Source: an uncultured virus (IMG/VR IMGVR_UViG_3300043119_000141) | Lineage: Duplodnaviria > Heunggongvirae > Uroviricota > Caudoviricetes | Direction: 5' to 3' (one strand) | Virus record (IMG/VR): IMGVR_UViG_3300043119_000141 | DNA: 36,441 nt | Shown: one piece after another, positions 1 to 36,441 of the stretch | Position numbering within the stretch: position 1 is the first letter of the stretch | Layout of the letters: the number at the start of each line of letters is the position of its first letter | Program-made: the position numbers and the translations under genes | The notes under the pieces: generated by a model | What the model was told of the DNA's origin: nothing | Seen by the model: the letters and a program-made list of their open reading frames with translations, nothing else | The model's database searches: none

Positions 1-1139
1 TTAGTAATCGCAGTAACAGTACCACCATTAGAGATATTCACCCCTGAACTACCAGCGGCTAGGTCTATTGCTCCTGTTCCTTTGGAGTCAATAACAAATG
101 CAATATTTGAATCACTACCAAGTGCCTTTACCTCAACAGCCTTAGTAGTTGCTGAACCTTGTGTTTGAAAGTAATTTGCTGAACCGCCACCACCAGTAAG
201 CGTAGTAAACGTACCAGCCGCAGGGGTTGTGCCTCCTATGACTGTGCCTTCAATCACCCCGCCGGTGATGGACACGTTGTTGGCGTTCTGTGTGGCAATA
301 GTGCCAAGGCCGCCAATGTCCGCGGCTGTGAGCACCACAGTGCCCGTGAACCCGTTCACCGACGTCACGGCGTCGGTGTTGTCAATTTTCTGCCACACAG
401 AACCGTTGAAGATGATCCAGTCACCCACCACCCAGTCTGCAATGCCGTTGATGTTCGTGCTACCCGCCACAGACACCACGTAGTAGTAGCCCTTTGTGCC
501 AACGCTCGACACGATGGCCGGCACGTTAGTCGCCGCGTTCCACGTGCCCTGATAGCTCACGCCGCCCTGAATTGACGCAGGCAGTTGTGACAGCGGCACC
601 GTGCCACCTGAGTCCAGTGTGGCCGCACCAAATGGAACACCCGCGTTGAGCAATGCCGCAGACCCGTATGTCTGCCACGTTGTTGCGTAGTCTACGTTGC
701 TGAGTTTGACCAGCGCCTGACCTGACGTACCGCCTGTGGGTACACCCGCGCCTGTGGGTCCGGGTATGCCTTGAGGCCCCTGTGGTCCCTCTGGTCCGAC
801 ATTGCCCTGTATGCCCTGAGGTCCCTGAGGCCCTGTGGGTCCCGGCACCCCGCGGTCGCCTGTGTTGCCCTGTGGTCCCTGCGGTCCGGTCTGGCCTGCT
901 GGACCCTGTGGTCCCTCTTGACCCGCGGGTCCAACGTTGCCCTGTGGTCCGGGATCACCTTGGGGTCCCTGCAACCCAGCGGGGCCCTGCGGTCCAGCGG
1001 GTCCTGTGGGTCCCGTAACGCCGCCTTGAAATACCGACGCGGCCACCTTCTTTGTGATGCCCTGCTGGACAACAACGGTCACATCCTCGGCCTGTACATA
1101 GTCCGTGGGTGGTAGTTGAAGGATGCTTATATCGGCCAT
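1..1139 (-). CDS. Collagen-repeat tail fibre/whisker protein (3' end outside window)
   Basis: ATG at 1139; reads [11 protein letters not shown]..., then about 30 G-X-Y triplets (GPT GPA GPQ, ~745-1022), then a G/T/V/N-rich region. Runs off the left edge, so it is absent from the ORF track. Confidence 0.85.
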
Positions 1140-1142
1140 GTT

Positions 1143-1541
1143 TTAGGTCTTCTTAATATCGCCCGGTGTAGGCTCTTCAGACTCATTACCGTACTCCGCA
1201 GGCGTGAACGCGGCTCCAAAACCAGTACCCACCATGTTGGGGCCCTCGTTGAGCGTGGCGATGTTGGGTGCGTTAGGAATGGGCTTGCCCTTGCCGGGAA
1301 TGGCAACGGACACATCAGGCCTCGGGTGCCTGAGTGTAATATTCTCTGTTTGAATAGCCGCAAGGCGCCATGGATCAAACTGATCTATGTCGTCAGGGCA
1401 CACCATTAGCCCCGGAGAGTTTGGGTCCTCTCGGAGCATGGTGTACGGTAGTTTGCGGCTACATCGGTCGCATACCGCGACGGACAGAACAGTCTGCCCG
1501 CGCGTATCGCAATAAAGGCCGCCGTAAAAGGCGTTACCCAT
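1143..1541 (-). CDS. Phage hypothetical protein with CxxC (possible Zn-binding virion-assembly protein)
   Basis: AVCDRCSRK...PGLMVCPDDID; tightly packed in the late operon. Confidence 0.7.
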   Translation of the reverse strand: MGNAFYGGLYCDTRGQTVLSVAVCDRCSRKLPYTMLREDPNSPGLMVCPDDIDQFDPWRLAAIQTENITLRHPRPDVSVAIPGKGKPIPNAPNIATLNEGPNMVGTGFGAAFTPAEYGNESEEPTPGDIKKT

Positions 1542-1819
1542 TATCGAACCCCGGCTTGAATTACAGTAAGCGTAGGATTAGTGCCGCCAGTTACCTGAAT
1601 AGCCCGGAAGGGCTGGTTCACGATAGGGCTGGCTGGCGCCGCAACCCAAGTCATCACTGGCGGCGTGGGTACTGGGTACCCCTGCGCGTTCAATGGGAAT
1701 GGGTCTGTGTAAGAGATCTGAACGGTACCACCGCCGGTGGCAACGTAAGAAACGTTGACCGGCGCAATGTACTGGTCGATCGGGACGAGGACGTCCGCTC
1801 CAACTGTTACTTGACGCAT
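1541..1819 (-). CDS. Small putative structural protein
   Basis: 92-aa ORF with AAGGA SD; its stop overlaps the next start (TAATG); beta-rich composition. Confidence 0.7.
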   Translation of the reverse strand: MRQVTVGADVLVPIDQYIAPVNVSYVATGGGTVQISYTDPFPLNAQGYPVPTPPVMTWVAAPASPIVNQPFRAIQVTGGTNPTLTVIQAGVR

Positions 1820-1827
1820 GTCAGTCC

Positions 1828-2361
1828 TTAGTTGTTAGTGTAGCCAGCACCGTAGGCCGTGATAGAACCGTCAGGGTTACGTGATGTGTACTGGATGTCA
1901 AACGTGCCGGCCAAAGTACCTGTAATAGCTGTAATAGCTGTTGCAGTGAACGTCACAGTAGCGTCTGTTGTACCAACGTTGTTCAACACTGTGGCCACAG
2001 CGGCAGAGTTAGTGAACGCGATACCAATACGGCCGCCAGTGGTTGTGGGGGTGATCGTACCAACGTCAACGCCTGCAATGTTCACAGTGATCACGCCGCC
2101 TGTCAACGCGGAAGGCGCTGAAGTCTGCAGGAAGAAAATGTGGTTAACAATTGCGCCAGCGGGGATCACAGCGGGGGCCGCTGTGGTTGTGCCAACAGCA
2201 AAAACAGGGATCACACCGGCGGTGCGTGTTGCTGTGATAGGAGCAATGTAGTCCTGTTGAGCACACTGAACTGCGCCTGTGTTATCAGGGGCGATTGTGC
2301 CGTCGTTTGTGGGGTTGTTGCGCTTGAAAACGCGGATGGGGGTGTTAAAAGTTACTGACAT
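1828..2361 (-). CDS. Putative virion structural protein (T/A/G/V-rich)
   Basis: 177-aa ORF downstream of the capsid gene, with its own late promoter motif. Confidence 0.7.
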   Translation of the reverse strand: MSVTFNTPIRVFKRNNPTNDGTIAPDNTGAVQCAQQDYIAPITATRTAGVIPVFAVGTTTAAPAVIPAGAIVNHIFFLQTSAPSALTGGVITVNIAGVDVGTITPTTTGGRIGIAFTNSAAVATVLNNVGTTDATVTFTATAITAITGTLAGTFDIQYTSRNPDGSITAYGAGYTNN

Positions 2362-2388
2362 TTTGATTTACTTTCCATAGAAAGATTA

Positions 2389-2437
2389 CAGCACTGTCTC
2401 TATGGCGTCCGCCCGTGAGCCATACGGGTCAGTGCTG
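2389..2437 (-). ncRNA. Structured leader with pseudoknot, candidate Mu-gpT-DE-like RNA motif
   Basis: P1 CAGCACUG/CAGUGCUG; P2 CCCGU/ACGGG; loop AUGGC can pair with downstream GCCAU. Lies downstream of a Mu-gpT-like capsid gene. The family assignment is from memory, not searched. Confidence 0.55.
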
Positions 2438-2448
2438 ATGAAGGCTCC

Positions 2449-2485
2449 TATAGATAATTACCCATATTGAAGCCTTTATACGCCC
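2449..2485 (-). promoter_or_regulatory. Putative phage late promoter
   Basis: GGGCG-N16-TGGGTAATT-ATC-TATA on the - strand; one of 7 copies. Confidence 0.75.
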
Positions 2486-3001
2486 TTATTCCACAGTGTA
2501 CGCGTTATTCTTGCGCTCGTTCTCCTCCCCCGGAATAACGCGCATATTGCTTGGTGTGTGCAACCCTGAGACGTTCTTACCCCTCAAGGGGATAACATGG
2601 TCTACATGCCAAGGAAACCCCGATTCGCGGGTGCGCATGGCGGCTAGTTGATACAGCGCCTTGATGTGTATGTGGTCAAACTCAGTCAACCAGTTTGGTG
2701 TTCGCTTGTCCTTATCAGCACGGTACTTGGCTGTGTCTGCTGTATGTTTAGCCCTATTTTCCCTCTTATGTTTAGAAAGGATTTGTTTACGTTTGTCTTT
2801 GTTTTCTGATTGCCATGACTTGGCTTTTTCAATATATTCTTCTTTATTTTCTTGGTAGTGATTTTTGGCGTATTCTTTTAACAGCTTTTTATTGGCTTCA
2901 CGCCAAGCTTTAATACGTGCTTTGTTTTTCAAGTCTGATTTTTTAACAGATTCTTTGCGGCGACGAATGCGCTCTTCTTCAGATAGTTTTGGCGGTGCCA
3001 T
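2486..3001 (-). CDS. HNH (homing) endonuclease
   Basis: C-terminal WHVDHVIPLRGKNVSGLHTPSNMRVIPGEENERKNN; basic helical N-terminus; AT-richer than its neighbours. Confidence 0.9.
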   Translation of the reverse strand: MAPPKLSEEERIRRRKESVKKSDLKNKARIKAWREANKKLLKEYAKNHYQENKEEYIEKAKSWQSENKDKRKQILSKHKRENRAKHTADTAKYRADKDKRTPNWLTEFDHIHIKALYQLAAMRTRESGFPWHVDHVIPLRGKNVSGLHTPSNMRVIPGEENERKNNAYTVE

Positions 3002-3079
3002 TGATGTGTCCTTGTATGACTAAAAGATGAGGTAGTTTGTGATACAAGCACAAACAGGGCCGCTAAACCTTTTCCCTCT
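3002..3079 (-). ncRNA. Structured 5' leader of the HNH gene (hairpin plus SD-overlapping pseudoknot)
   Basis: Homologous to 31235-31316 with compensatory changes; see findings. Confidence 0.65.
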
Positions 3080-3116
3080 TATACATAATAACACACTTCC
3101 ACAAAGAAAAACGCCC
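3080..3116 (-). promoter_or_regulatory. Putative phage late promoter
   Basis: GGGCG-N16-TGTGTTATT-ATG-TATA; the GGGCG lies within the capsid terminator stem. Confidence 0.7.
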
Positions 3117-3137
3117 CTCCTTTTCAGGAGAGGCGTT
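3103..3137 (-). terminator. Rho-independent terminator after the major capsid gene
   Basis: - strand AACGCCTCTCCT-GAAA-AGGAGGGGCGTT followed by TTTCTTT. Confidence 0.85.
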
Positions 3138-3173
3138 CAGTACTAAGTTTCTTTACACTTAGTTTATCGACTT

Positions 3174-4091
3174 TTACAAGCCGATGGTGCCATACATATT
3201 CCTTGGATCATGCCATCCTGTAGCATAACGCTCAGAGGCTTTATAACGCATGGAATCTGTTTCAAAGTCCCCTTCACTAGAACGCTCGAGTGGGCGACGC
3301 ATCACCAACATCAAGCCATTCTCAGCGTCGGTTTGAACAAACCAAGCCTTGCTTGAAGACAAACGAGTCACCACGTGGGCGCCGTTTGGCAACATGCCAG
3401 TGGACTTGATAGGGTTCAAATCGTTGTCAGCGCCACCGGAACGCAGGACAGACTTCAAGATAACTTCTGCTTGGAATTCCAAGGCAGGAGGTACCACGAG
3501 TTGCTCCGCTTTCAGGCGAATACGCTTACCGTTGTTGTCCACTGCAGAACGGATCTGAATCAACATCTGTTCAACAGAAGTTTGAGACAAAGATGCCGCT
3601 GTAGACAACTGGTTGCTGAAGGTACGACCTTGGGAGATTGGGTGGTCGCTTGCGATCAATGTTTTACCGTCGCCACCGACATAGCCGGCAGTGAACGCAA
3701 AGTTCAACAAGTTAGCACACAAAGTCTCTTTTGTCTCGATCATGGACTGAGCCAAGTGCTTCGAGAAAGTCGAGCCGATACGGATGTGATCGCCGTCTTC
3801 CATCAAGACTTTGGTCATGGCGTATGCCAAACCATAGATCTTGTAGATGAAGCGGGTGATGAACAAAGTACCACCTTGATCATACGAGACGGGTGTACCG
3901 TCAGGCATCTCAGGGGCTGTGTTCATGCCGAACAACATCACTTCTTCGTGATAGTTACGGGGAATGCCGGTGATCTGGGTTACGAAACCCTTCCACTCGT
4001 CATCACGTTGTTGGTATACACCATCAAAGACTTCATTGAGGATAGGTTCGACTACCGCTCTAAAGTCCGTACTGCGCATTGGGGTTGCCAT
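3174..4091 (-). CDS. Major capsid protein (Mu gpT-like, HK97 fold)
   Basis: 305 aa with GGDGKTLIASDHP, LVVPPALEFQA..IL, LSSSKAWF and ERYATGWHDPR motifs; strong AAGGA SD; followed by a terminator. Confidence 0.9.
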   Translation of the reverse strand: MATPMRSTDFRAVVEPILNEVFDGVYQQRDDEWKGFVTQITGIPRNYHEEVMLFGMNTAPEMPDGTPVSYDQGGTLFITRFIYKIYGLAYAMTKVLMEDGDHIRIGSTFSKHLAQSMIETKETLCANLLNFAFTAGYVGGDGKTLIASDHPISQGRTFSNQLSTAASLSQTSVEQMLIQIRSAVDNNGKRIRLKAEQLVVPPALEFQAEVILKSVLRSGGADNDLNPIKSTGMLPNGAHVVTRLSSSKAWFVQTDAENGLMLVMRRPLERSSEGDFETDSMRYKASERYATGWHDPRNMYGTIGL

Positions 4092-4111
4092 GTGCTACTT
4101 CCTTTCTTTAG

Positions 4112-4711
4112 TTATTCTACGTTAGCGGCAACGAACACGTCGTTAGCGAGCTTGACTTGCACAACTGTTGCTGTATCACCCCAAGCATTATTGATTTCAC
4201 GGCCGAGACCTGTGACTTGCATTTGTGCTTGTGTGCCGACAGCTACTGCTGTAGGATCCAACGCGGCAGTTGAGGTGCCCAGACCACCGTTGCCGATGAT
4301 TTGACCAGATGTCACTGCTGTGAAGTTGAATTCTTGGCCGACTTGTGTGTTGGCGATCGAGCCGTTGGCTTGAACTTCATACACAATTTCGGGGTCCATG
4401 AAAATCCACATCACGACGTCGGTGGCTGTACCCAAAGCTGGGCCAAACCATTTGCTGACCGTGCGGCGGCCAGATGCGTCGGTGTATTCAACACCGGCAA
4501 ACACGCCAGCCAAACGCTTGTTTGCTGTGGGTGTGTTGCTTGCTACTACGAGAGTAGATACGCCTGCAGTCGTTGCTTCATCGAGAGAGACAGGGGTACC
4601 GCTGTAGAATACTGCACTGGTGTCATAGGCACCGGTGAAATTCAACGAACGGATAATGCCGCTAGGATGATATACGGGCTTCAGGCCAAAAGGAGCATAA
4701 GTTGCGCTCAT
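4112..4711 (-). CDS. Putative head structural/decoration protein
   Basis: N-terminal APFGLKPV, A/G/T/V-rich, immediately upstream of the major capsid gene. Confidence 0.7.
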   Translation of the reverse strand: MSATYAPFGLKPVYHPSGIIRSLNFTGAYDTSAVFYSGTPVSLDEATTAGVSTLVVASNTPTANKRLAGVFAGVEYTDASGRRTVSKWFGPALGTATDVVMWIFMDPEIVYEVQANGSIANTQVGQEFNFTAVTSGQIIGNGGLGTSTAALDPTAVAVGTQAQMQVTGLGREINNAWGDTATVVQVKLANDVFVAANVE

Positions 4712-4732
4712 TGTTTTGGTTCCTTAAAGTTG

Positions 4733-5290
4733 TTAATTAAACCGCAAATGGTTTGCGGCTCTGTGTGCATCTTTTTCCATCTCCAAGAGGCCACCTTCCA
4801 GAATAGAGCGTCCACCCTTACCACCTTCAGCCTGTGAACGCACCGTCGCAGTAATATTGCGCTGGTGTTCCAAAGGATCATCGTGGTGAAGCATTTTTGC
4901 CACTTCCTGATAAATGTCATCCGGGATCTTGAATAAGATCATCTCATTACAAGATATACAACCTTCAAACTTGCCCGAGCTCATCTTGCCTAAGTGTTCA
5001 AAGCCTTTTCCTAATTCAGCGGCTTTCACTGGCTCATAACCCAACGCGATGCGTTTGTCGATTGAATCATACTGGTTTGTCGTTGACAGCCAGCAGAGGT
5101 GCATACCGGGCAATAACCCACCCGGCACGTCCGGCAGTGCGTTGTTGGACCATTTGTCCCGAAAAGCCTCCAGCCTTTCACGCCTCACTGCTTCATCTGG
5201 CGAAGACACTTCGTTCCTCGCCTTCAGTTCATCAACACGTCCTTGCAGACGGTCGTCTAAATCTCGTGTAATTCGATTGTTAGCCATCAT
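4733..5290 (-). CDS. Phage head-module hypothetical protein
   Basis: 185-aa ORF between scaffold and capsid genes (LP...GMHLCWL...GYEPVKA). Confidence 0.7.
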   Translation of the reverse strand: MMANNRITRDLDDRLQGRVDELKARNEVSSPDEAVRRERLEAFRDKWSNNALPDVPGGLLPGMHLCWLSTTNQYDSIDKRIALGYEPVKAAELGKGFEHLGKMSSGKFEGCISCNEMILFKIPDDIYQEVAKMLHHDDPLEHQRNITATVRSQAEGGKGGRSILEGGLLEMEKDAHRAANHLRFN

Positions 5291-5297
5291 TTACCCC

Positions 5298-6320
5298 TTA
5301 TTTCGTTACTCGGTTCTTACGGTCAAACTCAGCGTAGTTGCGGATCGCTTTGGCTCGCTTGGATGGGTCGTCCCACATACCAGCGTCTTTAAGCGCCTGC
5401 ACACGTTCGCGGCTCAGTGTGAATGTGTTCTTAGCGATTGCGCTACCACTCACGTCTGTGCGGCCACTTGATGTGCCTCCGCGGCGGTTACGGTCGTTGC
5501 CGCTACCACTGCTTACTTTGCTCGTATACCGATGAGGTAAACGTTCTTTCAATCGATTGTCCAGCTCGTCCCAGTACTCTGGGTCTGCTGGGTCCCAACC
5601 TTCACTGGCCAGTGCATTGTCAATCACCTTGGCAATGCGGCTGTCCGTATCCTTACCGCTGGGGTCATACCAACGGTTTGAGTTCAGCCATTCTGTGGCG
5701 TTTTGCTGAACAACCTCAGTGACCGGACTCGGTACGTTGTTACGGGGCTGTTTGGCCTCTTCCAACTGTTTCTGTTTGAGCAGTTGAACCTGCGCCAACT
5801 TGTTCTTGGCGTTGTAGAACTGCTCCATGTATTCCATCTGCTCGGCCACGTTGCCCGCCTGCGCGGCCTGCGTTGCCTTCATCTTCGCATACTCAACGCG
5901 CGTTGTCTCGTCCTCTAACAAGCGGTCGATCTGAGCAAACTGGAATCCTACTGCGGCGTTTTCCACTTGGGCCAGTCGGCGCTCAAGGGTCTCGTTGCGG
6001 CGTTCCAGTGCACTGATCTTATGCTTTGCACTTGCCTCGCGTTGCTTAGTGAGGTCCTTCTTCAGGCGGCGCTCTTCTCGACGCGCGGCTCGCAGGGCCT
6101 CTCTATCTTCATCCGTTTCGTCCGCATCATTAGTCTCGCCACCTTCAGCAAAACCTTCTGCGTCGTCGTCGTCTTTATTGTCGTCGGCTTCTTTGTTCTC
6201 TTCTTCACCCTCGAAAGGGTCTTTGTGATCTTCCATGGCCGCTAACACGGTGCCATCATCACGCTCTTTAATTGCAATGTCCTCGCCGGACTGCATCTCA
6301 GCTTTTTGCACTGATTTCAT
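5298..6320 (-). CDS. Putative scaffolding protein
   Basis: Acidic N-terminus, long coiled coil, and position between portal/GroES and the capsid gene. Confidence 0.65.
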   Translation of the reverse strand: MKSVQKAEMQSGEDIAIKERDDGTVLAAMEDHKDPFEGEEENKEADDNKDDDDAEGFAEGGETNDADETDEDREALRAARREERRLKKDLTKQREASAKHKISALERRNETLERRLAQVENAAVGFQFAQIDRLLEDETTRVEYAKMKATQAAQAGNVAEQMEYMEQFYNAKNKLAQVQLLKQKQLEEAKQPRNNVPSPVTEVVQQNATEWLNSNRWYDPSGKDTDSRIAKVIDNALASEGWDPADPEYWDELDNRLKERLPHRYTSKVSSGSGNDRNRRGGTSSGRTDVSGSAIAKNTFTLSRERVQALKDAGMWDDPSKRAKAIRNYAEFDRKNRVTK

Positions 6321-6331
6321 AACGAAATCCC

Positions 6332-6760
6332 TTATTCAACAAATGCGGGGAACATGGTCCTCGCTGTTTCAAAACTATCAATTGCACAAATGACCTCACG
6401 GTCCTGCAAAATGATAAACACTACCTCGCCGTCACCGTGCGGTACCGCCCAGCGGTCGCCACCGTACTTGATCACGCGAACTAGATCTCCCGGCTCTGCC
6501 CAAGGGCCTTCTGGCCATGGTTGCAAAGTGTTAAGATCTTTATAAGCCAGTGGACCTACACCAACGACCTTTGCAATTACCTCGTTCCATTTCTCTGTGG
6601 CTTTTGTATCATTAACTAAAATGATGCCGCCCTTTGAAACGTCCTTGGCTTTTCGCAATTGAACGATGATTCGGTTGCCTTTCAGCTTCACACCCGGATC
6701 AACAACCGGGAAACAGTCGGATTCGCTCCGGCCGTCGACCTGATATTTACTCTCAGTCAT
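6332..6760 (-). CDS. groES: Co-chaperonin GroES-like protein
   Basis: GNRIIVQ...SKGGIIL...AKVVGVGP...GDLV...KYGG...IILQDREVI matches the Cpn10 pattern. Confidence 0.9.
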   Translation of the reverse strand: MTESKYQVDGRSESDCFPVVDPGVKLKGNRIIVQLRKAKDVSKGGIILVNDTKATEKWNEVIAKVVGVGPLAYKDLNTLQPWPEGPWAEPGDLVRVIKYGGDRWAVPHGDGEVVFIILQDREVICAIDSFETARTMFPAFVE

Positions 6761-6942
6761 TCAGATTCCTCGTCCTCTTTCAGGACACTGTTGATAATAT
6801 CCAAAGCCTCTTTCAGACCTTGGCCTCTTCCTACTAGCTGGTTGTATTTGTCCCAGCTTTCGACTCCATTCAAAACGGCGCCTTGCAAAAACTCGACCGC
6901 CTCTTTGATCTTGAAGATCGATTCGTACAACGGGTCTTTCAT
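6757..6942 (-). CDS. Small hypothetical protein
   Basis: AAGGAG SD; GVESWDKYNQLVGRGQGL; ATGA overlap with groES. Confidence 0.75.
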   Translation of the reverse strand: MKDPLYESIFKIKEAVEFLQGAVLNGVESWDKYNQLVGRGQGLKEALDIINSVLKEDEESE

Positions 6943-6955
6943 CAAAAACCCTCCT

Positions 6956-6992
6956 TATAACTAAGTACACACAATTGTGTGTACTTCCGCCC
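6956..6992 (-). promoter_or_regulatory. Putative phage late promoter overlapped by a 24-bp palindrome
   Basis: GGGCG-N16-TGTGTACTT-AGT-TATA; perfect palindrome AAGTACACACAATTGTGTGTACTT at 6963-6986. Confidence 0.75.
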
Positions 6993-6996
6993 TACA

Positions 6997-7173
6997 TTAT
7001 TTTTTAAGGCCCTTGCTGTTCACTGGGGGCACTTGGTACAGAGGTGCCTTGGGTGCTTGCTTAGAGCCAGATGGGCCTTTTTCTACAGGTGACCCGGGGC
7101 CGCCAGCGTAGCCGGGCTTGCCTGTGATCATGTAGCTTTTACGAAAACCCATGTTGTCGTTTGATGTTGCCAT
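6997..7173 (-). CDS. 58-aa hypothetical protein (not in ORF track)
   Basis: MATSNDNMGFRKSYMITGKPGYAGGPG...GLKK*; AGGAG SD; TAATG overlap with the portal stop. Confidence 0.7.
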   Translation of the reverse strand: MATSNDNMGFRKSYMITGKPGYAGGPGSPVEKGPSGSKQAPKAPLYQVPPVNSKGLKK

Positions 7174-9920
7174 TATTGTTCTCCTGTTGGGGTTTGTTGT
7201 TGTTGCATTAACTGCTGTTGTGCTTGCATCGCCGCATCGTGTGCACGTTGCTCTTCTGCTTGCGCTTGATCCAGTCCATGCTTACGCAGGTCTGCGTACG
7301 CTTGGCGCTCTGCCTCCAACGCAGTCATCTCTTGTGAGTGTTGCTGTTGAACCTGTTGCGCGCTCAGTGCTTGGTCTGCCGCGATCATTGCCACGCGCTC
7401 TTTGGAGGCGTTGTTGATGTCCGCAATAGCCACCTTGGCCGCGTTGTCCTGATCGGCCAACTGTTGCTGTAGTCCCAGCTTGGCTTGGATCTCTGCCAGC
7501 TTGGCCTGCATGTCGCGCACCTTGTCCGCCATCTCGGCTTCCATCTTCTCGCGCTCCAGTTGGAACTTGGCCTGCGCCTCTTCTGTCTTGCGCTTTGTCT
7601 CTGCCATCTGAGTCTGGATGAGTGCCTGTGACGTGGGGTCTGCCATCGCCGCGGACTGCATCTGGTTCTGTTTGGACTGTTGCATCTGTTGCACCAACTG
7701 CTGGATGATCGGGTTGATGCCCTCGAACGTCTTGGTTGCGTCCTGATTGACCAACTGGGCCGCCATGGCCAGCGCCTCTTGGGCGGCTTGGTCCAGCTTG
7801 CGCTCTTCGTTCAACTTGAACGCGTCCTCACCACCAGCGGCATGAGACACGTAGTTGCGCATTGACTGCAGGTAGTGCAGTGTCAGGTGTTGCTTGATGT
7901 GCTCCAACATCAAAGGCGTCACGCCGGGGCCAATGAGTGGGTTGCCACCGTACGCTGGGTCCATCATGTAAGCCAAGTGCACCTTCAAGTGGTCGATGTG
8001 GCTCTGGTCTGGGAACGCGGCCGCCGCGTGGCCCATTGTCATCTGAACGTTCTCTAGCGCGGGGTTGCTCTCTGTCGAGCCTTTGGGGTTTGGCATGACC
8101 TTGTCAATGTCAGGCACCTTCATCAGCTTCATCACGCGCATGTGCGCCTCGCGCACGTCGTACATCTGCGGCGCCTTCTCTGCCAACTGCAACACCAACT
8201 GCGCCTGTGTAAGACGCTGTGTTTCGCTGAAGATGTTAGGGTCAGAGATTGGGCTGACGTCTGAGTTGTCCTCAAAGTCTTCTACCGCGATCTCAGCGCC
8301 GGACTGGTTGTCCATGTCTTCCAAGTACCAGCAGTTCAGACGAGACAGAACCTGCAAGCTCTTGGCCTGACTGCGGTGCAGGCGGGCGTGAATGCTGGAG
8401 AACACCTTCGAGCCTTGCTCGATCATGGCCTGTGTTGTGCCAACGGGGGCGTTGCTGTTCATGTCAGCAATACGGCCCTCGCTTGTCTTCACAACACCTT
8501 TAGCGGCGTCAGTGAGCCAGCCTAACAGGTTGTACAGGACAGAGGACGGCGGGTTGAACGGCAGTGGCATTGCCAACTTGCGCACGTCGTCCACACCGGG
8601 CGAACCCTCGATCTCAACGACCTGAGTTGGCTCAATGCGGTCAGACTGTCCACCAATACGACCGCCCTTGAGTTTGAGCATGGTCTGGCTGTTGTTCACG
8701 TGCGCCGCGTCCATCAGGGCGCGCAGTGAACCAGTCAAGGCCGCTGAGAGGCCACCAATAAGGTGTGGCATGCCGATAGCATAAGCACCGCGCCAAGGAA
8801 TAAACTTGTACTCGATCATCCAGTCGAGCTTGCGCATGCGTGTGTCGCCTGACTGCCAGTTACGGTACAGACCAACCACCTTGCCTGTGATCTCGTCCAC
8901 CGTCATGATGTACGGTGCGCGCTTACCTTCTGTCAGTGGGTCGTCTTCCAAACGCAGGAACGTTGTGATCTCGTACACACGGCGCAAACCGTCCACGTTC
9001 TTCGTTGGCTCTTCCTTGCCCTCGATCTTGTTGTTCGCCTTCTCAGACTTGGTCTGGTTGTCGGGGTTCAACTCGGCTGTAAAGATCTCAATGTCACGGT
9101 ACTCACCAGACTCGACACGTTGCTTGAACATGTCCTCTGTGATGTCTTGCTGTTCTGTGATCCGCGCGGCAGAATAAAAATTGGTAGACGCAAACGGCAA
9201 CAGCACGTTGTCAATCGGGATCCACTCGGGCACTGGGCGGTTGAGGTCCTTGTCAAAGCGCCACTTGAGGTACTGTGAGCCGCCAAGGGGAAGCTGTGTG
9301 AACAACTGCTCCATCTCGTCACGGTACTCTTCAATCTGCTCAGTCAACTGCCAGTTCAGGAAGTTGGCTTTACGCTGTGCCGTGTCAATTCTATCTTGGT
9401 TGGCTTTGCCCTTGATGTACGTACGCACCAAGCCGTCAGCAGGCAACAACTCTTTGGACGCGTTAGCCGCAAAGTCAACGCAGGCTTCTGCCATGATGGG
9501 GTGCACCACCTTGCTGGCGCCTTGGAACGTCGCGCCACCGGGGGCGTCGTTGCCCATGCCAGTGCGGCGGATGCCTTCTTCGTACTGCTTGTCACGCTGT
9601 TTGCGAGACTCACGGTCCACTTCAATTAAGTCAAGGTACTCAAACGCAAGTGTGTCCAGCGTGCCGTCGTCCAACTCTTCAGCCAAGTTGGCGTAGAACT
9701 CTGGGTTCTCTGACGGCTTTTCTGTCTCCATCATGTTGACCACAACGGAGCCATCCTCCATCTCAATGATCTCAGACTCTACGTCGTCAATGTCCAGATC
9801 CAGCGCCTCGGCCAGATCTTGGACTTCCTTTTCCGTGTCTACTTCTTTTGTCGTCTCGTCTTCTGCGTAAGACAACGCGGACAGGTTACCGCCCTGCTGG
9901 AGTGGAATGATTGGTTGCAT
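7173..9920 (-). CDS. Portal protein
   Basis: 915 aa, near terL; VHPIMAEACVDF.A, NFLNWQLTE, APVGTTQAMIEQG..VFSSIHARLH motifs; long Q-rich coiled-coil C-terminus. Confidence 0.85.
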   Translation of the reverse strand: MQPIIPLQQGGNLSALSYAEDETTKEVDTEKEVQDLAEALDLDIDDVESEIIEMEDGSVVVNMMETEKPSENPEFYANLAEELDDGTLDTLAFEYLDLIEVDRESRKQRDKQYEEGIRRTGMGNDAPGGATFQGASKVVHPIMAEACVDFAANASKELLPADGLVRTYIKGKANQDRIDTAQRKANFLNWQLTEQIEEYRDEMEQLFTQLPLGGSQYLKWRFDKDLNRPVPEWIPIDNVLLPFASTNFYSAARITEQQDITEDMFKQRVESGEYRDIEIFTAELNPDNQTKSEKANNKIEGKEEPTKNVDGLRRVYEITTFLRLEDDPLTEGKRAPYIMTVDEITGKVVGLYRNWQSGDTRMRKLDWMIEYKFIPWRGAYAIGMPHLIGGLSAALTGSLRALMDAAHVNNSQTMLKLKGGRIGGQSDRIEPTQVVEIEGSPGVDDVRKLAMPLPFNPPSSVLYNLLGWLTDAAKGVVKTSEGRIADMNSNAPVGTTQAMIEQGSKVFSSIHARLHRSQAKSLQVLSRLNCWYLEDMDNQSGAEIAVEDFEDNSDVSPISDPNIFSETQRLTQAQLVLQLAEKAPQMYDVREAHMRVMKLMKVPDIDKVMPNPKGSTESNPALENVQMTMGHAAAAFPDQSHIDHLKVHLAYMMDPAYGGNPLIGPGVTPLMLEHIKQHLTLHYLQSMRNYVSHAAGGEDAFKLNEERKLDQAAQEALAMAAQLVNQDATKTFEGINPIIQQLVQQMQQSKQNQMQSAAMADPTSQALIQTQMAETKRKTEEAQAKFQLEREKMEAEMADKVRDMQAKLAEIQAKLGLQQQLADQDNAAKVAIADINNASKERVAMIAADQALSAQQVQQQHSQEMTALEAERQAYADLRKHGLDQAQAEEQRAHDAAMQAQQQLMQQQQTPTGEQ

Positions 9921-11572
9921 TATTGGTTAAAGCCTTTGTATGCTTTACGGATAGGGCCTACTAACGGTAGTGCACCTAACGAACTCATTGCCGCGTCTCC
10001 GTATTTGCCTTGTCTAAAATTTTGTCCTGCTTCAGCGGCAAACATAGGTGCTTGCATCATGGCAATAGGAGGGCTGGCAAAAGCGGCAACGTCCATTGCG
10101 CCCCAGCCTCCGGGAATGTTGCTTGATGGGCCACCAACGATTGTGTCTGCCGCACGTCGTGCAATAGGGCGACGAATGCCTACTTTTTCAAGCATGTCGC
10201 TACCCAATGAGGAAATACGCTCACGAGGTGTTGGATCATACTTAGACATTTTTGGTTCTTTTCTCGCTTCTGCATTTTCCATGGAACGCATCAGAACTTC
10301 GTCAACCGAGTTTTCGTACCCGGTGCCGCCGCTACGGATGTACGCTGTCAACTCTTCCAGTGTGGGGGTCTGTGTGTATCCGCCGCTGTTGTAGCCGCGG
10401 ACCATCATCTCGGCCTGCATGTCGCGGGGAGAGTGCATCATGCCACCCTCTGCCTTGCCTTGAACGGCACGGCGGCGCTTGTCCATCAGCTCCTCCATCT
10501 CCCAGTCCTTGGCGAACGGTGCACGCTGTGCCGGTTCAGTGTCCAGCAAGTAGTCACGCTGGTTCTTAGGGAACCAATCAGACGGGTGCTTAGTCACCAC
10601 CGACTCAGGCAGACCGGAGGCACGGGCCTCGTCGCGCCACGACTGCATTTCCGCAGAGGGGCGGCCGCCGCCACCGGGTTGTGATGGGCGTTGAGCGATT
10701 GGGTTTGTGCCAGTGTAGTTGTGGCGCATAGGATTGATCATCGCGTTGATCGCGTTGACAATGTCTTCTTGGTCTGGGTCGATGCCGCGGGCACGGAAGT
10801 CCGCAACCACCTTGTCCACCAACGCACCGTGCTTACCCAACAGCATCTCGTCTGTCAGTTTGTCCAGTCCGGGACCTTCTAGTTGCGCGGCACGTTCGGC
10901 AAACGGCGCACTCGCGCTGGTCATCTGCGGAATGTCGCCCTCAGTCGCACGCAGGGCACCAAGGCCACTCATTGCGTCGTCTGTTACGTCCAAGGCCTCT
11001 TCACCCAATTGCTGGCGCGTTGCCAACTCTTCTGTTGAGGGGGTGAATGACTTGTTCCATGTGCGGTTACCAGTGCGGCCTGTGTTGGCCATCGACATAA
11101 ACTCGTCTTCAGGGAACGCATTCTGAAACTGACCCTTGGGGTAGTTGCGCGCCTTCATGTTGACGGGTGACATGTCAAACTGACTTGGTACACCTTGGAA
11201 TGGGCCAATGGTTTCGCGTGTTGTCACACCCTTGGCACGCTCTGGCGTGATTGTTTGGCCTGCGGGGCTTGTTGCCGCAGGGTAAGGACGGCCTGATGCG
11301 TCCACAAACTGGTCTGCAAACGGTGTTTGCTGTTTCATGCGGGCCATTGTCTCGGCCGGCTTGGCTGAAGGGGCCGACAAAGACCGAATGTGGTCTTCCA
11401 GTGCCTTGACCTCTTCTGGTGACGGGGGTTTACCCACCGCCTTCGTGTATTTACGAATCGCGTCTTGGATTCGGCTTGCAAACTGACCAACAACGTCGCC
11501 ACCCTTACCGTAATGCGGCAGGTTAGCCTGTTCGTACATCATCTGTGTGGGGGTTTTGATTGGATTGATCAT
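9920..11572 (-). CDS. Hypothetical 550-aa protein (possibly an internal/ejected virion protein)
   Basis: Between terL and portal; has its own late promoter; recurring (Y/K)xxGG motifs and a G/A-rich C-terminus. Confidence 0.65.
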   Translation of the reverse strand: MINPIKTPTQMMYEQANLPHYGKGGDVVGQFASRIQDAIRKYTKAVGKPPSPEEVKALEDHIRSLSAPSAKPAETMARMKQQTPFADQFVDASGRPYPAATSPAGQTITPERAKGVTTRETIGPFQGVPSQFDMSPVNMKARNYPKGQFQNAFPEDEFMSMANTGRTGNRTWNKSFTPSTEELATRQQLGEEALDVTDDAMSGLGALRATEGDIPQMTSASAPFAERAAQLEGPGLDKLTDEMLLGKHGALVDKVVADFRARGIDPDQEDIVNAINAMINPMRHNYTGTNPIAQRPSQPGGGGRPSAEMQSWRDEARASGLPESVVTKHPSDWFPKNQRDYLLDTEPAQRAPFAKDWEMEELMDKRRRAVQGKAEGGMMHSPRDMQAEMMVRGYNSGGYTQTPTLEELTAYIRSGGTGYENSVDEVLMRSMENAEARKEPKMSKYDPTPRERISSLGSDMLEKVGIRRPIARRAADTIVGGPSSNIPGGWGAMDVAAFASPPIAMMQAPMFAAEAGQNFRQGKYGDAAMSSLGALPLVGPIRKAYKGFNQ

Positions 11573-11596
11573 GTTTTTGAAATTATTGGGACCTTC

Positions 11597-11633
11597 TATA
11601 ACGAATCACCCACAAATGAGGGTGTTTACGCCC
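11597..11633 (-). promoter_or_regulatory. Putative phage late promoter
   Basis: GGGCG-N16-TGGGTGATT-CGT-TATA. Confidence 0.75.
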
Positions 11634-11638
11634 GAAAA

Positions 11639-13084
11639 TTACGCGGCGTAGGGGTTGTATGCCCTGTTTCGCGCAATATCGTCTGAATATTCATAATTTC
11701 TCGGCGGCAGTGGGTCCAACTGGAGCCATCCTGCGTCGCGCAAGACCCTCAAGGCCTGTGACAGTGCGTCAACGTAGTCGTCGTGCCCCTTTGCTTCCGG
11801 AAAAGAACACACCTGCCTGATGAAACGTTTGGCCCACGGGGCTATCTCGCCCGGATTTTCAGGGTCCTCGGGGATAAACACCTTGCCCTTGGCAATTAGC
11901 GGGGCCACAATGTTCATCCTCTGCACCTTGTCCGCTTTTCCGGGGTTGTATGACCGCACCGGCAGGTGTCCAGCCTGCAATTCTTGAATGAGTGAGATAC
12001 CTGCCGACTTATCTTCCATCAAAATCAGGTCCGTTTTCTTGCCCTTTGCGAACGTGTTGTCCGATCCATACACCACTTCCTTAAAATCGTCCTTGATCTT
12101 GCGCCGTAACTCCGGATACGACAGGTGCTCGTCCCATGCGTCCAGCAAAATGCAACACGTGCCGTGGTCCTCCCTGTCGAACACACCGAGCGCAACACAC
12201 GCTGTCGGGTCGTTGTGTGTCTTTTCGCTGGTGGCTGGGTCGTATGACACCAGCACGTACTCCAAGGTCGGGGTTGGCATGTGAGCTGGCCAGTTCTTGA
12301 ACCACTTGCGCTTGACAATACCCGCGTTCTCAGGGTCCAAGATCTCGCCATAGATCTCCTGCTTGCCTAAGTCCGTGCCCTCATATGCTTCCAATTGCTT
12401 AAAAAACGTACTTGAGAGGTTCGCCCTGTTGTCATAACTCGACGCGCGCGACACGTACACGTCGCCGCCGACCTTGCCCTCGTTCAGGTCCGTGATCAGC
12501 TCCAACGGTTTGGGCGTGGTGGTGATGATCGACTGCACCCGGGCTATGCGCGGGTCTGTCAGTCGCAACGTGAACTGTATCTGGTCGTACGCGTCGTCAA
12601 TGTACTCGAACGCGCACAGCTCGTCCGCCCACATGCCGTGCCACTGCGTACCCCGGAAGCGCTCTGGCTCAGACGCCGGGATGCCGCGGATCATGCTTCC
12701 ATTCTTCAGCGTCAACTCAAACAGCGACTTGTTGTAGTCCTTGATCAGTGACGTGGGGATGATGTTCAGTAGCCCCGAGTCACCCTCAAAGCACGTCGCC
12801 CTGATGTCGTTTGATGTTGGCGCTGTCACCAACCAGCGCGTCTTGTCGTAGATCGCCGCCCTCAGTCCTAGCCAGTTGGACGCTGTGTGCGTCTTGCCCG
12901 AGCCCCGGCCGGCTAGGAGCAAGAACGTGTCGTACTCCCCATCCTCTGGCTCCCTTTGGTGTGGTAGGGCCGTTAGCTCCCACCTCACCCGCCACAGGGC
13001 CAGATCCAGTTGCTCCTTGGGCCAGCCCTTGTTCTGTTCGGCAAAAGCCTTGAGCAGTTTTTGTTGCGCGTCGTTCATAGGCAT
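11639..13084 (-). CDS. terL: Terminase large subunit
   Basis: Walker A AGRGSGKT, Walker B WADE, coupling motif TTTP, nuclease motifs YDPA and HDDYVDALSQAL. Confidence 0.95.
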   Translation of the reverse strand: MPMNDAQQKLLKAFAEQNKGWPKEQLDLALWRVRWELTALPHQREPEDGEYDTFLLLAGRGSGKTHTASNWLGLRAAIYDKTRWLVTAPTSNDIRATCFEGDSGLLNIIPTSLIKDYNKSLFELTLKNGSMIRGIPASEPERFRGTQWHGMWADELCAFEYIDDAYDQIQFTLRLTDPRIARVQSIITTTPKPLELITDLNEGKVGGDVYVSRASSYDNRANLSSTFFKQLEAYEGTDLGKQEIYGEILDPENAGIVKRKWFKNWPAHMPTPTLEYVLVSYDPATSEKTHNDPTACVALGVFDREDHGTCCILLDAWDEHLSYPELRRKIKDDFKEVVYGSDNTFAKGKKTDLILMEDKSAGISLIQELQAGHLPVRSYNPGKADKVQRMNIVAPLIAKGKVFIPEDPENPGEIAPWAKRFIRQVCSFPEAKGHDDYVDALSQALRVLRDAGWLQLDPLPPRNYEYSDDIARNRAYNPYAA

Positions 13085-13947
13085 ACTGTCAGGTATCCTT
13101 CACTCACTAGGAATGTGTTGTTGGGGTCTTCGGTCTTGATGTGCACACAGGGCCGAATATCCACGTTGGTAACGTGGGTAATCCTGCGCATCTCCTCGTA
13201 CTGAGGCCGGCGCACAGGCTTTTGGTTTTCGACCAGCATCAGGTTCGTCCTGAATACCATGTGGAACTGGTGGTGGTGCTGTACGATCTCTGTCCTGATT
13301 CCCAAGCTTTCCGTCAAATTGTGAATTGACCTGAAAAGCCGGAAACTCTTAACGTTGAACCTGAACTTGGCCGAGACTTGGCTGTGGCACTTTGGCCTTG
13401 AGGCACATACCCCCCGGAGTATGGCCAAACGCTGTTCAAACGACGAGAACAGGTACTCTTCTGGAATGTGGTCTGGTATTTTGCCGTAACTCTCGATCAG
13501 CTTGGATGTGATGAGGGTGCGCTTGTCCCTGTGCGGGTCACCTATCCACATCCCTAAGTCGTAGGGGTGAATAGGTAGCGGCTTGGCTGTTGGCTTGATT
13601 GGGTAGCACGTTGGCATCCTACACCACCCAGTCTCAATGTTGGATAGGTTCTGTGGCGCGTAGATAGGCAGGATGTACTCTTCGCGGTTTGGGCGCTTAC
13701 GTCCCCACTTGGCTAGTGTGAAGAAAATATCCTTGTCGTACACAGGAATGCCGGTGCGGCTATCCACTACCAACGTCAAGCCGTCCTTGGTCCAGATCTT
13801 ATGACACACCACCGGCGTGTACTCCTGAACAGAAACAACTTTGACTGGCAGGCCCGTGTAATCAAAAACCTCATCCCCCGGGCTGATAAACCGTGCTAAC
13901 TGCCATCCGGCAGTGGTAGGGATGGGAGTTCGTGCATCGATTCCCAT
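13075..13947 (-). CDS. Free-standing intein-derived Hint/LAGLIDADG-like protein, splicing residues lost
   Basis: Block A-like GIDARTPIPTTAGW...GDEVF; block C PYDLGMWIGD; block E IPEEYLFSSFEQRLAILRG; block H LTESLGI; blocks F/G CVHIKTEDPNNTFLVSEGYLTV. No C1 nucleophile, no terminal HN, no exteins. Confidence 0.8.
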   Translation of the reverse strand: MGIDARTPIPTTAGWQLARFISPGDEVFDYTGLPVKVVSVQEYTPVVCHKIWTKDGLTLVVDSRTGIPVYDKDIFFTLAKWGRKRPNREEYILPIYAPQNLSNIETGWCRMPTCYPIKPTAKPLPIHPYDLGMWIGDPHRDKRTLITSKLIESYGKIPDHIPEEYLFSSFEQRLAILRGVCASRPKCHSQVSAKFRFNVKSFRLFRSIHNLTESLGIRTEIVQHHHQFHMVFRTNLMLVENQKPVRRPQYEEMRRITHVTNVDIRPCVHIKTEDPNNTFLVSEGYLTVCL

Positions 13948-13950
13948 GTC

Positions 13951-13987
13951 TAACCCTAATTACCCACGAGAACGGGGTCTGGCGCCC
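13951..13987 (-). promoter_or_regulatory. Putative phage late promoter of the packaging operon (near-leaderless transcript)
   Basis: GGGCG-N16-TGGGTAATT-AGG-GTTA, then GAC and the ATG at 13947; no SD. Confidence 0.7.
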
Positions 13988-14027
13988 CTGTTCCAGTGGT
14001 GGGGGGTATATTGGCCTAAAAGGCCAC

Positions 14028-14156
<129 letters not shown>

Positions 14157-14230
14157 CTAAACTAAAGTACTCATTTTTAAATTGTAATTTTGACGGCGCG
14201 ACACAGAAACCCTACTAGCAACAGGGTCTA

Positions 14231-14248
14231 TATACCCCCGGGGGTATA
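14231..14248. repeat. 18-bp perfect palindrome
   Basis: TATACCCCCGGGGGTATA. Confidence 0.9.
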
Positions 14249-14410
14249 CGTAGAAAAAAAAAGATCGTTTTTGTACATAAAAATAAACAAATATGCGTTT
14301 TTGTACAAATATATGTGAATTTGTGAAAAAACTTGCTTGCTCATGGGGCCCCCCGCCCGGCTAGTCCGATGGGACCCTAATTGGGGTGTCGCTAAAAAAC
14401 AACGCCCCCT

Positions 14411-14625
14411 AGCAAGTACCGTGCCAGCTTGGACAGCATACCCATACTGGTAGGGGTACCCTGCATACCCTACTGGGTATAGTACTCACTCGGCGCGATA
14501 CCCTACCCAGTACAGTATGCCGGCCAGTCTGGCACGGATCTTGCATGGCTAGCAAGTATCATGCCAACGTGGCATGGCACGCATCTTGCTAGTGAGGCAC
14601 GCAGGCCAAGCAAGCTTCATGCCAA
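14411..14625. promoter_or_regulatory. Array of five sigma54 (RpoN) -24/-12 sites in alternating orientation
   Basis: TGGCAYG-N4-TTGC-type sites with exact GG-N10-GC spacing at 14411-27(-), 14529-45(+), 14551-67(-), 14574-90(+) and 14609-25(-). Confidence 0.85.
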
Positions 14626-14697
14626 CGTGGCCGGCGCAATCATCATACCATAGCACCAATGCGCACGCGAGCCCAATGTGGTGGTCTAGCGTCTTAC

Positions 14698-14741
14698 TCT
14701 AGTTGGCCAACTAGATGTTGTTGAACTACTAGTTCGTCAAC
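14698..14741. repeat. Tandem palindromes upstream of the first early gene
   Basis: Perfect TCTAGTTGGCCAACTAGA (14698-14715) plus an imperfect inverted repeat at 14717-14741. Confidence 0.8.
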
Positions 14742-14805
14742 TGGTGATTGTTAACCACCCCGAGTTGACCATAGTAGTATCACCAACCAAACAGGAGAAC
14801 AGACC

Positions 14806-15057
14806 ATGACAGACTACAAAGCAGTGATTGCATCCATTCAATACAGCATCCATTGTGATGCTGACTGGGTCTACCGGATCCGCGACGAAGAGGGCATTGT
14901 GTGGTTTTCCTCTGACTATGAAATGGACGCAGTGTCCGAGTACTACGACAAGTACATCACCCAAGAGCAGGCCGAAGCACTCAAGCTTGAGGCCGACATT
15001 TGGAACGACGAGCAATACGAGCAAGCGGCCAACCGCCTACTGTCTTACACAGCATGA
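14806..15057 (+). CDS. Early acidic hypothetical protein
   Basis: Follows repeat copy 1 and an AGGAG SD. Confidence 0.8.
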   Translation: MTDYKAVIASIQYSIHCDADWVYRIRDEEGIVWFSSDYEMDAVSEYYDKYITQEQAEALKLEADIWNDEQYEQAANRLLSYTA

Positions 15058-15097
15058 TTGATGCGTGATGCCCTGCGTGCAGGGCATTGCAGATCAA
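15058..15097 (+). repeat. Conserved intergenic hairpin (further copies at 15463-15506, 15812-15852, 16505-16542)
   Basis: TTGAT-GC-GTGATGCCCTG-CGTG-CAGGGCATTGC-AG-ATCAA; compensatory C-G to G-C swap in the 15463 copy. Confidence 0.9.
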
Positions 15098-15146
15098 CCA
15101 CCCCGAGTTGACCATAGTAGTATCACCAACCAAACAGGAGCACACC

Positions 15147-15464
15147 ATGCAAACACTTACAGAAGCACGTCACACAATGGACACTGAGAACGTGTTCACA
15201 ATCAACCTGCCACGTACCCGCGGCATCTACAGCGAGGCAAGCTTGTACAAAGACTACAAGACCAACGGCGACGGCATTTACTGGGCCCTGCAACACTCAG
15301 CCTGCCTCAAAGGCCACTACAGCGAGGCAGACATTGCCCATCGTGATCGTTTGAACAACATGAAGCCACTAGAGAACGGCGACATTGTGCTGATCAATGG
15401 TGAACAGTACAAGACACGCATTCTTGGCAATTTCAGCGACTGCGCCATTTTCGACAAGCTTTAA
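15147..15464 (+). CDS. Early hypothetical protein
   Basis: Start reassigned to the ATG after the repeat SD; the ORF-track start lies inside the repeat. Confidence 0.8.
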   Translation: MQTLTEARHTMDTENVFTINLPRTRGIYSEASLYKDYKTNGDGIYWALQHSACLKGHYSEADIAHRDRLNNMKPLENGDIVLINGEQYKTRILGNFSDCAIFDKL

Positions 15465-15553
15465 TTGATGCGTGATGGCCTGCGTGCAGGCCATTGCAGA
15501 TCAATTCACCCCGAGTTGACCATAGTAGTATCAGCAACCAAAAGGAGCATTCC

Positions 15554-15811
15554 ATGATCACACTTTTCAAGACAATCTACAAGCCTGCCACTGACACAGA
15601 GGCCTGCTACTTTTTAGTCCAACGCATGGACGACGGTAGCAAGCCCAAGCGCTACTCATACGAGTACAGCGCAAAGAATGCCGCACGTGCCGCGGCATTC
15701 CTGTACTCTTCAGACACATCACCCGACTGGATGCCAAACGACGAGGACGGCCTCGAGTATGTAGGCGCAGAGGCCGACGGCCTGACCTGCTACTACGCAG
15801 TGAGCAAATGA
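15554..15811 (+). CDS. Early hypothetical protein
   Basis: ATG after the repeat SD. Confidence 0.8.
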   Translation: MITLFKTIYKPATDTEACYFLVQRMDDGSKPKRYSYEYSAKNAARAAAFLYSSDTSPDWMPNDEDGLEYVGAEADGLTCYYAVSK

Positions 15812-15900
15812 TTGATGCGTGATGCCCTGCGGGTCAGGGCATTGCAGATCAACCACCCCGAGTTGACCATAGTAGTATCACCAACCAACAGGAGCAAACC

Positions 15901-16113
15901 ATGGACAAACTGTACGCATTCCAACGTCGCATGCACTCAATGTGCCACTATTACCCACGCGAGTATGGTGTCAGCATTAACTGGAACCCTGAGACCCGCA
16001 AGTGGGAAAGCTTGACGTTCAAAATGGACAGCAATCACAAGGCCGAATTAGAGGCCTTGTTGCAGGGCACCGATGGCCGCATCACCCGCATCGACGGTTT
16101 TTTCACAGACTAA
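15901..16113 (+). CDS. Early hypothetical protein
   Basis: ATG after the repeat SD. Confidence 0.8.
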   Translation: MDKLYAFQRRMHSMCHYYPREYGVSINWNPETRKWESLTFKMDSNHKAELEALLQGTDGRITRIDGFFTD

Positions 16114-16126
16114 AAAGGAGCACACC

Positions 16127-16507
16127 ATGATCCGATTCAGCAAGACCATTCCCGACGGCCGCCACCCAACAGAGGCGCGCGACTGTACCGTGCGCGCATT
16201 GGCGCACGTGCTCGACATGCCGTATGAAGAGGCCCACGCGACCATGGCCGCATTCGGCCGTAAGCCCCGACGTGGTGTGCCGCGCACCGAGGTGATCGCG
16301 GCCTACGCAAGCAAGGGCCTGACATACATCAGGCGCAACGACCGGCCGACACTGGCCCAGTTTATGCGCGAGGACGGCGCCAAGCACGAGCGCCTAGTGA
16401 TCAACAAGACCGGCCACGTGTTCACAGTGATCAACGGCACGCAGTTGGACACGGCCAAGTGTGGACCACGCACGCGAGTGCATGGTTATTACGTACCGGC
16501 AAAATGA
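16127..16507 (+). CDS. Early protein with a papain-like Cys/His/Asp pattern
   Basis: AAGGAG SD; DCTVRALA...GHVFTVING..LDT. Confidence 0.6.
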   Translation: MIRFSKTIPDGRHPTEARDCTVRALAHVLDMPYEEAHATMAAFGRKPRRGVPRTEVIAAYASKGLTYIRRNDRPTLAQFMREDGAKHERLVINKTGHVFTVINGTQLDTAKCGPRTRVHGYYVPAK

Positions 16508-16592
16508 TGCGTGATGCCCTGCGTGCAGGGCATTGCAGATCAACCACCCCGAGTTGACCATAGTAGTACACCCAACCAAACAGGAGCACACC

Positions 16593-16751
16593 ATGCAATT
16601 AGAGTACACACAGGACTGGCAAACACAGACCCGCGGCACAAACGACCAAGAGTATCAGATCTACCTGTACTGCGCCAACGACGGCAAGGGCGGAGACATT
16701 ACCAACAACGGCAAACCTTTAAAAACCTACAACGAATGGATCGCATCATGA
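16593..16751 (+). CDS. Early hypothetical protein (52 aa)
   Basis: ATG after the repeat SD. Confidence 0.75.
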   Translation: MQLEYTQDWQTQTRGTNDQEYQIYLYCANDGKGGDITNNGKPLKTYNEWIAS

Positions 16752-16933
16752 AAACAGTCACAATCACACAACAACAGTGGTCAGAATTAAACGTCAACCT
16801 GCTGTTGCAAATGGCAGAGTACGTGCACTCAAACCACAGCGAAGACCAATCACGCGAAGAGATGGTCAACGAGCGCAATGACCTGAACAACGCGCTGTAC
16901 CAGTACAAGAAAATTAAAGAGGCATTCCAATGA
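16748..16933 (+). CDS. Early hypothetical protein
   Basis: ATGA overlap with the upstream ORF; MKTVTITQQQW... Confidence 0.65.
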   Translation: MKTVTITQQQWSELNVNLLLQMAEYVHSNHSEDQSREEMVNERNDLNNALYQYKKIKEAFQ

Positions 16934-17025
16934 AATACATTCGTGAACTAATCGAGGCCATGATACTGGCCGCCATCATTGGTGGCCCGTTTTTCTACTA
17001 CCTACTCTACGTGATGAAGCCATGA
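16930..17025 (+). CDS. 31-aa membrane peptide
   Basis: MKYIRELIEAMILAAIIGGPFFYYLLYVMKP; GAGG SD; ATGA overlaps at both ends. Confidence 0.6.
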   Translation: MKYIRELIEAMILAAIIGGPFFYYLLYVMKP

Positions 17026-17120
17026 CAGTGTGGCCATTCCCCCCATTCCCAAACCCACTGGACAAGGGCGCCAACGTGCCCAAGTTCAACCCCGACAATT
17101 TCGAGGACGCGCCCTTTTAA
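17022..17120 (+). CDS. 32-aa peptide ending in an acidic-aromatic tail
   Basis: MTVWPFPPFPNPLDKGANVPKFNPDNFEDAPF; the stop abuts repeat copy 6. Confidence 0.6.
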   Translation: MTVWPFPPFPNPLDKGANVPKFNPDNFEDAPF

Positions 17121-17169
17121 CCACCCCGAGTTGACCATAGTAGTACAACCAACCAAACAGGAGCACACC

Positions 17170-17445
17170 ATGACAGCAGAACCATACACCGACCAAGTTG
17201 GCGGTTTTATTTACTACAAGAAAATGGCCTACAAGGCCTTGGACGACACCAAATGCAGTGCGCATGGTGTTTGCGTGGCCGTAGAGTACTTCAACGGCGA
17301 CTACAAGTTCGTCATTTGGACCTTGGCGCCTAAAGTGCGCGACGGCATCATCAAGCACGAGTTGTTTGCTGAGTTGACCAACCAAGAGCGCCTCAATGCG
17401 CACGTTATCGGTTTTGCACAACAGTATGAAAGACACCTACCATGA
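17170..17445 (+). CDS. Early hypothetical protein
   Basis: ATG after the repeat SD. Confidence 0.75.
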   Translation: MTAEPYTDQVGGFIYYKKMAYKALDDTKCSAHGVCVAVEYFNGDYKFVIWTLAPKVRDGIIKHELFAELTNQERLNAHVIGFAQQYERHLP

Positions 17446-17768
17446 ACGCACACCAATCAGCATACGAGCAGGGCAAGATGGACAAGTGGGAGCAGATCAG
17501 CAAAACCATGGACGAGGTGCGTGCACAGCACGAGGCCGGCAAGTACGTGGTCATGATCGAGGCACCGACCTACTGCCCCTACACCGACGCGGCCATGGGT
17601 ACCATGCCCCACATGGTCAAGGCCTGCAAGACCCGCGCGGAGGCCGACGCGCTGATGAACGACTATTTTGAAGAGTACATCGACCACGACGTGGTGGCCA
17701 TGTACATATACCCCAAGGACGTGCCGGCCACACCGGCAACAGACGAATTCGAAGACATTCCATACTAA
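17442..17768 (+). CDS. Early hypothetical protein ending in DEFEDIPY
   Basis: ATGA overlap; acidic C-terminal tail. Confidence 0.75.
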   Translation: MNAHQSAYEQGKMDKWEQISKTMDEVRAQHEAGKYVVMIEAPTYCPYTDAAMGTMPHMVKACKTRAEADALMNDYFEEYIDHDVVAMYIYPKDVPATPATDEFEDIPY

Positions 17769-17778
17769 GGAGAACACC

Positions 17779-18162
17779 ATGGACAAGACATACTGGAACA
17801 GCGCAGGACGCCACCAAGAGCAGGCGGACCTGCTAGTGGCCCTCATCCCCGCCATTGGTGAGGTGTACGACGCACAGGGCGCCAACAAGCATTTGGACAC
17901 GTTCAGACGCGCGGTCAACTGCTACTACGACCTGTACAACAACGGCCTGTGCAACAAGGCCCGTGAGTTCAGCACGTTGTTCAAGATCGCCGGCGTGCCA
18001 AAGGAGATCAAGGCCCGTCGGTGGATGGACGGCATGCTCAACAGCGACACGCGCGAGCGCATCGAGGACAAAATGAGCCAGTTTGTACTGGCCGCGATGC
18101 AAGAGCAGTTTGGCAACGACGAAGAACAGACAAACGAGAGTTTTGCATACCACGGGGCCTAA
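17779..18162 (+). CDS. Early hypothetical protein (YYDLYNNG motif)
   Basis: AAGGAG SD; the stop abuts repeat copy 7. Confidence 0.8.
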   Translation: MDKTYWNSAGRHQEQADLLVALIPAIGEVYDAQGANKHLDTFRRAVNCYYDLYNNGLCNKAREFSTLFKIAGVPKEIKARRWMDGMLNSDTRERIEDKMSQFVLAAMQEQFGNDEEQTNESFAYHGA

Positions 18163-18212
18163 CCACCCCGAGTTGACCATAGTAGTATCAGCAACACAAA
18201 CAGGAGCACACC

Positions 18213-18467
18213 ATGAAAAAATTACAGAAGTTTATAAAAGCAGAAAACGATTGGCGCAAGTTGTTCGGCAACACCGAGTTGTCAATCGACACCCCCGAGG
18301 GTAGACAGCAGGTGGCGGAGTTGATCGACATTCAACTGAGCCCCGAGAACCTGTACTGTGACGGCGAGATCAGCCACACAGAGGCACAGATGAAGTACCG
18401 CATGTTGTCAGGCGCGGCTAAAGACCTGATGAAGATCGACCCCAACGTGGTCATTTATGAAATGTAA
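18213..18467 (+). CDS. Early hypothetical protein (LSPENLxCDGE motif)
   Basis: ATG after the repeat SD. Confidence 0.8.
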   Translation: MKKLQKFIKAENDWRKLFGNTELSIDTPEGRQQVAELIDIQLSPENLYCDGEISHTEAQMKYRMLSGAAKDLMKIDPNVVIYEM

Positions 18468-18477
18468 GGAGCAAACC

Positions 18478-18738
18478 ATGAACAGCAATGAATTAGCATC
18501 TATCGTGGCCGAATCAAACGGCCGTTTTGTCAGCGTGGTGTTCGTCAAGAAAGACGGCACACAGCGCGCCATGTTATGCCGTTTGGGTGTTACCAAGCAC
18601 CTGAAGGGCGGCGAATCAAAGCTGAACGCGGACCAGTACTTAACAGTATTCGACGTGCAGAAGGAGGCCTACAGGGCCATCAACAAAGAAACCATTCTGT
18701 CGGTCAAGTTGGCCGGCAACACATACGTACAGGAGTGA
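18478..18738 (+). CDS. WYL-like/SH3 beta-barrel protein
   Basis: FVSVVFVKKDGTQRAM...YLTVFDVQKEAYRAIN; AAGGAG SD. Confidence 0.65.
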   Translation: MNSNELASIVAESNGRFVSVVFVKKDGTQRAMLCRLGVTKHLKGGESKLNADQYLTVFDVQKEAYRAINKETILSVKLAGNTYVQE

Positions 18739-18741
18739 GCC

Positions 18742-18960
18742 ATGATCGAGTACAAAATCAACAGGGCCTGCGACGGCCAAGACGTATTTTTTGACGGCAA
18801 AAAAGTGGGGTTGTTGTCGTTTGGCGACCTGCGCAGTCTGTATGAGGACCGACGCCCTGTGACCATGTTGGTCATGGACAAGGGCACCAAGCACCACGAC
18901 AACATGGACGTGGCCAAACAATACATCGAGTCAGTTTACAAACGAGAGGTGACAGCATGA
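18742..18960 (+). CDS. Hypothetical protein
   Basis: AGGAG SD; operonic packing. Confidence 0.7.
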   Translation: MIEYKINRACDGQDVFFDGKKVGLLSFGDLRSLYEDRRPVTMLVMDKGTKHHDNMDVAKQYIESVYKREVTA

Positions 18961-19298
18961 CAGTACTAGCAAAACAGCACGCGCCTAATCGCGCAGAGAT
19001 TTTGGTCGGTGACAACAACGGGTGGGTGGCAGTACACATGACCATGGGCACACTGTGGGTGGAGGTGTACGACCACAACGACAACCCGATCCACATCTAC
19101 AAGGAAGACTGGCCCGAGGCGCCAAAGCGCAAGTTCAAGGTGCGTGCGTCGTACAGTGCCATGTGTGAGGCAGAGATCGAGGCCAACAGCCTAGACGAGG
19201 CCTACGAGATTGCAAAGGGACTGGACGGATCATCATTCGACACACACTGCGACCCTGATGACTGGCACATTGAAGACGTATGGGAGACAGAGCGATGA
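18957..19298 (+). CDS. Hypothetical protein with DpnD/PcfM-like C-terminal part
   Basis: KFKVRASY...EIEANSLDEAYEIA; GAGG SD. Confidence 0.6.
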   Translation: MTVLAKQHAPNRAEILVGDNNGWVAVHMTMGTLWVEVYDHNDNPIHIYKEDWPEAPKRKFKVRASYSAMCEAEIEANSLDEAYEIAKGLDGSSFDTHCDPDDWHIEDVWETER

Positions 19299-19528
19299 AG
19301 TACACAATCAGGCACGGCAGTATTGCCGCAGTTCAATACGTGACCATGCCCAATGGTGATGTGTGGGACATTACAGATTCACAGGAGGACCCCGACAAAT
19401 GGAAACTGCCACTGGCAGTGCAGGCCGCAGTCAATCGTCAGTTTGGTATTATCTTTGCCCTTCCCTACGAAAGACGGCAGGGTTTCATCGACAATTCAGT
19501 ACCCTTTGAGGTGGAGGTAACACAATGA
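19295..19528 (+). CDS. Hypothetical protein
   Basis: GGAG SD; ATGA overlaps. Confidence 0.65.
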   Translation: MKYTIRHGSIAAVQYVTMPNGDVWDITDSQEDPDKWKLPLAVQAAVNRQFGIIFALPYERRQGFIDNSVPFEVEVTQ

Positions 19529-19686
19529 ACACAACAGTTTTGAAACATATACGTTCACTTTTTGTGCACGAAATGGTACCTATGAGTACAGCGCGCCATA
19601 ATATGCGCCAGTGGGTCCGGTCAGTGCGCAGACTGGGTGACAAGCATTTATTGGCGGTCAAGGTGGCCAAAAAGGAGAAAGCATGA
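19525..19686 (+). CDS. 53-aa basic hypothetical protein (not in ORF track)
   Basis: GGAGG SD; MNTTVLKHIRSLF...RQWVRSVRRLGDKHLL; ATGA overlaps at both ends. Confidence 0.7.
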   Translation: MNTTVLKHIRSLFVHEMVPMSTARHNMRQWVRSVRRLGDKHLLAVKVAKKEKA

Positions 19687-19901
19687 GATCATTAGAAGAC
19701 TACAACATCCGCGACGTGGCCGAGTACCTGAGAGACTGGGGCTACGTGGTGACAGCGCCTGCCGACGCAGGTGAAGGCCTGTGGGTCAGCCAAGAGCAGT
19801 TGGCAGACATCGAGCGCCTGTTAATCTGTGGCCAAAAAGAATCGGCTCAGAATGAACTGTTCGACCTATTCGGGAAAACCCTTAACCGGAGCGTGGCATG
19901 A
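19683..19901 (+). CDS. Hypothetical protein
   Basis: AAGGAG SD; ATGA overlap. Confidence 0.7.
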   Translation: MRSLEDYNIRDVAEYLRDWGYVVTAPADAGEGLWVSQEQLADIERLLICGQKESAQNELFDLFGKTLNRSVA

Positions 19902-20116
19902 TGAAACCGCCCACACGGTTCACCCTAGAGGATCAGATCATGGAGTGTTGGGGCGTGGTGGACGACCTAGACATGGTGTACAGCACCGAGGCCCTGTACG
20001 AGGACCAAGACCGCATGATGAACGTCCTGCTAGGCATGCAGGAATTGTACAAAATCCGTTTTCAGCGTTTGTTTAACACATTTGAGCACCTAGTGCGTGA
20101 AGGGACTATCACATGA
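19898..20116 (+). CDS. Hypothetical protein
   Basis: GGAG SD; RFTLEDQIMECWGVVDDL. Confidence 0.7.
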   Translation: MMKPPTRFTLEDQIMECWGVVDDLDMVYSTEALYEDQDRMMNVLLGMQELYKIRFQRLFNTFEHLVREGTIT

Positions 20117-20268
20117 TCAACATACACGTCGCGTATAACGCCACAGCAGAGCGTTGGGAGGTTTGGGCAGGGTCAGGTCGCACCTACGTCGGAAAATCGC
20201 GCCTAGAGGCCATAGAGGCCTTTACGGCACGTTTGCCACCCGACACGCCGGTCAGGGTGGTGTACTGA
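20113..20268 (+). CDS. 51-aa hypothetical protein (not in ORF track)
   Basis: ATGA overlap; MINIHVAYNATAERWEVW... Confidence 0.55.
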   Translation: MINIHVAYNATAERWEVWAGSGRTYVGKSRLEAIEAFTARLPPDTPVRVVY

Positions 20269-20366
20269 TGGTATACGCGGGCCTACTCGGTGTACTGGCA
20301 TTGTGGGCGGCTAAACAGGGCCGTTGGGCCATCGTTTTGTTGGCCGTCATATGCTACTTTGATTAA
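20268..20366 (+). CDS. Small membrane peptide
   Basis: TGATG overlap; MVYAGLLGVLALWAAKQGRWAIVLLAVICYFD. Confidence 0.5.
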   Translation: MVYAGLLGVLALWAAKQGRWAIVLLAVICYFD

Positions 20367-20438
20367 ATTTTAAGCAACGCGTAAGATTCGTGTAAGTTTC
20401 AGACGCGTCAACAAAAATTGAGTACCTTAGTACTCATG

Positions 20439-20555
<117 letters not shown>

Positions 20556-20601
20556 AACTAAACTAAAGTATTCACTTTTAAAAGTGTTGCTTTTTCACCA
20601 C

Positions 20602-20610
20602 TGTGGATAA
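20602..20610. promoter_or_regulatory. Consensus DnaA box
   Basis: TGTGGATAA, the reverse complement of TTATCCACA, 46 nt from palindrome copy 2. Confidence 0.5.
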
Positions 20611-20615
20611 CTTTT

Positions 20616-20816
20616 ATGGCACGACAAGACATTAAAAAGACTGGTTGGCCGGAGGGCCTACTGCAGGATGACGATGGAAGACTGAGCCGGTGGTTTGCAA
20701 GCAGGCCCGACGCGAGGTATGTACTCAAGAAACAATTGGAGAAAGAACGCGATGAAAAAATGGCACGACCTAGACAGGGCGATCATGGGCACAGTACTGA
20801 CCTACCAAAACGGTGA
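20616..20816 (+). CDS. Hypothetical protein
   Basis: GLLQDDDGRLSRWFASRPDAR; first ORF after the non-coding element. Confidence 0.55.
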   Translation: MARQDIKKTGWPEGLLQDDDGRLSRWFASRPDARYVLKKQLEKERDEKMARPRQGDHGHSTDLPKR

Positions 20817-20982
20817 GCGCATACCCGTATACGTGTACAGTGGCGCGGAGATAGTGGCCATATACATGGAGCGGGACGGCATGACGCAGGACGAGGCAAT
20901 TGAGTTTATTGACTATAACGTCGAAAGCGCGTATATTGGCAAGGACACACCCCTACTACTTTGGCCCGCGGAGGACCTATGA
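20752..20982 (+). CDS. Phage hypothetical protein
   Basis: MKKWHDLDRAIMG...GMTQDEAIEFIDYNVESAYIGKDTP. Confidence 0.7.
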   Translation: MKKWHDLDRAIMGTVLTYQNGERIPVYVYSGAEIVAIYMERDGMTQDEAIEFIDYNVESAYIGKDTPLLLWPAEDL

Positions 20983-21242
20983 ACCAAGAAGACGAAGAAT
21001 TTAACAGGATCGAGCGCGAATCCAAACAGCGCATGGAGGCGGTGTACCAAGAGGTCCAAAAGCGCAACAAGGCCATGGAGCGCGAGAACGAGTGGGTGGT
21101 GCGATTTTATGAGGCGTACCATAACGCAATGGTGTACGGCACAGGGTTTATCAAACTGTCGATCGAGCCCCCAAAGGGGTTGGTTGTCTCGGTGGTACAC
21201 CCTGACGATTACCACTACATCAAACAGGAGAAGAACACATGA
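20979..21242 (+). CDS. Hypothetical protein
   Basis: GGAGG SD; ATGA overlap. Confidence 0.7.
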   Translation: MNQEDEEFNRIERESKQRMEAVYQEVQKRNKAMERENEWVVRFYEAYHNAMVYGTGFIKLSIEPPKGLVVSVVHPDDYHYIKQEKNT

Positions 21243-21460
21243 AGGTAAAAGACCTAATTGCCGTACTGCAAACGTACGACCCTGACCTGATTGTGATCAA
21301 GTCAGGGTACGAGGGTGGCGTGGATGAGATCACGCAACACAGCGAAGAGACAATCGCGCTAAATGTCAACGGTGAGTGGTATTACGGCCCACACGAGGTG
21401 GTGAGCGAAGACGACGCGTTCAATGGGTACGAGCGCATGCAAGCAGTTTATCTGCGATAA
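21239..21460 (+). CDS. Hypothetical protein
   Basis: AGGAG SD; MKVKDLIAVLQTYDPDL..GYEGG. Confidence 0.75.
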   Translation: MKVKDLIAVLQTYDPDLIVIKSGYEGGVDEITQHSEETIALNVNGEWYYGPHEVVSEDDAFNGYERMQAVYLR

Positions 21461-21468
21461 GGAACAAC

Positions 21469-21723
21469 ATGCAACTGTCCACTACAAACAAGTACGAGCT
21501 TGTACTGCATGACGTACCGATGTGTGCAGTCTGCAATAAACCAGTCGAGCGTGTCGAGTCCATGTACGACATTGCCTACGGAGCAAAACGTTTTCGAGTC
21601 TACTGCCACGGCGATATGGAAGAGGCAATGCTTGACGATGTAACAATCGAAGACTGCACCAGTGTGCAGTTTGGTGAGGCATTCATTGACAAACTACCAC
21701 AACCACAACTGGAGCGCACATGA
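21469..21723 (+). CDS. Hypothetical protein with CxxC...CHG
   Basis: AAGGA SD before ATG 21469. Confidence 0.7.
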   Translation: MQLSTTNKYELVLHDVPMCAVCNKPVERVESMYDIAYGAKRFRVYCHGDMEEAMLDDVTIEDCTSVQFGEAFIDKLPQPQLERT

Positions 21724-21893
21724 AACTATACGACGTACCAAGACACAGCACAGTCATTTTGGAAGACGGCGAAGAGATTTACTTCTACCGAGTTGACGGC
21801 ATGTATTCATACTGCAAAGACAAAGAAGGTGACGTGGTGCACTTACCCGCGTGGACCGAGGTGACAGTGAAGGAGAAACAAGATGCAACCTGA
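21720..21893 (+). CDS. 57-aa hypothetical protein (not in ORF track)
   Basis: GGAG SD; MKLYDVPRHS...VDGMYSYC. Confidence 0.7.
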   Translation: MKLYDVPRHSTVILEDGEEIYFYRVDGMYSYCKDKEGDVVHLPAWTEVTVKEKQDAT

Positions 21894-22110
21894 AACATTT
21901 ATGATTTGGAGTTTTGTGGGGTTTATTGCCTGCGCGGCAGTGATCGCGGGGTTGATTGACATATACGAGCACTGGAACAAGTGCAGACACGATTGGACCA
22001 AGTGGTCAACACCCGAGAAGCCGGAGACAAACTACTACGCGCCAAGTTACGGCCAACAAACAAAGTGCTGTAAAAAATGTAACCAATTTGAAATAAGGCA
22101 GATCAAATGA
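21883..22110 (+). CDS. Membrane-anchored small Cys-rich protein
   Basis: N-terminal TM helix; CRHDW...CxxC. Confidence 0.7.
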   Translation: MQPETFMIWSFVGFIACAAVIAGLIDIYEHWNKCRHDWTKWSTPEKPETNYYAPSYGQQTKCCKKCNQFEIRQIK

Positions 22111-22502
22111 CCAAAGACGAAGCGTTGAAACTGACAGAGATACTAAACCACGCGATATGGGACAGCGTGCAGGTTGTCATACAGCCGGAACCGCAACAGC
22201 CTAAGTGCAACCCCCACCCCAAGGCACCACACGGGCTTGTGAGGGGCGCAAGCTACAGTGCCGCGCGCTACGTGTGCGAGTGCGAAATGTGGGACCCCTA
22301 CGAGGCCGGCAGGGAGGCAGGCGTGCAGGCCATGTTGGACTACGACATGCCCACACCCGAGCCTGTGCCGTACACACCACTCTCAACCAGTGAGATTGTC
22401 GAATGTGCTGTGAAGGTGTGGAGGTTTGATGCCAACGACGTGAGTGCGAACACAATCAAATTTGCGCGTGATATTGAGCGCTTAACCTTGGAACGACAAT
22501 GA
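22107..22502 (+). CDS. Hypothetical protein
   Basis: ATGA overlaps; CNPHPKAPHG...YVCEC. Confidence 0.7.
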   Translation: MTKDEALKLTEILNHAIWDSVQVVIQPEPQQPKCNPHPKAPHGLVRGASYSAARYVCECEMWDPYEAGREAGVQAMLDYDMPTPEPVPYTPLSTSEIVECAVKVWRFDANDVSANTIKFARDIERLTLERQ

Positions 22503-23023
22503 GACGCCAACTACTGACAGCCGAACAAGAGATTGAACTACACCACCGGATTGTGCAGGGTGACGAGGAGGCCCACGAGGCCTTGGTGGAGGCCAACATG
22601 GGACTGGTGGTGTACATTGTGCAGAAGTTGCCGCAGTGGGACATGGCGGGCAACATGACAAGGGACGACCTACTGCAAGAAGGTTACATGGCCCTGATGA
22701 AGGCGGCGCACAGGTGGAAGCCGCAGGGAAGGTTTGCAAGCTACGCGCGCACACTGATCAAGAGCCAAGTGCTCAGAGCCATTGAGAACAAGGGCCTGAT
22801 GATCCACGTGCCCGTGGCGGTGCAGGAGGACCTGCGCAAGATCAAGCGGGTGGAGACGGAGTTGGCCCAAGTGTTGGGCAGGGACCCGACCACCAAAGAG
22901 GTGGCCAAGATCACAGGCCTGACAGAAAGCAGGGTCCGTGATAGACTGGTGGTGAGCCAGAGACAACCGGTCTCATTGGACGCGTTCAAGAAGGACCAAG
23001 TAACGGAAGAAGAATATGATTGA
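22499..23023 (+). CDS. Sigma70-family sigma factor, regions 1.2-3 only (no region 4)
   Basis: LLTAEQEIEL (1.2), LVEANMGLVV (2.1), DLLQEGYMALMKA (2.2), RFASYA (2.3), LGRDPTTKEVA (3), PVSLD, then a stop 12 codons later. Confidence 0.9.
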   Translation: MRRQLLTAEQEIELHHRIVQGDEEAHEALVEANMGLVVYIVQKLPQWDMAGNMTRDDLLQEGYMALMKAAHRWKPQGRFASYARTLIKSQVLRAIENKGLMIHVPVAVQEDLRKIKRVETELAQVLGRDPTTKEVAKITGLTESRVRDRLVVSQRQPVSLDAFKKDQVTEEEYD

Positions 23024-23291
23024 CAGAATGATTAACTTGGTGGAAGCCTACAAGCGGTCGTACGAACTGGAGCGGGCACGTGCCGACCGGTTAGTGGACG
23101 ACGCCATGTTGGGCCGGTACCTGAGGCCCCTGTTCACCCGAGAGGGCGAGACGTGGACCATCAACACGGCCCTACAAGGCCCCTCGTTAGATGAAGCCAT
23201 TTGGAACCCCGACGCGTATGATCAACTAGACAGCCTAGCGGCCAAGATGGAATACAGATTTGAAGGAGACGACAGTGTTGAGACCAGTTAA
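23016..23291 (+). CDS. Hypothetical protein
   Basis: Overlaps the sigma stop; operonic packing. Confidence 0.65.
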   Translation: MIDRMINLVEAYKRSYELERARADRLVDDAMLGRYLRPLFTREGETWTINTALQGPSLDEAIWNPDAYDQLDSLAAKMEYRFEGDDSVETS

Positions 23292-23610
23292 AACCCTGAT
23301 CCTGATTGGGTGCGCCTCGTTTGAAGTGAGTGCTTACTCACAACAGTTAACGATCGAGACCATGCGCGAGGCCCTGCGTGACACCTACACCCCGCAGGCG
23401 GTGCACGCCACTGGGTACATCATGGGCGCGTACGACGCCATGACGGGCATCGTGCACTGCCCCACAGGCGCGCAACCAACGAGCGGCACGCTACTCAAGT
23501 GGACCCGCGAGGCGCTAGAGCGCTACAAGGGCCCCGACAAGGGCGCGGACCACCTACTGGCGTCGGTGTTCGCGCAACGCGCGCCATGCGGTCGCAAGGG
23601 GCTGACATGA
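23275..23610 (+). CDS. Rap1a/Tai-like exported protein
   Basis: Signal-peptide-like N-terminus; GYIMGAYD...CP...LLASVFAQRAPC pattern; GTG start after AAGGAG. Confidence 0.6.
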   Translation: MLRPVKTLILIGCASFEVSAYSQQLTIETMREALRDTYTPQAVHATGYIMGAYDAMTGIVHCPTGAQPTSGTLLKWTREALERYKGPDKGADHLLASVFAQRAPCGRKGLT

Positions 23611-23891
23611 ACAGAGAGGACATCGTTCGCATGGCACGAGAGGCTGACCTTGTTACATGGGGTTTTGAATCCTTGGAGTGGGAGCCAGTTGCAAACATGG
23701 AAGCCATTGAACGCTTTGCCGCCCTTGTCGCTTCTGCGGCTGTGCGTGAGACATCTGCCGAATACCGATTGGGGTGGAATGACGGACAGATTGCCGAGCG
23801 TGAGGACATCATCAAACTGGCCGACGACCTATATTATTGGGACGACTCAGATGAGTTGATCAAAGCCATCCGAGCAAGGGGACAAGCATGA
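23607..23891 (+). CDS. Hypothetical protein (MNREDIVRMA...AIRARG type)
   Basis: ATGA overlaps. Confidence 0.7.
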   Translation: MNREDIVRMAREADLVTWGFESLEWEPVANMEAIERFAALVASAAVRETSAEYRLGWNDGQIAEREDIIKLADDLYYWDDSDELIKAIRARGQA

Positions 23892-24082
23892 GCGAAGACA
23901 CAAACGTACCTTTAAATTTCCTAAGCCCCAAAGGAACAGGAACACTAATTTATTCAAAACGCACATGGGTTGGTCTGACGGATGAGGACAAATCGTTATT
24001 TAGTTCGTGGCTTGACCATAAAACAGATGCTGAAGTTTTTACAGCCATTGAAGCCAAACTCAAGGAGAAGAACTATGGCTAA
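23888..24082 (+). CDS. Hypothetical protein (WVGLTDE...AIEAKLKEKN type)
   Basis: ATGA overlap. Confidence 0.7.
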   Translation: MSEDTNVPLNFLSPKGTGTLIYSKRTWVGLTDEDKSLFSSWLDHKTDAEVFTAIEAKLKEKNYG

Positions 24083-24326
24083 AGGAACAATCAGGGACGT
24101 GTGGGCAACAAACCAACGCAGACTGGCACGCAAGCGTGAGCGTGAACGCGAGTACGCAAAGGCCAACAGGGAGAAGCTGAACGCGTACAGGCGTGCTAGG
24201 AAGGCACGAAGCCAACCGGTGGTCAAGCCGGAGCCCGAGGGGCCCAAGGTCAGGAGCGCCTACCACGCAGACTGGAAGGGCACCACGTACCAGTGCCCCG
24301 AGTTGTCATACAGGGGGTTGGCATGA
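24075..24326 (+). CDS. Basic hypothetical protein
   Basis: AAGGAG SD before ATG 24075. Confidence 0.7.
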   Translation: MAKGTIRDVWATNQRRLARKREREREYAKANREKLNAYRRARKARSQPVVKPEPEGPKVRSAYHADWKGTTYQCPELSYRGLA

Positions 24327-24550
24327 CACAAGATGAAATCATTGAGATGGCTAAACAATTTTGCCCATACCAATCTGAAGAATTGCGTGGTGCATATTAC
24401 GATGGTTTTATGAAAGCATCCAAGCTAGTAGCACAGCATGAGCGTGAGCGCATCTTTGGTGAACTTATCAAAATGCACGAAATAGCATCGAGCCGACATA
24501 ACTACTATTTAAACGCTGTTTTGACCATCCGAGCAAGGGGGTTGGCATGA
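24323..24550 (+). CDS. Hypothetical protein flanked by 15-bp direct repeats
   Basis: AGGGGGTTGGCATGA at 24312-24326 and 24536-24550. Confidence 0.7.
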   Translation: MTQDEIIEMAKQFCPYQSEELRGAYYDGFMKASKLVAQHERERIFGELIKMHEIASSRHNYYLNAVLTIRARGLA

Positions 24551-24774
24551 AACGTGCTAGAATGTTAGAATTGGCCGAGCAGGCGGGTTTTGTCATGTGG
24601 TCCAAGGACAGCGACTGGAAGCCGGAAGGCGCCACAATTGATTGGTCCTGTGACTACGACAAAGAGTTGAGGAAATTCACTAAACTGGTGGAGGCAGAGT
24701 ATGAGTGGTTGGCTAATCGCCCTGACAGGGCTAATCTATGCGGGTGTTGCTGTAGAGCAGGGGCTAAAAGGTAA
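24547..24774 (+). CDS. Hypothetical protein
   Basis: ELAEQAGFVMW...IDWSCDYDKEL. Confidence 0.7.
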   Translation: MKRARMLELAEQAGFVMWSKDSDWKPEGATIDWSCDYDKELRKFTKLVEAEYEWLANRPDRANLCGCCCRAGAKR

Positions 24775-24846
24775 CATGCCTATGTGTTTAACGTACCTTG
24801 GCTACGCGTTTGCAAACGTCGGCCTGTACAAACTAGCGAGTTGAAT

Positions 24847-25038
24847 ATGATCTCAGAAGTTGACTTGAAAGACTTTGACTACATCAACGTAGAGCACGTG
24901 AAAGAGAACGACGACGGGTCCTGTGACTGCAACATTAAAATGGGACCACTGGCAACAAGGTACCTGCTGAATTTTGCTTTTATTGGCGTGCTCAAAGGCG
25001 CGATCGCTGAAGGCAAAATGTACACACCGAAGGACTAA
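24847..25038 (+). CDS. Hypothetical protein
   Basis: Fills the operon; start uncertain. Confidence 0.6.
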   Translation: MISEVDLKDFDYINVEHVKENDDGSCDCNIKMGPLATRYLLNFAFIGVLKGAIAEGKMYTPKD

Positions 25039-25041
25039 GAC

Positions 25042-25377
25042 ATGACAGACAACGAGCGCGAAGTATACGAGGCCAACCTAAAACGGTTGCCACCCGAGCA
25101 GGCGGCCCAGTGGACCGAGGAAGTGAGGGAGGCGTGGCTACGTGTGCGCCGCGCCCGTAAGGTGTGGAAGGCGACGCGAACGCCGGCCACGCGCTGTCTA
25201 GGGTCTGTCAAGGAGGACGGGCGCCTGACGCCGCTGTTCATACCAAACACCGAGTACATTCGCCTTGAAGAGGCGTGGATCGACTACGCGCAAAACTACC
25301 AACCCAAATACATATTCGAAGAGCGTGCACGTGCAGGCATCGACGAGGATGACTCATACGACTGGAAAAAAGCATGA
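25042..25377 (+). CDS. Hypothetical protein
   Basis: AAGGA SD. Confidence 0.7.
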   Translation: MTDNEREVYEANLKRLPPEQAAQWTEEVREAWLRVRRARKVWKATRTPATRCLGSVKEDGRLTPLFIPNTEYIRLEEAWIDYAQNYQPKYIFEERARAGIDEDDSYDWKKA

Positions 25378-25580
25378 AGGCTACACTTGAGTTCGAGTAC
25401 CCCGAGGACGAGGACAAGTTGCGGTACGCCATACACGGGCAGACGGCCATCATGGCCCTGTTGCAGATTGAAGCGCAGTTACGTCAACACTTCAAATACG
25501 AGATGCCAATGGAAGACGTGTTCAACAACGTTAGCGAGATAGTCAACGAGACGCTAACCCTTTGTGGGGAAAACCAATGA
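25374..25580 (+). CDS. Phage hypothetical protein
   Basis: MKATLEFEYPEDEDKLRYAIHG; ATGA overlap. Confidence 0.75.
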   Translation: MKATLEFEYPEDEDKLRYAIHGQTAIMALLQIEAQLRQHFKYEMPMEDVFNNVSEIVNETLTLCGENQ

Positions 25581-25933
25581 AGAAAATCATTTACGCAATT
25601 TACTTGTTTGGTGCAATACTGGCGTCGGTGACCGCTTATTTTTTGGACCCAATCACGGCACTGGCCATCGTGCTAGTCATGCCCATGGTGGTTATTACCA
25701 TACTGGAGATGCAAGGCATCGTGCAGTTCGGGTTTCACCCGATGGAAGAAGACAACAGCGCTATCAGCAAGGCCACGCGCGAAGACATGACGGCGATAGA
25801 GGCCGCAGAGAAGTTCGGGCAGGTGATCGTCAACGAAATGGACGAGCAAATTAAAGAGGCAGAGTTGCAGTTAATGGAAATGAAACAGGCGCGCGAGATT
25901 GCGTCAGACCACATTCGCGGGGTGAAGAAATGA
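25577..25933 (+). CDS. Two-TM membrane protein with coiled-coil tail
   Basis: Hydrophobic N-terminal hairpin; ATGA overlap. Confidence 0.7.
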   Translation: MKKIIYAIYLFGAILASVTAYFLDPITALAIVLVMPMVVITILEMQGIVQFGFHPMEEDNSAISKATREDMTAIEAAEKFGQVIVNEMDEQIKEAELQLMEMKQAREIASDHIRGVKK

Positions 25934-26298
25934 GAGTACGCGTTCACATACAATACAAAAACAACCCGCTCAATCAGGTTGTGCTATCCTATTCCTCTTT
26001 ACGAGAAGCGGCGCGTGTGCTAGACTGCGACCGAAAGCACTTGGCCCTGATGGTCAAGGGCGAAAGAAAACAAACACAATCACCACTTGGAAACATCATA
26101 AAGGTAGAGGCACATGAACAAGCCCACAGTACTAGAAGTTCAGTTCGAGAATATCCCGATCAGCCTGAAGAAAATCTCCCGTTGGGTTTTGTGGCGGCTA
26201 GTCGAGGTTGGGGAAGGGTCGAACAAGCGGTGGTCAAAGTTACCACTGCAATCAAATGGGTCGTCGGCAAGTTCCACAAACCCAACAACATGGTGTGA
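25930..26298 (+). CDS. NUMOD1-like HTH protein
   Basis: YSSLREAARVLDCDRKHLALMVKGERKQ; the 3' part overlaps the primase gene. Confidence 0.55.
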   Translation: MRVRVHIQYKNNPLNQVVLSYSSLREAARVLDCDRKHLALMVKGERKQTQSPLGNIIKVEAHEQAHSTRSSVREYPDQPEENLPLGFVAASRGWGRVEQAVVKVTTAIKWVVGKFHKPNNMV

Positions 26299-28429
26299 CT
26301 TTCTCCATGCACAAGAAGCTTATCAAACAGGTCGCTTCGATGGTGTTGGCTTTGTCTTTGACGGCAGTGACGGCATCATGGGCATTGACTTGGACGACTG
26401 CATGGATGCCGTTCAGGGTCCAGCGTCTCTTACGCCTGAAGCGCAGGCCATTAAAGACGCAGTCTTGGGATACGCAGAGGTAAGCCCCTCAGGCACCGGC
26501 ATCAAAATCTTCACACGCGCGCAGTTAAACGCCGCGCACGTAGACCACGAGAAGGGGCTCGAGATATACCCCAAGGGCCGTTACTTCACGGTGACCGGCC
26601 ACACCCTTGGCGGCTCGGTGCCGGACCAAGAGCAGGACCTACAGCACATCGTGCCCGCCCGCCGCAGTTACCGCTCGGGTGACTCGTTTGCGGACTACAG
26701 CCCGCCGCTTGACGGTTGGGACTTGGCCCGCGTTGAGACCGACCTGCTCACACTGCTTGACCCTGAATGTGGGTACACAGACTGGTTGGCCGTGGGCATG
26801 GCCCTGCACCACCAGTTTGGCGGCGACTACGAGGCGCTTGAGTTGTGGGACCGTTGGTCTGACAACGACGGCGCGTGCGGGTCGTACGCGGCAGGACACT
26901 GTGCGGCCAAGTGGGACAGCTTTGGCGGCACTGGGGGCACGACACTGCGCTCACTGGTGTTCAAGGTCAACAAGGCCAAGGAGGCCGCGGTGGTGGCCAA
27001 CGGCGAGAAGGTGCTCACAGGCGGGCCACTGAACCACGCCAAAGAGTTCTTGGCGAGCCAGTTCACGTGCGAGGAAGGCACGTCACTCACAACGTACGCG
27101 GGTGACATGTTCCAGTACAAGGGCACGCACTACCAAGACATTGAAGAGGCCACGGTGCGCTCCATGCTGTACACGTTCTTGGACCGTTGCAAGAAGTACG
27201 ACAAGAAGCAGAACCTGATGCCGTTCAACCCAACACCTGCGCATGTGTCGTCGATCCTAGACGCGGTGCACGCGGTGACCCACCTGCCCAACACGGCCAA
27301 CACCAAGCCGCCGGTGTGGCTTGAGGGGTACGGCAAGGACAGGCCAGAGCCGAGCAAGTTGGTCTCGCTTGAGAACGGTATTTTTCACACCGAGCAGAAC
27401 GTGTTGATCCCACACAGCTTGGGGTTTTTCACGCAGAACAGTTTGCCGTTTGCATACGACCCCAACGCGACGTGCCCGACGTGGGAGAAGTTCTTGCAAG
27501 ACATTTGGCACGACGACCCACAGAGCATTGACTGCCTGCAGGAGATGTTCGGGTACATTCTGAGCGGTGACTCGTCACAGCAGAAGTTTTTCAACATCAT
27601 TGGCCCACGCCGATCCGGCAAGGGAACGATCAACAAGGTGCTCGTGAGCCTCTTGGGGCAACACAACACGGTGGCGCCACAACTGGATGAGTTATGCGAC
27701 ACGTTCGGCCTACAGCCATGGCTTGGCAAGTTACTCGCCTCATTTACGGATGCCCGTGCTCCGGAAAGAAATCGTGGTGCAGTTGTCTCACAGCTCTTGA
27801 GGATTGTGGGCGGCGACACGGTGACGGTGAACCGCAAGAACAAGGAAGCTTGGAGCGGTTATTTGCCGACGCGTATCGTGATCTACTCGAACGAGGCCTT
27901 GCAGTTGACGGAAAACTCCAACGCCTTGACGGGCAGGATGATTGTGCTAAAGATGAGCAATAGTTTCTATGGCAAAGAGGACACCATGTTGGCCGACAAG
28001 TTGGCCAAGGAGTTGCCTGCCATTTTCAACTGGGCCATTGCAGGACAACAGCGACGCGTGGCGCGAGAGGGCCAGAGGTTCGAGCAACCAACAACAGGGC
28101 GCGAGTTACTGGAGTTGATGGAGGAGTTGGGCAACCCGATTGGATCGTTCGTGACAGACGCGTTGGTGTACGACCTAGAAGCAAAGGCGATGAAGGATGA
28201 CGTGTTCGTGTGTTGGCGCAAGTGGGCCACCGCTAAGAACATACCGCCCGGAACTGACATGGCGTTCAAGCGCAGGTTTCTTGCGGCAACGCAGGACCAC
28301 CGCGTGACAGCGGCAAGGGTGCGAATTGACGGCGAGTCGGCCAACGTGTACCTTGGCATCAGGCTCAACCCGAAGGCACAGAAGTACGTGGACAGTATCA
28401 GCAACTTTGAACGCGAGGACATATTTTGA
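26114..28429 (+). CDS. Primase-polymerase (NrS-1-like) / PriCT-2 / D5-like SF3 helicase
   Basis: GIDLDDC, EVSPSGTGIKIF, EIYPKGRYFTVTG; YTDWLAVGMALH...WDRWS; Walker A GPRRSGKGT. Confidence 0.92.
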   Translation: MNKPTVLEVQFENIPISLKKISRWVLWRLVEVGEGSNKRWSKLPLQSNGSSASSTNPTTWCDFLHAQEAYQTGRFDGVGFVFDGSDGIMGIDLDDCMDAVQGPASLTPEAQAIKDAVLGYAEVSPSGTGIKIFTRAQLNAAHVDHEKGLEIYPKGRYFTVTGHTLGGSVPDQEQDLQHIVPARRSYRSGDSFADYSPPLDGWDLARVETDLLTLLDPECGYTDWLAVGMALHHQFGGDYEALELWDRWSDNDGACGSYAAGHCAAKWDSFGGTGGTTLRSLVFKVNKAKEAAVVANGEKVLTGGPLNHAKEFLASQFTCEEGTSLTTYAGDMFQYKGTHYQDIEEATVRSMLYTFLDRCKKYDKKQNLMPFNPTPAHVSSILDAVHAVTHLPNTANTKPPVWLEGYGKDRPEPSKLVSLENGIFHTEQNVLIPHSLGFFTQNSLPFAYDPNATCPTWEKFLQDIWHDDPQSIDCLQEMFGYILSGDSSQQKFFNIIGPRRSGKGTINKVLVSLLGQHNTVAPQLDELCDTFGLQPWLGKLLASFTDARAPERNRGAVVSQLLRIVGGDTVTVNRKNKEAWSGYLPTRIVIYSNEALQLTENSNALTGRMIVLKMSNSFYGKEDTMLADKLAKELPAIFNWAIAGQQRRVAREGQRFEQPTTGRELLELMEELGNPIGSFVTDALVYDLEAKAMKDDVFVCWRKWATAKNIPPGTDMAFKRRFLAATQDHRVTAARVRIDGESANVYLGIRLNPKAQKYVDSISNFEREDIF

Positions 28430-29079
28430 GCGATACATATTTTCATGTGGATGTCGGTTTCTATCCAGTGCCTGTAAAGATGTGCTTTACACCAAAAGCG
28501 TTTTACAAGGTATTGAAGGATCATGGGATCACAGCGCAACCAGAGATGGCACCGCTTGAGTTGGGCATCGCGGAGACACACAGCTTTTCTTCAACCAAGG
28601 AAGCGATTGTCGTCGTGGTGTTTAGTTTGGCGGAGTGCATTGACAACGCGGCCCTGTTGGCCAGTGTGGTGGCCCACGAGGCCACACACGTAATTGCTCG
28701 GGTACTTGACCATATTGGCGAAGACGAGGAGGACTTTGGCGAAGAGACGCGGGCGTACCTGACCGAGTGGTTGGTGCGTCAAATGTTCACGGCTTGTTTA
28801 GTGGAGGTTGGCAAAATTGCAAGACGAAAAGAAAATCGAGCAAAGGCTGGTCAAAAAGGTCAAGGAGAAGGGGGGCCTGTGCCTGAAGTGGGTAAGCCCG
28901 TCGACGACGGGGGTGCCGGACAGGCTAGTGTTCCACAACAGCAAGGTGATCCCAGTGGAGTTGAAAGACCCAAAAGGAAAACTAAGCGCAAGGCAGGAGT
29001 TGATGATCAAGGAGTTGCAAGCAAGGGGAGTGCAGACGCACGTCCTGTCAAGCGAACAACAGGTCGACGAATTTGTTAA
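28426..29079 (+). CDS. HEXXH-motif protein (possible zincin)
   Basis: VAHEATH...EETRAY; TTG start after GAGGA; low-complexity tail overlaps VRR-NUC. Confidence 0.6.
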   Translation: MSDTYFHVDVGFYPVPVKMCFTPKAFYKVLKDHGITAQPEMAPLELGIAETHSFSSTKEAIVVVVFSLAECIDNAALLASVVAHEATHVIARVLDHIGEDEEDFGEETRAYLTEWLVRQMFTACLVEVGKIARRKENRAKAGQKGQGEGGPVPEVGKPVDDGGAGQASVPQQQGDPSGVERPKRKTKRKAGVDDQGVASKGSADARPVKRTTGRRIC

Positions 29080-29089
29080 CAGCTTATGA
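28817..29089 (+). CDS. VRR-NUC domain nuclease
   Basis: EKKIEQRLVKKVKEKGGLCLKWVSP...GVPDR...VELK..KGKLSARQ; TTG 9 nt after GGAGG. Confidence 0.88.
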   Translation: MQDEKKIEQRLVKKVKEKGGLCLKWVSPSTTGVPDRLVFHNSKVIPVELKDPKGKLSARQELMIKELQARGVQTHVLSSEQQVDEFVNSL

Positions 29090-29568
29090 CCGACGACGAA
29101 GTTCATGAAGCCAAAAAGCGCAACCACATTGCTAAAACAATGTATAACGTTAAACGGCGCGCCCTTGCCGCAGGGATTCCATTTGAGTTGGATCACAACT
29201 ACCTGTGTGCAATCGCGCCTGAATACTGCCCAGTGTTTAAGACCAAGATCCTTTGGGGGTTTGGACACTCAGGCACTGTGGGGGTTAGCGGCCCAGACTC
29301 ACCAAGCTTGGACCGAATTATTCCAGAAAAAGGATACGTGAAAGGCAACGTAGCATGGTTAAGCAACAAAGCAAACATGATCAAGTCCAACGCAACACAA
29401 GAGGAGCTATACAAGGTTGCGGACTGGACACACGAAAAAATAAAGGAGGTAAATAATGGAGGTGCACGACCGCCCCCACTTGGCGACCCTGCAAATACCT
29501 ATGTCACTCGCCCCACGCGCTATCGCATTATTAACGACGTTACAGCAAGGGAAAGAGCAGGCTACTGA
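29086..29568 (+). CDS. HNH-like (beta-beta-alpha-Me) endonuclease
   Basis: CPVF...SPSLDRIIPEKGYVKGNV..LSNKANMIK. Confidence 0.8.
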   Translation: MTDDEVHEAKKRNHIAKTMYNVKRRALAAGIPFELDHNYLCAIAPEYCPVFKTKILWGFGHSGTVGVSGPDSPSLDRIIPEKGYVKGNVAWLSNKANMIKSNATQEELYKVADWTHEKIKEVNNGGARPPPLGDPANTYVTRPTRYRIINDVTARERAGY

Positions 29569-30905
29569 TGTTGTCATTAAAAAATTTACACCCCTACCAA
29601 CAGCGACTGGTGCAAGAGAGCAAGACTCAACAGCACATGGGACTGCTGATGGACATGGGACTGGGCAAGACGATCACGGCGCTAACAATACTCAGCCAAC
29701 TTGAGGGCAAGACGCTGATCATTGGACCAAAGGCAGTCATTAAAAACGTTTGGAAACAAGAGGCACAAAATTGGACGCACACAGAAAAGATGACTTTTGC
29801 CCTCATTGTGGGAAGTCCACAAGAGAGGGTGAAAGCGTTGCAGAGCAATTCGGACGTGTATTTGATCAATGTCGAGAACGTGGTCTGGCTGTTCGAGCAA
29901 GCCTCATTGCCGCGTTGGAAGACATTAGTGATCGACGAATCGAGCAGGTTCAAAAACCCGTCGTCCAAACGTTGGAAGATGCTGAAAGGGCATTTGAAGA
30001 ATTTCGAGCATCGGTACATCCTGACGGGTACACCAACACCAAAGTCGTACCTAGATTTGTGGACCCAAGTAGGCATTTTGGATTTGGGCCAACGACTCGG
30101 GAAATCGATGACTTCATACAAGGAGAAGTTCTTCGAGCCCGAGACAAGAGATCGTAGAACCGGCATGGTGTGGAGTTGGAAGTTGCGACCCAACGCCAAG
30201 GAACAGATCGACGCCCTGATCGGGGACATTTGCGTGTCCCTGCGCAAGGAGGACTACCTGACCATGCCACAGCGGCAGGACATTGTGCACACCATCGAGT
30301 GGGAGAAGGCGGCCAAACAGGCCTACAACACCATGCGCAAAGAGATGGTGGTGGAGGTGGAGCAGGAGACGCTGACCGCGGCCAGTGCCGGCGTGCTCAC
30401 GGGCAAGCTGTTGCAAATGACCGCGGGGTCCATCTACTCAGAGACCAAGCAGGTGATTGACATTCACGACACCAAACTGGAGTACCTGACCGACATGTTG
30501 GACAACACGCCGACCATTGTGTTCTATAACTTCAAACACAGTTTAAAACGGCTACAAGCCGCGATTCCTGAGGCGGTGCTACTTGACCCTGACGACGGCC
30601 AAACAATCGCCCTATGGCGCTCTGGTAAGGTCCCAGTGCTACTTTGCCACCCTAAAAGCGTGGGCATCGGCCTGAACCTGCAGTGCAACGTGGGAGACAC
30701 GGCGCAGATCGTTTGGTTCGACCTGCCATGGTCCAGTGAAGACTACCTACAAGCCAACGCGCGCCTGTTCCGGCAGGGGCAAGAAAAGCCTGTGATTATT
30801 CATCACCTGACCATGCAAAAAAGTATTGACAGTCAGGTCATGGATGTGCTAGAAGGAAAGATCGACATGCAAAACGCGTTAATGAACGCCCTCAAACTAC
30901 AATGA
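29568..30905 (+). CDS. SNF2-family helicase
   Basis: DMGLGKT, IDESS, LTGTP, GIGLNLQ, QANARLFRQGQ. Confidence 0.93.
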   Translation: MLSLKNLHPYQQRLVQESKTQQHMGLLMDMGLGKTITALTILSQLEGKTLIIGPKAVIKNVWKQEAQNWTHTEKMTFALIVGSPQERVKALQSNSDVYLINVENVVWLFEQASLPRWKTLVIDESSRFKNPSSKRWKMLKGHLKNFEHRYILTGTPTPKSYLDLWTQVGILDLGQRLGKSMTSYKEKFFEPETRDRRTGMVWSWKLRPNAKEQIDALIGDICVSLRKEDYLTMPQRQDIVHTIEWEKAAKQAYNTMRKEMVVEVEQETLTAASAGVLTGKLLQMTAGSIYSETKQVIDIHDTKLEYLTDMLDNTPTIVFYNFKHSLKRLQAAIPEAVLLDPDDGQTIALWRSGKVPVLLCHPKSVGIGLNLQCNVGDTAQIVWFDLPWSSEDYLQANARLFRQGQEKPVIIHHLTMQKSIDSQVMDVLEGKIDMQNALMNALKLQ

Positions 30906-31198
30906 TTAAATTCAACGCCACCATTCGCAGGCTTTCAGACGAAGAGCCGGATCCTATTGAACACGAGGATTCGTCCTCAGAGCCTACGATGAACGGCACG
31001 GGTTGGGCGCCATGGGACGCCGACACCATACAGGACGTGTACAACGTGGTTTCCGAGAAGTTAACCCCTAAACAAAGGGAAATCATTGAGGCGCACCTGT
31101 CTGGGTATAACTACCACGATTTAGCGGTGACAGAAAAGTATTGGAGATACAATTTTGCAATGGCTGTAGCCAAAATACGAAAAGAATTAAAACTTTAG
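30902..31198 (+). CDS. Stand-alone sigma70 region-4-like HTH protein
   Basis: KLTPKQREIIEAHLSGYNYHDLA...AVAKIRKEL resembles sigma 4.1/4.2; acidic N-terminus. Confidence 0.6.
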   Translation: MIKFNATIRRLSDEEPDPIEHEDSSSEPTMNGTGWAPWDADTIQDVYNVVSEKLTPKQREIIEAHLSGYNYHDLAVTEKYWRYNFAMAVAKIRKELKL

Positions 31199-31234
31199 GT
31201 AGGGTTTTTTTCAAAACATGGGTAATTAGATATA
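31198..31234 (+). promoter_or_regulatory. Putative phage late promoter (degenerate upstream box)
   Basis: GGTAG-N16-TGGGTAATT-AGA-TATA. Confidence 0.65.
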
Positions 31235-31316
31235 AGAGGGAAAAGGATGGCCATCCCTGCTTTAGTGCCTGAATCACTAAGCTACCTCGATCTTTTAGCT
31301 ATTCAGGAGCACATCT
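31235..31316 (+). ncRNA. Structured 5' leader of the endonuclease gene (homolog of 3002-3079)
   Basis: Stem UUAGUG/CACUAA; loop CCUGAAU pairs with AUUCAGG overlapping the SD. Confidence 0.65.
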
Positions 31317-31796
31317 ATGAAAACCTGCACTAAGTGCGGCGTCACAAAACCATTATTTGAATTTTACAAAACAAGACCAACACAATGTAAGAAATGTTGT
31401 AAATTTCAAAGAATAAAAAATTCAGCACAAAAAAGCGAATACGATCGGAAAAGATATGCTGAAAAAGCAGATCAAATTAAACAATATCAAAAAAAATATA
31501 AAGCTGAAAATCCAGATAGGAAAAAACAAACACAAAATAAAACTCATTTAAAAATGAGATACGGGTTGACTCCACATGACAAACAAAAAATGTTGGACGA
31601 ACAAAACAACTGTTGCGCAATTTGTGGTGTAGAGTTTGTTGATGCAAAAGCTACGCATGTTGATCATAATCATGATACAAACAAAGTAAGAGGAATTCTT
31701 TGTAGAAGTTGTAATATAGGTTTAGGACATTTTAAAGATTCAACGGAGTTTCTTTTAGAAGCTATCGAATATTTAAAAAAATACGAAAGGAGTTAA
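31317..31796 (+). CDS. Endonuclease VII-like HNH endonuclease
   Basis: CAICG...THVDHNHDTNKVRGILCRSCNIGLGHFKD; N-terminal CxxC motifs; markedly AT-rich. Confidence 0.9.
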   Translation: MKTCTKCGVTKPLFEFYKTRPTQCKKCCKFQRIKNSAQKSEYDRKRYAEKADQIKQYQKKYKAENPDRKKQTQNKTHLKMRYGLTPHDKQKMLDEQNNCCAICGVEFVDAKATHVDHNHDTNKVRGILCRSCNIGLGHFKDSTEFLLEAIEYLKKYERS

Positions 31797-31800
31797 AATT

Positions 31801-31995
31801 GTGAACGGATACATAGTGGAGTACGTGCACCATGGATGGCCCACCATAGACATCCAGATGGACGCCAAACACCCCATGTTTGAGAAAGATCAAGACGTGC
31901 TGTCAATCTGGCACTTTGAGAGCGAAGACGAGCGGGATTTCATACTTCGGGACTTGCGTAAGTTCCGCGAACAACAAAAGAAAGGTTTAGCATAA
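31801..31995 (+). CDS. Hypothetical protein
   Basis: AAGGAG SD, GTG start. Confidence 0.7.
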   Translation: MNGYIVEYVHHGWPTIDIQMDAKHPMFEKDQDVLSIWHFESEDERDFILRDLRKFREQQKKGLA

Positions 31996-32225
31996 TGGAT
32001 CGTGAATTATCTTTCGGAGAAAAGGCAGTTGGGTTGACATTCAATCCTAGCAATTCACATGAGGTTGACAAATGCAAACAAGAGTTTGCCGCAGTCATTG
32101 ACCGCATGAATTACCTGCGAAATCTTACAGACAACGCGGAAGTCAAGCGTATGGCCAGTGTGGCCATTACAGAGGCACAAACGGCCCAAATGTGGGCCGT
32201 AAAAGCAATCACTTGGAAAGGCTAA
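31995..32225 (+). CDS. Acb2/Tad1-like helical hairpin protein (candidate anti-defence nucleotide sponge)
   Basis: C-terminal KRMASVAITEAQTAQMWAVKAIT resembles the Acb2-family signature. Confidence 0.6.
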   Translation: MDRELSFGEKAVGLTFNPSNSHEVDKCKQEFAAVIDRMNYLRNLTDNAEVKRMASVAITEAQTAQMWAVKAITWKG

Positions 32226-32227
32226 TT

Positions 32228-32419
32228 ATGGCAAACGAAGCAACAAATTTAATGGCATCTTTGGGCGTAAAACCAAAAGAGCAACGCATTCAGGAAATGG
32301 CCGGAGCGGTGACGCGATTGATCATTAACGACGCGTTGCGTGAGGCAAAGGCCCGTGCGCAGGTGCGAGACTCAAATACTCAGGTGCAGAAGGTCGAAAA
32401 ACCGAGCCAAAATGGGTAA
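32228..32419 (+). CDS. Hypothetical protein
   Basis: AAGG SD before ATG 32228. Confidence 0.65.
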   Translation: MANEATNLMASLGVKPKEQRIQEMAGAVTRLIINDALREAKARAQVRDSNTQVQKVEKPSQNG

Positions 32420-32428
32420 TTCTATATA
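32392..32428 (+). promoter_or_regulatory. Putative phage late promoter
   Basis: GGTCG-N16-TGGGTAATT-CTA-TATA. Confidence 0.7.
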
Positions 32429-32466
32429 GGAAAGGCCTTTTTAGGCCTTGAATATAAGGTAACACC

Positions 32467-32856
32467 ATGGCAACCAAATCCAAATACGAGTTCAAACCGG
32501 AGATGTGCGACCAACTGATAGAGTTGGGCAAGGTAGGCGCGTCCCAAAAAATGATGTTTGCAAGCATCGGAATCAGTTCCGGAGCCGCGCAGACATTTAA
32601 GAAAAACCACCCAGAGTTTGCGGAAGCACTGGACATGGCCATCACCCATAGCCAAAGCTTCTGGGAGACACAACTATTAGCCAACGTAGAAAACAAGGCA
32701 TTTAATAGCAGGGTGGCCGAAATAGCGTTAAGGGGACAATTTCCAGACACATACCGCGAAGACCGAAACAGCAAGGTTGAGGTCAAGGCGGACGTCGTGT
32801 TGGATTTTTCTGGTGCAGTTACCGACCTAATTACGGCGCTCAAAAAAGCGGCGTAA
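32467..32856 (+). CDS. Probable terminase small subunit
   Basis: KYEFKPEMCDQLIELGKVGAS...HPEFAEAL..A....QSFWE: HTH, helical hairpin and beta tail typical of TerS; under a late promoter motif. Confidence 0.7.
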   Translation: MATKSKYEFKPEMCDQLIELGKVGASQKMMFASIGISSGAAQTFKKNHPEFAEALDMAITHSQSFWETQLLANVENKAFNSRVAEIALRGQFPDTYREDRNSKVEVKADVVLDFSGAVTDLITALKKAA

Positions 32857-32895
32857 CAAACTGTCGGCACTTAGCAATAAGTTCCGACATTCCGT

Positions 32896-32917
32896 AAGCC
32901 CCTCTCGGGGCTTTTTT
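32896..32917 (+). terminator. Rho-independent terminator
   Basis: AAGCCCC-TCTC-GGGGCTT-TTTT; preceded by a GCAA-tetraloop hairpin at 32862-32889. Confidence 0.8.
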
Positions 32918-32941
32918 CACCTTTGCATAAAGGAGAGCATC

Positions 32942-34066
32942 ATCGCATCACATGCACTACTCAGCGCCTCAGGATCCAAACGGTGGATGTCATGTCCCCC
33001 GAGTGCGAGACTAGAGGCCGTACTCCCCGAACCTAAACGAAAATCAGGCGCGTTTGACTTCAGCCAAGAGGGCACCACAGCCCACACCATGGCAGAGGCG
33101 AAGCTTCGCCGGCATTTCGGGCAGATGACGGCCAAGGAGTACAACGAGGCCATTGCAGAGGTCAAGGCAACGCCCTACTATGACGAAGAGTTCGAGGCGC
33201 ATGTAGACAACTACGTGCTCTACGTTCGTTCGCAGATTGGTGAGGGGGATACCCCTTACTTTGAGCAACGAGTGGACTTCAGCGAGTGGGTGCCTGACGG
33301 CTTCGGCACGGCAGACGTGGTTATTATGAGCGAGAACAAGGTTCGAGTAATCGACCTGAAATTCGGCAAGGGAGTTGCAGTGGACGCCGCGGACAACCCA
33401 CAACTGAGGCTGTATGGCCTTGGCGGTTGGTACAAGTACAAGGACACCCACCCAAACATCACCCACGTCGAATACACGATCCACCAACCCCGCAAGGACA
33501 GCATCACCACTGAAACGGTGACACTGGAGAGCTTGCAGGATTGGGCCGAGCATGTAGTCAAACCCAAAGCCAAAAAGGCATACGCCGGCCAAGGGGATTT
33601 TGTGGCAGGAGATCATTGTCAATTCTGTAGGGCCAAGTCACAGTGCCGAGCCCGTGCAGACTTTAACAATGTGGCCGCGGCGGCCGACTTCAAGGCGCCG
33701 GCACTCCTAGCAGACAGTGAGTTGGCAAAGGTACTCAAAGACGCGAGCAAGACACGCAAGTGGCTGTCCGATGTTGAAGATTACATGTTGACACAGGCTA
33801 CGGACCATGGTATTGTTCCGACAGGATACGAATTGGGGCAGTCAAGCACCAACCGTAAAATTGAGGCGCAAGAAGATGCGGCCAAAAAACTACAGAAAGC
33901 AGGATTTAGTGATATATTTACTGAACCCAGTTTAAAATCTGTGGCACAATTGGAAAAACAGGTAGGCAAGGGAAACCTCCAAGAAATTCTTGGTGATCTG
34001 ATTGTCAAGCCTGAAGGGGAGCCCAAGTTGGTTCCGTCGAAAGTGAAAGAAGAGTTTGGGTCTTGA
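32942..34066 (+). CDS. DUF2800 / Cas4-like PD-(D/E)xK exonuclease (probable ATC start)
   Basis: HALLSASGSKRWMSCPPS, EGTTAH, FGTAD, IDLKFGKG, NPQLRLY, HCQFCRAKSQC. Confidence 0.88.
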   Translation: MASHALLSASGSKRWMSCPPSARLEAVLPEPKRKSGAFDFSQEGTTAHTMAEAKLRRHFGQMTAKEYNEAIAEVKATPYYDEEFEAHVDNYVLYVRSQIGEGDTPYFEQRVDFSEWVPDGFGTADVVIMSENKVRVIDLKFGKGVAVDAADNPQLRLYGLGGWYKYKDTHPNITHVEYTIHQPRKDSITTETVTLESLQDWAEHVVKPKAKKAYAGQGDFVAGDHCQFCRAKSQCRARADFNNVAAAADFKAPALLADSELAKVLKDASKTRKWLSDVEDYMLTQATDHGIVPTGYELGQSSTNRKIEAQEDAAKKLQKAGFSDIFTEPSLKSVAQLEKQVGKGNLQEILGDLIVKPEGEPKLVPSKVKEEFGS

Positions 34067-34115
34067 GAGCCGCCTATTTTAAAGTGCTCTCGAATTAGTA
34101 AACAAGGAGGCCAAG

Positions 34116-34628
34116 ATGGCCAAGAATGAAAAAGTAGTGACCGGTAAAGTTCGTTTCTCTTACGCTAACGTGTTCAAGCCCGTTGCAAGTGAAGAGGGCA
34201 AAACGCCTAAGTACTCCGTGTCGGTGATTATCGACAAGAAGGACAAAGAAACGATCGACAAGATCAACGCGGCATTTGCAAAGGCTAAAGAGGCAAGCGC
34301 GGCATATTTTGGCGGCACAGTTCCAAAGGGCCTTAAAGGCGGCCTACGTGACGGCGACGCTGAGAAGGATGACCCAGCGTACGAAAATTCTTTTTTCATT
34401 AACGCGAACACGGTGCAAAAGCCCGGCGTTGTGGACGCCGAGTTGAACCCCATCATTGACCCAGAGGAGTTCTACTCTGGTTGCTACGGCCGAGTGTCTT
34501 TGACATTCTACGCCTACAACCAACAGGGCTCCAAGGGCATTGCCTGCGGTTTGGGCAACTTGCAAAAGTTGGAAGACGGCGAGCGTTTGGGTGGCGGATC
34601 CTCTGCCGCATCTGACTTTGCGGTCTAA
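34116..34628 (+). CDS. DUF2815 ssDNA-binding protein
   Basis: VRFSYANVFKP, KYSV, LRDGDAE, YSGCYGR, GIACGLGNLQKLEDGERLGG; AAGGAGG SD. Confidence 0.9.
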   Translation: MAKNEKVVTGKVRFSYANVFKPVASEEGKTPKYSVSVIIDKKDKETIDKINAAFAKAKEASAAYFGGTVPKGLKGGLRDGDAEKDDPAYENSFFINANTVQKPGVVDAELNPIIDPEEFYSGCYGRVSLTFYAYNQQGSKGIACGLGNLQKLEDGERLGGGSSAASDFAV

Positions 34629-34635
34629 GTAAGTT

Positions 34636-34677
34636 GGTGGTTTGTATCTTATAAGCTACAAACCACCCATTTTGTTT
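34636..34677 (+). terminator. Hairpin, possible terminator after SSB
   Basis: GGTGGTTTGTA...TACAAACCACC followed by CATTTTGTTT. Confidence 0.55.
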
Positions 34678-34696
34678 AATATACGGAACATTTATT

Positions 34697-34876
34697 ATGA
34701 TCAAACTTGAATTCTCTGTTGACGAAGTCAACCACCTCCTCGGCTTGTTGGGCCGCTTGCCTTTTGCTGACGTGAACATGACCATCATGGCCATCGTTGA
34801 CCAAGGCCGACCACAGGCAGAGGCTTTGGAAGCCGAAAAGGAAACGAACGTTTCCACAGAAGAAACAGCACAGTAA
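34697..34876 (+). CDS. 59-aa hypothetical protein (not in ORF track)
   Basis: MIKLEFSVDEVNHLLGLLGRLPFADV...; open for 60 codons. Confidence 0.7.
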   Translation: MIKLEFSVDEVNHLLGLLGRLPFADVNMTIMAIVDQGRPQAEALEAEKETNVSTEETAQ

Positions 34877-34896
34877 TTTAAAACTTGCTGTCCCGC

Positions 34897-34922
34897 GCCC
34901 ATGCTCACGTGTGGGCTTTTTT
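34897..34922 (+). terminator. Rho-independent terminator
   Basis: GCCCATGC-TCAC-GTGTGGGC-TTTTTT. Confidence 0.7.
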
Positions 34923-34941
34923 GTCTCTAAAATTTATAATC

Positions 34942-36441
34942 ATGAATCAATACCAACAATACATCCACAAAAGCAGATACGCTAAGTTCATGCCAGATCA
35001 AAATCGACGTGAGGACTGGAACGAGACTGTAGCCCGCTATGTGAACTACATTTTTGAAAAAACACCCAAGCTTGATATTGCCCTGCATCAAGACATTTTT
35101 AACGCCATCTCTGGCCATCACATCATGCCGTCAATGCGCGCCATGATGACCTCTGGAAAAGCCGCCGACCGTGACAACACCTGCGTATACAACTGCTCAT
35201 ACCTCCCCGTGGACGACGTCAAGTCGTTTGACGAAGCCATGTTCATCCTGCTCTGTGGTACGGGTGTCGGCTTCTCTGTGGAAGCTAAGTACACCAACAA
35301 ACTGCCGGACGTGCCAGAGCGCCTGTTCGAATCACAGCACGTCATCAACGTGCACGACAGTAAAGAGGGTTGGGCCAAGTCTTACCGCCTGCTGTTAGCC
35401 AACCTGTACGCCGGCGAGATCCCAAAATGGGACGTGAGCAAGGTGCGCGCCGCAGGCACGCCCCTGAAGACCTTTGGCGGCCGCGCATCCGGTCCAGAGC
35501 CATTGGTTGACCTGTTCCACTTCACAATCAAGATCTTCAAAGCCGCACAGGGCCGCAAGTTGAACACGCTTGAGTGCCACGACCTGATGTGCAAGATCGG
35601 CGAGGTTGTTGTGGTTGGTGGCGTGCGCCGCTCTGCCATGATCTCTTTGTCCGACCTGAACGACGAGCGCATCCGCCACGCCAAGTCTGGCAACTGGTGG
35701 GAGACAGCCGGCCACCGTGCGTTGGCAAACAACAGCGCGGTGTACGACGTCAAGCCAACCGTTGGCACGTTCTTGGAAGAGTGGACGTCACTGTACAACA
35801 GCCACTCCGGTGAGCGCGGTATTTTCAACCGTGAAGCCGCCAAGGCCGCTGTGGCCAAGTACGGCAAGCGTGACCCCAACTTTGAGTTCGGCACCAACCC
35901 CTGCAGTGAGATCATCTTGCGCCCGTACCAGTTCTGTAACCTGACAGAGGTGATGGTGCGTCCGGAGGACACACTGGAGAGCCTGAAGCAGAAGGTGCGC
36001 ATGGCGGCCATTTTGGGCACCATCCAAGCCACGTTCACGCACTTCCCTTACCTGCGCAAGGTCTGGCAACGCAACACCGAAGAAGAGCGTTTGTTGGGCG
36101 TGTCCTTGACCGGCATTTACGACCACAAGGTCATGAGCGATGCAAGCGGCGCGACACTGTGGTTGCCCCAGTTGCGCTTGGTCGCTGAAGAGGCCAACGC
36201 GGAGTTCGCGGACCTGCTCGGCATCCCACGCTCAACAGCTATTACAGCCGTTAAGCCTAGCGGTACAGTGAGCCAGTTGACAGACACAGCAAGCGGCATT
36301 CACCCACGCCACTCGCCTTACTACATCCGCCGCGTGCGCGGTGACATGAAGGACCCACTGTCACAGTTCTTGGTCTCTCAAGGCATCCCCAACGAGCCAT
36401 GCGTGATGAAGCCCAACAACACAATCGTGTTCAGCTTCCCA
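34942..36441 (+). CDS. nrdJ: Class II (AdoCbl-dependent) ribonucleotide reductase, 3' end outside window
   Basis: YIHKSRYA, MPSMRAMMTSG, YNCSY, GGRASGPEPL, VVGGVRRSAMISL, GTNPCSEI, FCNL, TAVKPSGTVSQL. Confidence 0.92.
   Translation, partial: MNQYQQYIHKSRYAKFMPDQNRREDWNETVARYVNYIFEKTPKLDIALHQDIFNAISGHHIMPSMRAMMTSGKAADRDNTCVYNCSYLPVDDVKSFDEAMFILLCGTGVGFSVEAKYTNKLPDVPERLFESQHVINVHDSKEGWAKSYRLLLANLYAGEIPKWDVSKVRAAGTPLKTFGGRASGPEPLVDLFHFTIKIFKAAQGRKLNTLECHDLMCKIGEVVVVGGVRRSAMISLSDLNDERIRHAKSGNWWETAGHRALANNSAVYDVKPTVGTFLEEWTSLYNSHSGERGIFNREAAKAAVAKYGKRDPNFEFGTNPCSEIILRPYQFCNLTEVMVRPEDTLESLKQKVRMAAILGTIQATFTHFPYLRKVWQRNTEEERLLGVSLTGIYDHKVMSDASGATLWLPQLRLVAEEANAEFADLLGIPRSTAITAVKPSGTVSQLTDTASGIHPRHSPYYIRRVRGDMKDPLSQFLVSQGIPNEPCVMKPNNTIVFSFP

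Follow-up and report, generated by a model that had tools for sequence, protein, structure and literature searches.

Two nuclease ORFs in the window are preceded by copies of one leader

The window, by which we mean the whole 36,441-nucleotide stretch of DNA that was analysed, contains two nuclease ORFs which are each directly preceded by a copy of the same leader (Table 1). Both leader sequences given in a preliminary description of this DNA (3083-2999 on the minus strand and 31231-31319 on the plus strand, ATG included) were found to be correct letter for letter. A 16-mer at the 5' end of both leaders has two exact occurrences in the window; another site, which differs at 3 positions, falls within the HNH ORF (0.09 matches expected by chance), and ≥3 matches to the 16-mer were obtained in 0/100 shuffles. 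Covariance model R1 matched leader copy 1 with 93 bits (E 2.6e-25) and leader copy 2 with 74.2 bits (E 1.6e-19), and a covariance-model search of the window at E<=1 returned no copies beyond these two.

Table 1. Features of the two leader-nuclease loci in the window.
Feature	Position	Strand	Remarks
Native promoter-like 19-mer	2445..2463	-	Retained 3' of the HNH cassette, 5' of the next structural gene
Cassette 1	2467..3076	-	Approximate limits; leader, HNH ORF and second 19-nt promoter-like copy
HNH-like putative homing endonuclease ORF	2486..3001	-	171 aa; matches phrog_26577 and phrog_1035 'endonuclease VII'
Leader copy 1	2999..3078	-	5' of the HNH-like ORF; basis: sequence, covariance-model match, pair counts
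P1 5' strand; 3' strand	3078-3075 (GAGG); 3032-3029 (CCUC)	-	Copy 1
J1/2; P2 hairpin; J2/3	3074-3070 (GAAAA); 3069-3058; 3057-3055 (CUG)	-	Copy 1
P3 5' strand; 3' strand	3054-3049; 3041-3036	-	Copy 1
Pseudoknot 5' strand (P3 loop); 3' strand	3048-3042; 3017-3011	-	Copy 1
J3/1; linker	3035-3033 (CUA); 3028-3018	-	Copy 1
Remainder of SD and spacer; ATG	3010-3002; 3001-2999	-	Copy 1
Promoter-like 19-mer, diverged copy	3076..3094	-	Directly 5' of leader 1; overlaps P1 5' strand
Intrinsic-terminator-like hairpin	3109..3138	-	After the major capsid gene, ~30 nt 5' of leader 1; 13-pair stem, then T-run
Cassette 2	31193..31777	+	T-run, 19-nt promoter-like element, leader, Endonuclease_7 ORF; blastn vs 58 relatives
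Promoter-like 19-mer	31220..31238	+	Directly 5' of leader 2; overlaps P1 5' strand
Leader copy 2	31236..31319	+	5' of the Endonuclease_7 ORF; basis: sequence, covariance-model match, pair counts
P1 5' strand; 3' strand	31236-31239 (GAGG); 31285-31288 (CCUC)	+	Copy 2
J1/2; P2; J2/3	31240-31244; 31245-31256; 31257-31260	+	Copy 2
P3 5' strand; 3' strand	31261-31267; 31275-31281	+	Copy 2
Pseudoknot 5' strand (P3 loop); 3' strand	31268-31274; 31301-31307	+	Copy 2; 3' strand overlaps SD AGGAG 31305-31309
J3/1; linker; ATG	31282-31284; 31289-31300; 31317-31319	+	Copy 2
Endonuclease_7-type putative homing endonuclease ORF	31317..31796	+	159 aa; Pfam PF02945, E 2.7e-25

The two nucleases had been described as unrelated. 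Their catalytic domains do differ, as one has an Endonuclease_7 match in Pfam and the 171-aa protein has an HNH-like C-terminus and no Pfam match, but the description goes too far, since phrog_1035 is matched by both proteins and their N-terminal parts are weakly similar (E=0.003). A shared promoter containing the hexamer TATAAG had also been proposed. This hexamer is not conserved across the leader family, and a scan for consensus sigma-70 promoters found none 5' of either window copy; what the two copies do share is a 19-nt promoter-like element directly upstream, which has 5 degenerate matches in the window vs 0.04 expected.

Both sites were compared by blastn with relatives that lack the insertion. 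At the capsid locus (80 relatives), homology to empty-site relatives ends at ~3076 and resumes at ~2467, and a stretch of ~22 nt in the relative matches both ends; the HNH ORF is missing in 77/80 close relatives and the leader is carried by 3/80. The junction sequences of cassette 2 contain a duplicated 21-nt target sequence (31171-31192 and 31777-31798). The Endonuclease_7 ORF is missing from its window site in 56/58 relatives, and the leader is present in 12/58 around a 98-aa ORF, at three different sites. The empty-site junctions thus show that the leader belongs to the inserted unit at both window sites. Most homologues of either window protein are without a leader, which is present at 1/80 and 4/73 loci. 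With sporadic presence, precise intergenic boundaries and a nuclease ORF at both sites, we classify both from their sequences as free-standing homing endonuclease cassettes with putative homing activity.

The leader folds into a three-way junction with a pseudoknot over the SD

The fold consists of a three-way junction, with P1 as closing helix, P2 as small hairpin and P3 as longer hairpin, and a pseudoknot in which the 6-7-nt loop of P3 pairs with a stretch that starts just upstream of the Shine-Dalgarno (SD) sequence and runs into it. The stem and the pseudoknot had been recognized before, but P1 and P2 had been overlooked; P1, P2 and P3 together are the minimum free energy structure of the 56-nt core of leader copy 1 (ViennaRNA). 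The covariation of stem and loop-to-SD pairing noted between the two window copies is borne out by the same pairs in 8, 29, 34, 80 and 74 distinct relatives (alignments A2 to A6). The share of paired cells is 95-100% for P1, P3 and the pseudoknot, almost all pairs are doubly changed and 0/500 shuffles match the score. For A2 (8 sequences, pseudoknot included), 97.5% of cells are paired with 11/21 pairs doubly changed, and again 0/500 shuffles match the score; for A3 (29 rows) these values are 97.3% and 12/14, and for the pseudoknot in A4 (34 rows) 96.5% and 6/6. A5, an independent larger set of 80 distinct rows retrieved without constraint on P1, is paired at 99.7% in P1 and 95.5% in P3, and the pseudoknot is 98.2% paired in A6 (74 distinct rows). 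P1 occurs in 23 distinct strand combinations among 108 distinct leaders, and RNAalifold recovered P3 unaided when the alignment had been fitted to only P2 and the pseudoknot. G-U pairs are common (one P2 pair is GU in 80/80 rows of A5), and the fold is therefore specific for the sense strand. These pair counts support the leader as a real covarying RNA structure whose pseudoknot includes the 5' part of the SD.

Conservation could instead act on the DNA, if the element were a target for recombination or homing, an operator or promoter, or merely a recent duplicate shared by descent; the RNA structure would then have no function. The recurrence of the 19-mer in the window and the short duplications bounding the cassettes agree with this, and excerpts of PMC2988022 describe T4 intron endonucleases that bind operator sites near their own promoters. 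However, compensatory changes keep three helices across >100 distinct sequences, each G-U pair would read as an A-C mismatch on the opposite strand, the pairing partner of the loop always adjoins the SD, and the promoter-like sequences flanking the leaders differ between lineages while the fold persists. The covariation disfavours conservation at the DNA level, which we consider highly improbable.

The unpaired junction bases are kept as GAAAA in J1/2, CU(G) in J2/3 and (C/A)UA in J3/1. The counts (GAAAA 100/104, CUG 98/104, CUA or AUA 103/104) are biased, because most sequences were fetched by patterns fixing J1/2, P2 and J2/3. In three variants (L712, L686, L711), J1/2 is shortened and both P2 and J2/3 differ from those of the other leaders. 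Across the leaders, P2 differs in its loop and in its length, and the linker is variable without a conserved element. The thermodynamic stability is unremarkable (z-scores -0.1 to -0.8 vs shuffles), so that an always-closed simple lock is not obvious from energy alone.

The fold lies between the probable RNA 5' end and the start codon

The distance from the end of the pseudoknot 3' strand to the AUG is 4-14 nt in 25/26 parsed leaders and 7-14 nt in 22; the value for the 26th comes from a start codon that was wrongly assigned. The 3' strand of the pseudoknot reaches only into the first 1-3 bases of the SD and leaves the rest of it uncovered. Its last base is a G within the SD that pairs with a near-invariant C in 32/33 rows of A4 and 72/74 rows of A6. 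On the 5' side, 30/107 distinct upstream regions contain a sigma-70-like -35/-10 pair whose -10 element ends 5-9 nt before P1, compared to counts of 3, 0, 0 and 0 at control offsets, and in 7/107 a tRNA-like 3' end lies ~10 nt before P1. The position of the promoter-like elements indicates that the fold is probably at the 5' end of the mRNA.

This placement, together with a P1 that begins exactly at the cassette boundary and a compact, pseudoknotted fold with conserved junction bases, would also suit an element for RNA processing or stability: a self-cleaving ribozyme freeing the endonuclease message, a recognition site for a host RNase, or a 5'-terminal fold protecting from 5'-end-dependent decay. 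A precedent is the GIR1 lariat-capping ribozyme of twin-ribozyme group I introns, a structured RNA directly 5' of a homing endonuclease message which, according to the part of PMC2219692 on this ribozyme, is group-I-derived, resides in eukaryotic nuclear introns and caps the mRNA. The likeness is that of a dedicated structured RNA 5' of an endonuclease message; in sequence, size and context nothing is alike. The ribozyme families in Rfam 15 (hammerhead, twister, twister-sister, pistol, hatchet, HDV-like) are unmatched even at E<=10, the invariable pairing at the SD region and the fixed AUG distance are unnecessary for cleavage or protection, and little upstream RNA would be left to remove if transcription begins at P1, as the promoter positions suggest. 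A processing or stability element is thus an improbable explanation.

The leader family is widespread in phages and linked to nuclease ORFs

A search of phage contigs for relatives and their downstream genes, as envisaged in the preliminary description, yielded at least 108 distinct leaders. The contigs range from 4 kb to 230 kb with very different contexts, and a cultured example is Escherichia phage EP_H11. The motif had not been recognized as a described one, and this agrees with Rfam 15 (4227 models), in which the whole window has 0 matches at the gathering threshold and both leaders at E<=10 have only chance-level matches of 9.6-15.1 bits (CRISPR-DR38, two snoRNAs, Plasmid_R1162 and a plastid intron).

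An IMG/VR catalogue (PMC10690425) has, in its tables mmc6 and mmc8, unnamed candidate structured RNAs 5' of HNH, Endonuclease_7 and GIY-YIG genes (DNAVirus_7989, 1486, 1290, 8080, 8377; covarying-base counts 1-4). By table description, these rows resemble the leader in being from aquatic viral contigs, 51-105 nt long and <=25 bp upstream of homing endonuclease genes, and two of them carry mixed nuclease families; the main text has 0 mentions of HNH and 'homing endonuclease' only in its reference list. With the catalogue rows compared by description only, we assign the leader to a structured-RNA family that is widespread and has so far not been described. With its very strong covariation, the family would make a clean new Rfam entry.

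In a first set of 27 downstream ORFs, 14 match nuclease Pfam families and 9 more match endonuclease PHROGs; the remainder consists of 3 short fragments left unscanned and 1 ORF without a match. A second set of 88 distinct ORFs has matches to Endonuclease_7, HNH, HNH_2, HNH_3, GIY-YIG, LAGLIDADG, PDDEXK_5, DUF559 and zf-His_Me_endon, and the sole non-nuclease Pfam match above the curated cutoff is DUF4379, a treble-clef zinc finger. Endonuclease PHROGs were matched by 18/20 representatives without a Pfam match, and a few ORFs (L359, L819 and a 303-aa ORF of EP_H11) have no family match in the Pfam and PHROG searches. The identifiable ORFs are predicted nucleases of the Endonuclease_7, several HNH, GIY-YIG, LAGLIDADG and PD-(D/E)XK or Vsr-like types, showing that among identifiable ORFs the leader is linked exclusively to nuclease ORFs. 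The module is portable, as had been suggested: the nucleases that follow it belong to at least six catalytic families.

A candidate translational throttle for homing endonuclease cassettes

Few selfish elements are as common in phage genomes as homing endonuclease genes. To our knowledge, control of the level of the DNA-cutting enzyme at landing sites has been described for no more than a few T4 genes, which each have a hairpin of their own. One fold serving HNH, Endonuclease_7-like, GIY-YIG, LAGLIDADG, PD-(D/E)XK and Vsr-like cassettes in phages of very different size implies an exchangeable expression-control module and a constraint common to all these elements.

In our best reading, which we think probable, homing endonuclease cassettes carry the leader as a portable throttle on their translation. 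All 6-7 nucleotides of the P3 loop pair with the stretch ending 7-14 nt before the AUG and, because this stretch includes the first 1-3 SD bases, the folded leader would hide the ribosome-binding site (RBS). Translation of a potentially toxic nuclease would thereby be held low, whatever the local transcription level where the cassette landed. The pseudoknot may repress translation constitutively or until relieved by a signal. The module moves with the cassette, in most cases directly behind a promoter or tRNA gene, which would place P1 at or beside the RNA 5' end, and it has been combined with nuclease ORFs of many families. The family also provides a marker for free-standing homing endonuclease genes and new nuclease families in metagenomes, and a compact part that is a candidate for controlling translation tightly and independently of context.

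According to the relevant sections of PMC2988022, RBS-sequestering RNA structures regulate T4 I-TevI, I-TevII, I-TevIII and segB and Aeh1 mobE, presumably for tight, low expression. The leader is alike in being a cis-acting mRNA structure over the RBS of a homing endonuclease. However, these T4 and Aeh1 hairpins are described there as individual and simple, without a common sequence or fold, whereas a single conserved junction and pseudoknot is common to >100 phage cassettes with many nuclease families. The analogy with T4 drawn earlier therefore holds for a structure that includes the RBS (96.5% and 98.2% pairing), but fails in a defining respect, a promoter inside it: in T4 the structure contains a late promoter that provides relief (PMC2988022), while none was noted inside the leader fold and the promoter-like elements are located 5' of the fold as a whole, so that transcripts should carry the complete structure.

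The conservation of the unpaired junction, the unremarkable stability and the restriction of the pseudoknot to the 5' part of the SD count against a plain throttle, as do the three variants and the few downstream ORFs without a family match. The conserved junction bases exceed the needs of a plain SD-masking helix, which suggests a tertiary fold or the binding of a partner. The leader might thus be a sensor (riboswitch or protein-binding site) for state-dependent nuclease synthesis, in which a small molecule, ion or widely shared factor binds the junction core and stabilises or opens the pseudoknot. Conserved unpaired junction nucleotides beside freely covarying helices are the usual signature of a binding pocket. 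In translational riboswitch classes such as preQ1-II, SAM-II and guanidine-III, the SD is closed off by a pseudoknot, and the leader resembles them in being compact (~55-90 nt), with an apparently conserved unpaired core and a pseudoknot strand that overlaps the SD near the AUG and would serve as expression platform. In contrast to these classes, it matches no Rfam model, serves selfish nucleases instead of metabolite enzymes or transporters and suggests no ligand; neither downstream ORF set has a metabolic theme that would name one. Given the very different contigs in which the family occurs, any partner would need to be universal, and no candidate partner gene was seen in passing to be consistently close by. 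Junction conservation is moreover inflated by the search patterns, and P2 and, in the three variants, J1/2 and J2/3 are not constant. A sensor is on these grounds rather unlikely.

A broader and still doubtful proposal is that the leader represents a new sensing or catalytic RNA class for selfish nuclease genes, captured by all major homing endonuclease families as a plug-in controller. Just as tentatively, its riboswitch- or ribozyme-like junction may couple production of the nuclease to some universal signal of the cell or of the infection, or may process the message. Should something bind to the conserved junction, the leader would be a new class of regulatory RNA, and if the sensing or catalytic proposal is true, it would be the first riboswitch or ribozyme class with mobile DNA itself as its regulon.

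Conserved fold of the leader

The two window leaders were read directly from the sequence (see table below), and the sequences in the preliminary description match exactly at their positions. With a degenerate pattern derived from both copies, more examples were identified in contigs of viral and metagenome origin. Across these instances the stem and the pairing of its loop with the Shine-Dalgarno (SD) region change together, confirming the covariation proposed from the two copies, and two more helices that had been missed became visible. The first (P1) is formed by the four bases directly 5' of GAAAA and the four bases after (C/A)UA. The second (P2) is a short hairpin with GAAAA on one side and CU(G) on the other. 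Together with the stem described before (P3) they form a three-way junction, and every nucleotide of the 6-7-nt P3 loop takes part in the pseudoknot, pairing with a stretch that lies immediately before the SD and extends into it.

In a hand-checked seed alignment of eight rows covering all four helices, 97.5% of the cells were paired (cell counts here and below are inflated by related sequences) and in 11 of 21 pairs both partners had changed; none of 500 shuffles reached the score. An alignment of 29 rows, collected with a covariance model of P1, P2 and P3 (R1), was 97.3% paired with 12 of 14 pairs doubly changed. In a further alignment of 34 rows (one spurious), collected with a model of P2 and the pseudoknot only (R2), the pseudoknot was 96.5% paired and all six pairs were doubly changed. 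RNAalifold predicted P3 from this R2 alignment, which is not fitted to P3. It also joined J2/3 and J3/1, two of the unpaired junction stretches, by one additional pair in which the final base of J2/3 meets the first of J3/1 (27 rows with G-C, 4 with G-A and 2 with U-A).

As the first patterns had fixed the sequence of P1, the contigs were rescanned with a 19-mer limited to J1/2, the most frequent form of P2, and J2/3. This gave at least 122 loci, with 97 distinct sequences among the matches listed. Applied to the first 100 of these loci, R1 returned 103 matches (80 distinct rows) in which 99.7% of P1 and 95.5% of P3 is paired; each of the four P1 positions shows four types of pair. R2 returned 95 matches on the rescan loci (74 distinct), with the pseudoknot 98.2% paired and all six pairs changing on both sides. 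The 29-, 34-, 80- and 74-row alignments were fitted to the structures in the models; safeguards against circularity are the shuffle and slide controls, the seed checked by hand and the RNAalifold prediction, which is independent. Overall, at least 108 distinct leaders were obtained, and their P1 strands occur in 23 different combinations. For copy 2, ViennaRNA predicted a pairing of AGGG at the 5' side with CCCU before P3, which we rejected as a conserved helix: the 5' strand of P1 varies (for example GGAC, GAGC, AGGC and GCGG) and is in every case complementary to the strand that follows J3/1, not to the fixed CCCU, and this variety among the 108 leaders rules the pairing out.

The junction bases hardly vary: of 104 leaders, 100 have GAAAA, 98 CUG, 86 CUA and 17 AUA. 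Only the J3/1 figure (CUA, AUA) is unbiased, as most sequences were fetched with patterns fixing J1/2, P2 and J2/3. In three variants (L712, L686, L711) J1/2 is shorter, P2 differs and J2/3 reads GCG; a further leader (L518) has GAAGA. G-U pairs are common, for example at one P2 pair in 80 of 80 rows, which places the fold on the sense strand and thus in the RNA. Explanations of the conservation at the level of DNA are very improbable.

The 16-mer common to the 5' ends of both window leaders occurs exactly twice in the window, against a chance expectation of 0.09 matches, and a covariance model found no copies in the window beyond these two. A third site, with three mismatches to the 16-mer, lies inside the HNH ORF. 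This partial look-alike of the leader 5' end (2755-2770(-); 2726-2768(-)) scores 16.8 bits with R2 (E 0.05), lacks P3 and the pseudoknot, and is probably due to chance.

Features of the window discussed in the text
Feature	Position	Strand	Evidence or remark
Leader copy 1	3083-2999	-	ends in ORF start codon
Leader copy 2	31231-31319	+	ends in ORF start codon
HNH-like ORF	2486-3001	-	HNH-like motif at end; matches to phrog_26577 and phrog_1035 'endonuclease VII'
Endonuclease_7 ORF	31317-31796	+	Pfam E 2.7e-25
Endonuclease_7 cassette insertion	31193-31777	+	comparison with relatives at the 98-aa ORF locus
Major capsid gene	3174-4091	-	Phage_capsid_4 / Mu-like gpT Pfam matches
Terminator-like hairpin	3138-3109	-	after capsid gene
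19-nt element	2445-2463	-	after HNH ORF
19-nt element	3076-3094	-	diverged copy, before leader copy 1
19-nt element	11593-11611	-	
19-nt element	31220-31238	+	before leader copy 2
19-nt element	32414-32432	+	
Sigma-like ORF	22499-23023	+	174 aa; sigma-70 regions 2 and 3 only
Acb2/Tad1-hairpin-domain ORF	31995-32225	+	Pfam E 1.3e-09

Nuclease genes downstream of the leader

Among the leaders collected, the link is exclusively to nuclease ORFs wherever the downstream ORF could be identified. Because the leaders were collected by RNA pattern or model alone, the content of the downstream genes is an unbiased read-out. In a first set of 27 ORFs, 14 match the Pfam families Endonuclease_7, HNH, GIY-YIG, LEM-3_GIY-YIG or NUMOD3 and nine more match endonuclease PHROGs; one (L359) had no match in Pfam and PHROG searches, and three short fragments were left out of the scan. 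Four further ORFs from relatives of the window phage are members of endonuclease VII or homing endonuclease PHROGs. The Pfam matches in a second set of 88 distinct ORFs comprise Endonuclease_7, HNH, HNH_2, HNH_3 with AP2, zf-His_Me_endon, GIY-YIG with NUMOD3, NUMOD1, LAGLIDADG (L778), PDDEXK_5 (L812) and DUF559 (L742). The sole non-nuclease match above the curated cutoff in this set is DUF4379, a treble-clef zinc finger. Among representatives of the second set without a Pfam nuclease match, 18 of 20 match endonuclease PHROGs and one more does so weakly.

The two nucleases of the window had been described as unrelated. Their catalytic domains differ, but the proteins are not entirely unrelated, as both match phrog_1035 and show weak N-terminal similarity in BLASTP (E 0.003). 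A Pfam search with the HNH-like ORF gave no match. Inheritance of the leader together with a protein family was considered and rejected: among 80 loci with a relative of the HNH-like protein the leader is present at just one, the window's own, and among 73 loci with a relative of the Endonuclease_7 protein at just four. No single protein family thus carries the leader by inheritance; it is a module joined to many.

The leader is part of a mobile cassette

Relatives of the major capsid gene number 512 in viral contigs, and the best 80 of them are 89-100% identical at the protein level. This indicates that the window phage belongs to a very abundant uncultured group, with a distant relationship to Caulobacter phages RW and GB2A. 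By capsid, its nearest cultured relatives are Caulobacter phages at 66% identity; R1 found no leader in RW and MW202545, whose capsids are 65-66% identical to that of the window.

In only 3 of the best 80 relatives is the leader present downstream of the capsid gene. In relatives with an empty site, homology to the window ends at approximately position 3076, at the first bases of P1, and restarts at approximately 2467. About 22 nt of the empty-site relative match both ends of the cassette and correspond to the stretch of a 19-nt promoter-like element that flanks the cassette on either side. At the second site, a locus with a 98-aa ORF, the Endonuclease_7 cassette is absent from 56 of 58 relatives, and 21 nt of the target are duplicated, by which the upstream ORF regains its end and the downstream gene its SD. 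A leader-bearing cassette is found within 2.5 kb at 12 of the 58 loci, at three different sites, and of two complete relatives of the window phage one carries a single leader copy and the other none. The leader is thus part of a mobile cassette and starts where the insert starts; sporadic presence, precise boundaries and several insertion sites are the behavior of a free-standing homing endonuclease gene (HEG) cassette.

The ORF with the Acb2/Tad1 hairpin domain is an indel itself: window positions 31998-32225 are absent from most of the 58 relatives, with flanks that are 81-93% identical. One leader on a contig of the phage's relatives (L725/L737) has a compensated P1 (GCGG/CCGC) and ATA in place of ATG, followed by a 19-codon frame, and looks like a cassette that is decaying while the fold is kept. 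Some large contigs (L739, L754/L755, L789, L740/L800) carry two or three leader-bearing cassettes, and several of these cassettes come directly after tRNA-like sequences, a position also taken by homing endonuclease genes within tRNA regions of large phages.

Promoter-like elements upstream of the leader

A consensus scan detected no sigma-70 promoter before either window copy; the scan also missed -10 elements ending in C upstream of other members, and these were therefore scored separately by script. Both window leaders are directly preceded by the 19-nt element (GGKTAATTA-NN-TATARGAG type). The window contains five copies, compared to 0.04 expected, all located before a gene and oriented with its coding strand. 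The element may be a phage-specific promoter read by the sigma-like protein. The hexamer TATAAG, common to both copies in the preliminary description, is not conserved across the leader family. Among 107 distinct upstream regions, 30 have a -35/-10 pair with the -10 ending 5-9 nt before P1 (many of them belonging to one lineage), compared to 3, 0, 0 and 0 at four control offsets. A -10 element alone is found before P1 in 40 of the 107, compared to 2-6 at the controls, and seven leaders come after tRNA-like 3' ends. Given these elements just before P1, the fold probably lies at or beside the 5' end of an mRNA dedicated to the HEG.

Geometry at the start codon and possible function

The fold has a regular geometry relative to SD and AUG. 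The 3' strand of the pseudoknot ends 4-14 nt before the AUG in 25 of 26 parsed leaders (7-14 nt in 22), the 26th distance being the product of a mis-assigned start codon. The last base of the pseudoknot is a G of the SD, and its partner, the first base of the loop, is a near-invariant C (32 of 33 and 72 of 74 rows). Such a folded leader would hinder 30S binding, and nuclease synthesis would thereby be low and independent of context. We therefore favor, with moderate confidence, a model in which the leader acts as a translational throttle, with or without a trigger.

Comparison of the thermodynamic stability with that of shuffled sequences gave no significant support (z between -0.1 and -0.8). 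This ordinary fold energy, together with the conserved junction bases, would suit a bound ligand or protein and hence a gated sensor, which we consider unlikely, and it would also suit a catalytic role; an RNA processing or stability element appears less likely still. The translational throttle is the reading preferred here.

Relation to known leaders

Hairpins sequestering the ribosome binding site (RBS) are known for T4 I-TevI, I-TevII, I-TevIII and segB and for Aeh1 mobE (PMC2988022, available text). The analogy to T4 in the preliminary description holds in that the structure takes in the RBS of a homing endonuclease, and the inferred hiding of the SD would be the parallel. It does not extend to the promoters: here the promoter-like elements precede the complete fold, whereas T4 late transcripts start inside the hairpin. 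As far as the same text describes them, the T4 and Aeh1 hairpins are moreover an idiosyncratic set, whereas the leader is one conserved family and, unlike these hairpins, consists of a junction and a pseudoknot.

A search of the whole window against Rfam 15 at gathering thresholds gave no match, and either leader at E ≤ 10 gave only chance-level matches, in agreement with the proposed novelty. No description of the motif was found in the literature, including the available text of PMC10690425, PMC5737381, PMC2988022 and 10.64898/2026.09.22.753630. The automated IMG/VR catalogue of PMC10690425 contains unnamed candidates ≤25 bp upstream of HNH, Endonuclease_7 and GIY-YIG genes from aquatic viromes (DNAVirus_7989, 1486, 1290, 8080, 8377), on which its main text, as available, is silent. 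Some of these candidates, compared by catalogue entries, may overlap the leader family. We regard the leader as a new RNA family within the known cis-acting, RBS-masking leaders of homing endonuclease genes.

Occurrence in cultured phages and cellular genomes

A member of the family is present in the cultured Escherichia phage EP_H11 (OP688485.1, 22496-22573; 58.8 bits with R1), which offers a laboratory system for work on the leader. Pfam and PHROG searches with the 303-aa ORF after this leader gave no match. A blastn search of the EP_H11 leader against 50,697 phage records returned only itself, blastn being too insensitive for the leader family.

A pattern scan of bacterial and archaeal genomes gave at least 120 loci, of which 79 (L168-L246) were analyzed with R1 and the other 41 (L247-L287) by script. 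The highest scores given by R1 (16-26 bits) are accounted for by the search pattern itself. On inspection of the listed loci no SD-linked pseudoknot was found, and no host copy was established among these. The sole cellular-genome candidates among the matches listed are L178 and L182, from Sutcliffiella and Bacillus chromosomes, with a 7-bp helix (AUAGAGG/CCUCUAU) around GAAAAGG...CCCU and a weak second hairpin. They score 20-26 bits with R1 and lack the SD-linked pseudoknot; the resemblance is probably due to chance and an effect of the search pattern.

A related-looking motif was observed in six viral contigs (L422, L056, L061, L076, L090 and L150), which have the same purine-rich 5' part (TAGGGAAAAGG-YTAGAGTCCCTGGAG). 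The middle of this motif is different, there is no obvious loop-to-SD pairing, the ATG has no clear SD and R1 scores are ≤15.7 bits; it may represent a degenerate version of the leader or a sister family.

Follow-up and report, generated by a model that had tools for sequence, protein, structure and literature searches.

Inteins are regarded as selfish elements, and the locus described here raises the question of what an intein-like protein does in front of a terminase gene which contains no intein. The window analyzed is a whole stretch of 36,441 nucleotides from an uncultured virus of the Caudoviricetes (IMGVR_UViG_3300043119_000141). On its minus strand it carries terL (11639..13084), which encodes a complete and intein-free large terminase of 481 aa, recognized by Pfam (Terminase_6N, E 1e-14; Terminase_6C, E 7e-10) and by PHROGs. 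Directly upstream, on the same strand, lies a free-standing ORF of 290 aa plus stop (13075..13947). The ORF call, the fold and the alignment to true TerL inteins describe its product as a Met and, directly after it, an entire intein body of the class 3 type, without exteins. The initial annotation had considered this gene a domesticated intein which can no longer splice.

Fold, active residues and ancestry of the intein-derived protein

The protein begins with MGID and finishes with YLTVCL before the stop, so the ends and the extent first given for it were correct. It was modelled by AlphaFold2 (pLDDT 91.8, pTM 0.88) and the model was compared with the PDB by Foldseek, which gave 34 matches at E<=0.001. 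The best matches were PI-SceI and the VMA inteins, with E of about 1e-12 (8e-13 for PI-SceI) and TMq of 0.67-0.69, and the Hint part was covered by the class 3 DnaB mini-inteins 6bs8, 6rix and 6riy with TMt of 0.80-0.85. Residues 6-64 also matched 6rix and 6bs8 by phmmer (E 7e-4 for 6rix). The Hint (horseshoe) splicing-domain fold, which the initial annotation had proposed to check by Foldseek, is present, and the intein architecture read from the sequence is that of the model. PI-SceI, the VMA1 intein, is the best solved structural match and shares the two-domain organization of Hint and LAGLIDADG. It has about 450 aa and both splices and cuts, whereas the 290-aa protein is only 10-12% identical to it and misses the residues for both activities. 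I-DmoI was a weak match (E 0.03). Pfam and NCBIfam searches gave 0 hits each, and the PHROG matches were the intein parts of TerL families. No likeness in sequence or fold to known packaging proteins was found in Pfam, NCBIfam, PHROGs or, by Foldseek, the PDB.

The N-terminal part of the Hint domain (13744..13947, minus strand, residues 1-68) contains blocks A and B and is under the strongest constraint of all the parts. A basic linker of pI 9.3 (13567..13743, minus strand, residues 69-127) leads from block B to the first LAGLIDADG helix and includes the sole stretch of low confidence in the AlphaFold2 model, residues 81-90 with pLDDT 57. The reduced LAGLIDADG-type domain (13213..13566, minus strand, residues 128-245, pI 9.7) has two LAGLIDADG-like helices, predicted at residues 128-136 and 170-182, and strands in its second half. 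Its first half is composed of helices only in the 290-aa subfamily, which lost the beta strands found there in true inteins and in a subfamily of about 330 aa, and therefore the usual DNA-binding saddle is halved. The alignment showed that the subfamily of about 330 aa retains an extra segment in this first half which is missing from the 290-aa subfamily. The C-terminal part of the Hint domain (13078..13212, minus strand, residues 246-290) contains blocks F and G. No helix-turn-helix or other added domain follows, the protein stopping at the last residue of the intein. All family members are basic, with a pI of 8.9-10.1.

In the alignment to four true TerL inteins, M1 corresponds to the Walker-A Lys (-1), G2 to intein residue 1 and L290 to the terminal Asn. 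The ORF thus has no exteins, as had been claimed. All aligned family members, 27 in the close-family alignment A1 and 34 in the wider alignment A3, begin at that Met or Val.

Class 3 inteins are defined by the WCT triplet, formed by a Trp in block B, a Cys at position 4 of block F and a Thr at position 5 of block G (Tori et al. 2010, PMC2807308). W, C, T and H occupy these positions and position 10 of block B in the four true TerL inteins, against Ile, His, Val and Thr in the 290-aa protein, in which His10 and Trp12 of block B, Cys4 of block F and Thr5-His6-Asn7 of block G are all replaced. The four inteins possess K(-1), His B10, Trp B12, Asp/Asp/Asp, Cys F4 and Thr-His-Asn, while eight family members in the same alignment possess none of these residues other than the first-motif acid, present in three of the eight. 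The C-terminal His-Asn followed by Ser, Thr or Cys at +1 is also absent. The 290-aa protein finishes in Cys-Leu-stop, and the other members in C, S, W or similar, followed by L, H, R or nothing. The second LAGLIDADG motif is LRGVCASR, with Arg in place of the catalytic Asp, which confirmed the acid-less motif described earlier. An Asp or Glu at this position was found in 0 of 27 members of A1 and 1 of 34 members of A3, while that of the first motif is retained in 20 of 27 and only 2 of 34, respectively. With all the splicing residues tested replaced and the second-motif acid gone, the protein is predicted to be dead for both splicing and nuclease activity. A conserved Cys at position 6 of block G was considered as a new functional residue and rejected, since the overlapping terL ATG forces its codon to TGN.

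The protein matched inteins in phage TerL, DnaB and similar genes, with about 25% identity over the full length. These matches comprised 221 records, 52 of which span 80% or more of the query, and Terminase_6N or 6C exteins were found in 5 of the 16 best long relatives scanned. One real TerL intein begins with GLDINT after the GK of its host, where the 290-aa protein has GIDART after its Met. Class 3 P-loop inteins, as described in PMC2807308, have the same fold, can be aligned over the whole length of the protein and have, like it, a Gly or Ala without nucleophile as residue 1. The insertion site of the LAGLIDADG domain is shared as well, and the nearest of these inteins are in TerL of the same Pfam type as that of the window. 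These resemblances point to a class 3 intein of the kind seated in the P-loop of phage large terminases as the predicted ancestor. The protein differs from such inteins in the loss of the exteins, in the replacement of Trp B12, Cys F4, Thr G5, His B10, His G6 and Asn G7, in the loss of the nuclease acids (the first-motif acid being kept in part of the family) and in being fixed rather than sporadic. A FastTree phylogeny placed 59 free-standing proteins on one side of a branch and 106 inteins on the other, with SH-like support of 100. The stem between the family and the sampled inteins has at least 2.09 changes per column, and judging from the tree the free-standing family apparently arose once.

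Distribution and selection of the family

The sporadic and mobile distribution expected of a homing endonuclease was not observed. Loci seeded with the intein-derived protein have terL directly downstream in 77 of 78 cases, the remaining locus being a fragment of 213 nt. In a set of loci seeded with terL, which overlaps with the former in contigs, a homolog is directly upstream in 73 of 80; the other seven have at most 252 nt of upstream DNA. Synteny with terL, which had been proposed as a check, was hence found in 73 of the 73 viral contigs of this set having upstream DNA. The six representative proteins at E<=1e-30 are all of 170-326 aa, and no close relative fused in frame to TerL was present among them. 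The sequence diverges fast, retaining 27-29% identity where TerL retains 75-78%, and the distances within the family co-vary with those of TerL (Spearman 0.85, 1653 pairs). Length is conserved at 288-296 aa down to 41% identity.

The dN/dS ratio across homologs, also suggested earlier, had medians of 0.04, 0.12 and 0.13 in three bins of dS below 1, compared with 0.03-0.05 for terL. At these values the intein-derived gene is therefore under purifying selection. By domain the ratio was 0.04 in the N-terminal Hint part, 0.22 in the linker, 0.10 in the LAGLIDADG domain and 0.09 in the C-terminal Hint part, all below 0.25. Synonymous divergence is about halved in codons 11-70 of the ORF.

It is very improbable that the gene is still selfish, as a WHO-like homing gene targeting terL, or a decaying relic retained only for the ribosome-binding site and start of terL at its 3' end. 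A free-standing intein-like gene beside the gene invaded by its relatives resembles WHO beside FBA1 (PMC7282813), the first-motif acid persists in most of the close family, and the overlap with terL constrains the last codons. Against these points stand the presence of the gene in every informative locus, the low dN/dS in every domain and not just at the 3' end, the constant length, the distances tracking TerL, and the acids themselves, that of the second motif being nearly absent and that of the first lost in 32 of 34 members of the wider family. The frame is intact, as first described, and its presence and selection show neither a relic nor a sequencing error. Lack of a Hint fold and homologs that are sporadic, neutrally evolving or fused to TerL were looked for, and none of these was found. 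The gene, free-standing, dead in both activities, fixed beside terL and under purifying selection, is strongly supported as a domesticated intein, and what was once a selfish element now seems to serve the phage as a working protein.

The family is large and belongs to a diverse clade of uncultured tailed phages of about 60 kb. Megablast of positions 11000-16000 against cultured phages gave no match. Among 31 pattern matches in a bacterial and archaeal genome collection none was a relative of the intein-derived protein, so they offered no prophage copy or host clue.

The terL junction, the small terminase and the upstream region

The last codons and stop of the ORF overlap the start codon of terL by 10 nt (13075..13084, minus strand), as the ORF coordinates had indicated from the beginning, and the same -10 geometry was found, by extrapolated start, in 63 of the 73 terL-seeded loci. 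GAAGGA is present upstream of the terL start, within the codons of Glu283-Gly284 of the intein-derived ORF. That the last residues are conserved is due at least in part to the constraint of the overlapping start. A frameshift-fused Hint-TerL product was rejected, as a stop lies in the terL frame 6 codons ahead of the ATG and no slippery heptamer was seen in the last 18 nt.

Within terL, the P-loop codons (12890..12910, minus strand, G59-T65, GRGSGKT) mark the site at which the nearest true inteins enter other TerLs, between GK and T/S. Genuine endonuclease genes of two unrelated kinds are sporadically present at the junction itself, in 10 of 77 loci, in contrast to the intein-derived gene. Both observations would suit a dead endonuclease which binds the P-loop codons or the junction and shields terL from the inteins and endonuclease genes of co-infecting phages. 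Such a guard has a slim chance, as the endonuclease genes did get into those junctions, and the P-loop is invariant at the protein level (alignment A4) whereas the domain presumed to bind DNA evolves rapidly and has been deleted in part.

The place directly upstream of terL is the usual place of terS, and this part of the original description stood. It has to be qualified by a separate terS-like gene in the window (32467..32856, plus strand, 129 aa), which belongs to the replication gene block, lies far from terL and has a product with an HTH and long helices. It matched phrog_309 'terminase small subunit' in PHROGs (E 2.7e-7), its protein-atlas neighbours carry Sf6_terminase and GP3_package, and its six best Foldseek PDB matches are Sf6 gp1, with weak E of 0.11-0.55 and a model pLDDT of 73.5. 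A profile search against PDB sequences gave no match. All four near-complete relatives examined retain the ORF. It is a probable Sf6-type TerS, which argues against a simple replacement of TerS by the protein beside terL. That the latter is the small terminase, having replaced TerS as the DNA-recognition subunit recruiting TerL, is accordingly doubtful, with a small chance only. Its classical place and stop/start overlap agree with this role. Also in its favour, in the cultured phages with the closest TerL (52% and about 40-42% identity) the gene annotated upstream of terL is an ordinary terS, and nothing intein-like occurs at that place. In the window no homolog of their TerS had E <0.1. Of the 91 ORFs listed for the complete relative G002 (62,278 bp), 80 were scanned and none matched a PHROG terS family, but these 80 left out the counterpart of the 32467-32856 ORF. 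Neither TerS family sequence nor TerS fold (HTH or similar with an oligomerization core) was found in the 290-aa protein, the fold of which is that of an intein. It is probably an extra TerL-coupled factor and not a replacement of TerS.

On its other side the intein-derived ORF adjoins a regulatory-looking spacer of 850 nt and is the first ORF of the leftward (structural) gene block. It had been described as the first gene after a late promoter. The first position held, but the promoter was not confirmed, as a sigma-70-type scan gave 3 sites against 2.1 +/- 1.5 expected by chance and no consensus. A shared late-promoter motif was likewise rejected, TATATACCCC-like words occurring six times and none of them before other late genes. 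About 135 nt upstream of the ORF lies a non-coding element (14028..14156) with a 37-nt T run (minus strand, 14081-14117) between inverted arms of 53 nt. Its architecture is kept, with co-varying arms, in 9 of 9 aligned close relatives, and across the whole family in only 23 of the 54 loci with enough upstream DNA. It is uncertain whether this element is part of the intein-gene system.

With the spacer beside it, a basic protein with dead active sites could also be a regulator and not a packaging part, a LAGLIDADG scaffold which binds DNA or RNA like WhiA or an intron maturase and controls the expression of terL or the late genes. Dead LAGLIDADG proteins serving as regulators have precedents. 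WhiA reuses for binding a LAGLIDADG scaffold without catalytic acids and has two full LAGLIDADG halves and a helix-turn-helix domain but no Hint domain, whereas the 290-aa protein retains the Hint domain as its most constrained part and has a reduced LAGLIDADG domain. A regulatory role is unlikely, though it is the least so of the alternatives. No helix-turn-helix or other module was added to the intein, the phage encodes its own sigma factor, and so strict a stop/start coupling to terL is found more typically with subunits produced in a fixed ratio.

In the preferred explanation, a class 3 intein from the TerL P-loop would have become a gene of its own, placed directly ahead of a terL without intein. 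The loss of the splicing residues and LAGLIDADG cleavage acids (that of the first motif in part of the family), the fixation in the clade and the retention by purifying selection are shown by the data above. The intein-derived protein and TerL would be made together, with translation of TerL coupled to the upstream ORF. The protein would neither splice nor cut and may bind nucleic acid or TerL as a basic accessory of packaging, perhaps helping to select, hold or process the DNA packaged by TerL, beside the separate Sf6-type small terminase. Such a role for this basic and likely nucleic-acid-binding protein is weakly backed by the uniformly basic pI of the family, and the position beside terL is circumstantial support. 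Against it count the halved LAGLIDADG saddle, the fast divergence relative to TerL, the lack of likeness to known packaging proteins and the T-run element, which is not a constant companion of the gene. The whole explanation, an exapted TerL-type intein which is now a TerL-coupled and non-catalytic packaging accessory, is given an even chance. More tentatively, and with doubt prevailing, a complete intein may have been exapted as a non-catalytic third component of the packaging machine, made in step with TerL.

Relation to known systems

To our knowledge, the only well-known domesticated intein is yeast HO, in which the nuclease was retained. HO and WHO are free-standing Hint and LAGLIDADG genes, intein-derived and independent of splicing, and WHO genes adjoin the gene which they target (Coughlan et al. 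2020, PMC7282813). The 290-aa ORF is likewise a free-standing Hint and LAGLIDADG gene for which no splicing is needed. HO and WHO proteins are described there as active endonucleases fused to zinc fingers, whereas the 290-aa protein lacks the second-motif acid and any added domain; its gene belongs to a virus and is linked to a packaging gene, while HO is linked to mating-type switching. HNH endonucleases of the HK97 gp74 type are encoded beside cos sites and terminase genes and used by the phage in packaging (PMC3592412), and the intein-derived gene similarly places a protein of a homing-endonuclease family beside terminase genes. The gp74 type has a different fold, retains the catalytic HNH motif and stimulates cutting (PMC3592412). 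As the nuclease site is gone in the 290-aa protein, any role must be non-catalytic.

A search of the literature, covering main texts, found no description of a dead intein that stands free, without exteins, next to the gene of a terminase. The non-canonical inteins reported in a 2025 survey of actinophages are, as described there, all inside host genes (bioRxiv 10.1101/2025.01.02.630785). The family may show how a Hint-LAGLIDADG scaffold has been put to non-catalytic use in nature, and it is a testable candidate for an unrecognized accessory of phage DNA packaging. If it is a packaging component, it would be the first case of intein domestication besides yeast HO, and a former parasite of the terminase gene would have joined the terminase system. 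Should the compact scaffold of 290 aa prove to bind DNA or TerL specifically, it could interest protein engineers. In the BFVD viral library one family member carries the name 'DOD-type homing endonuclease domain-containing protein', and such a label on a member of a dead-intein family calls for caution in annotation.

Intein fold and loss of splicing and nuclease residues

The intein-derived ORF (13947..13075, minus strand, 290 aa; start MGIDARTPIPT, end EGYLTVCL) showed no match in Pfam and NCBIfam. In PHROGs, two families named 'terminase large subunit' were matched by its first 144 residues (E 5e-11 and 5e-10), matches that seem to reflect the intein portion carried by some TerLs. The class 3 DnaB mini-inteins 6rix and 6bs8 were aligned with residues 6-64 by phmmer. 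A tblastn search against cultured phages returned 221 records, all below 60% identity and 52 spanning 80% or more of the query; among the matches listed, most fell within genes carrying a terminase large subunit annotation, and some within genes labelled DnaB helicase, exonuclease or other. An AlphaFold2 model was built from a 27-sequence alignment (pLDDT 91.8, pTM 0.88). Foldseek against PDB gave 34 matches at E<=0.001, headed by PI-SceI and archaeal VMA inteins (E 8e-13 to 1e-9, TMq 0.66-0.69), and class 3 DnaB inteins matched the Hint part (TMt 0.80-0.85). The model and Foldseek thus confirmed the Hint fold and supported the LAGLIDADG-type domain, both of which the initial annotation had read from sequence. 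The BFVD viral library holds a family member, A0A6J7WN65 (44% identity, TM 0.92), under the label 'DOD-type homing endonuclease domain-containing protein'.

The boundaries were defined by alignment with four true TerL inteins (Synechococcus phage B23, Escherichia phage AV108, Clavibacter phage CN1A and Gordonia phage Zipp), which are inserted between the Walker-A Lys and Thr/Ser and possess the class 3 hallmarks, as these features are defined by Tori et al. 2010 (PMC2807308). Position -1 is Lys in these inteins and Met1 in the window protein, and intein residue 1 is Ala, Asp or Leu in them and Gly2 in the window protein (Ala in the wider family). In block B, His10 and Trp12 are replaced by Thr and Ile, the Cys at block F position 4 is His, and Thr5-His6-Asn7 of block G are Val-Cys-Leu followed by the stop. 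On this alignment, the window protein therefore consists of a single Met and the intein body, with nothing else. Each tested splicing residue is replaced, in agreement with the earlier reading of a protein with no Cys/Ser/Ala1, no His-Asn end and no exteins. Gly at position 1 is found in true relatives too, as the metagenomic TerL P0119 contains a real intein which starts with GLDINT directly after GK and ends with THN directly before S.

The second LAGLIDADG motif was also found without its acid, as had been claimed: Arg occupies the catalytic Asp position in the window protein, and Asp/Glu is present in 0/27 sequences of the close family and 1/34 of the wider family. The first-motif Asp/Glu is retained in 20/27 and only 2/34, respectively. 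In the 290-aa subfamily the LAGLIDADG domain has no beta strands left in its first half; the ~330-aa subfamily and the true inteins retain a 35-45-residue segment there. The protein is a free-standing intein which is doubly dead, in splicing and in nuclease residues. Its final residues carry little information. The terL ATG begins on the third base of the Val codon and takes its other two bases from the start of the Cys codon, so the latter is forced to TGN, and a GAAGGA lies within the codons of Glu283-Gly284.

In a full-text literature search, no account was found of a dead intein that lacks exteins and lies next to a terminase gene. A recent actinophage intein survey (bioRxiv 10.1101/2025.01.02.630785) is concerned with inteins located within host genes. 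Yeast HO and the related WHO elements, the nearest precedent, retain nuclease activity and contain zinc fingers (PMC7282813). Domestication of homing elements is already known; judged from sequence, what appears new here is a whole phage intein with all catalysis lost.

Association with terL and selection

The last 10 nt of the ORF overlap the start of terL (13084..11639, minus strand, 481 aa), a complete large terminase gene (Pfam Terminase_6N E 1e-14, Terminase_6C E 7e-10) with the Walker A motif GRGSGKT at residues 59-65. A word-indexed search at E<=0.001 identified 78 proteins, most of 288-296 aa with 99-100% coverage and 41-91% identity, and two of 329 aa at 29% identity. An exhaustive representative search gave 2937 proteins at E<=0.001. 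Six of them reached E<=1e-30, all 170-326 aa long, and about 30 more 50%-identity clusters of 311-337 aa were also free-standing; long relatives (400-1839 aa) matched only as inteins, at ~25-40% identity. All aligned members start with M-(G/A)-(I/L/F/V/T) and end at most one residue from the intein end. A search of a collection of bacterial and archaeal genomes gave no relative, and the relatives are uncultured contigs throughout.

In 77 of 78 family-seeded viral loci terL is directly downstream, the exception being a 213-nt fragment. Conversely, a homolog is directly upstream in 73 of 80 TerL-seeded viral loci, the other seven holding at most 252 nt of upstream DNA; the two sets are not independent samples because many contigs are common to both. 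With gene starts extrapolated from tblastn, the same 10-nt overlap was present in 63 of these 73 loci, a 333-337-nt insert in nine and abutting genes in one. The two proteins also diverge together (Spearman rho 0.85, 1653 pairs): TerLs of 91-100%, 86-88% and 75-78% identity are accompanied by intein-derived proteins of 84-100%, 39-50% and 26-30%. In the nearest TerL relatives from the cultured-phage collection, an uncultured siphovirus (52%) and Caulobacter phages (~40-42%), the gene annotated upstream of terL is an ordinary terS, and nothing intein-like is encoded at that place. In Caulobacter phage RLK (L080), a cultured distant relative, the N-terminal part of TerL is present as a 223-aa copy (2445-3113), followed by a methyltransferase gene and the full terL (3773-5248); this looks like a partial duplication of terL.

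Insertions between the two genes were found in 10/77 loci. One contig (L004:6864-7220) carries a 118-aa endonuclease VII gene (PF02945, E 2e-24) which duplicates the junction, since it starts MPMN as terL does and ends ACL-stop as the intein-derived gene does; another (L077:969-1355) has a different 128-aa ORF, HNH nuclease-like by eye. These junction genes behave as homing endonuclease genes in their sporadic occurrence, whereas the intein-derived gene does not. Three more endonuclease VII or HNH-like genes are present in the window at 2486-3001 (-), 29086-29568 (+) and 31317-31796 (+), and the phage lineage has many free-standing endonuclease genes.

Neutral evolution was contradicted by dN/dS (Nei-Gojobori, pairwise medians over 58 loci with both genes complete, the sequences being related and the pairs non-independent). 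Median values for the intein-derived gene and terL were 0.04 and 0.03 at dS 0.02-0.2, 0.12 and 0.04 at dS 0.2-0.5, and 0.13 and 0.05 at dS 0.5-1.0. All parts of the protein are constrained in 28 close relatives, with pairwise dN/dS of 0.04 in Hint-N, 0.22 in the linker, 0.10 in the LAGLIDADG-like part and 0.09 in Hint-C. The gene is fixed, selected and overlapping terL. Among 28 close relatives, codons 11-70 (13738-13917) showed roughly halved synonymous differences, 0.10-0.14 versus 0.2-0.3 elsewhere in the gene and terL, with terL codons 141-160 equally low; the low values in codons 11-70 may point to a recombination tract or to a cis element embedded there.

In a FastTree phylogeny that combined 59 free-standing proteins with 106 intein regions extracted from long relatives, the former all fell on one side (SH-like support 100), a topology which fits a single origin. 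The closest intein is at least 2.09 changes per column from the family stem and no specific sister was resolved. Terminase_6N or 6C exteins were found in 5/16 of the best long relatives scanned, and many of the extracted regions come after a GK.

Proposed role and the terS-like ORF

The family is basic throughout (pI 8.9-10.1), with a net charge of at least +6 in the members printed and medians of +14 and +16, and the positive charge is located in the linker and LAGLIDADG-like domain. The best reading is that the protein would be a non-catalytic accessory of packaging which binds nucleic acid or TerL. TerL would be translationally coupled to it, and the two would work together.

The protein is unlikely to be the only small terminase, although placed at the usual terS position. 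A 129-aa ORF at 32467-32856 (+), in the replication block ~19 kb from terL and on the opposite strand, matches phrog_309 'terminase small subunit' (E 2.7e-7), and its protein-atlas neighbours are Sf6_terminase and GP3_package (scores 0.95-0.96). Its predicted fold is an HTH with long helices (pLDDT 73.5), and the six best PDB matches of the model are all Sf6 gp1, at E of only 0.11-0.55. The ORF is conserved in 4/4 near-complete relatives and was left unnamed by Pfam, NCBIfam and PDB profile searches. In the complete relative genome G002, 80 of 91 listed ORFs gave no terS family in PHROGs at E<=1e-5, the homolog of this ORF being outside those 80. The ORF at 32467-32856 thus encodes a probable Sf6-type small terminase.

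Upstream element and genome setting

The 850-nt spacer upstream of the intein-derived ORF has no ORFs on the minus strand, and past it lies the rightward early and replication gene block. About 135 nt upstream of the ORF, an element at 14028-14156 consists of a 37-nt T run (14081-14117, minus strand) and 53-nt inverted arms (87% complementary) built from tandem GGGTTTGCA-like units; a perfect palindrome, ATACCCCCGGGGGTAT, is situated at 14232-14248. This architecture is retained in 9/9 aligned close relatives, whose arms differ from those of the window yet co-vary to stay mutually complementary. Many relatives' contigs stop 120-700 nt upstream of the gene, either because the homopolymer could have broken the assembly or because these could be real ends. 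Of 54 loci with sufficient upstream sequence, only 23 had a T run of at least 15 nt (17/17, 5/13 and 1/24 by identity tier), so the protein does not depend on the element as a constant partner, and the initial annotation's suggestion that the protein might bind this region found no support. The element could be an origin, a packaging site or an end, or a mere assembly breaker.

The window, which belongs to a tailed-phage genome, encodes portal, major head protein, tail fibre, primase-helicase, exonuclease, Gp2.5-like SSB, RNR and its own sigma factor, and near-complete relatives are 59-68 kb. The sigma-70-family factor (22499-23023, +), with regions 2, 3 and a weak region 4, may drive middle/late transcription, terL block included. 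Between 14759 and 18183 (+), CCCGAGTTGACCATAGT occurs in seven exact copies (chance expectation 0.06). Each copy sits within a longer leader, itself repeated, that precedes small early genes, and the repeats are likely early promoters. These leader repeats also give rise to look-alike spurious ORF starts (MQINHPELTIVV...) in the ORF listing. Between terL and portal, a 550-aa ORF (9920-11572, -) belongs to no Pfam or PHROG family and its NCBIfam E of 0.1 is at chance level; the ORF at its place in G002 is of 923 aa.

Follow-up and report, generated by a model that had tools for sequence, protein, structure and literature searches.

The window, by which we mean the whole 36,441-nucleotide stretch of DNA analysed here, is part of a tailed phage. 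Its leftward genes (positions 3–13947) encode a tail fibre, capsid, portal and two-part large terminase, and its rightward genes, starting at 14806, comprise small early ORFs, a sigma-70-family factor, a primase-helicase and an SNF2 helicase, together with an exonuclease, a ssDNA-binding protein and a ribonucleotide reductase. The packaging/structural and early/replication arms diverge from a single 858-nt gap, and a cluster of five sites of the sigma-54 promoter type lies entirely within it. From left to right, the gap contains a poly-A palindrome, a perfect 18-bp palindrome, an element made of G/C blocks and site 1, followed by ATACCC-N4-GGGTAT repeats, sites 2–5 with a weak sixth, and the conserved elements ATGCGCACGCGAG and TTGACCATAGT. 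The features are as follows:

13075–13947, minus strand: N-terminal terminase-large-subunit-like ORF, the first leftward gene (PHROG terminase matches, E 5e-11)
14028–14156, no strand: AT-rich palindrome with 53-nt arms (inverted repeat I1, 87% complementary)
14344–14410, no strand: G/C-block element, TGGGGCCCC..GGGACCC..GGGG..CCCCC, left border of a variable slot (18/18 diverse family members aligned)
14411–14426, minus strand: site 1, TGGCACGGTACTTGCT, a −24/−12 site adjoining the conserved left element (12/12 match)
14443–14523, no strand: ATACCCTAC(N)GGGTAT(AGTA) repeats between sites 1 and 2 (repeats D8 and I5)
14530–14545, plus strand: site 2, TGGCACGGATCTTGCA, left half of face-to-face pair 1 (exact match)
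14551–14566, minus strand: site 3, TGGCATGATACTTGCT, right half of pair 1 (exact match)
14575–14590, plus strand: site 4, TGGCACGCATCTTGCT, back to back with site 3 and 8 nt away from it (exact match)
14609–14624, minus strand: site 5, TGGCATGAAGCTTGCT, 18 nt from site 4 (exact match)
14635–14650, minus strand: possible sixth site, degenerate, TGGTATGATGATTGCG (10/12 positions, GG-N10-GC kept)
14659–14671, no strand: conserved element ATGCGCACGCGAG, right border of the variable slot
14765–14775, plus strand: conserved TTGACCATAGT, about 30–40 nt before the first early ATG (noted by eye)
14806–15057, plus strand: first early-arm ORF, 83 aa (no family match)

Isolated phages showed no DNA similarity to positions 13000–17000 (distant mode) or 1–25000 (near mode). 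By portal protein, the nearest isolates are the Caulobacter phages RW, KcrB, RLK and GB2A (49%), and the uncultured record MW202545 reaches 52%. The nearest record overall, G001, is a 14.7-kb fragment that is identical across the left arm. No homologue of the 83-aa first early ORF was found in any fetched relative.

Exact sites were defined by the 12-position sigma-54 consensus TGGCAYG-N4-TTGCW, and all five sites match it in full, the G after TGGCAY being present in 5/5. Five exact matches compare with 0.05 expected in the 36,441-base window, a number that none of 100 dinucleotide-preserving shuffles reached (shuffle maximum, one), and no exact match was found outside the cluster in the 36.4-kb window. 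When one mismatch is allowed, the window holds nine matches, the five sites included, versus 4.07 expected, and the other four are at chance level. A previous reading of this DNA, made without database searches (the sequence-only reading), had described five RpoN-consensus sites at these positions and on these strands, with sites 2 and 3 face to face 5 bp apart and the whole group ahead of the early genes. Our scan agrees in each respect: the matches are exact over the 12 positions, the gap between sites 2 and 3 covers 14546–14550, and the first plus-strand ORF begins downstream of the cluster.

We next describe the elements around the sites. The left G/C-block element and the right border element were found together in 36 loci (27 distinct regions), and they co-occur regardless of which repeats occupy the slot between them. 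In the alignment of 18 family members, the left element shows no compensatory pair on either strand and is for this reason more likely to act at the level of DNA than of RNA; a structured RNA read from the leftward sites was rejected on the same grounds. The AT-rich palindrome surrounds a 37-nt poly-A run (14081–14117) and is flanked by GGGTTTGCA repeats. An A/T-rich palindrome is retained in relatives, its arm repeats being specific to each lineage. With its own repeats, the poly-A palindrome looks like a replication origin, and Rfam families in 13800–14900 gave only sub-threshold matches of the miRNA-hairpin type, on this long palindrome. The ATACCC-N4-GGGTAT repeats, present in two to seven copies with a period of about 33 nt in close relatives, look like enhancers or iterons. 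Since GGGTAT is found in the poly-A palindrome arms as well, it is probably bound by a phage or host protein other than sigma-54.

To follow the cluster in close relatives, we used 32 IMG/VR loci in which the N-terminal part of the terminase is 84–100% identical. Exact sites are present at the same place in 15/15 loci that reach at least 655 nt upstream (one in the truncated L003 and four to eight in the 14 others), and the 17 loci without sites all end at 570 nt or less upstream, short of the array. In a 53-kb relative (G002; 82% complete), all eight exact sites fall in one cluster and none lies elsewhere. The number of sites, their spacers and the gaps between them vary among relatives; the consensus positions are fixed. 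The counterpart of site 2 is the first site of the block in most close relatives. At the site 1 junction, a leftward site is also found in L002, L012, L014, L030, L100 and L060, and other relatives have extra ATACCC repeats in its place.

The wider family comprised 80 contigs with 74–97% identity by terminase alignment, 41 of which reach at least 2300 nt upstream. Freshwater and soil metagenomes contain many members. Exact sites in these 41 contigs are concentrated in the control zone, with 65 in 62.7 kb versus a single one in the other 331.9 kb, and 65 of the 93 zone sites with at least 11/12 matches are perfect. All nine contigs with a terminase identity of at least 87% carry at least three exact sites. 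At 75–79% identity (32 contigs), 9 carry at least one and 23 carry none. Across 81 family sequences (698 kb), TGGCAY is separated from TTGCW by 5 nt 106 times, compared with only one to seven times for every other spacing from 0 to 12. The sites are diverse otherwise, with 49 distinct 16-mers and 26 distinct spacers. Nineteen copies within the arrays carry one or two mismatches, and 25 of these 28 mismatches are at positions 1, 7, 12 and 16, with none at G3, T13, G14 or C15. The motif itself is unchanged across branches with unrelated early genes and differing arm repeats in the palindrome. The sequence-only reading had proposed looking for enrichment here and at syntenic positions, and had named loss of the GG-N10-GC spacing in relatives as one result that would overturn it; enrichment is found at both, and the spacing is strictly kept.

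Geometry was examined for 110 clustered family sites with at least 11/12 matches. Adjacent sites that point towards each other are 1–6 nt apart in 35 of 40 cases, and those that point away from each other are 6–11 nt apart in 23 of 32. Orientation alternates at 106/114 steps, 16 of 24 arrays open with a rightward site and close with a leftward one, and none of the 24 has the outward-facing layout of ordinary divergent promoters. As judged from the sequences, arrays are built from face-to-face pairs with a gap of 1–6 nt, in which the −12 elements nearly touch, so that each predicted start site, expected about 12 nt downstream of the GC, falls inside the partner site. Partner spacers are no more alike than random ones (identities of 0.28 and 0.25 versus 0.31 ± 0.05), which suggests no selection for a hairpin or for a symmetric dimer site; hairpin, cruciform and symmetric-dimer readings were rejected accordingly.

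Using the pair itself as the seed for a census of IMG/VR, we found the face-to-face pair with a 1–6-nt gap in at least 120 stretches, and 80 loci were fetched from among the matches listed. Fifteen of the 80 share at least 150 nt with the family. About 60 have no nucleotide similarity to it and span a GC content of 35–66%, and many of these are alternating arrays of 5–17 sites, including a second large family with flanking genes of its own. Both flanks could be assigned for 45 of 62 unrelated arrays examined, 24 of the 45 being at divergent junctions; 11 arrays were at convergent junctions and 14 between genes in the same direction, all based on crude ORF calls. Apart from spurious array-spanning ORFs, the window's family and the second large family have no gene family in common next to their arrays. 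In cellular DNA (596 Gb, 185,579 species), the same pair occurs in nine stretches, mostly short MAG contigs, one of which is identical to a viral contig. The face-to-face pair is thus essentially a phage feature. Its tight gap and the alternating orientation in family arrays indicate that the arrangement noted in the window is a conserved design and not an accident. Three other phages were considered as array bearers and rejected: no match with one mismatch or fewer was found in RW, those in MW202545 are scattered and all carry one mismatch, and the whole genome of the Pseudomonas phage YuA has a single one-mismatch match, inside a gene.

Sister lineages that lack sigma-54 sites have other repeats in the slot between the two border elements. 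The most striking substitute consists of two to five copies of TGCACC-N5-GGTGCA palindromes, which fit the published NtrC enhancer, TGCACC(A/T)4TGGTGCA (PMC4987338, Table 1). These NtrC-like boxes number 44 in control zones versus 2 elsewhere and are found in 19 of the 41 family contigs. Only three of the 41 (L070, L101 and L110) have both these boxes and exact sigma-54 sites, and L071 also combines the boxes with sigma-54 sites; NtrC-box contigs that lack an exact site also lack any zone copy with at least 11/12 matches. Palindromes resembling Fur boxes were found 14 times in the control zones and never elsewhere in the 41 contigs, and further lineages have GGTGCGGTGCAACAT repeats, GTGAGTACTCAC palindromes or other types in the slot. 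By sequence resemblance, then, the control region is a place that collects look-alikes of host-factor sites. The window's own slot, which is identical in L001, has no NtrC-type box. NtrC enhancers were rejected as a general partner of the arrays, with one box in 62 unrelated loci and none in the reversed control.

What reads the sites? Among bacterial sigma factors, sigma-54 alone combines tight DNA binding with an inability to start transcription by itself. It conserves the GG and TGC cores of its sites and tolerates changes at −26, −20, −15 and −11, in agreement with the mismatches at positions 1, 7, 12 and 16 in degenerate array copies. Together with the spacing, the asymmetric spacers and the independence of lineage, all of which are independent of how sites were defined, this profile leads us to regard the five sites and the weak sixth as probable genuine docking sites for host sigma-54 RNA polymerase. 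Many leftward array sites also fit the motif described for the sigma-54 holoenzyme alone, TGGCACnnTTnTTGC (PMC8743547). A host factor is favoured over a lineage-specific phage protein because the motif recurs beside unrelated early genes and different arm repeats, and in the roughly 60 unrelated loci fetched. It is a fair inference that array bearers infect an rpoN+ host, and the element would then mark them as phages of such hosts.

The competing view that a phage-encoded or other non-sigma-54 protein reads the sites, as operators, iterons or packaging signals in a slot that serves as a specificity region, is in our judgement unlikely. It would account for the slot's repeat family differing by lineage, as in iteron and operator regions, and for the slot adjoining an origin-like AT-rich palindrome and the terminase genes. 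The corresponding junction of Caulobacter phage RW, moreover, contains TGGCA-N7-TGC(CA) palindromes, possibly the trace of an older operator of palindromic form. Against it, identity over 12 sigma-54 positions with an invariant spacing is not expected of an unrelated protein, the variation mirrors sigma-54 tolerance, the motif stays constant in every one of the settings just named, and the array flanks of the two large families have no gene family in common. The variable gaps (1–6 nt) and asymmetric spacers (0.28 versus 0.31 for random) further argue against a rigid dimer site. Iterons are usually direct repeats beside an AT-rich unwinding element, and they change between lineages with their initiator. 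The sites do not fit replication-origin iterons, the motif being constant across lineages with differing arm repeats and early genes and its orientation alternating. The phage's own sigma-70-family factor (22499–23023) was likewise rejected as the reader: in the 53-kb relative, with its single cluster of eight exact sites, none stands ahead of another operon.

We also searched for phage proteins that could act with sigma-54. As the sequence-only reading had stated, no enhancer-binding protein is seen in the window: the Sigma54_activat domain (PF00158), which marks bacterial enhancer-binding proteins (bEBPs), is absent from the 59 window ORFs scanned. It is also absent from five family contigs (up to 82% complete; G001 was searched as well) and from five unrelated array-bearing contigs, one of them 95% complete. 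Sigma54_DBD was found in none of five contigs searched. A phage-encoded bEBP or sigma-54 was therefore rejected, with no such gene in any contig searched.

Our leading reading, held tentatively, is that the array serves for occupancy-only capture or titration of host sigma-54. Given the footprint sizes of these proteins, each pair would probably have room for a single holoenzyme, facing either way, or for two sigma-54 molecules free of polymerase. Because the phage has no activator of its own and its clade no recognisable enhancer, bound polymerase would mostly stay as a non-firing closed complex. The array would then work mainly by being occupied, capturing host sigma-54 and polymerase at the arm junction; as phage DNA multiplies, sigma-54 would be drawn away from host promoters as into a sponge, and the occupied array could also stop polymerases from passing the junction in either direction. 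We favour occupancy because the sites are dense, perfect and face to face with neither an activator nor a common enhancer, and because sister lineages carry NtrC boxes only: titration explains more easily than promoter use why some lineages have arrays for one partner of a host pathway and others for the second partner. A further reason is that promoter-like elements of other kinds separate arrays from early genes, namely TGnTATAAT in L066, TTGACA-17-TACAGT in L072 and TTGACT-17-TATACT in the unrelated L121 family. Natural sigma-54 promoters are rarely perfect matches, and the number, density and perfection of the array sites fit a titration array. The proposal that holoenzyme binding without activation blocks other polymerases in Escherichia coli, put forward in PMC8743547, gives the occupancy reading some footing.

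Several points count against occupancy. The array is located where promoters are expected; a sponge needs no orientation, yet alternation is strong, something that duplication of a pair unit could yield; and a phage that uses sigma-54 gains little by starving itself of it. The L100 lineage, at least, seems to transcribe with sigma-54: a lone sigma-54 promoter of textbook type, accompanied by upstream boxes, is located some 65 nt ahead of its first early ATG. The three of 41 contigs with both NtrC-like boxes and sites look like enhancer plus promoter. The location, L100 and these contigs support a possible but somewhat less probable alternative in which the sites are conditional crossed promoters, enhancer-dependent and fired by host bEBPs from unrecognised enhancers or from solution. 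Early-arm transcription would come from the rightward sites, the leftward ones would supply the packaging arm or origin region, and firing in one direction would clear or block the other by transcriptional interference, tying the phage programme to host physiology. The divergent control region is a fitting place for such promoters, NtrC-like boxes stand beside sigma-54 sites in L070, L101, L110 and L071 with Fur-like boxes nearby, and the ATACCC-N4-GGGTAT repeats between sites 1 and 2 are a candidate for an unrecognised enhancer, which would be expected about 70–200 bp upstream of a promoter. In a simple scan of 14625–14805, no sigma-70 promoter turned up. There are precedents as well: a sigma-54-like promoter of YuA is reported from a promoter trap and ONT-cappable-seq (PMC10914365), and pR and pL of phage 186 are described as interfering about 6-fold, mainly through removal of sitting promoter complexes, stable closed ones included (PMC6593788). 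Promoter use has to contend, on the other hand, with starts that would each fall within the neighbouring site, with four to eight copies that far exceed promoter need, and with a face-to-face pair that bacteria almost never build. No phage bEBP turned up in the window, family or unrelated contigs searched, NtrC-type boxes are absent from the window and nearly so from the 62 unrelated array loci, and NtrC-box contigs without an exact site are also without any sigma-54 site of at least 11/12 matches. Leftward transcripts, moreover, must cross the long palindrome, with its 37-nt T run, before reaching the terminase gene. The sequence-only reading had considered ordinary promoter use unlikely, and this stands in part: the conserved facing geometry and lack of a bEBP speak for it, and the lone promoter of L100 and the YuA and 186 precedents speak against it.

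That reading had also suggested non-transcriptional uses of sigma-54 polymerase. The conserved pairs, their near-confinement to viral DNA and the missing bEBP favour keeping such uses in view, and the decoy or occupancy variant is our leading reading. Another variant, a ratchet or anchor for DNA entry or a protective cap at a genome end, in which closed complexes would hold or shield the first-entering or terminal DNA, is very improbable. Support for it is by analogy: in RW, the arm junction is the end point of a direct terminal repeat of about 2.9 kb, 76 nt past the first leftward gene, three of the four distinct TGGCA-N7-TGC motifs of that phage lie 66–120 nt from the repeat end, and two family contigs end 11–24 nt past the right border element. 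However, the window and the 53-kb relative continue through the region without an end, and RW, as noted, is no array bearer. Among 71 contigs cut upstream, 2 end near the right element versus 11 at the A/T homopolymer, which is a typical assembly break, and a fixed physical genome end at the array is not supported. A closed complex, furthermore, does not translocate and so could not ratchet DNA.

The benefit of an occupancy array to the phage is speculative, and to our knowledge there is no precedent for a phage DNA decoy of a sigma factor. In a strong form that we consider rather unlikely, genome replication would produce hundreds to thousands of perfect facing sites, enough to deplete the small cellular pool of sigma-54. 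Host responses that depend on enhancers, for instance envelope-stress genes and signalling under nitrogen stress, would then be silenced, and sister lineages would achieve this through their NtrC-box arrays. If true, titration of host transcription factors by cis-acting DNA would be a general and so far undescribed strategy of phage takeover. Whatever the mechanism, the central control region of an entire family of uncultured phages maintains dense clusters of perfect sigma-54 sites, and many unrelated phages carry the same kind of array. Such a cis-element, recurrent and specific to phages, indicates a connection with host sigma-54 that has gone unstudied.

Known systems share some of these properties. 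Sigma-54 promoters of the glnAp2, pspA and nifH type resemble array sites in their −24/−12 sequence (TGGCACG-N4-TTGCW) and GG-N10-GC spacing, and the array is likewise intergenic and near palindromic repeats. In contrast to these promoters, the array has five to eight alternating sites 1–11 nt apart, the start predicted for each falls within its neighbour, and neither a bEBP gene nor an assignable enhancer is present. The pR/pL promoters of phage 186 and Pe/Pc of P2, both temperate phages, face each other between divergently arranged genes, a layout that the array shares as far as geometry alone is concerned. Those are single sigma-70 pairs tens of bp apart, with direction set by a repressor, whereas the array consists of repeated sigma-54 pairs with gaps of 1–6 nt; the window showed no lysogeny genes, and none of its ORFs was identified as a repressor. 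In 186, interference is reported to act on complexes sitting at the opposing promoter (PMC6593788).

Sigma-54 binding away from promoters has also been discussed. Bonocora et al. reportedly found widespread intragenic sigma-54 binding in 2015. The repressive sigma-54 sites of E. coli are single and chromosomal, in contrast to a multicopy array on a replicating virus. The datA locus, which titrates DnaA, is an example of a natural decoy. More generally, clusters of high-affinity sites, synthetic decoys among them, are described as sequestering transcription factors (PMC8599769, PMC3322331, PMC7826281). None of these decoy arrays concerns a sigma factor or a phage. Phage use of sigma-54 is barely documented, and in the literature searched, mostly titles and the openings of abstracts, neither phage sigma-54 site arrays nor sigma-factor decoys were found. 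The only case of sigma-54 use found there is YuA, a lytic Pseudomonas phage without an RNA polymerase of its own, for which partial dependence on host sigma-54 is reported (PMC10914365). It is unrelated to the phage of the window and has no array.

Lastly, the conserved TTGACCATAGT was recognised by eye in the window, L030, L053 (as a variant), L054, L056 and L084. The early genes differ among its carriers, one of which has no sigma-54 sites, and the element is possibly an early promoter of another type.

L139 and L144 are the two ends of a single unrelated 36.6-kb IMG/VR contig, each of which carries a sigma-54 array; the ends overlap one another by ~440 nt at 94% identity, and the array therefore lies within the terminal overlap in that phage family, where it is followed by a consensus sigma-70 promoter. 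The genome of Caulobacter phage RW carries a ~2.9-kb direct terminal repeat, the end of which coincides with the arm junction (L038:8200–8363 and L249:2800–2900, two loci of this phage). Three of the four distinct TGGCA-N7-TGC motifs of RW are situated 66–120 nt from the terminal-repeat end, and these end-near motifs partly form TGGCAC-N5-GTGCC palindromes. The large terminase is likewise in two parts in RW, where a methyltransferase gene interrupts it. Within the window, no ORF for a small terminase was evident upstream; the terminase genes and the elements of the arm junction are as follows:

11639–13084 and 13075–13947, (−), large terminase, two overlapping ORFs
14028–14156, AT-rich long palindrome centred on a 37-nt poly-A run (14081–14117)
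14231–14248, perfect 18-bp palindrome, TATACCCCCGGGGGTATA
14344–14410, left border element of the slot, TGGGGCCCC..GGGACCC..GGGG..CCCCC
14659–14671, right border element of the slot, ATGCGCACGCGAG

Both border elements are kept across the family and the repeats enclosed in the slot vary by lineage; no RNA covariation was detected. The poly-A palindrome similarly retains its layout in relatives, with arm repeats that differ by lineage, and resembles a replication origin. It is also a frequent break point of metagenome contigs, and inverted GGGTTTGCA repeats are present on both of its flanks. A GGGTAT motif is common to its arms, the 18-bp palindrome and the repeats that lie between sites 1 and 2.

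Boxes resembling those of host regulators were observed in relatives. Sister lineages (L083, L085, L088, L096 and others) each contain, in the control region that precedes the terminase genes, two to five palindromes that fit the consensus of the NtrC enhancer, TGCACC(A/T)4TGGTGCA, and no sigma-54 site was found near these palindromes. Some relatives have Fur-box-like palindromes (for example, TGAGAATGATTCTCA). Apart from its own array, the family member L100 carries a textbook-looking predicted sigma-54 promoter, a lone TGGCACAGTACTTGCA (L100:2855–2870, (−)) that the first early ATG follows after ~65 nt. A pair of TGCACCATTAATGTG boxes lies upstream of it, as does an AT-rich stretch.

Further genes were annotated elsewhere in the window:

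2486–3001 (−), 29086–29568 (+) and 31317–31796 (+), three endonuclease VII- or HNH-type ORFs
6332–6760, (−), GroES-like co-chaperonin (Cpn10, E = 4.6e-5), among the head genes
22499–23023, (+), sigma-70-family protein of 174 aa with regions 1.2, 2 and 3
31995–32225, (+), Acb2/Tad1 hairpin-domain ORF of 76 aa (E = 1.3e-9)

Region 4 was not detected in the sigma-70-family protein, and the 91-aa ORF directly after its gene had no family match. The three endonuclease-type ORFs, which are spread over both arms, may be homing endonucleases, and the Acb2/Tad1 ORF is a candidate anti-CBASS or anti-Thoeris gene, the product of which would act as a sponge of cyclic-nucleotide immune signals.
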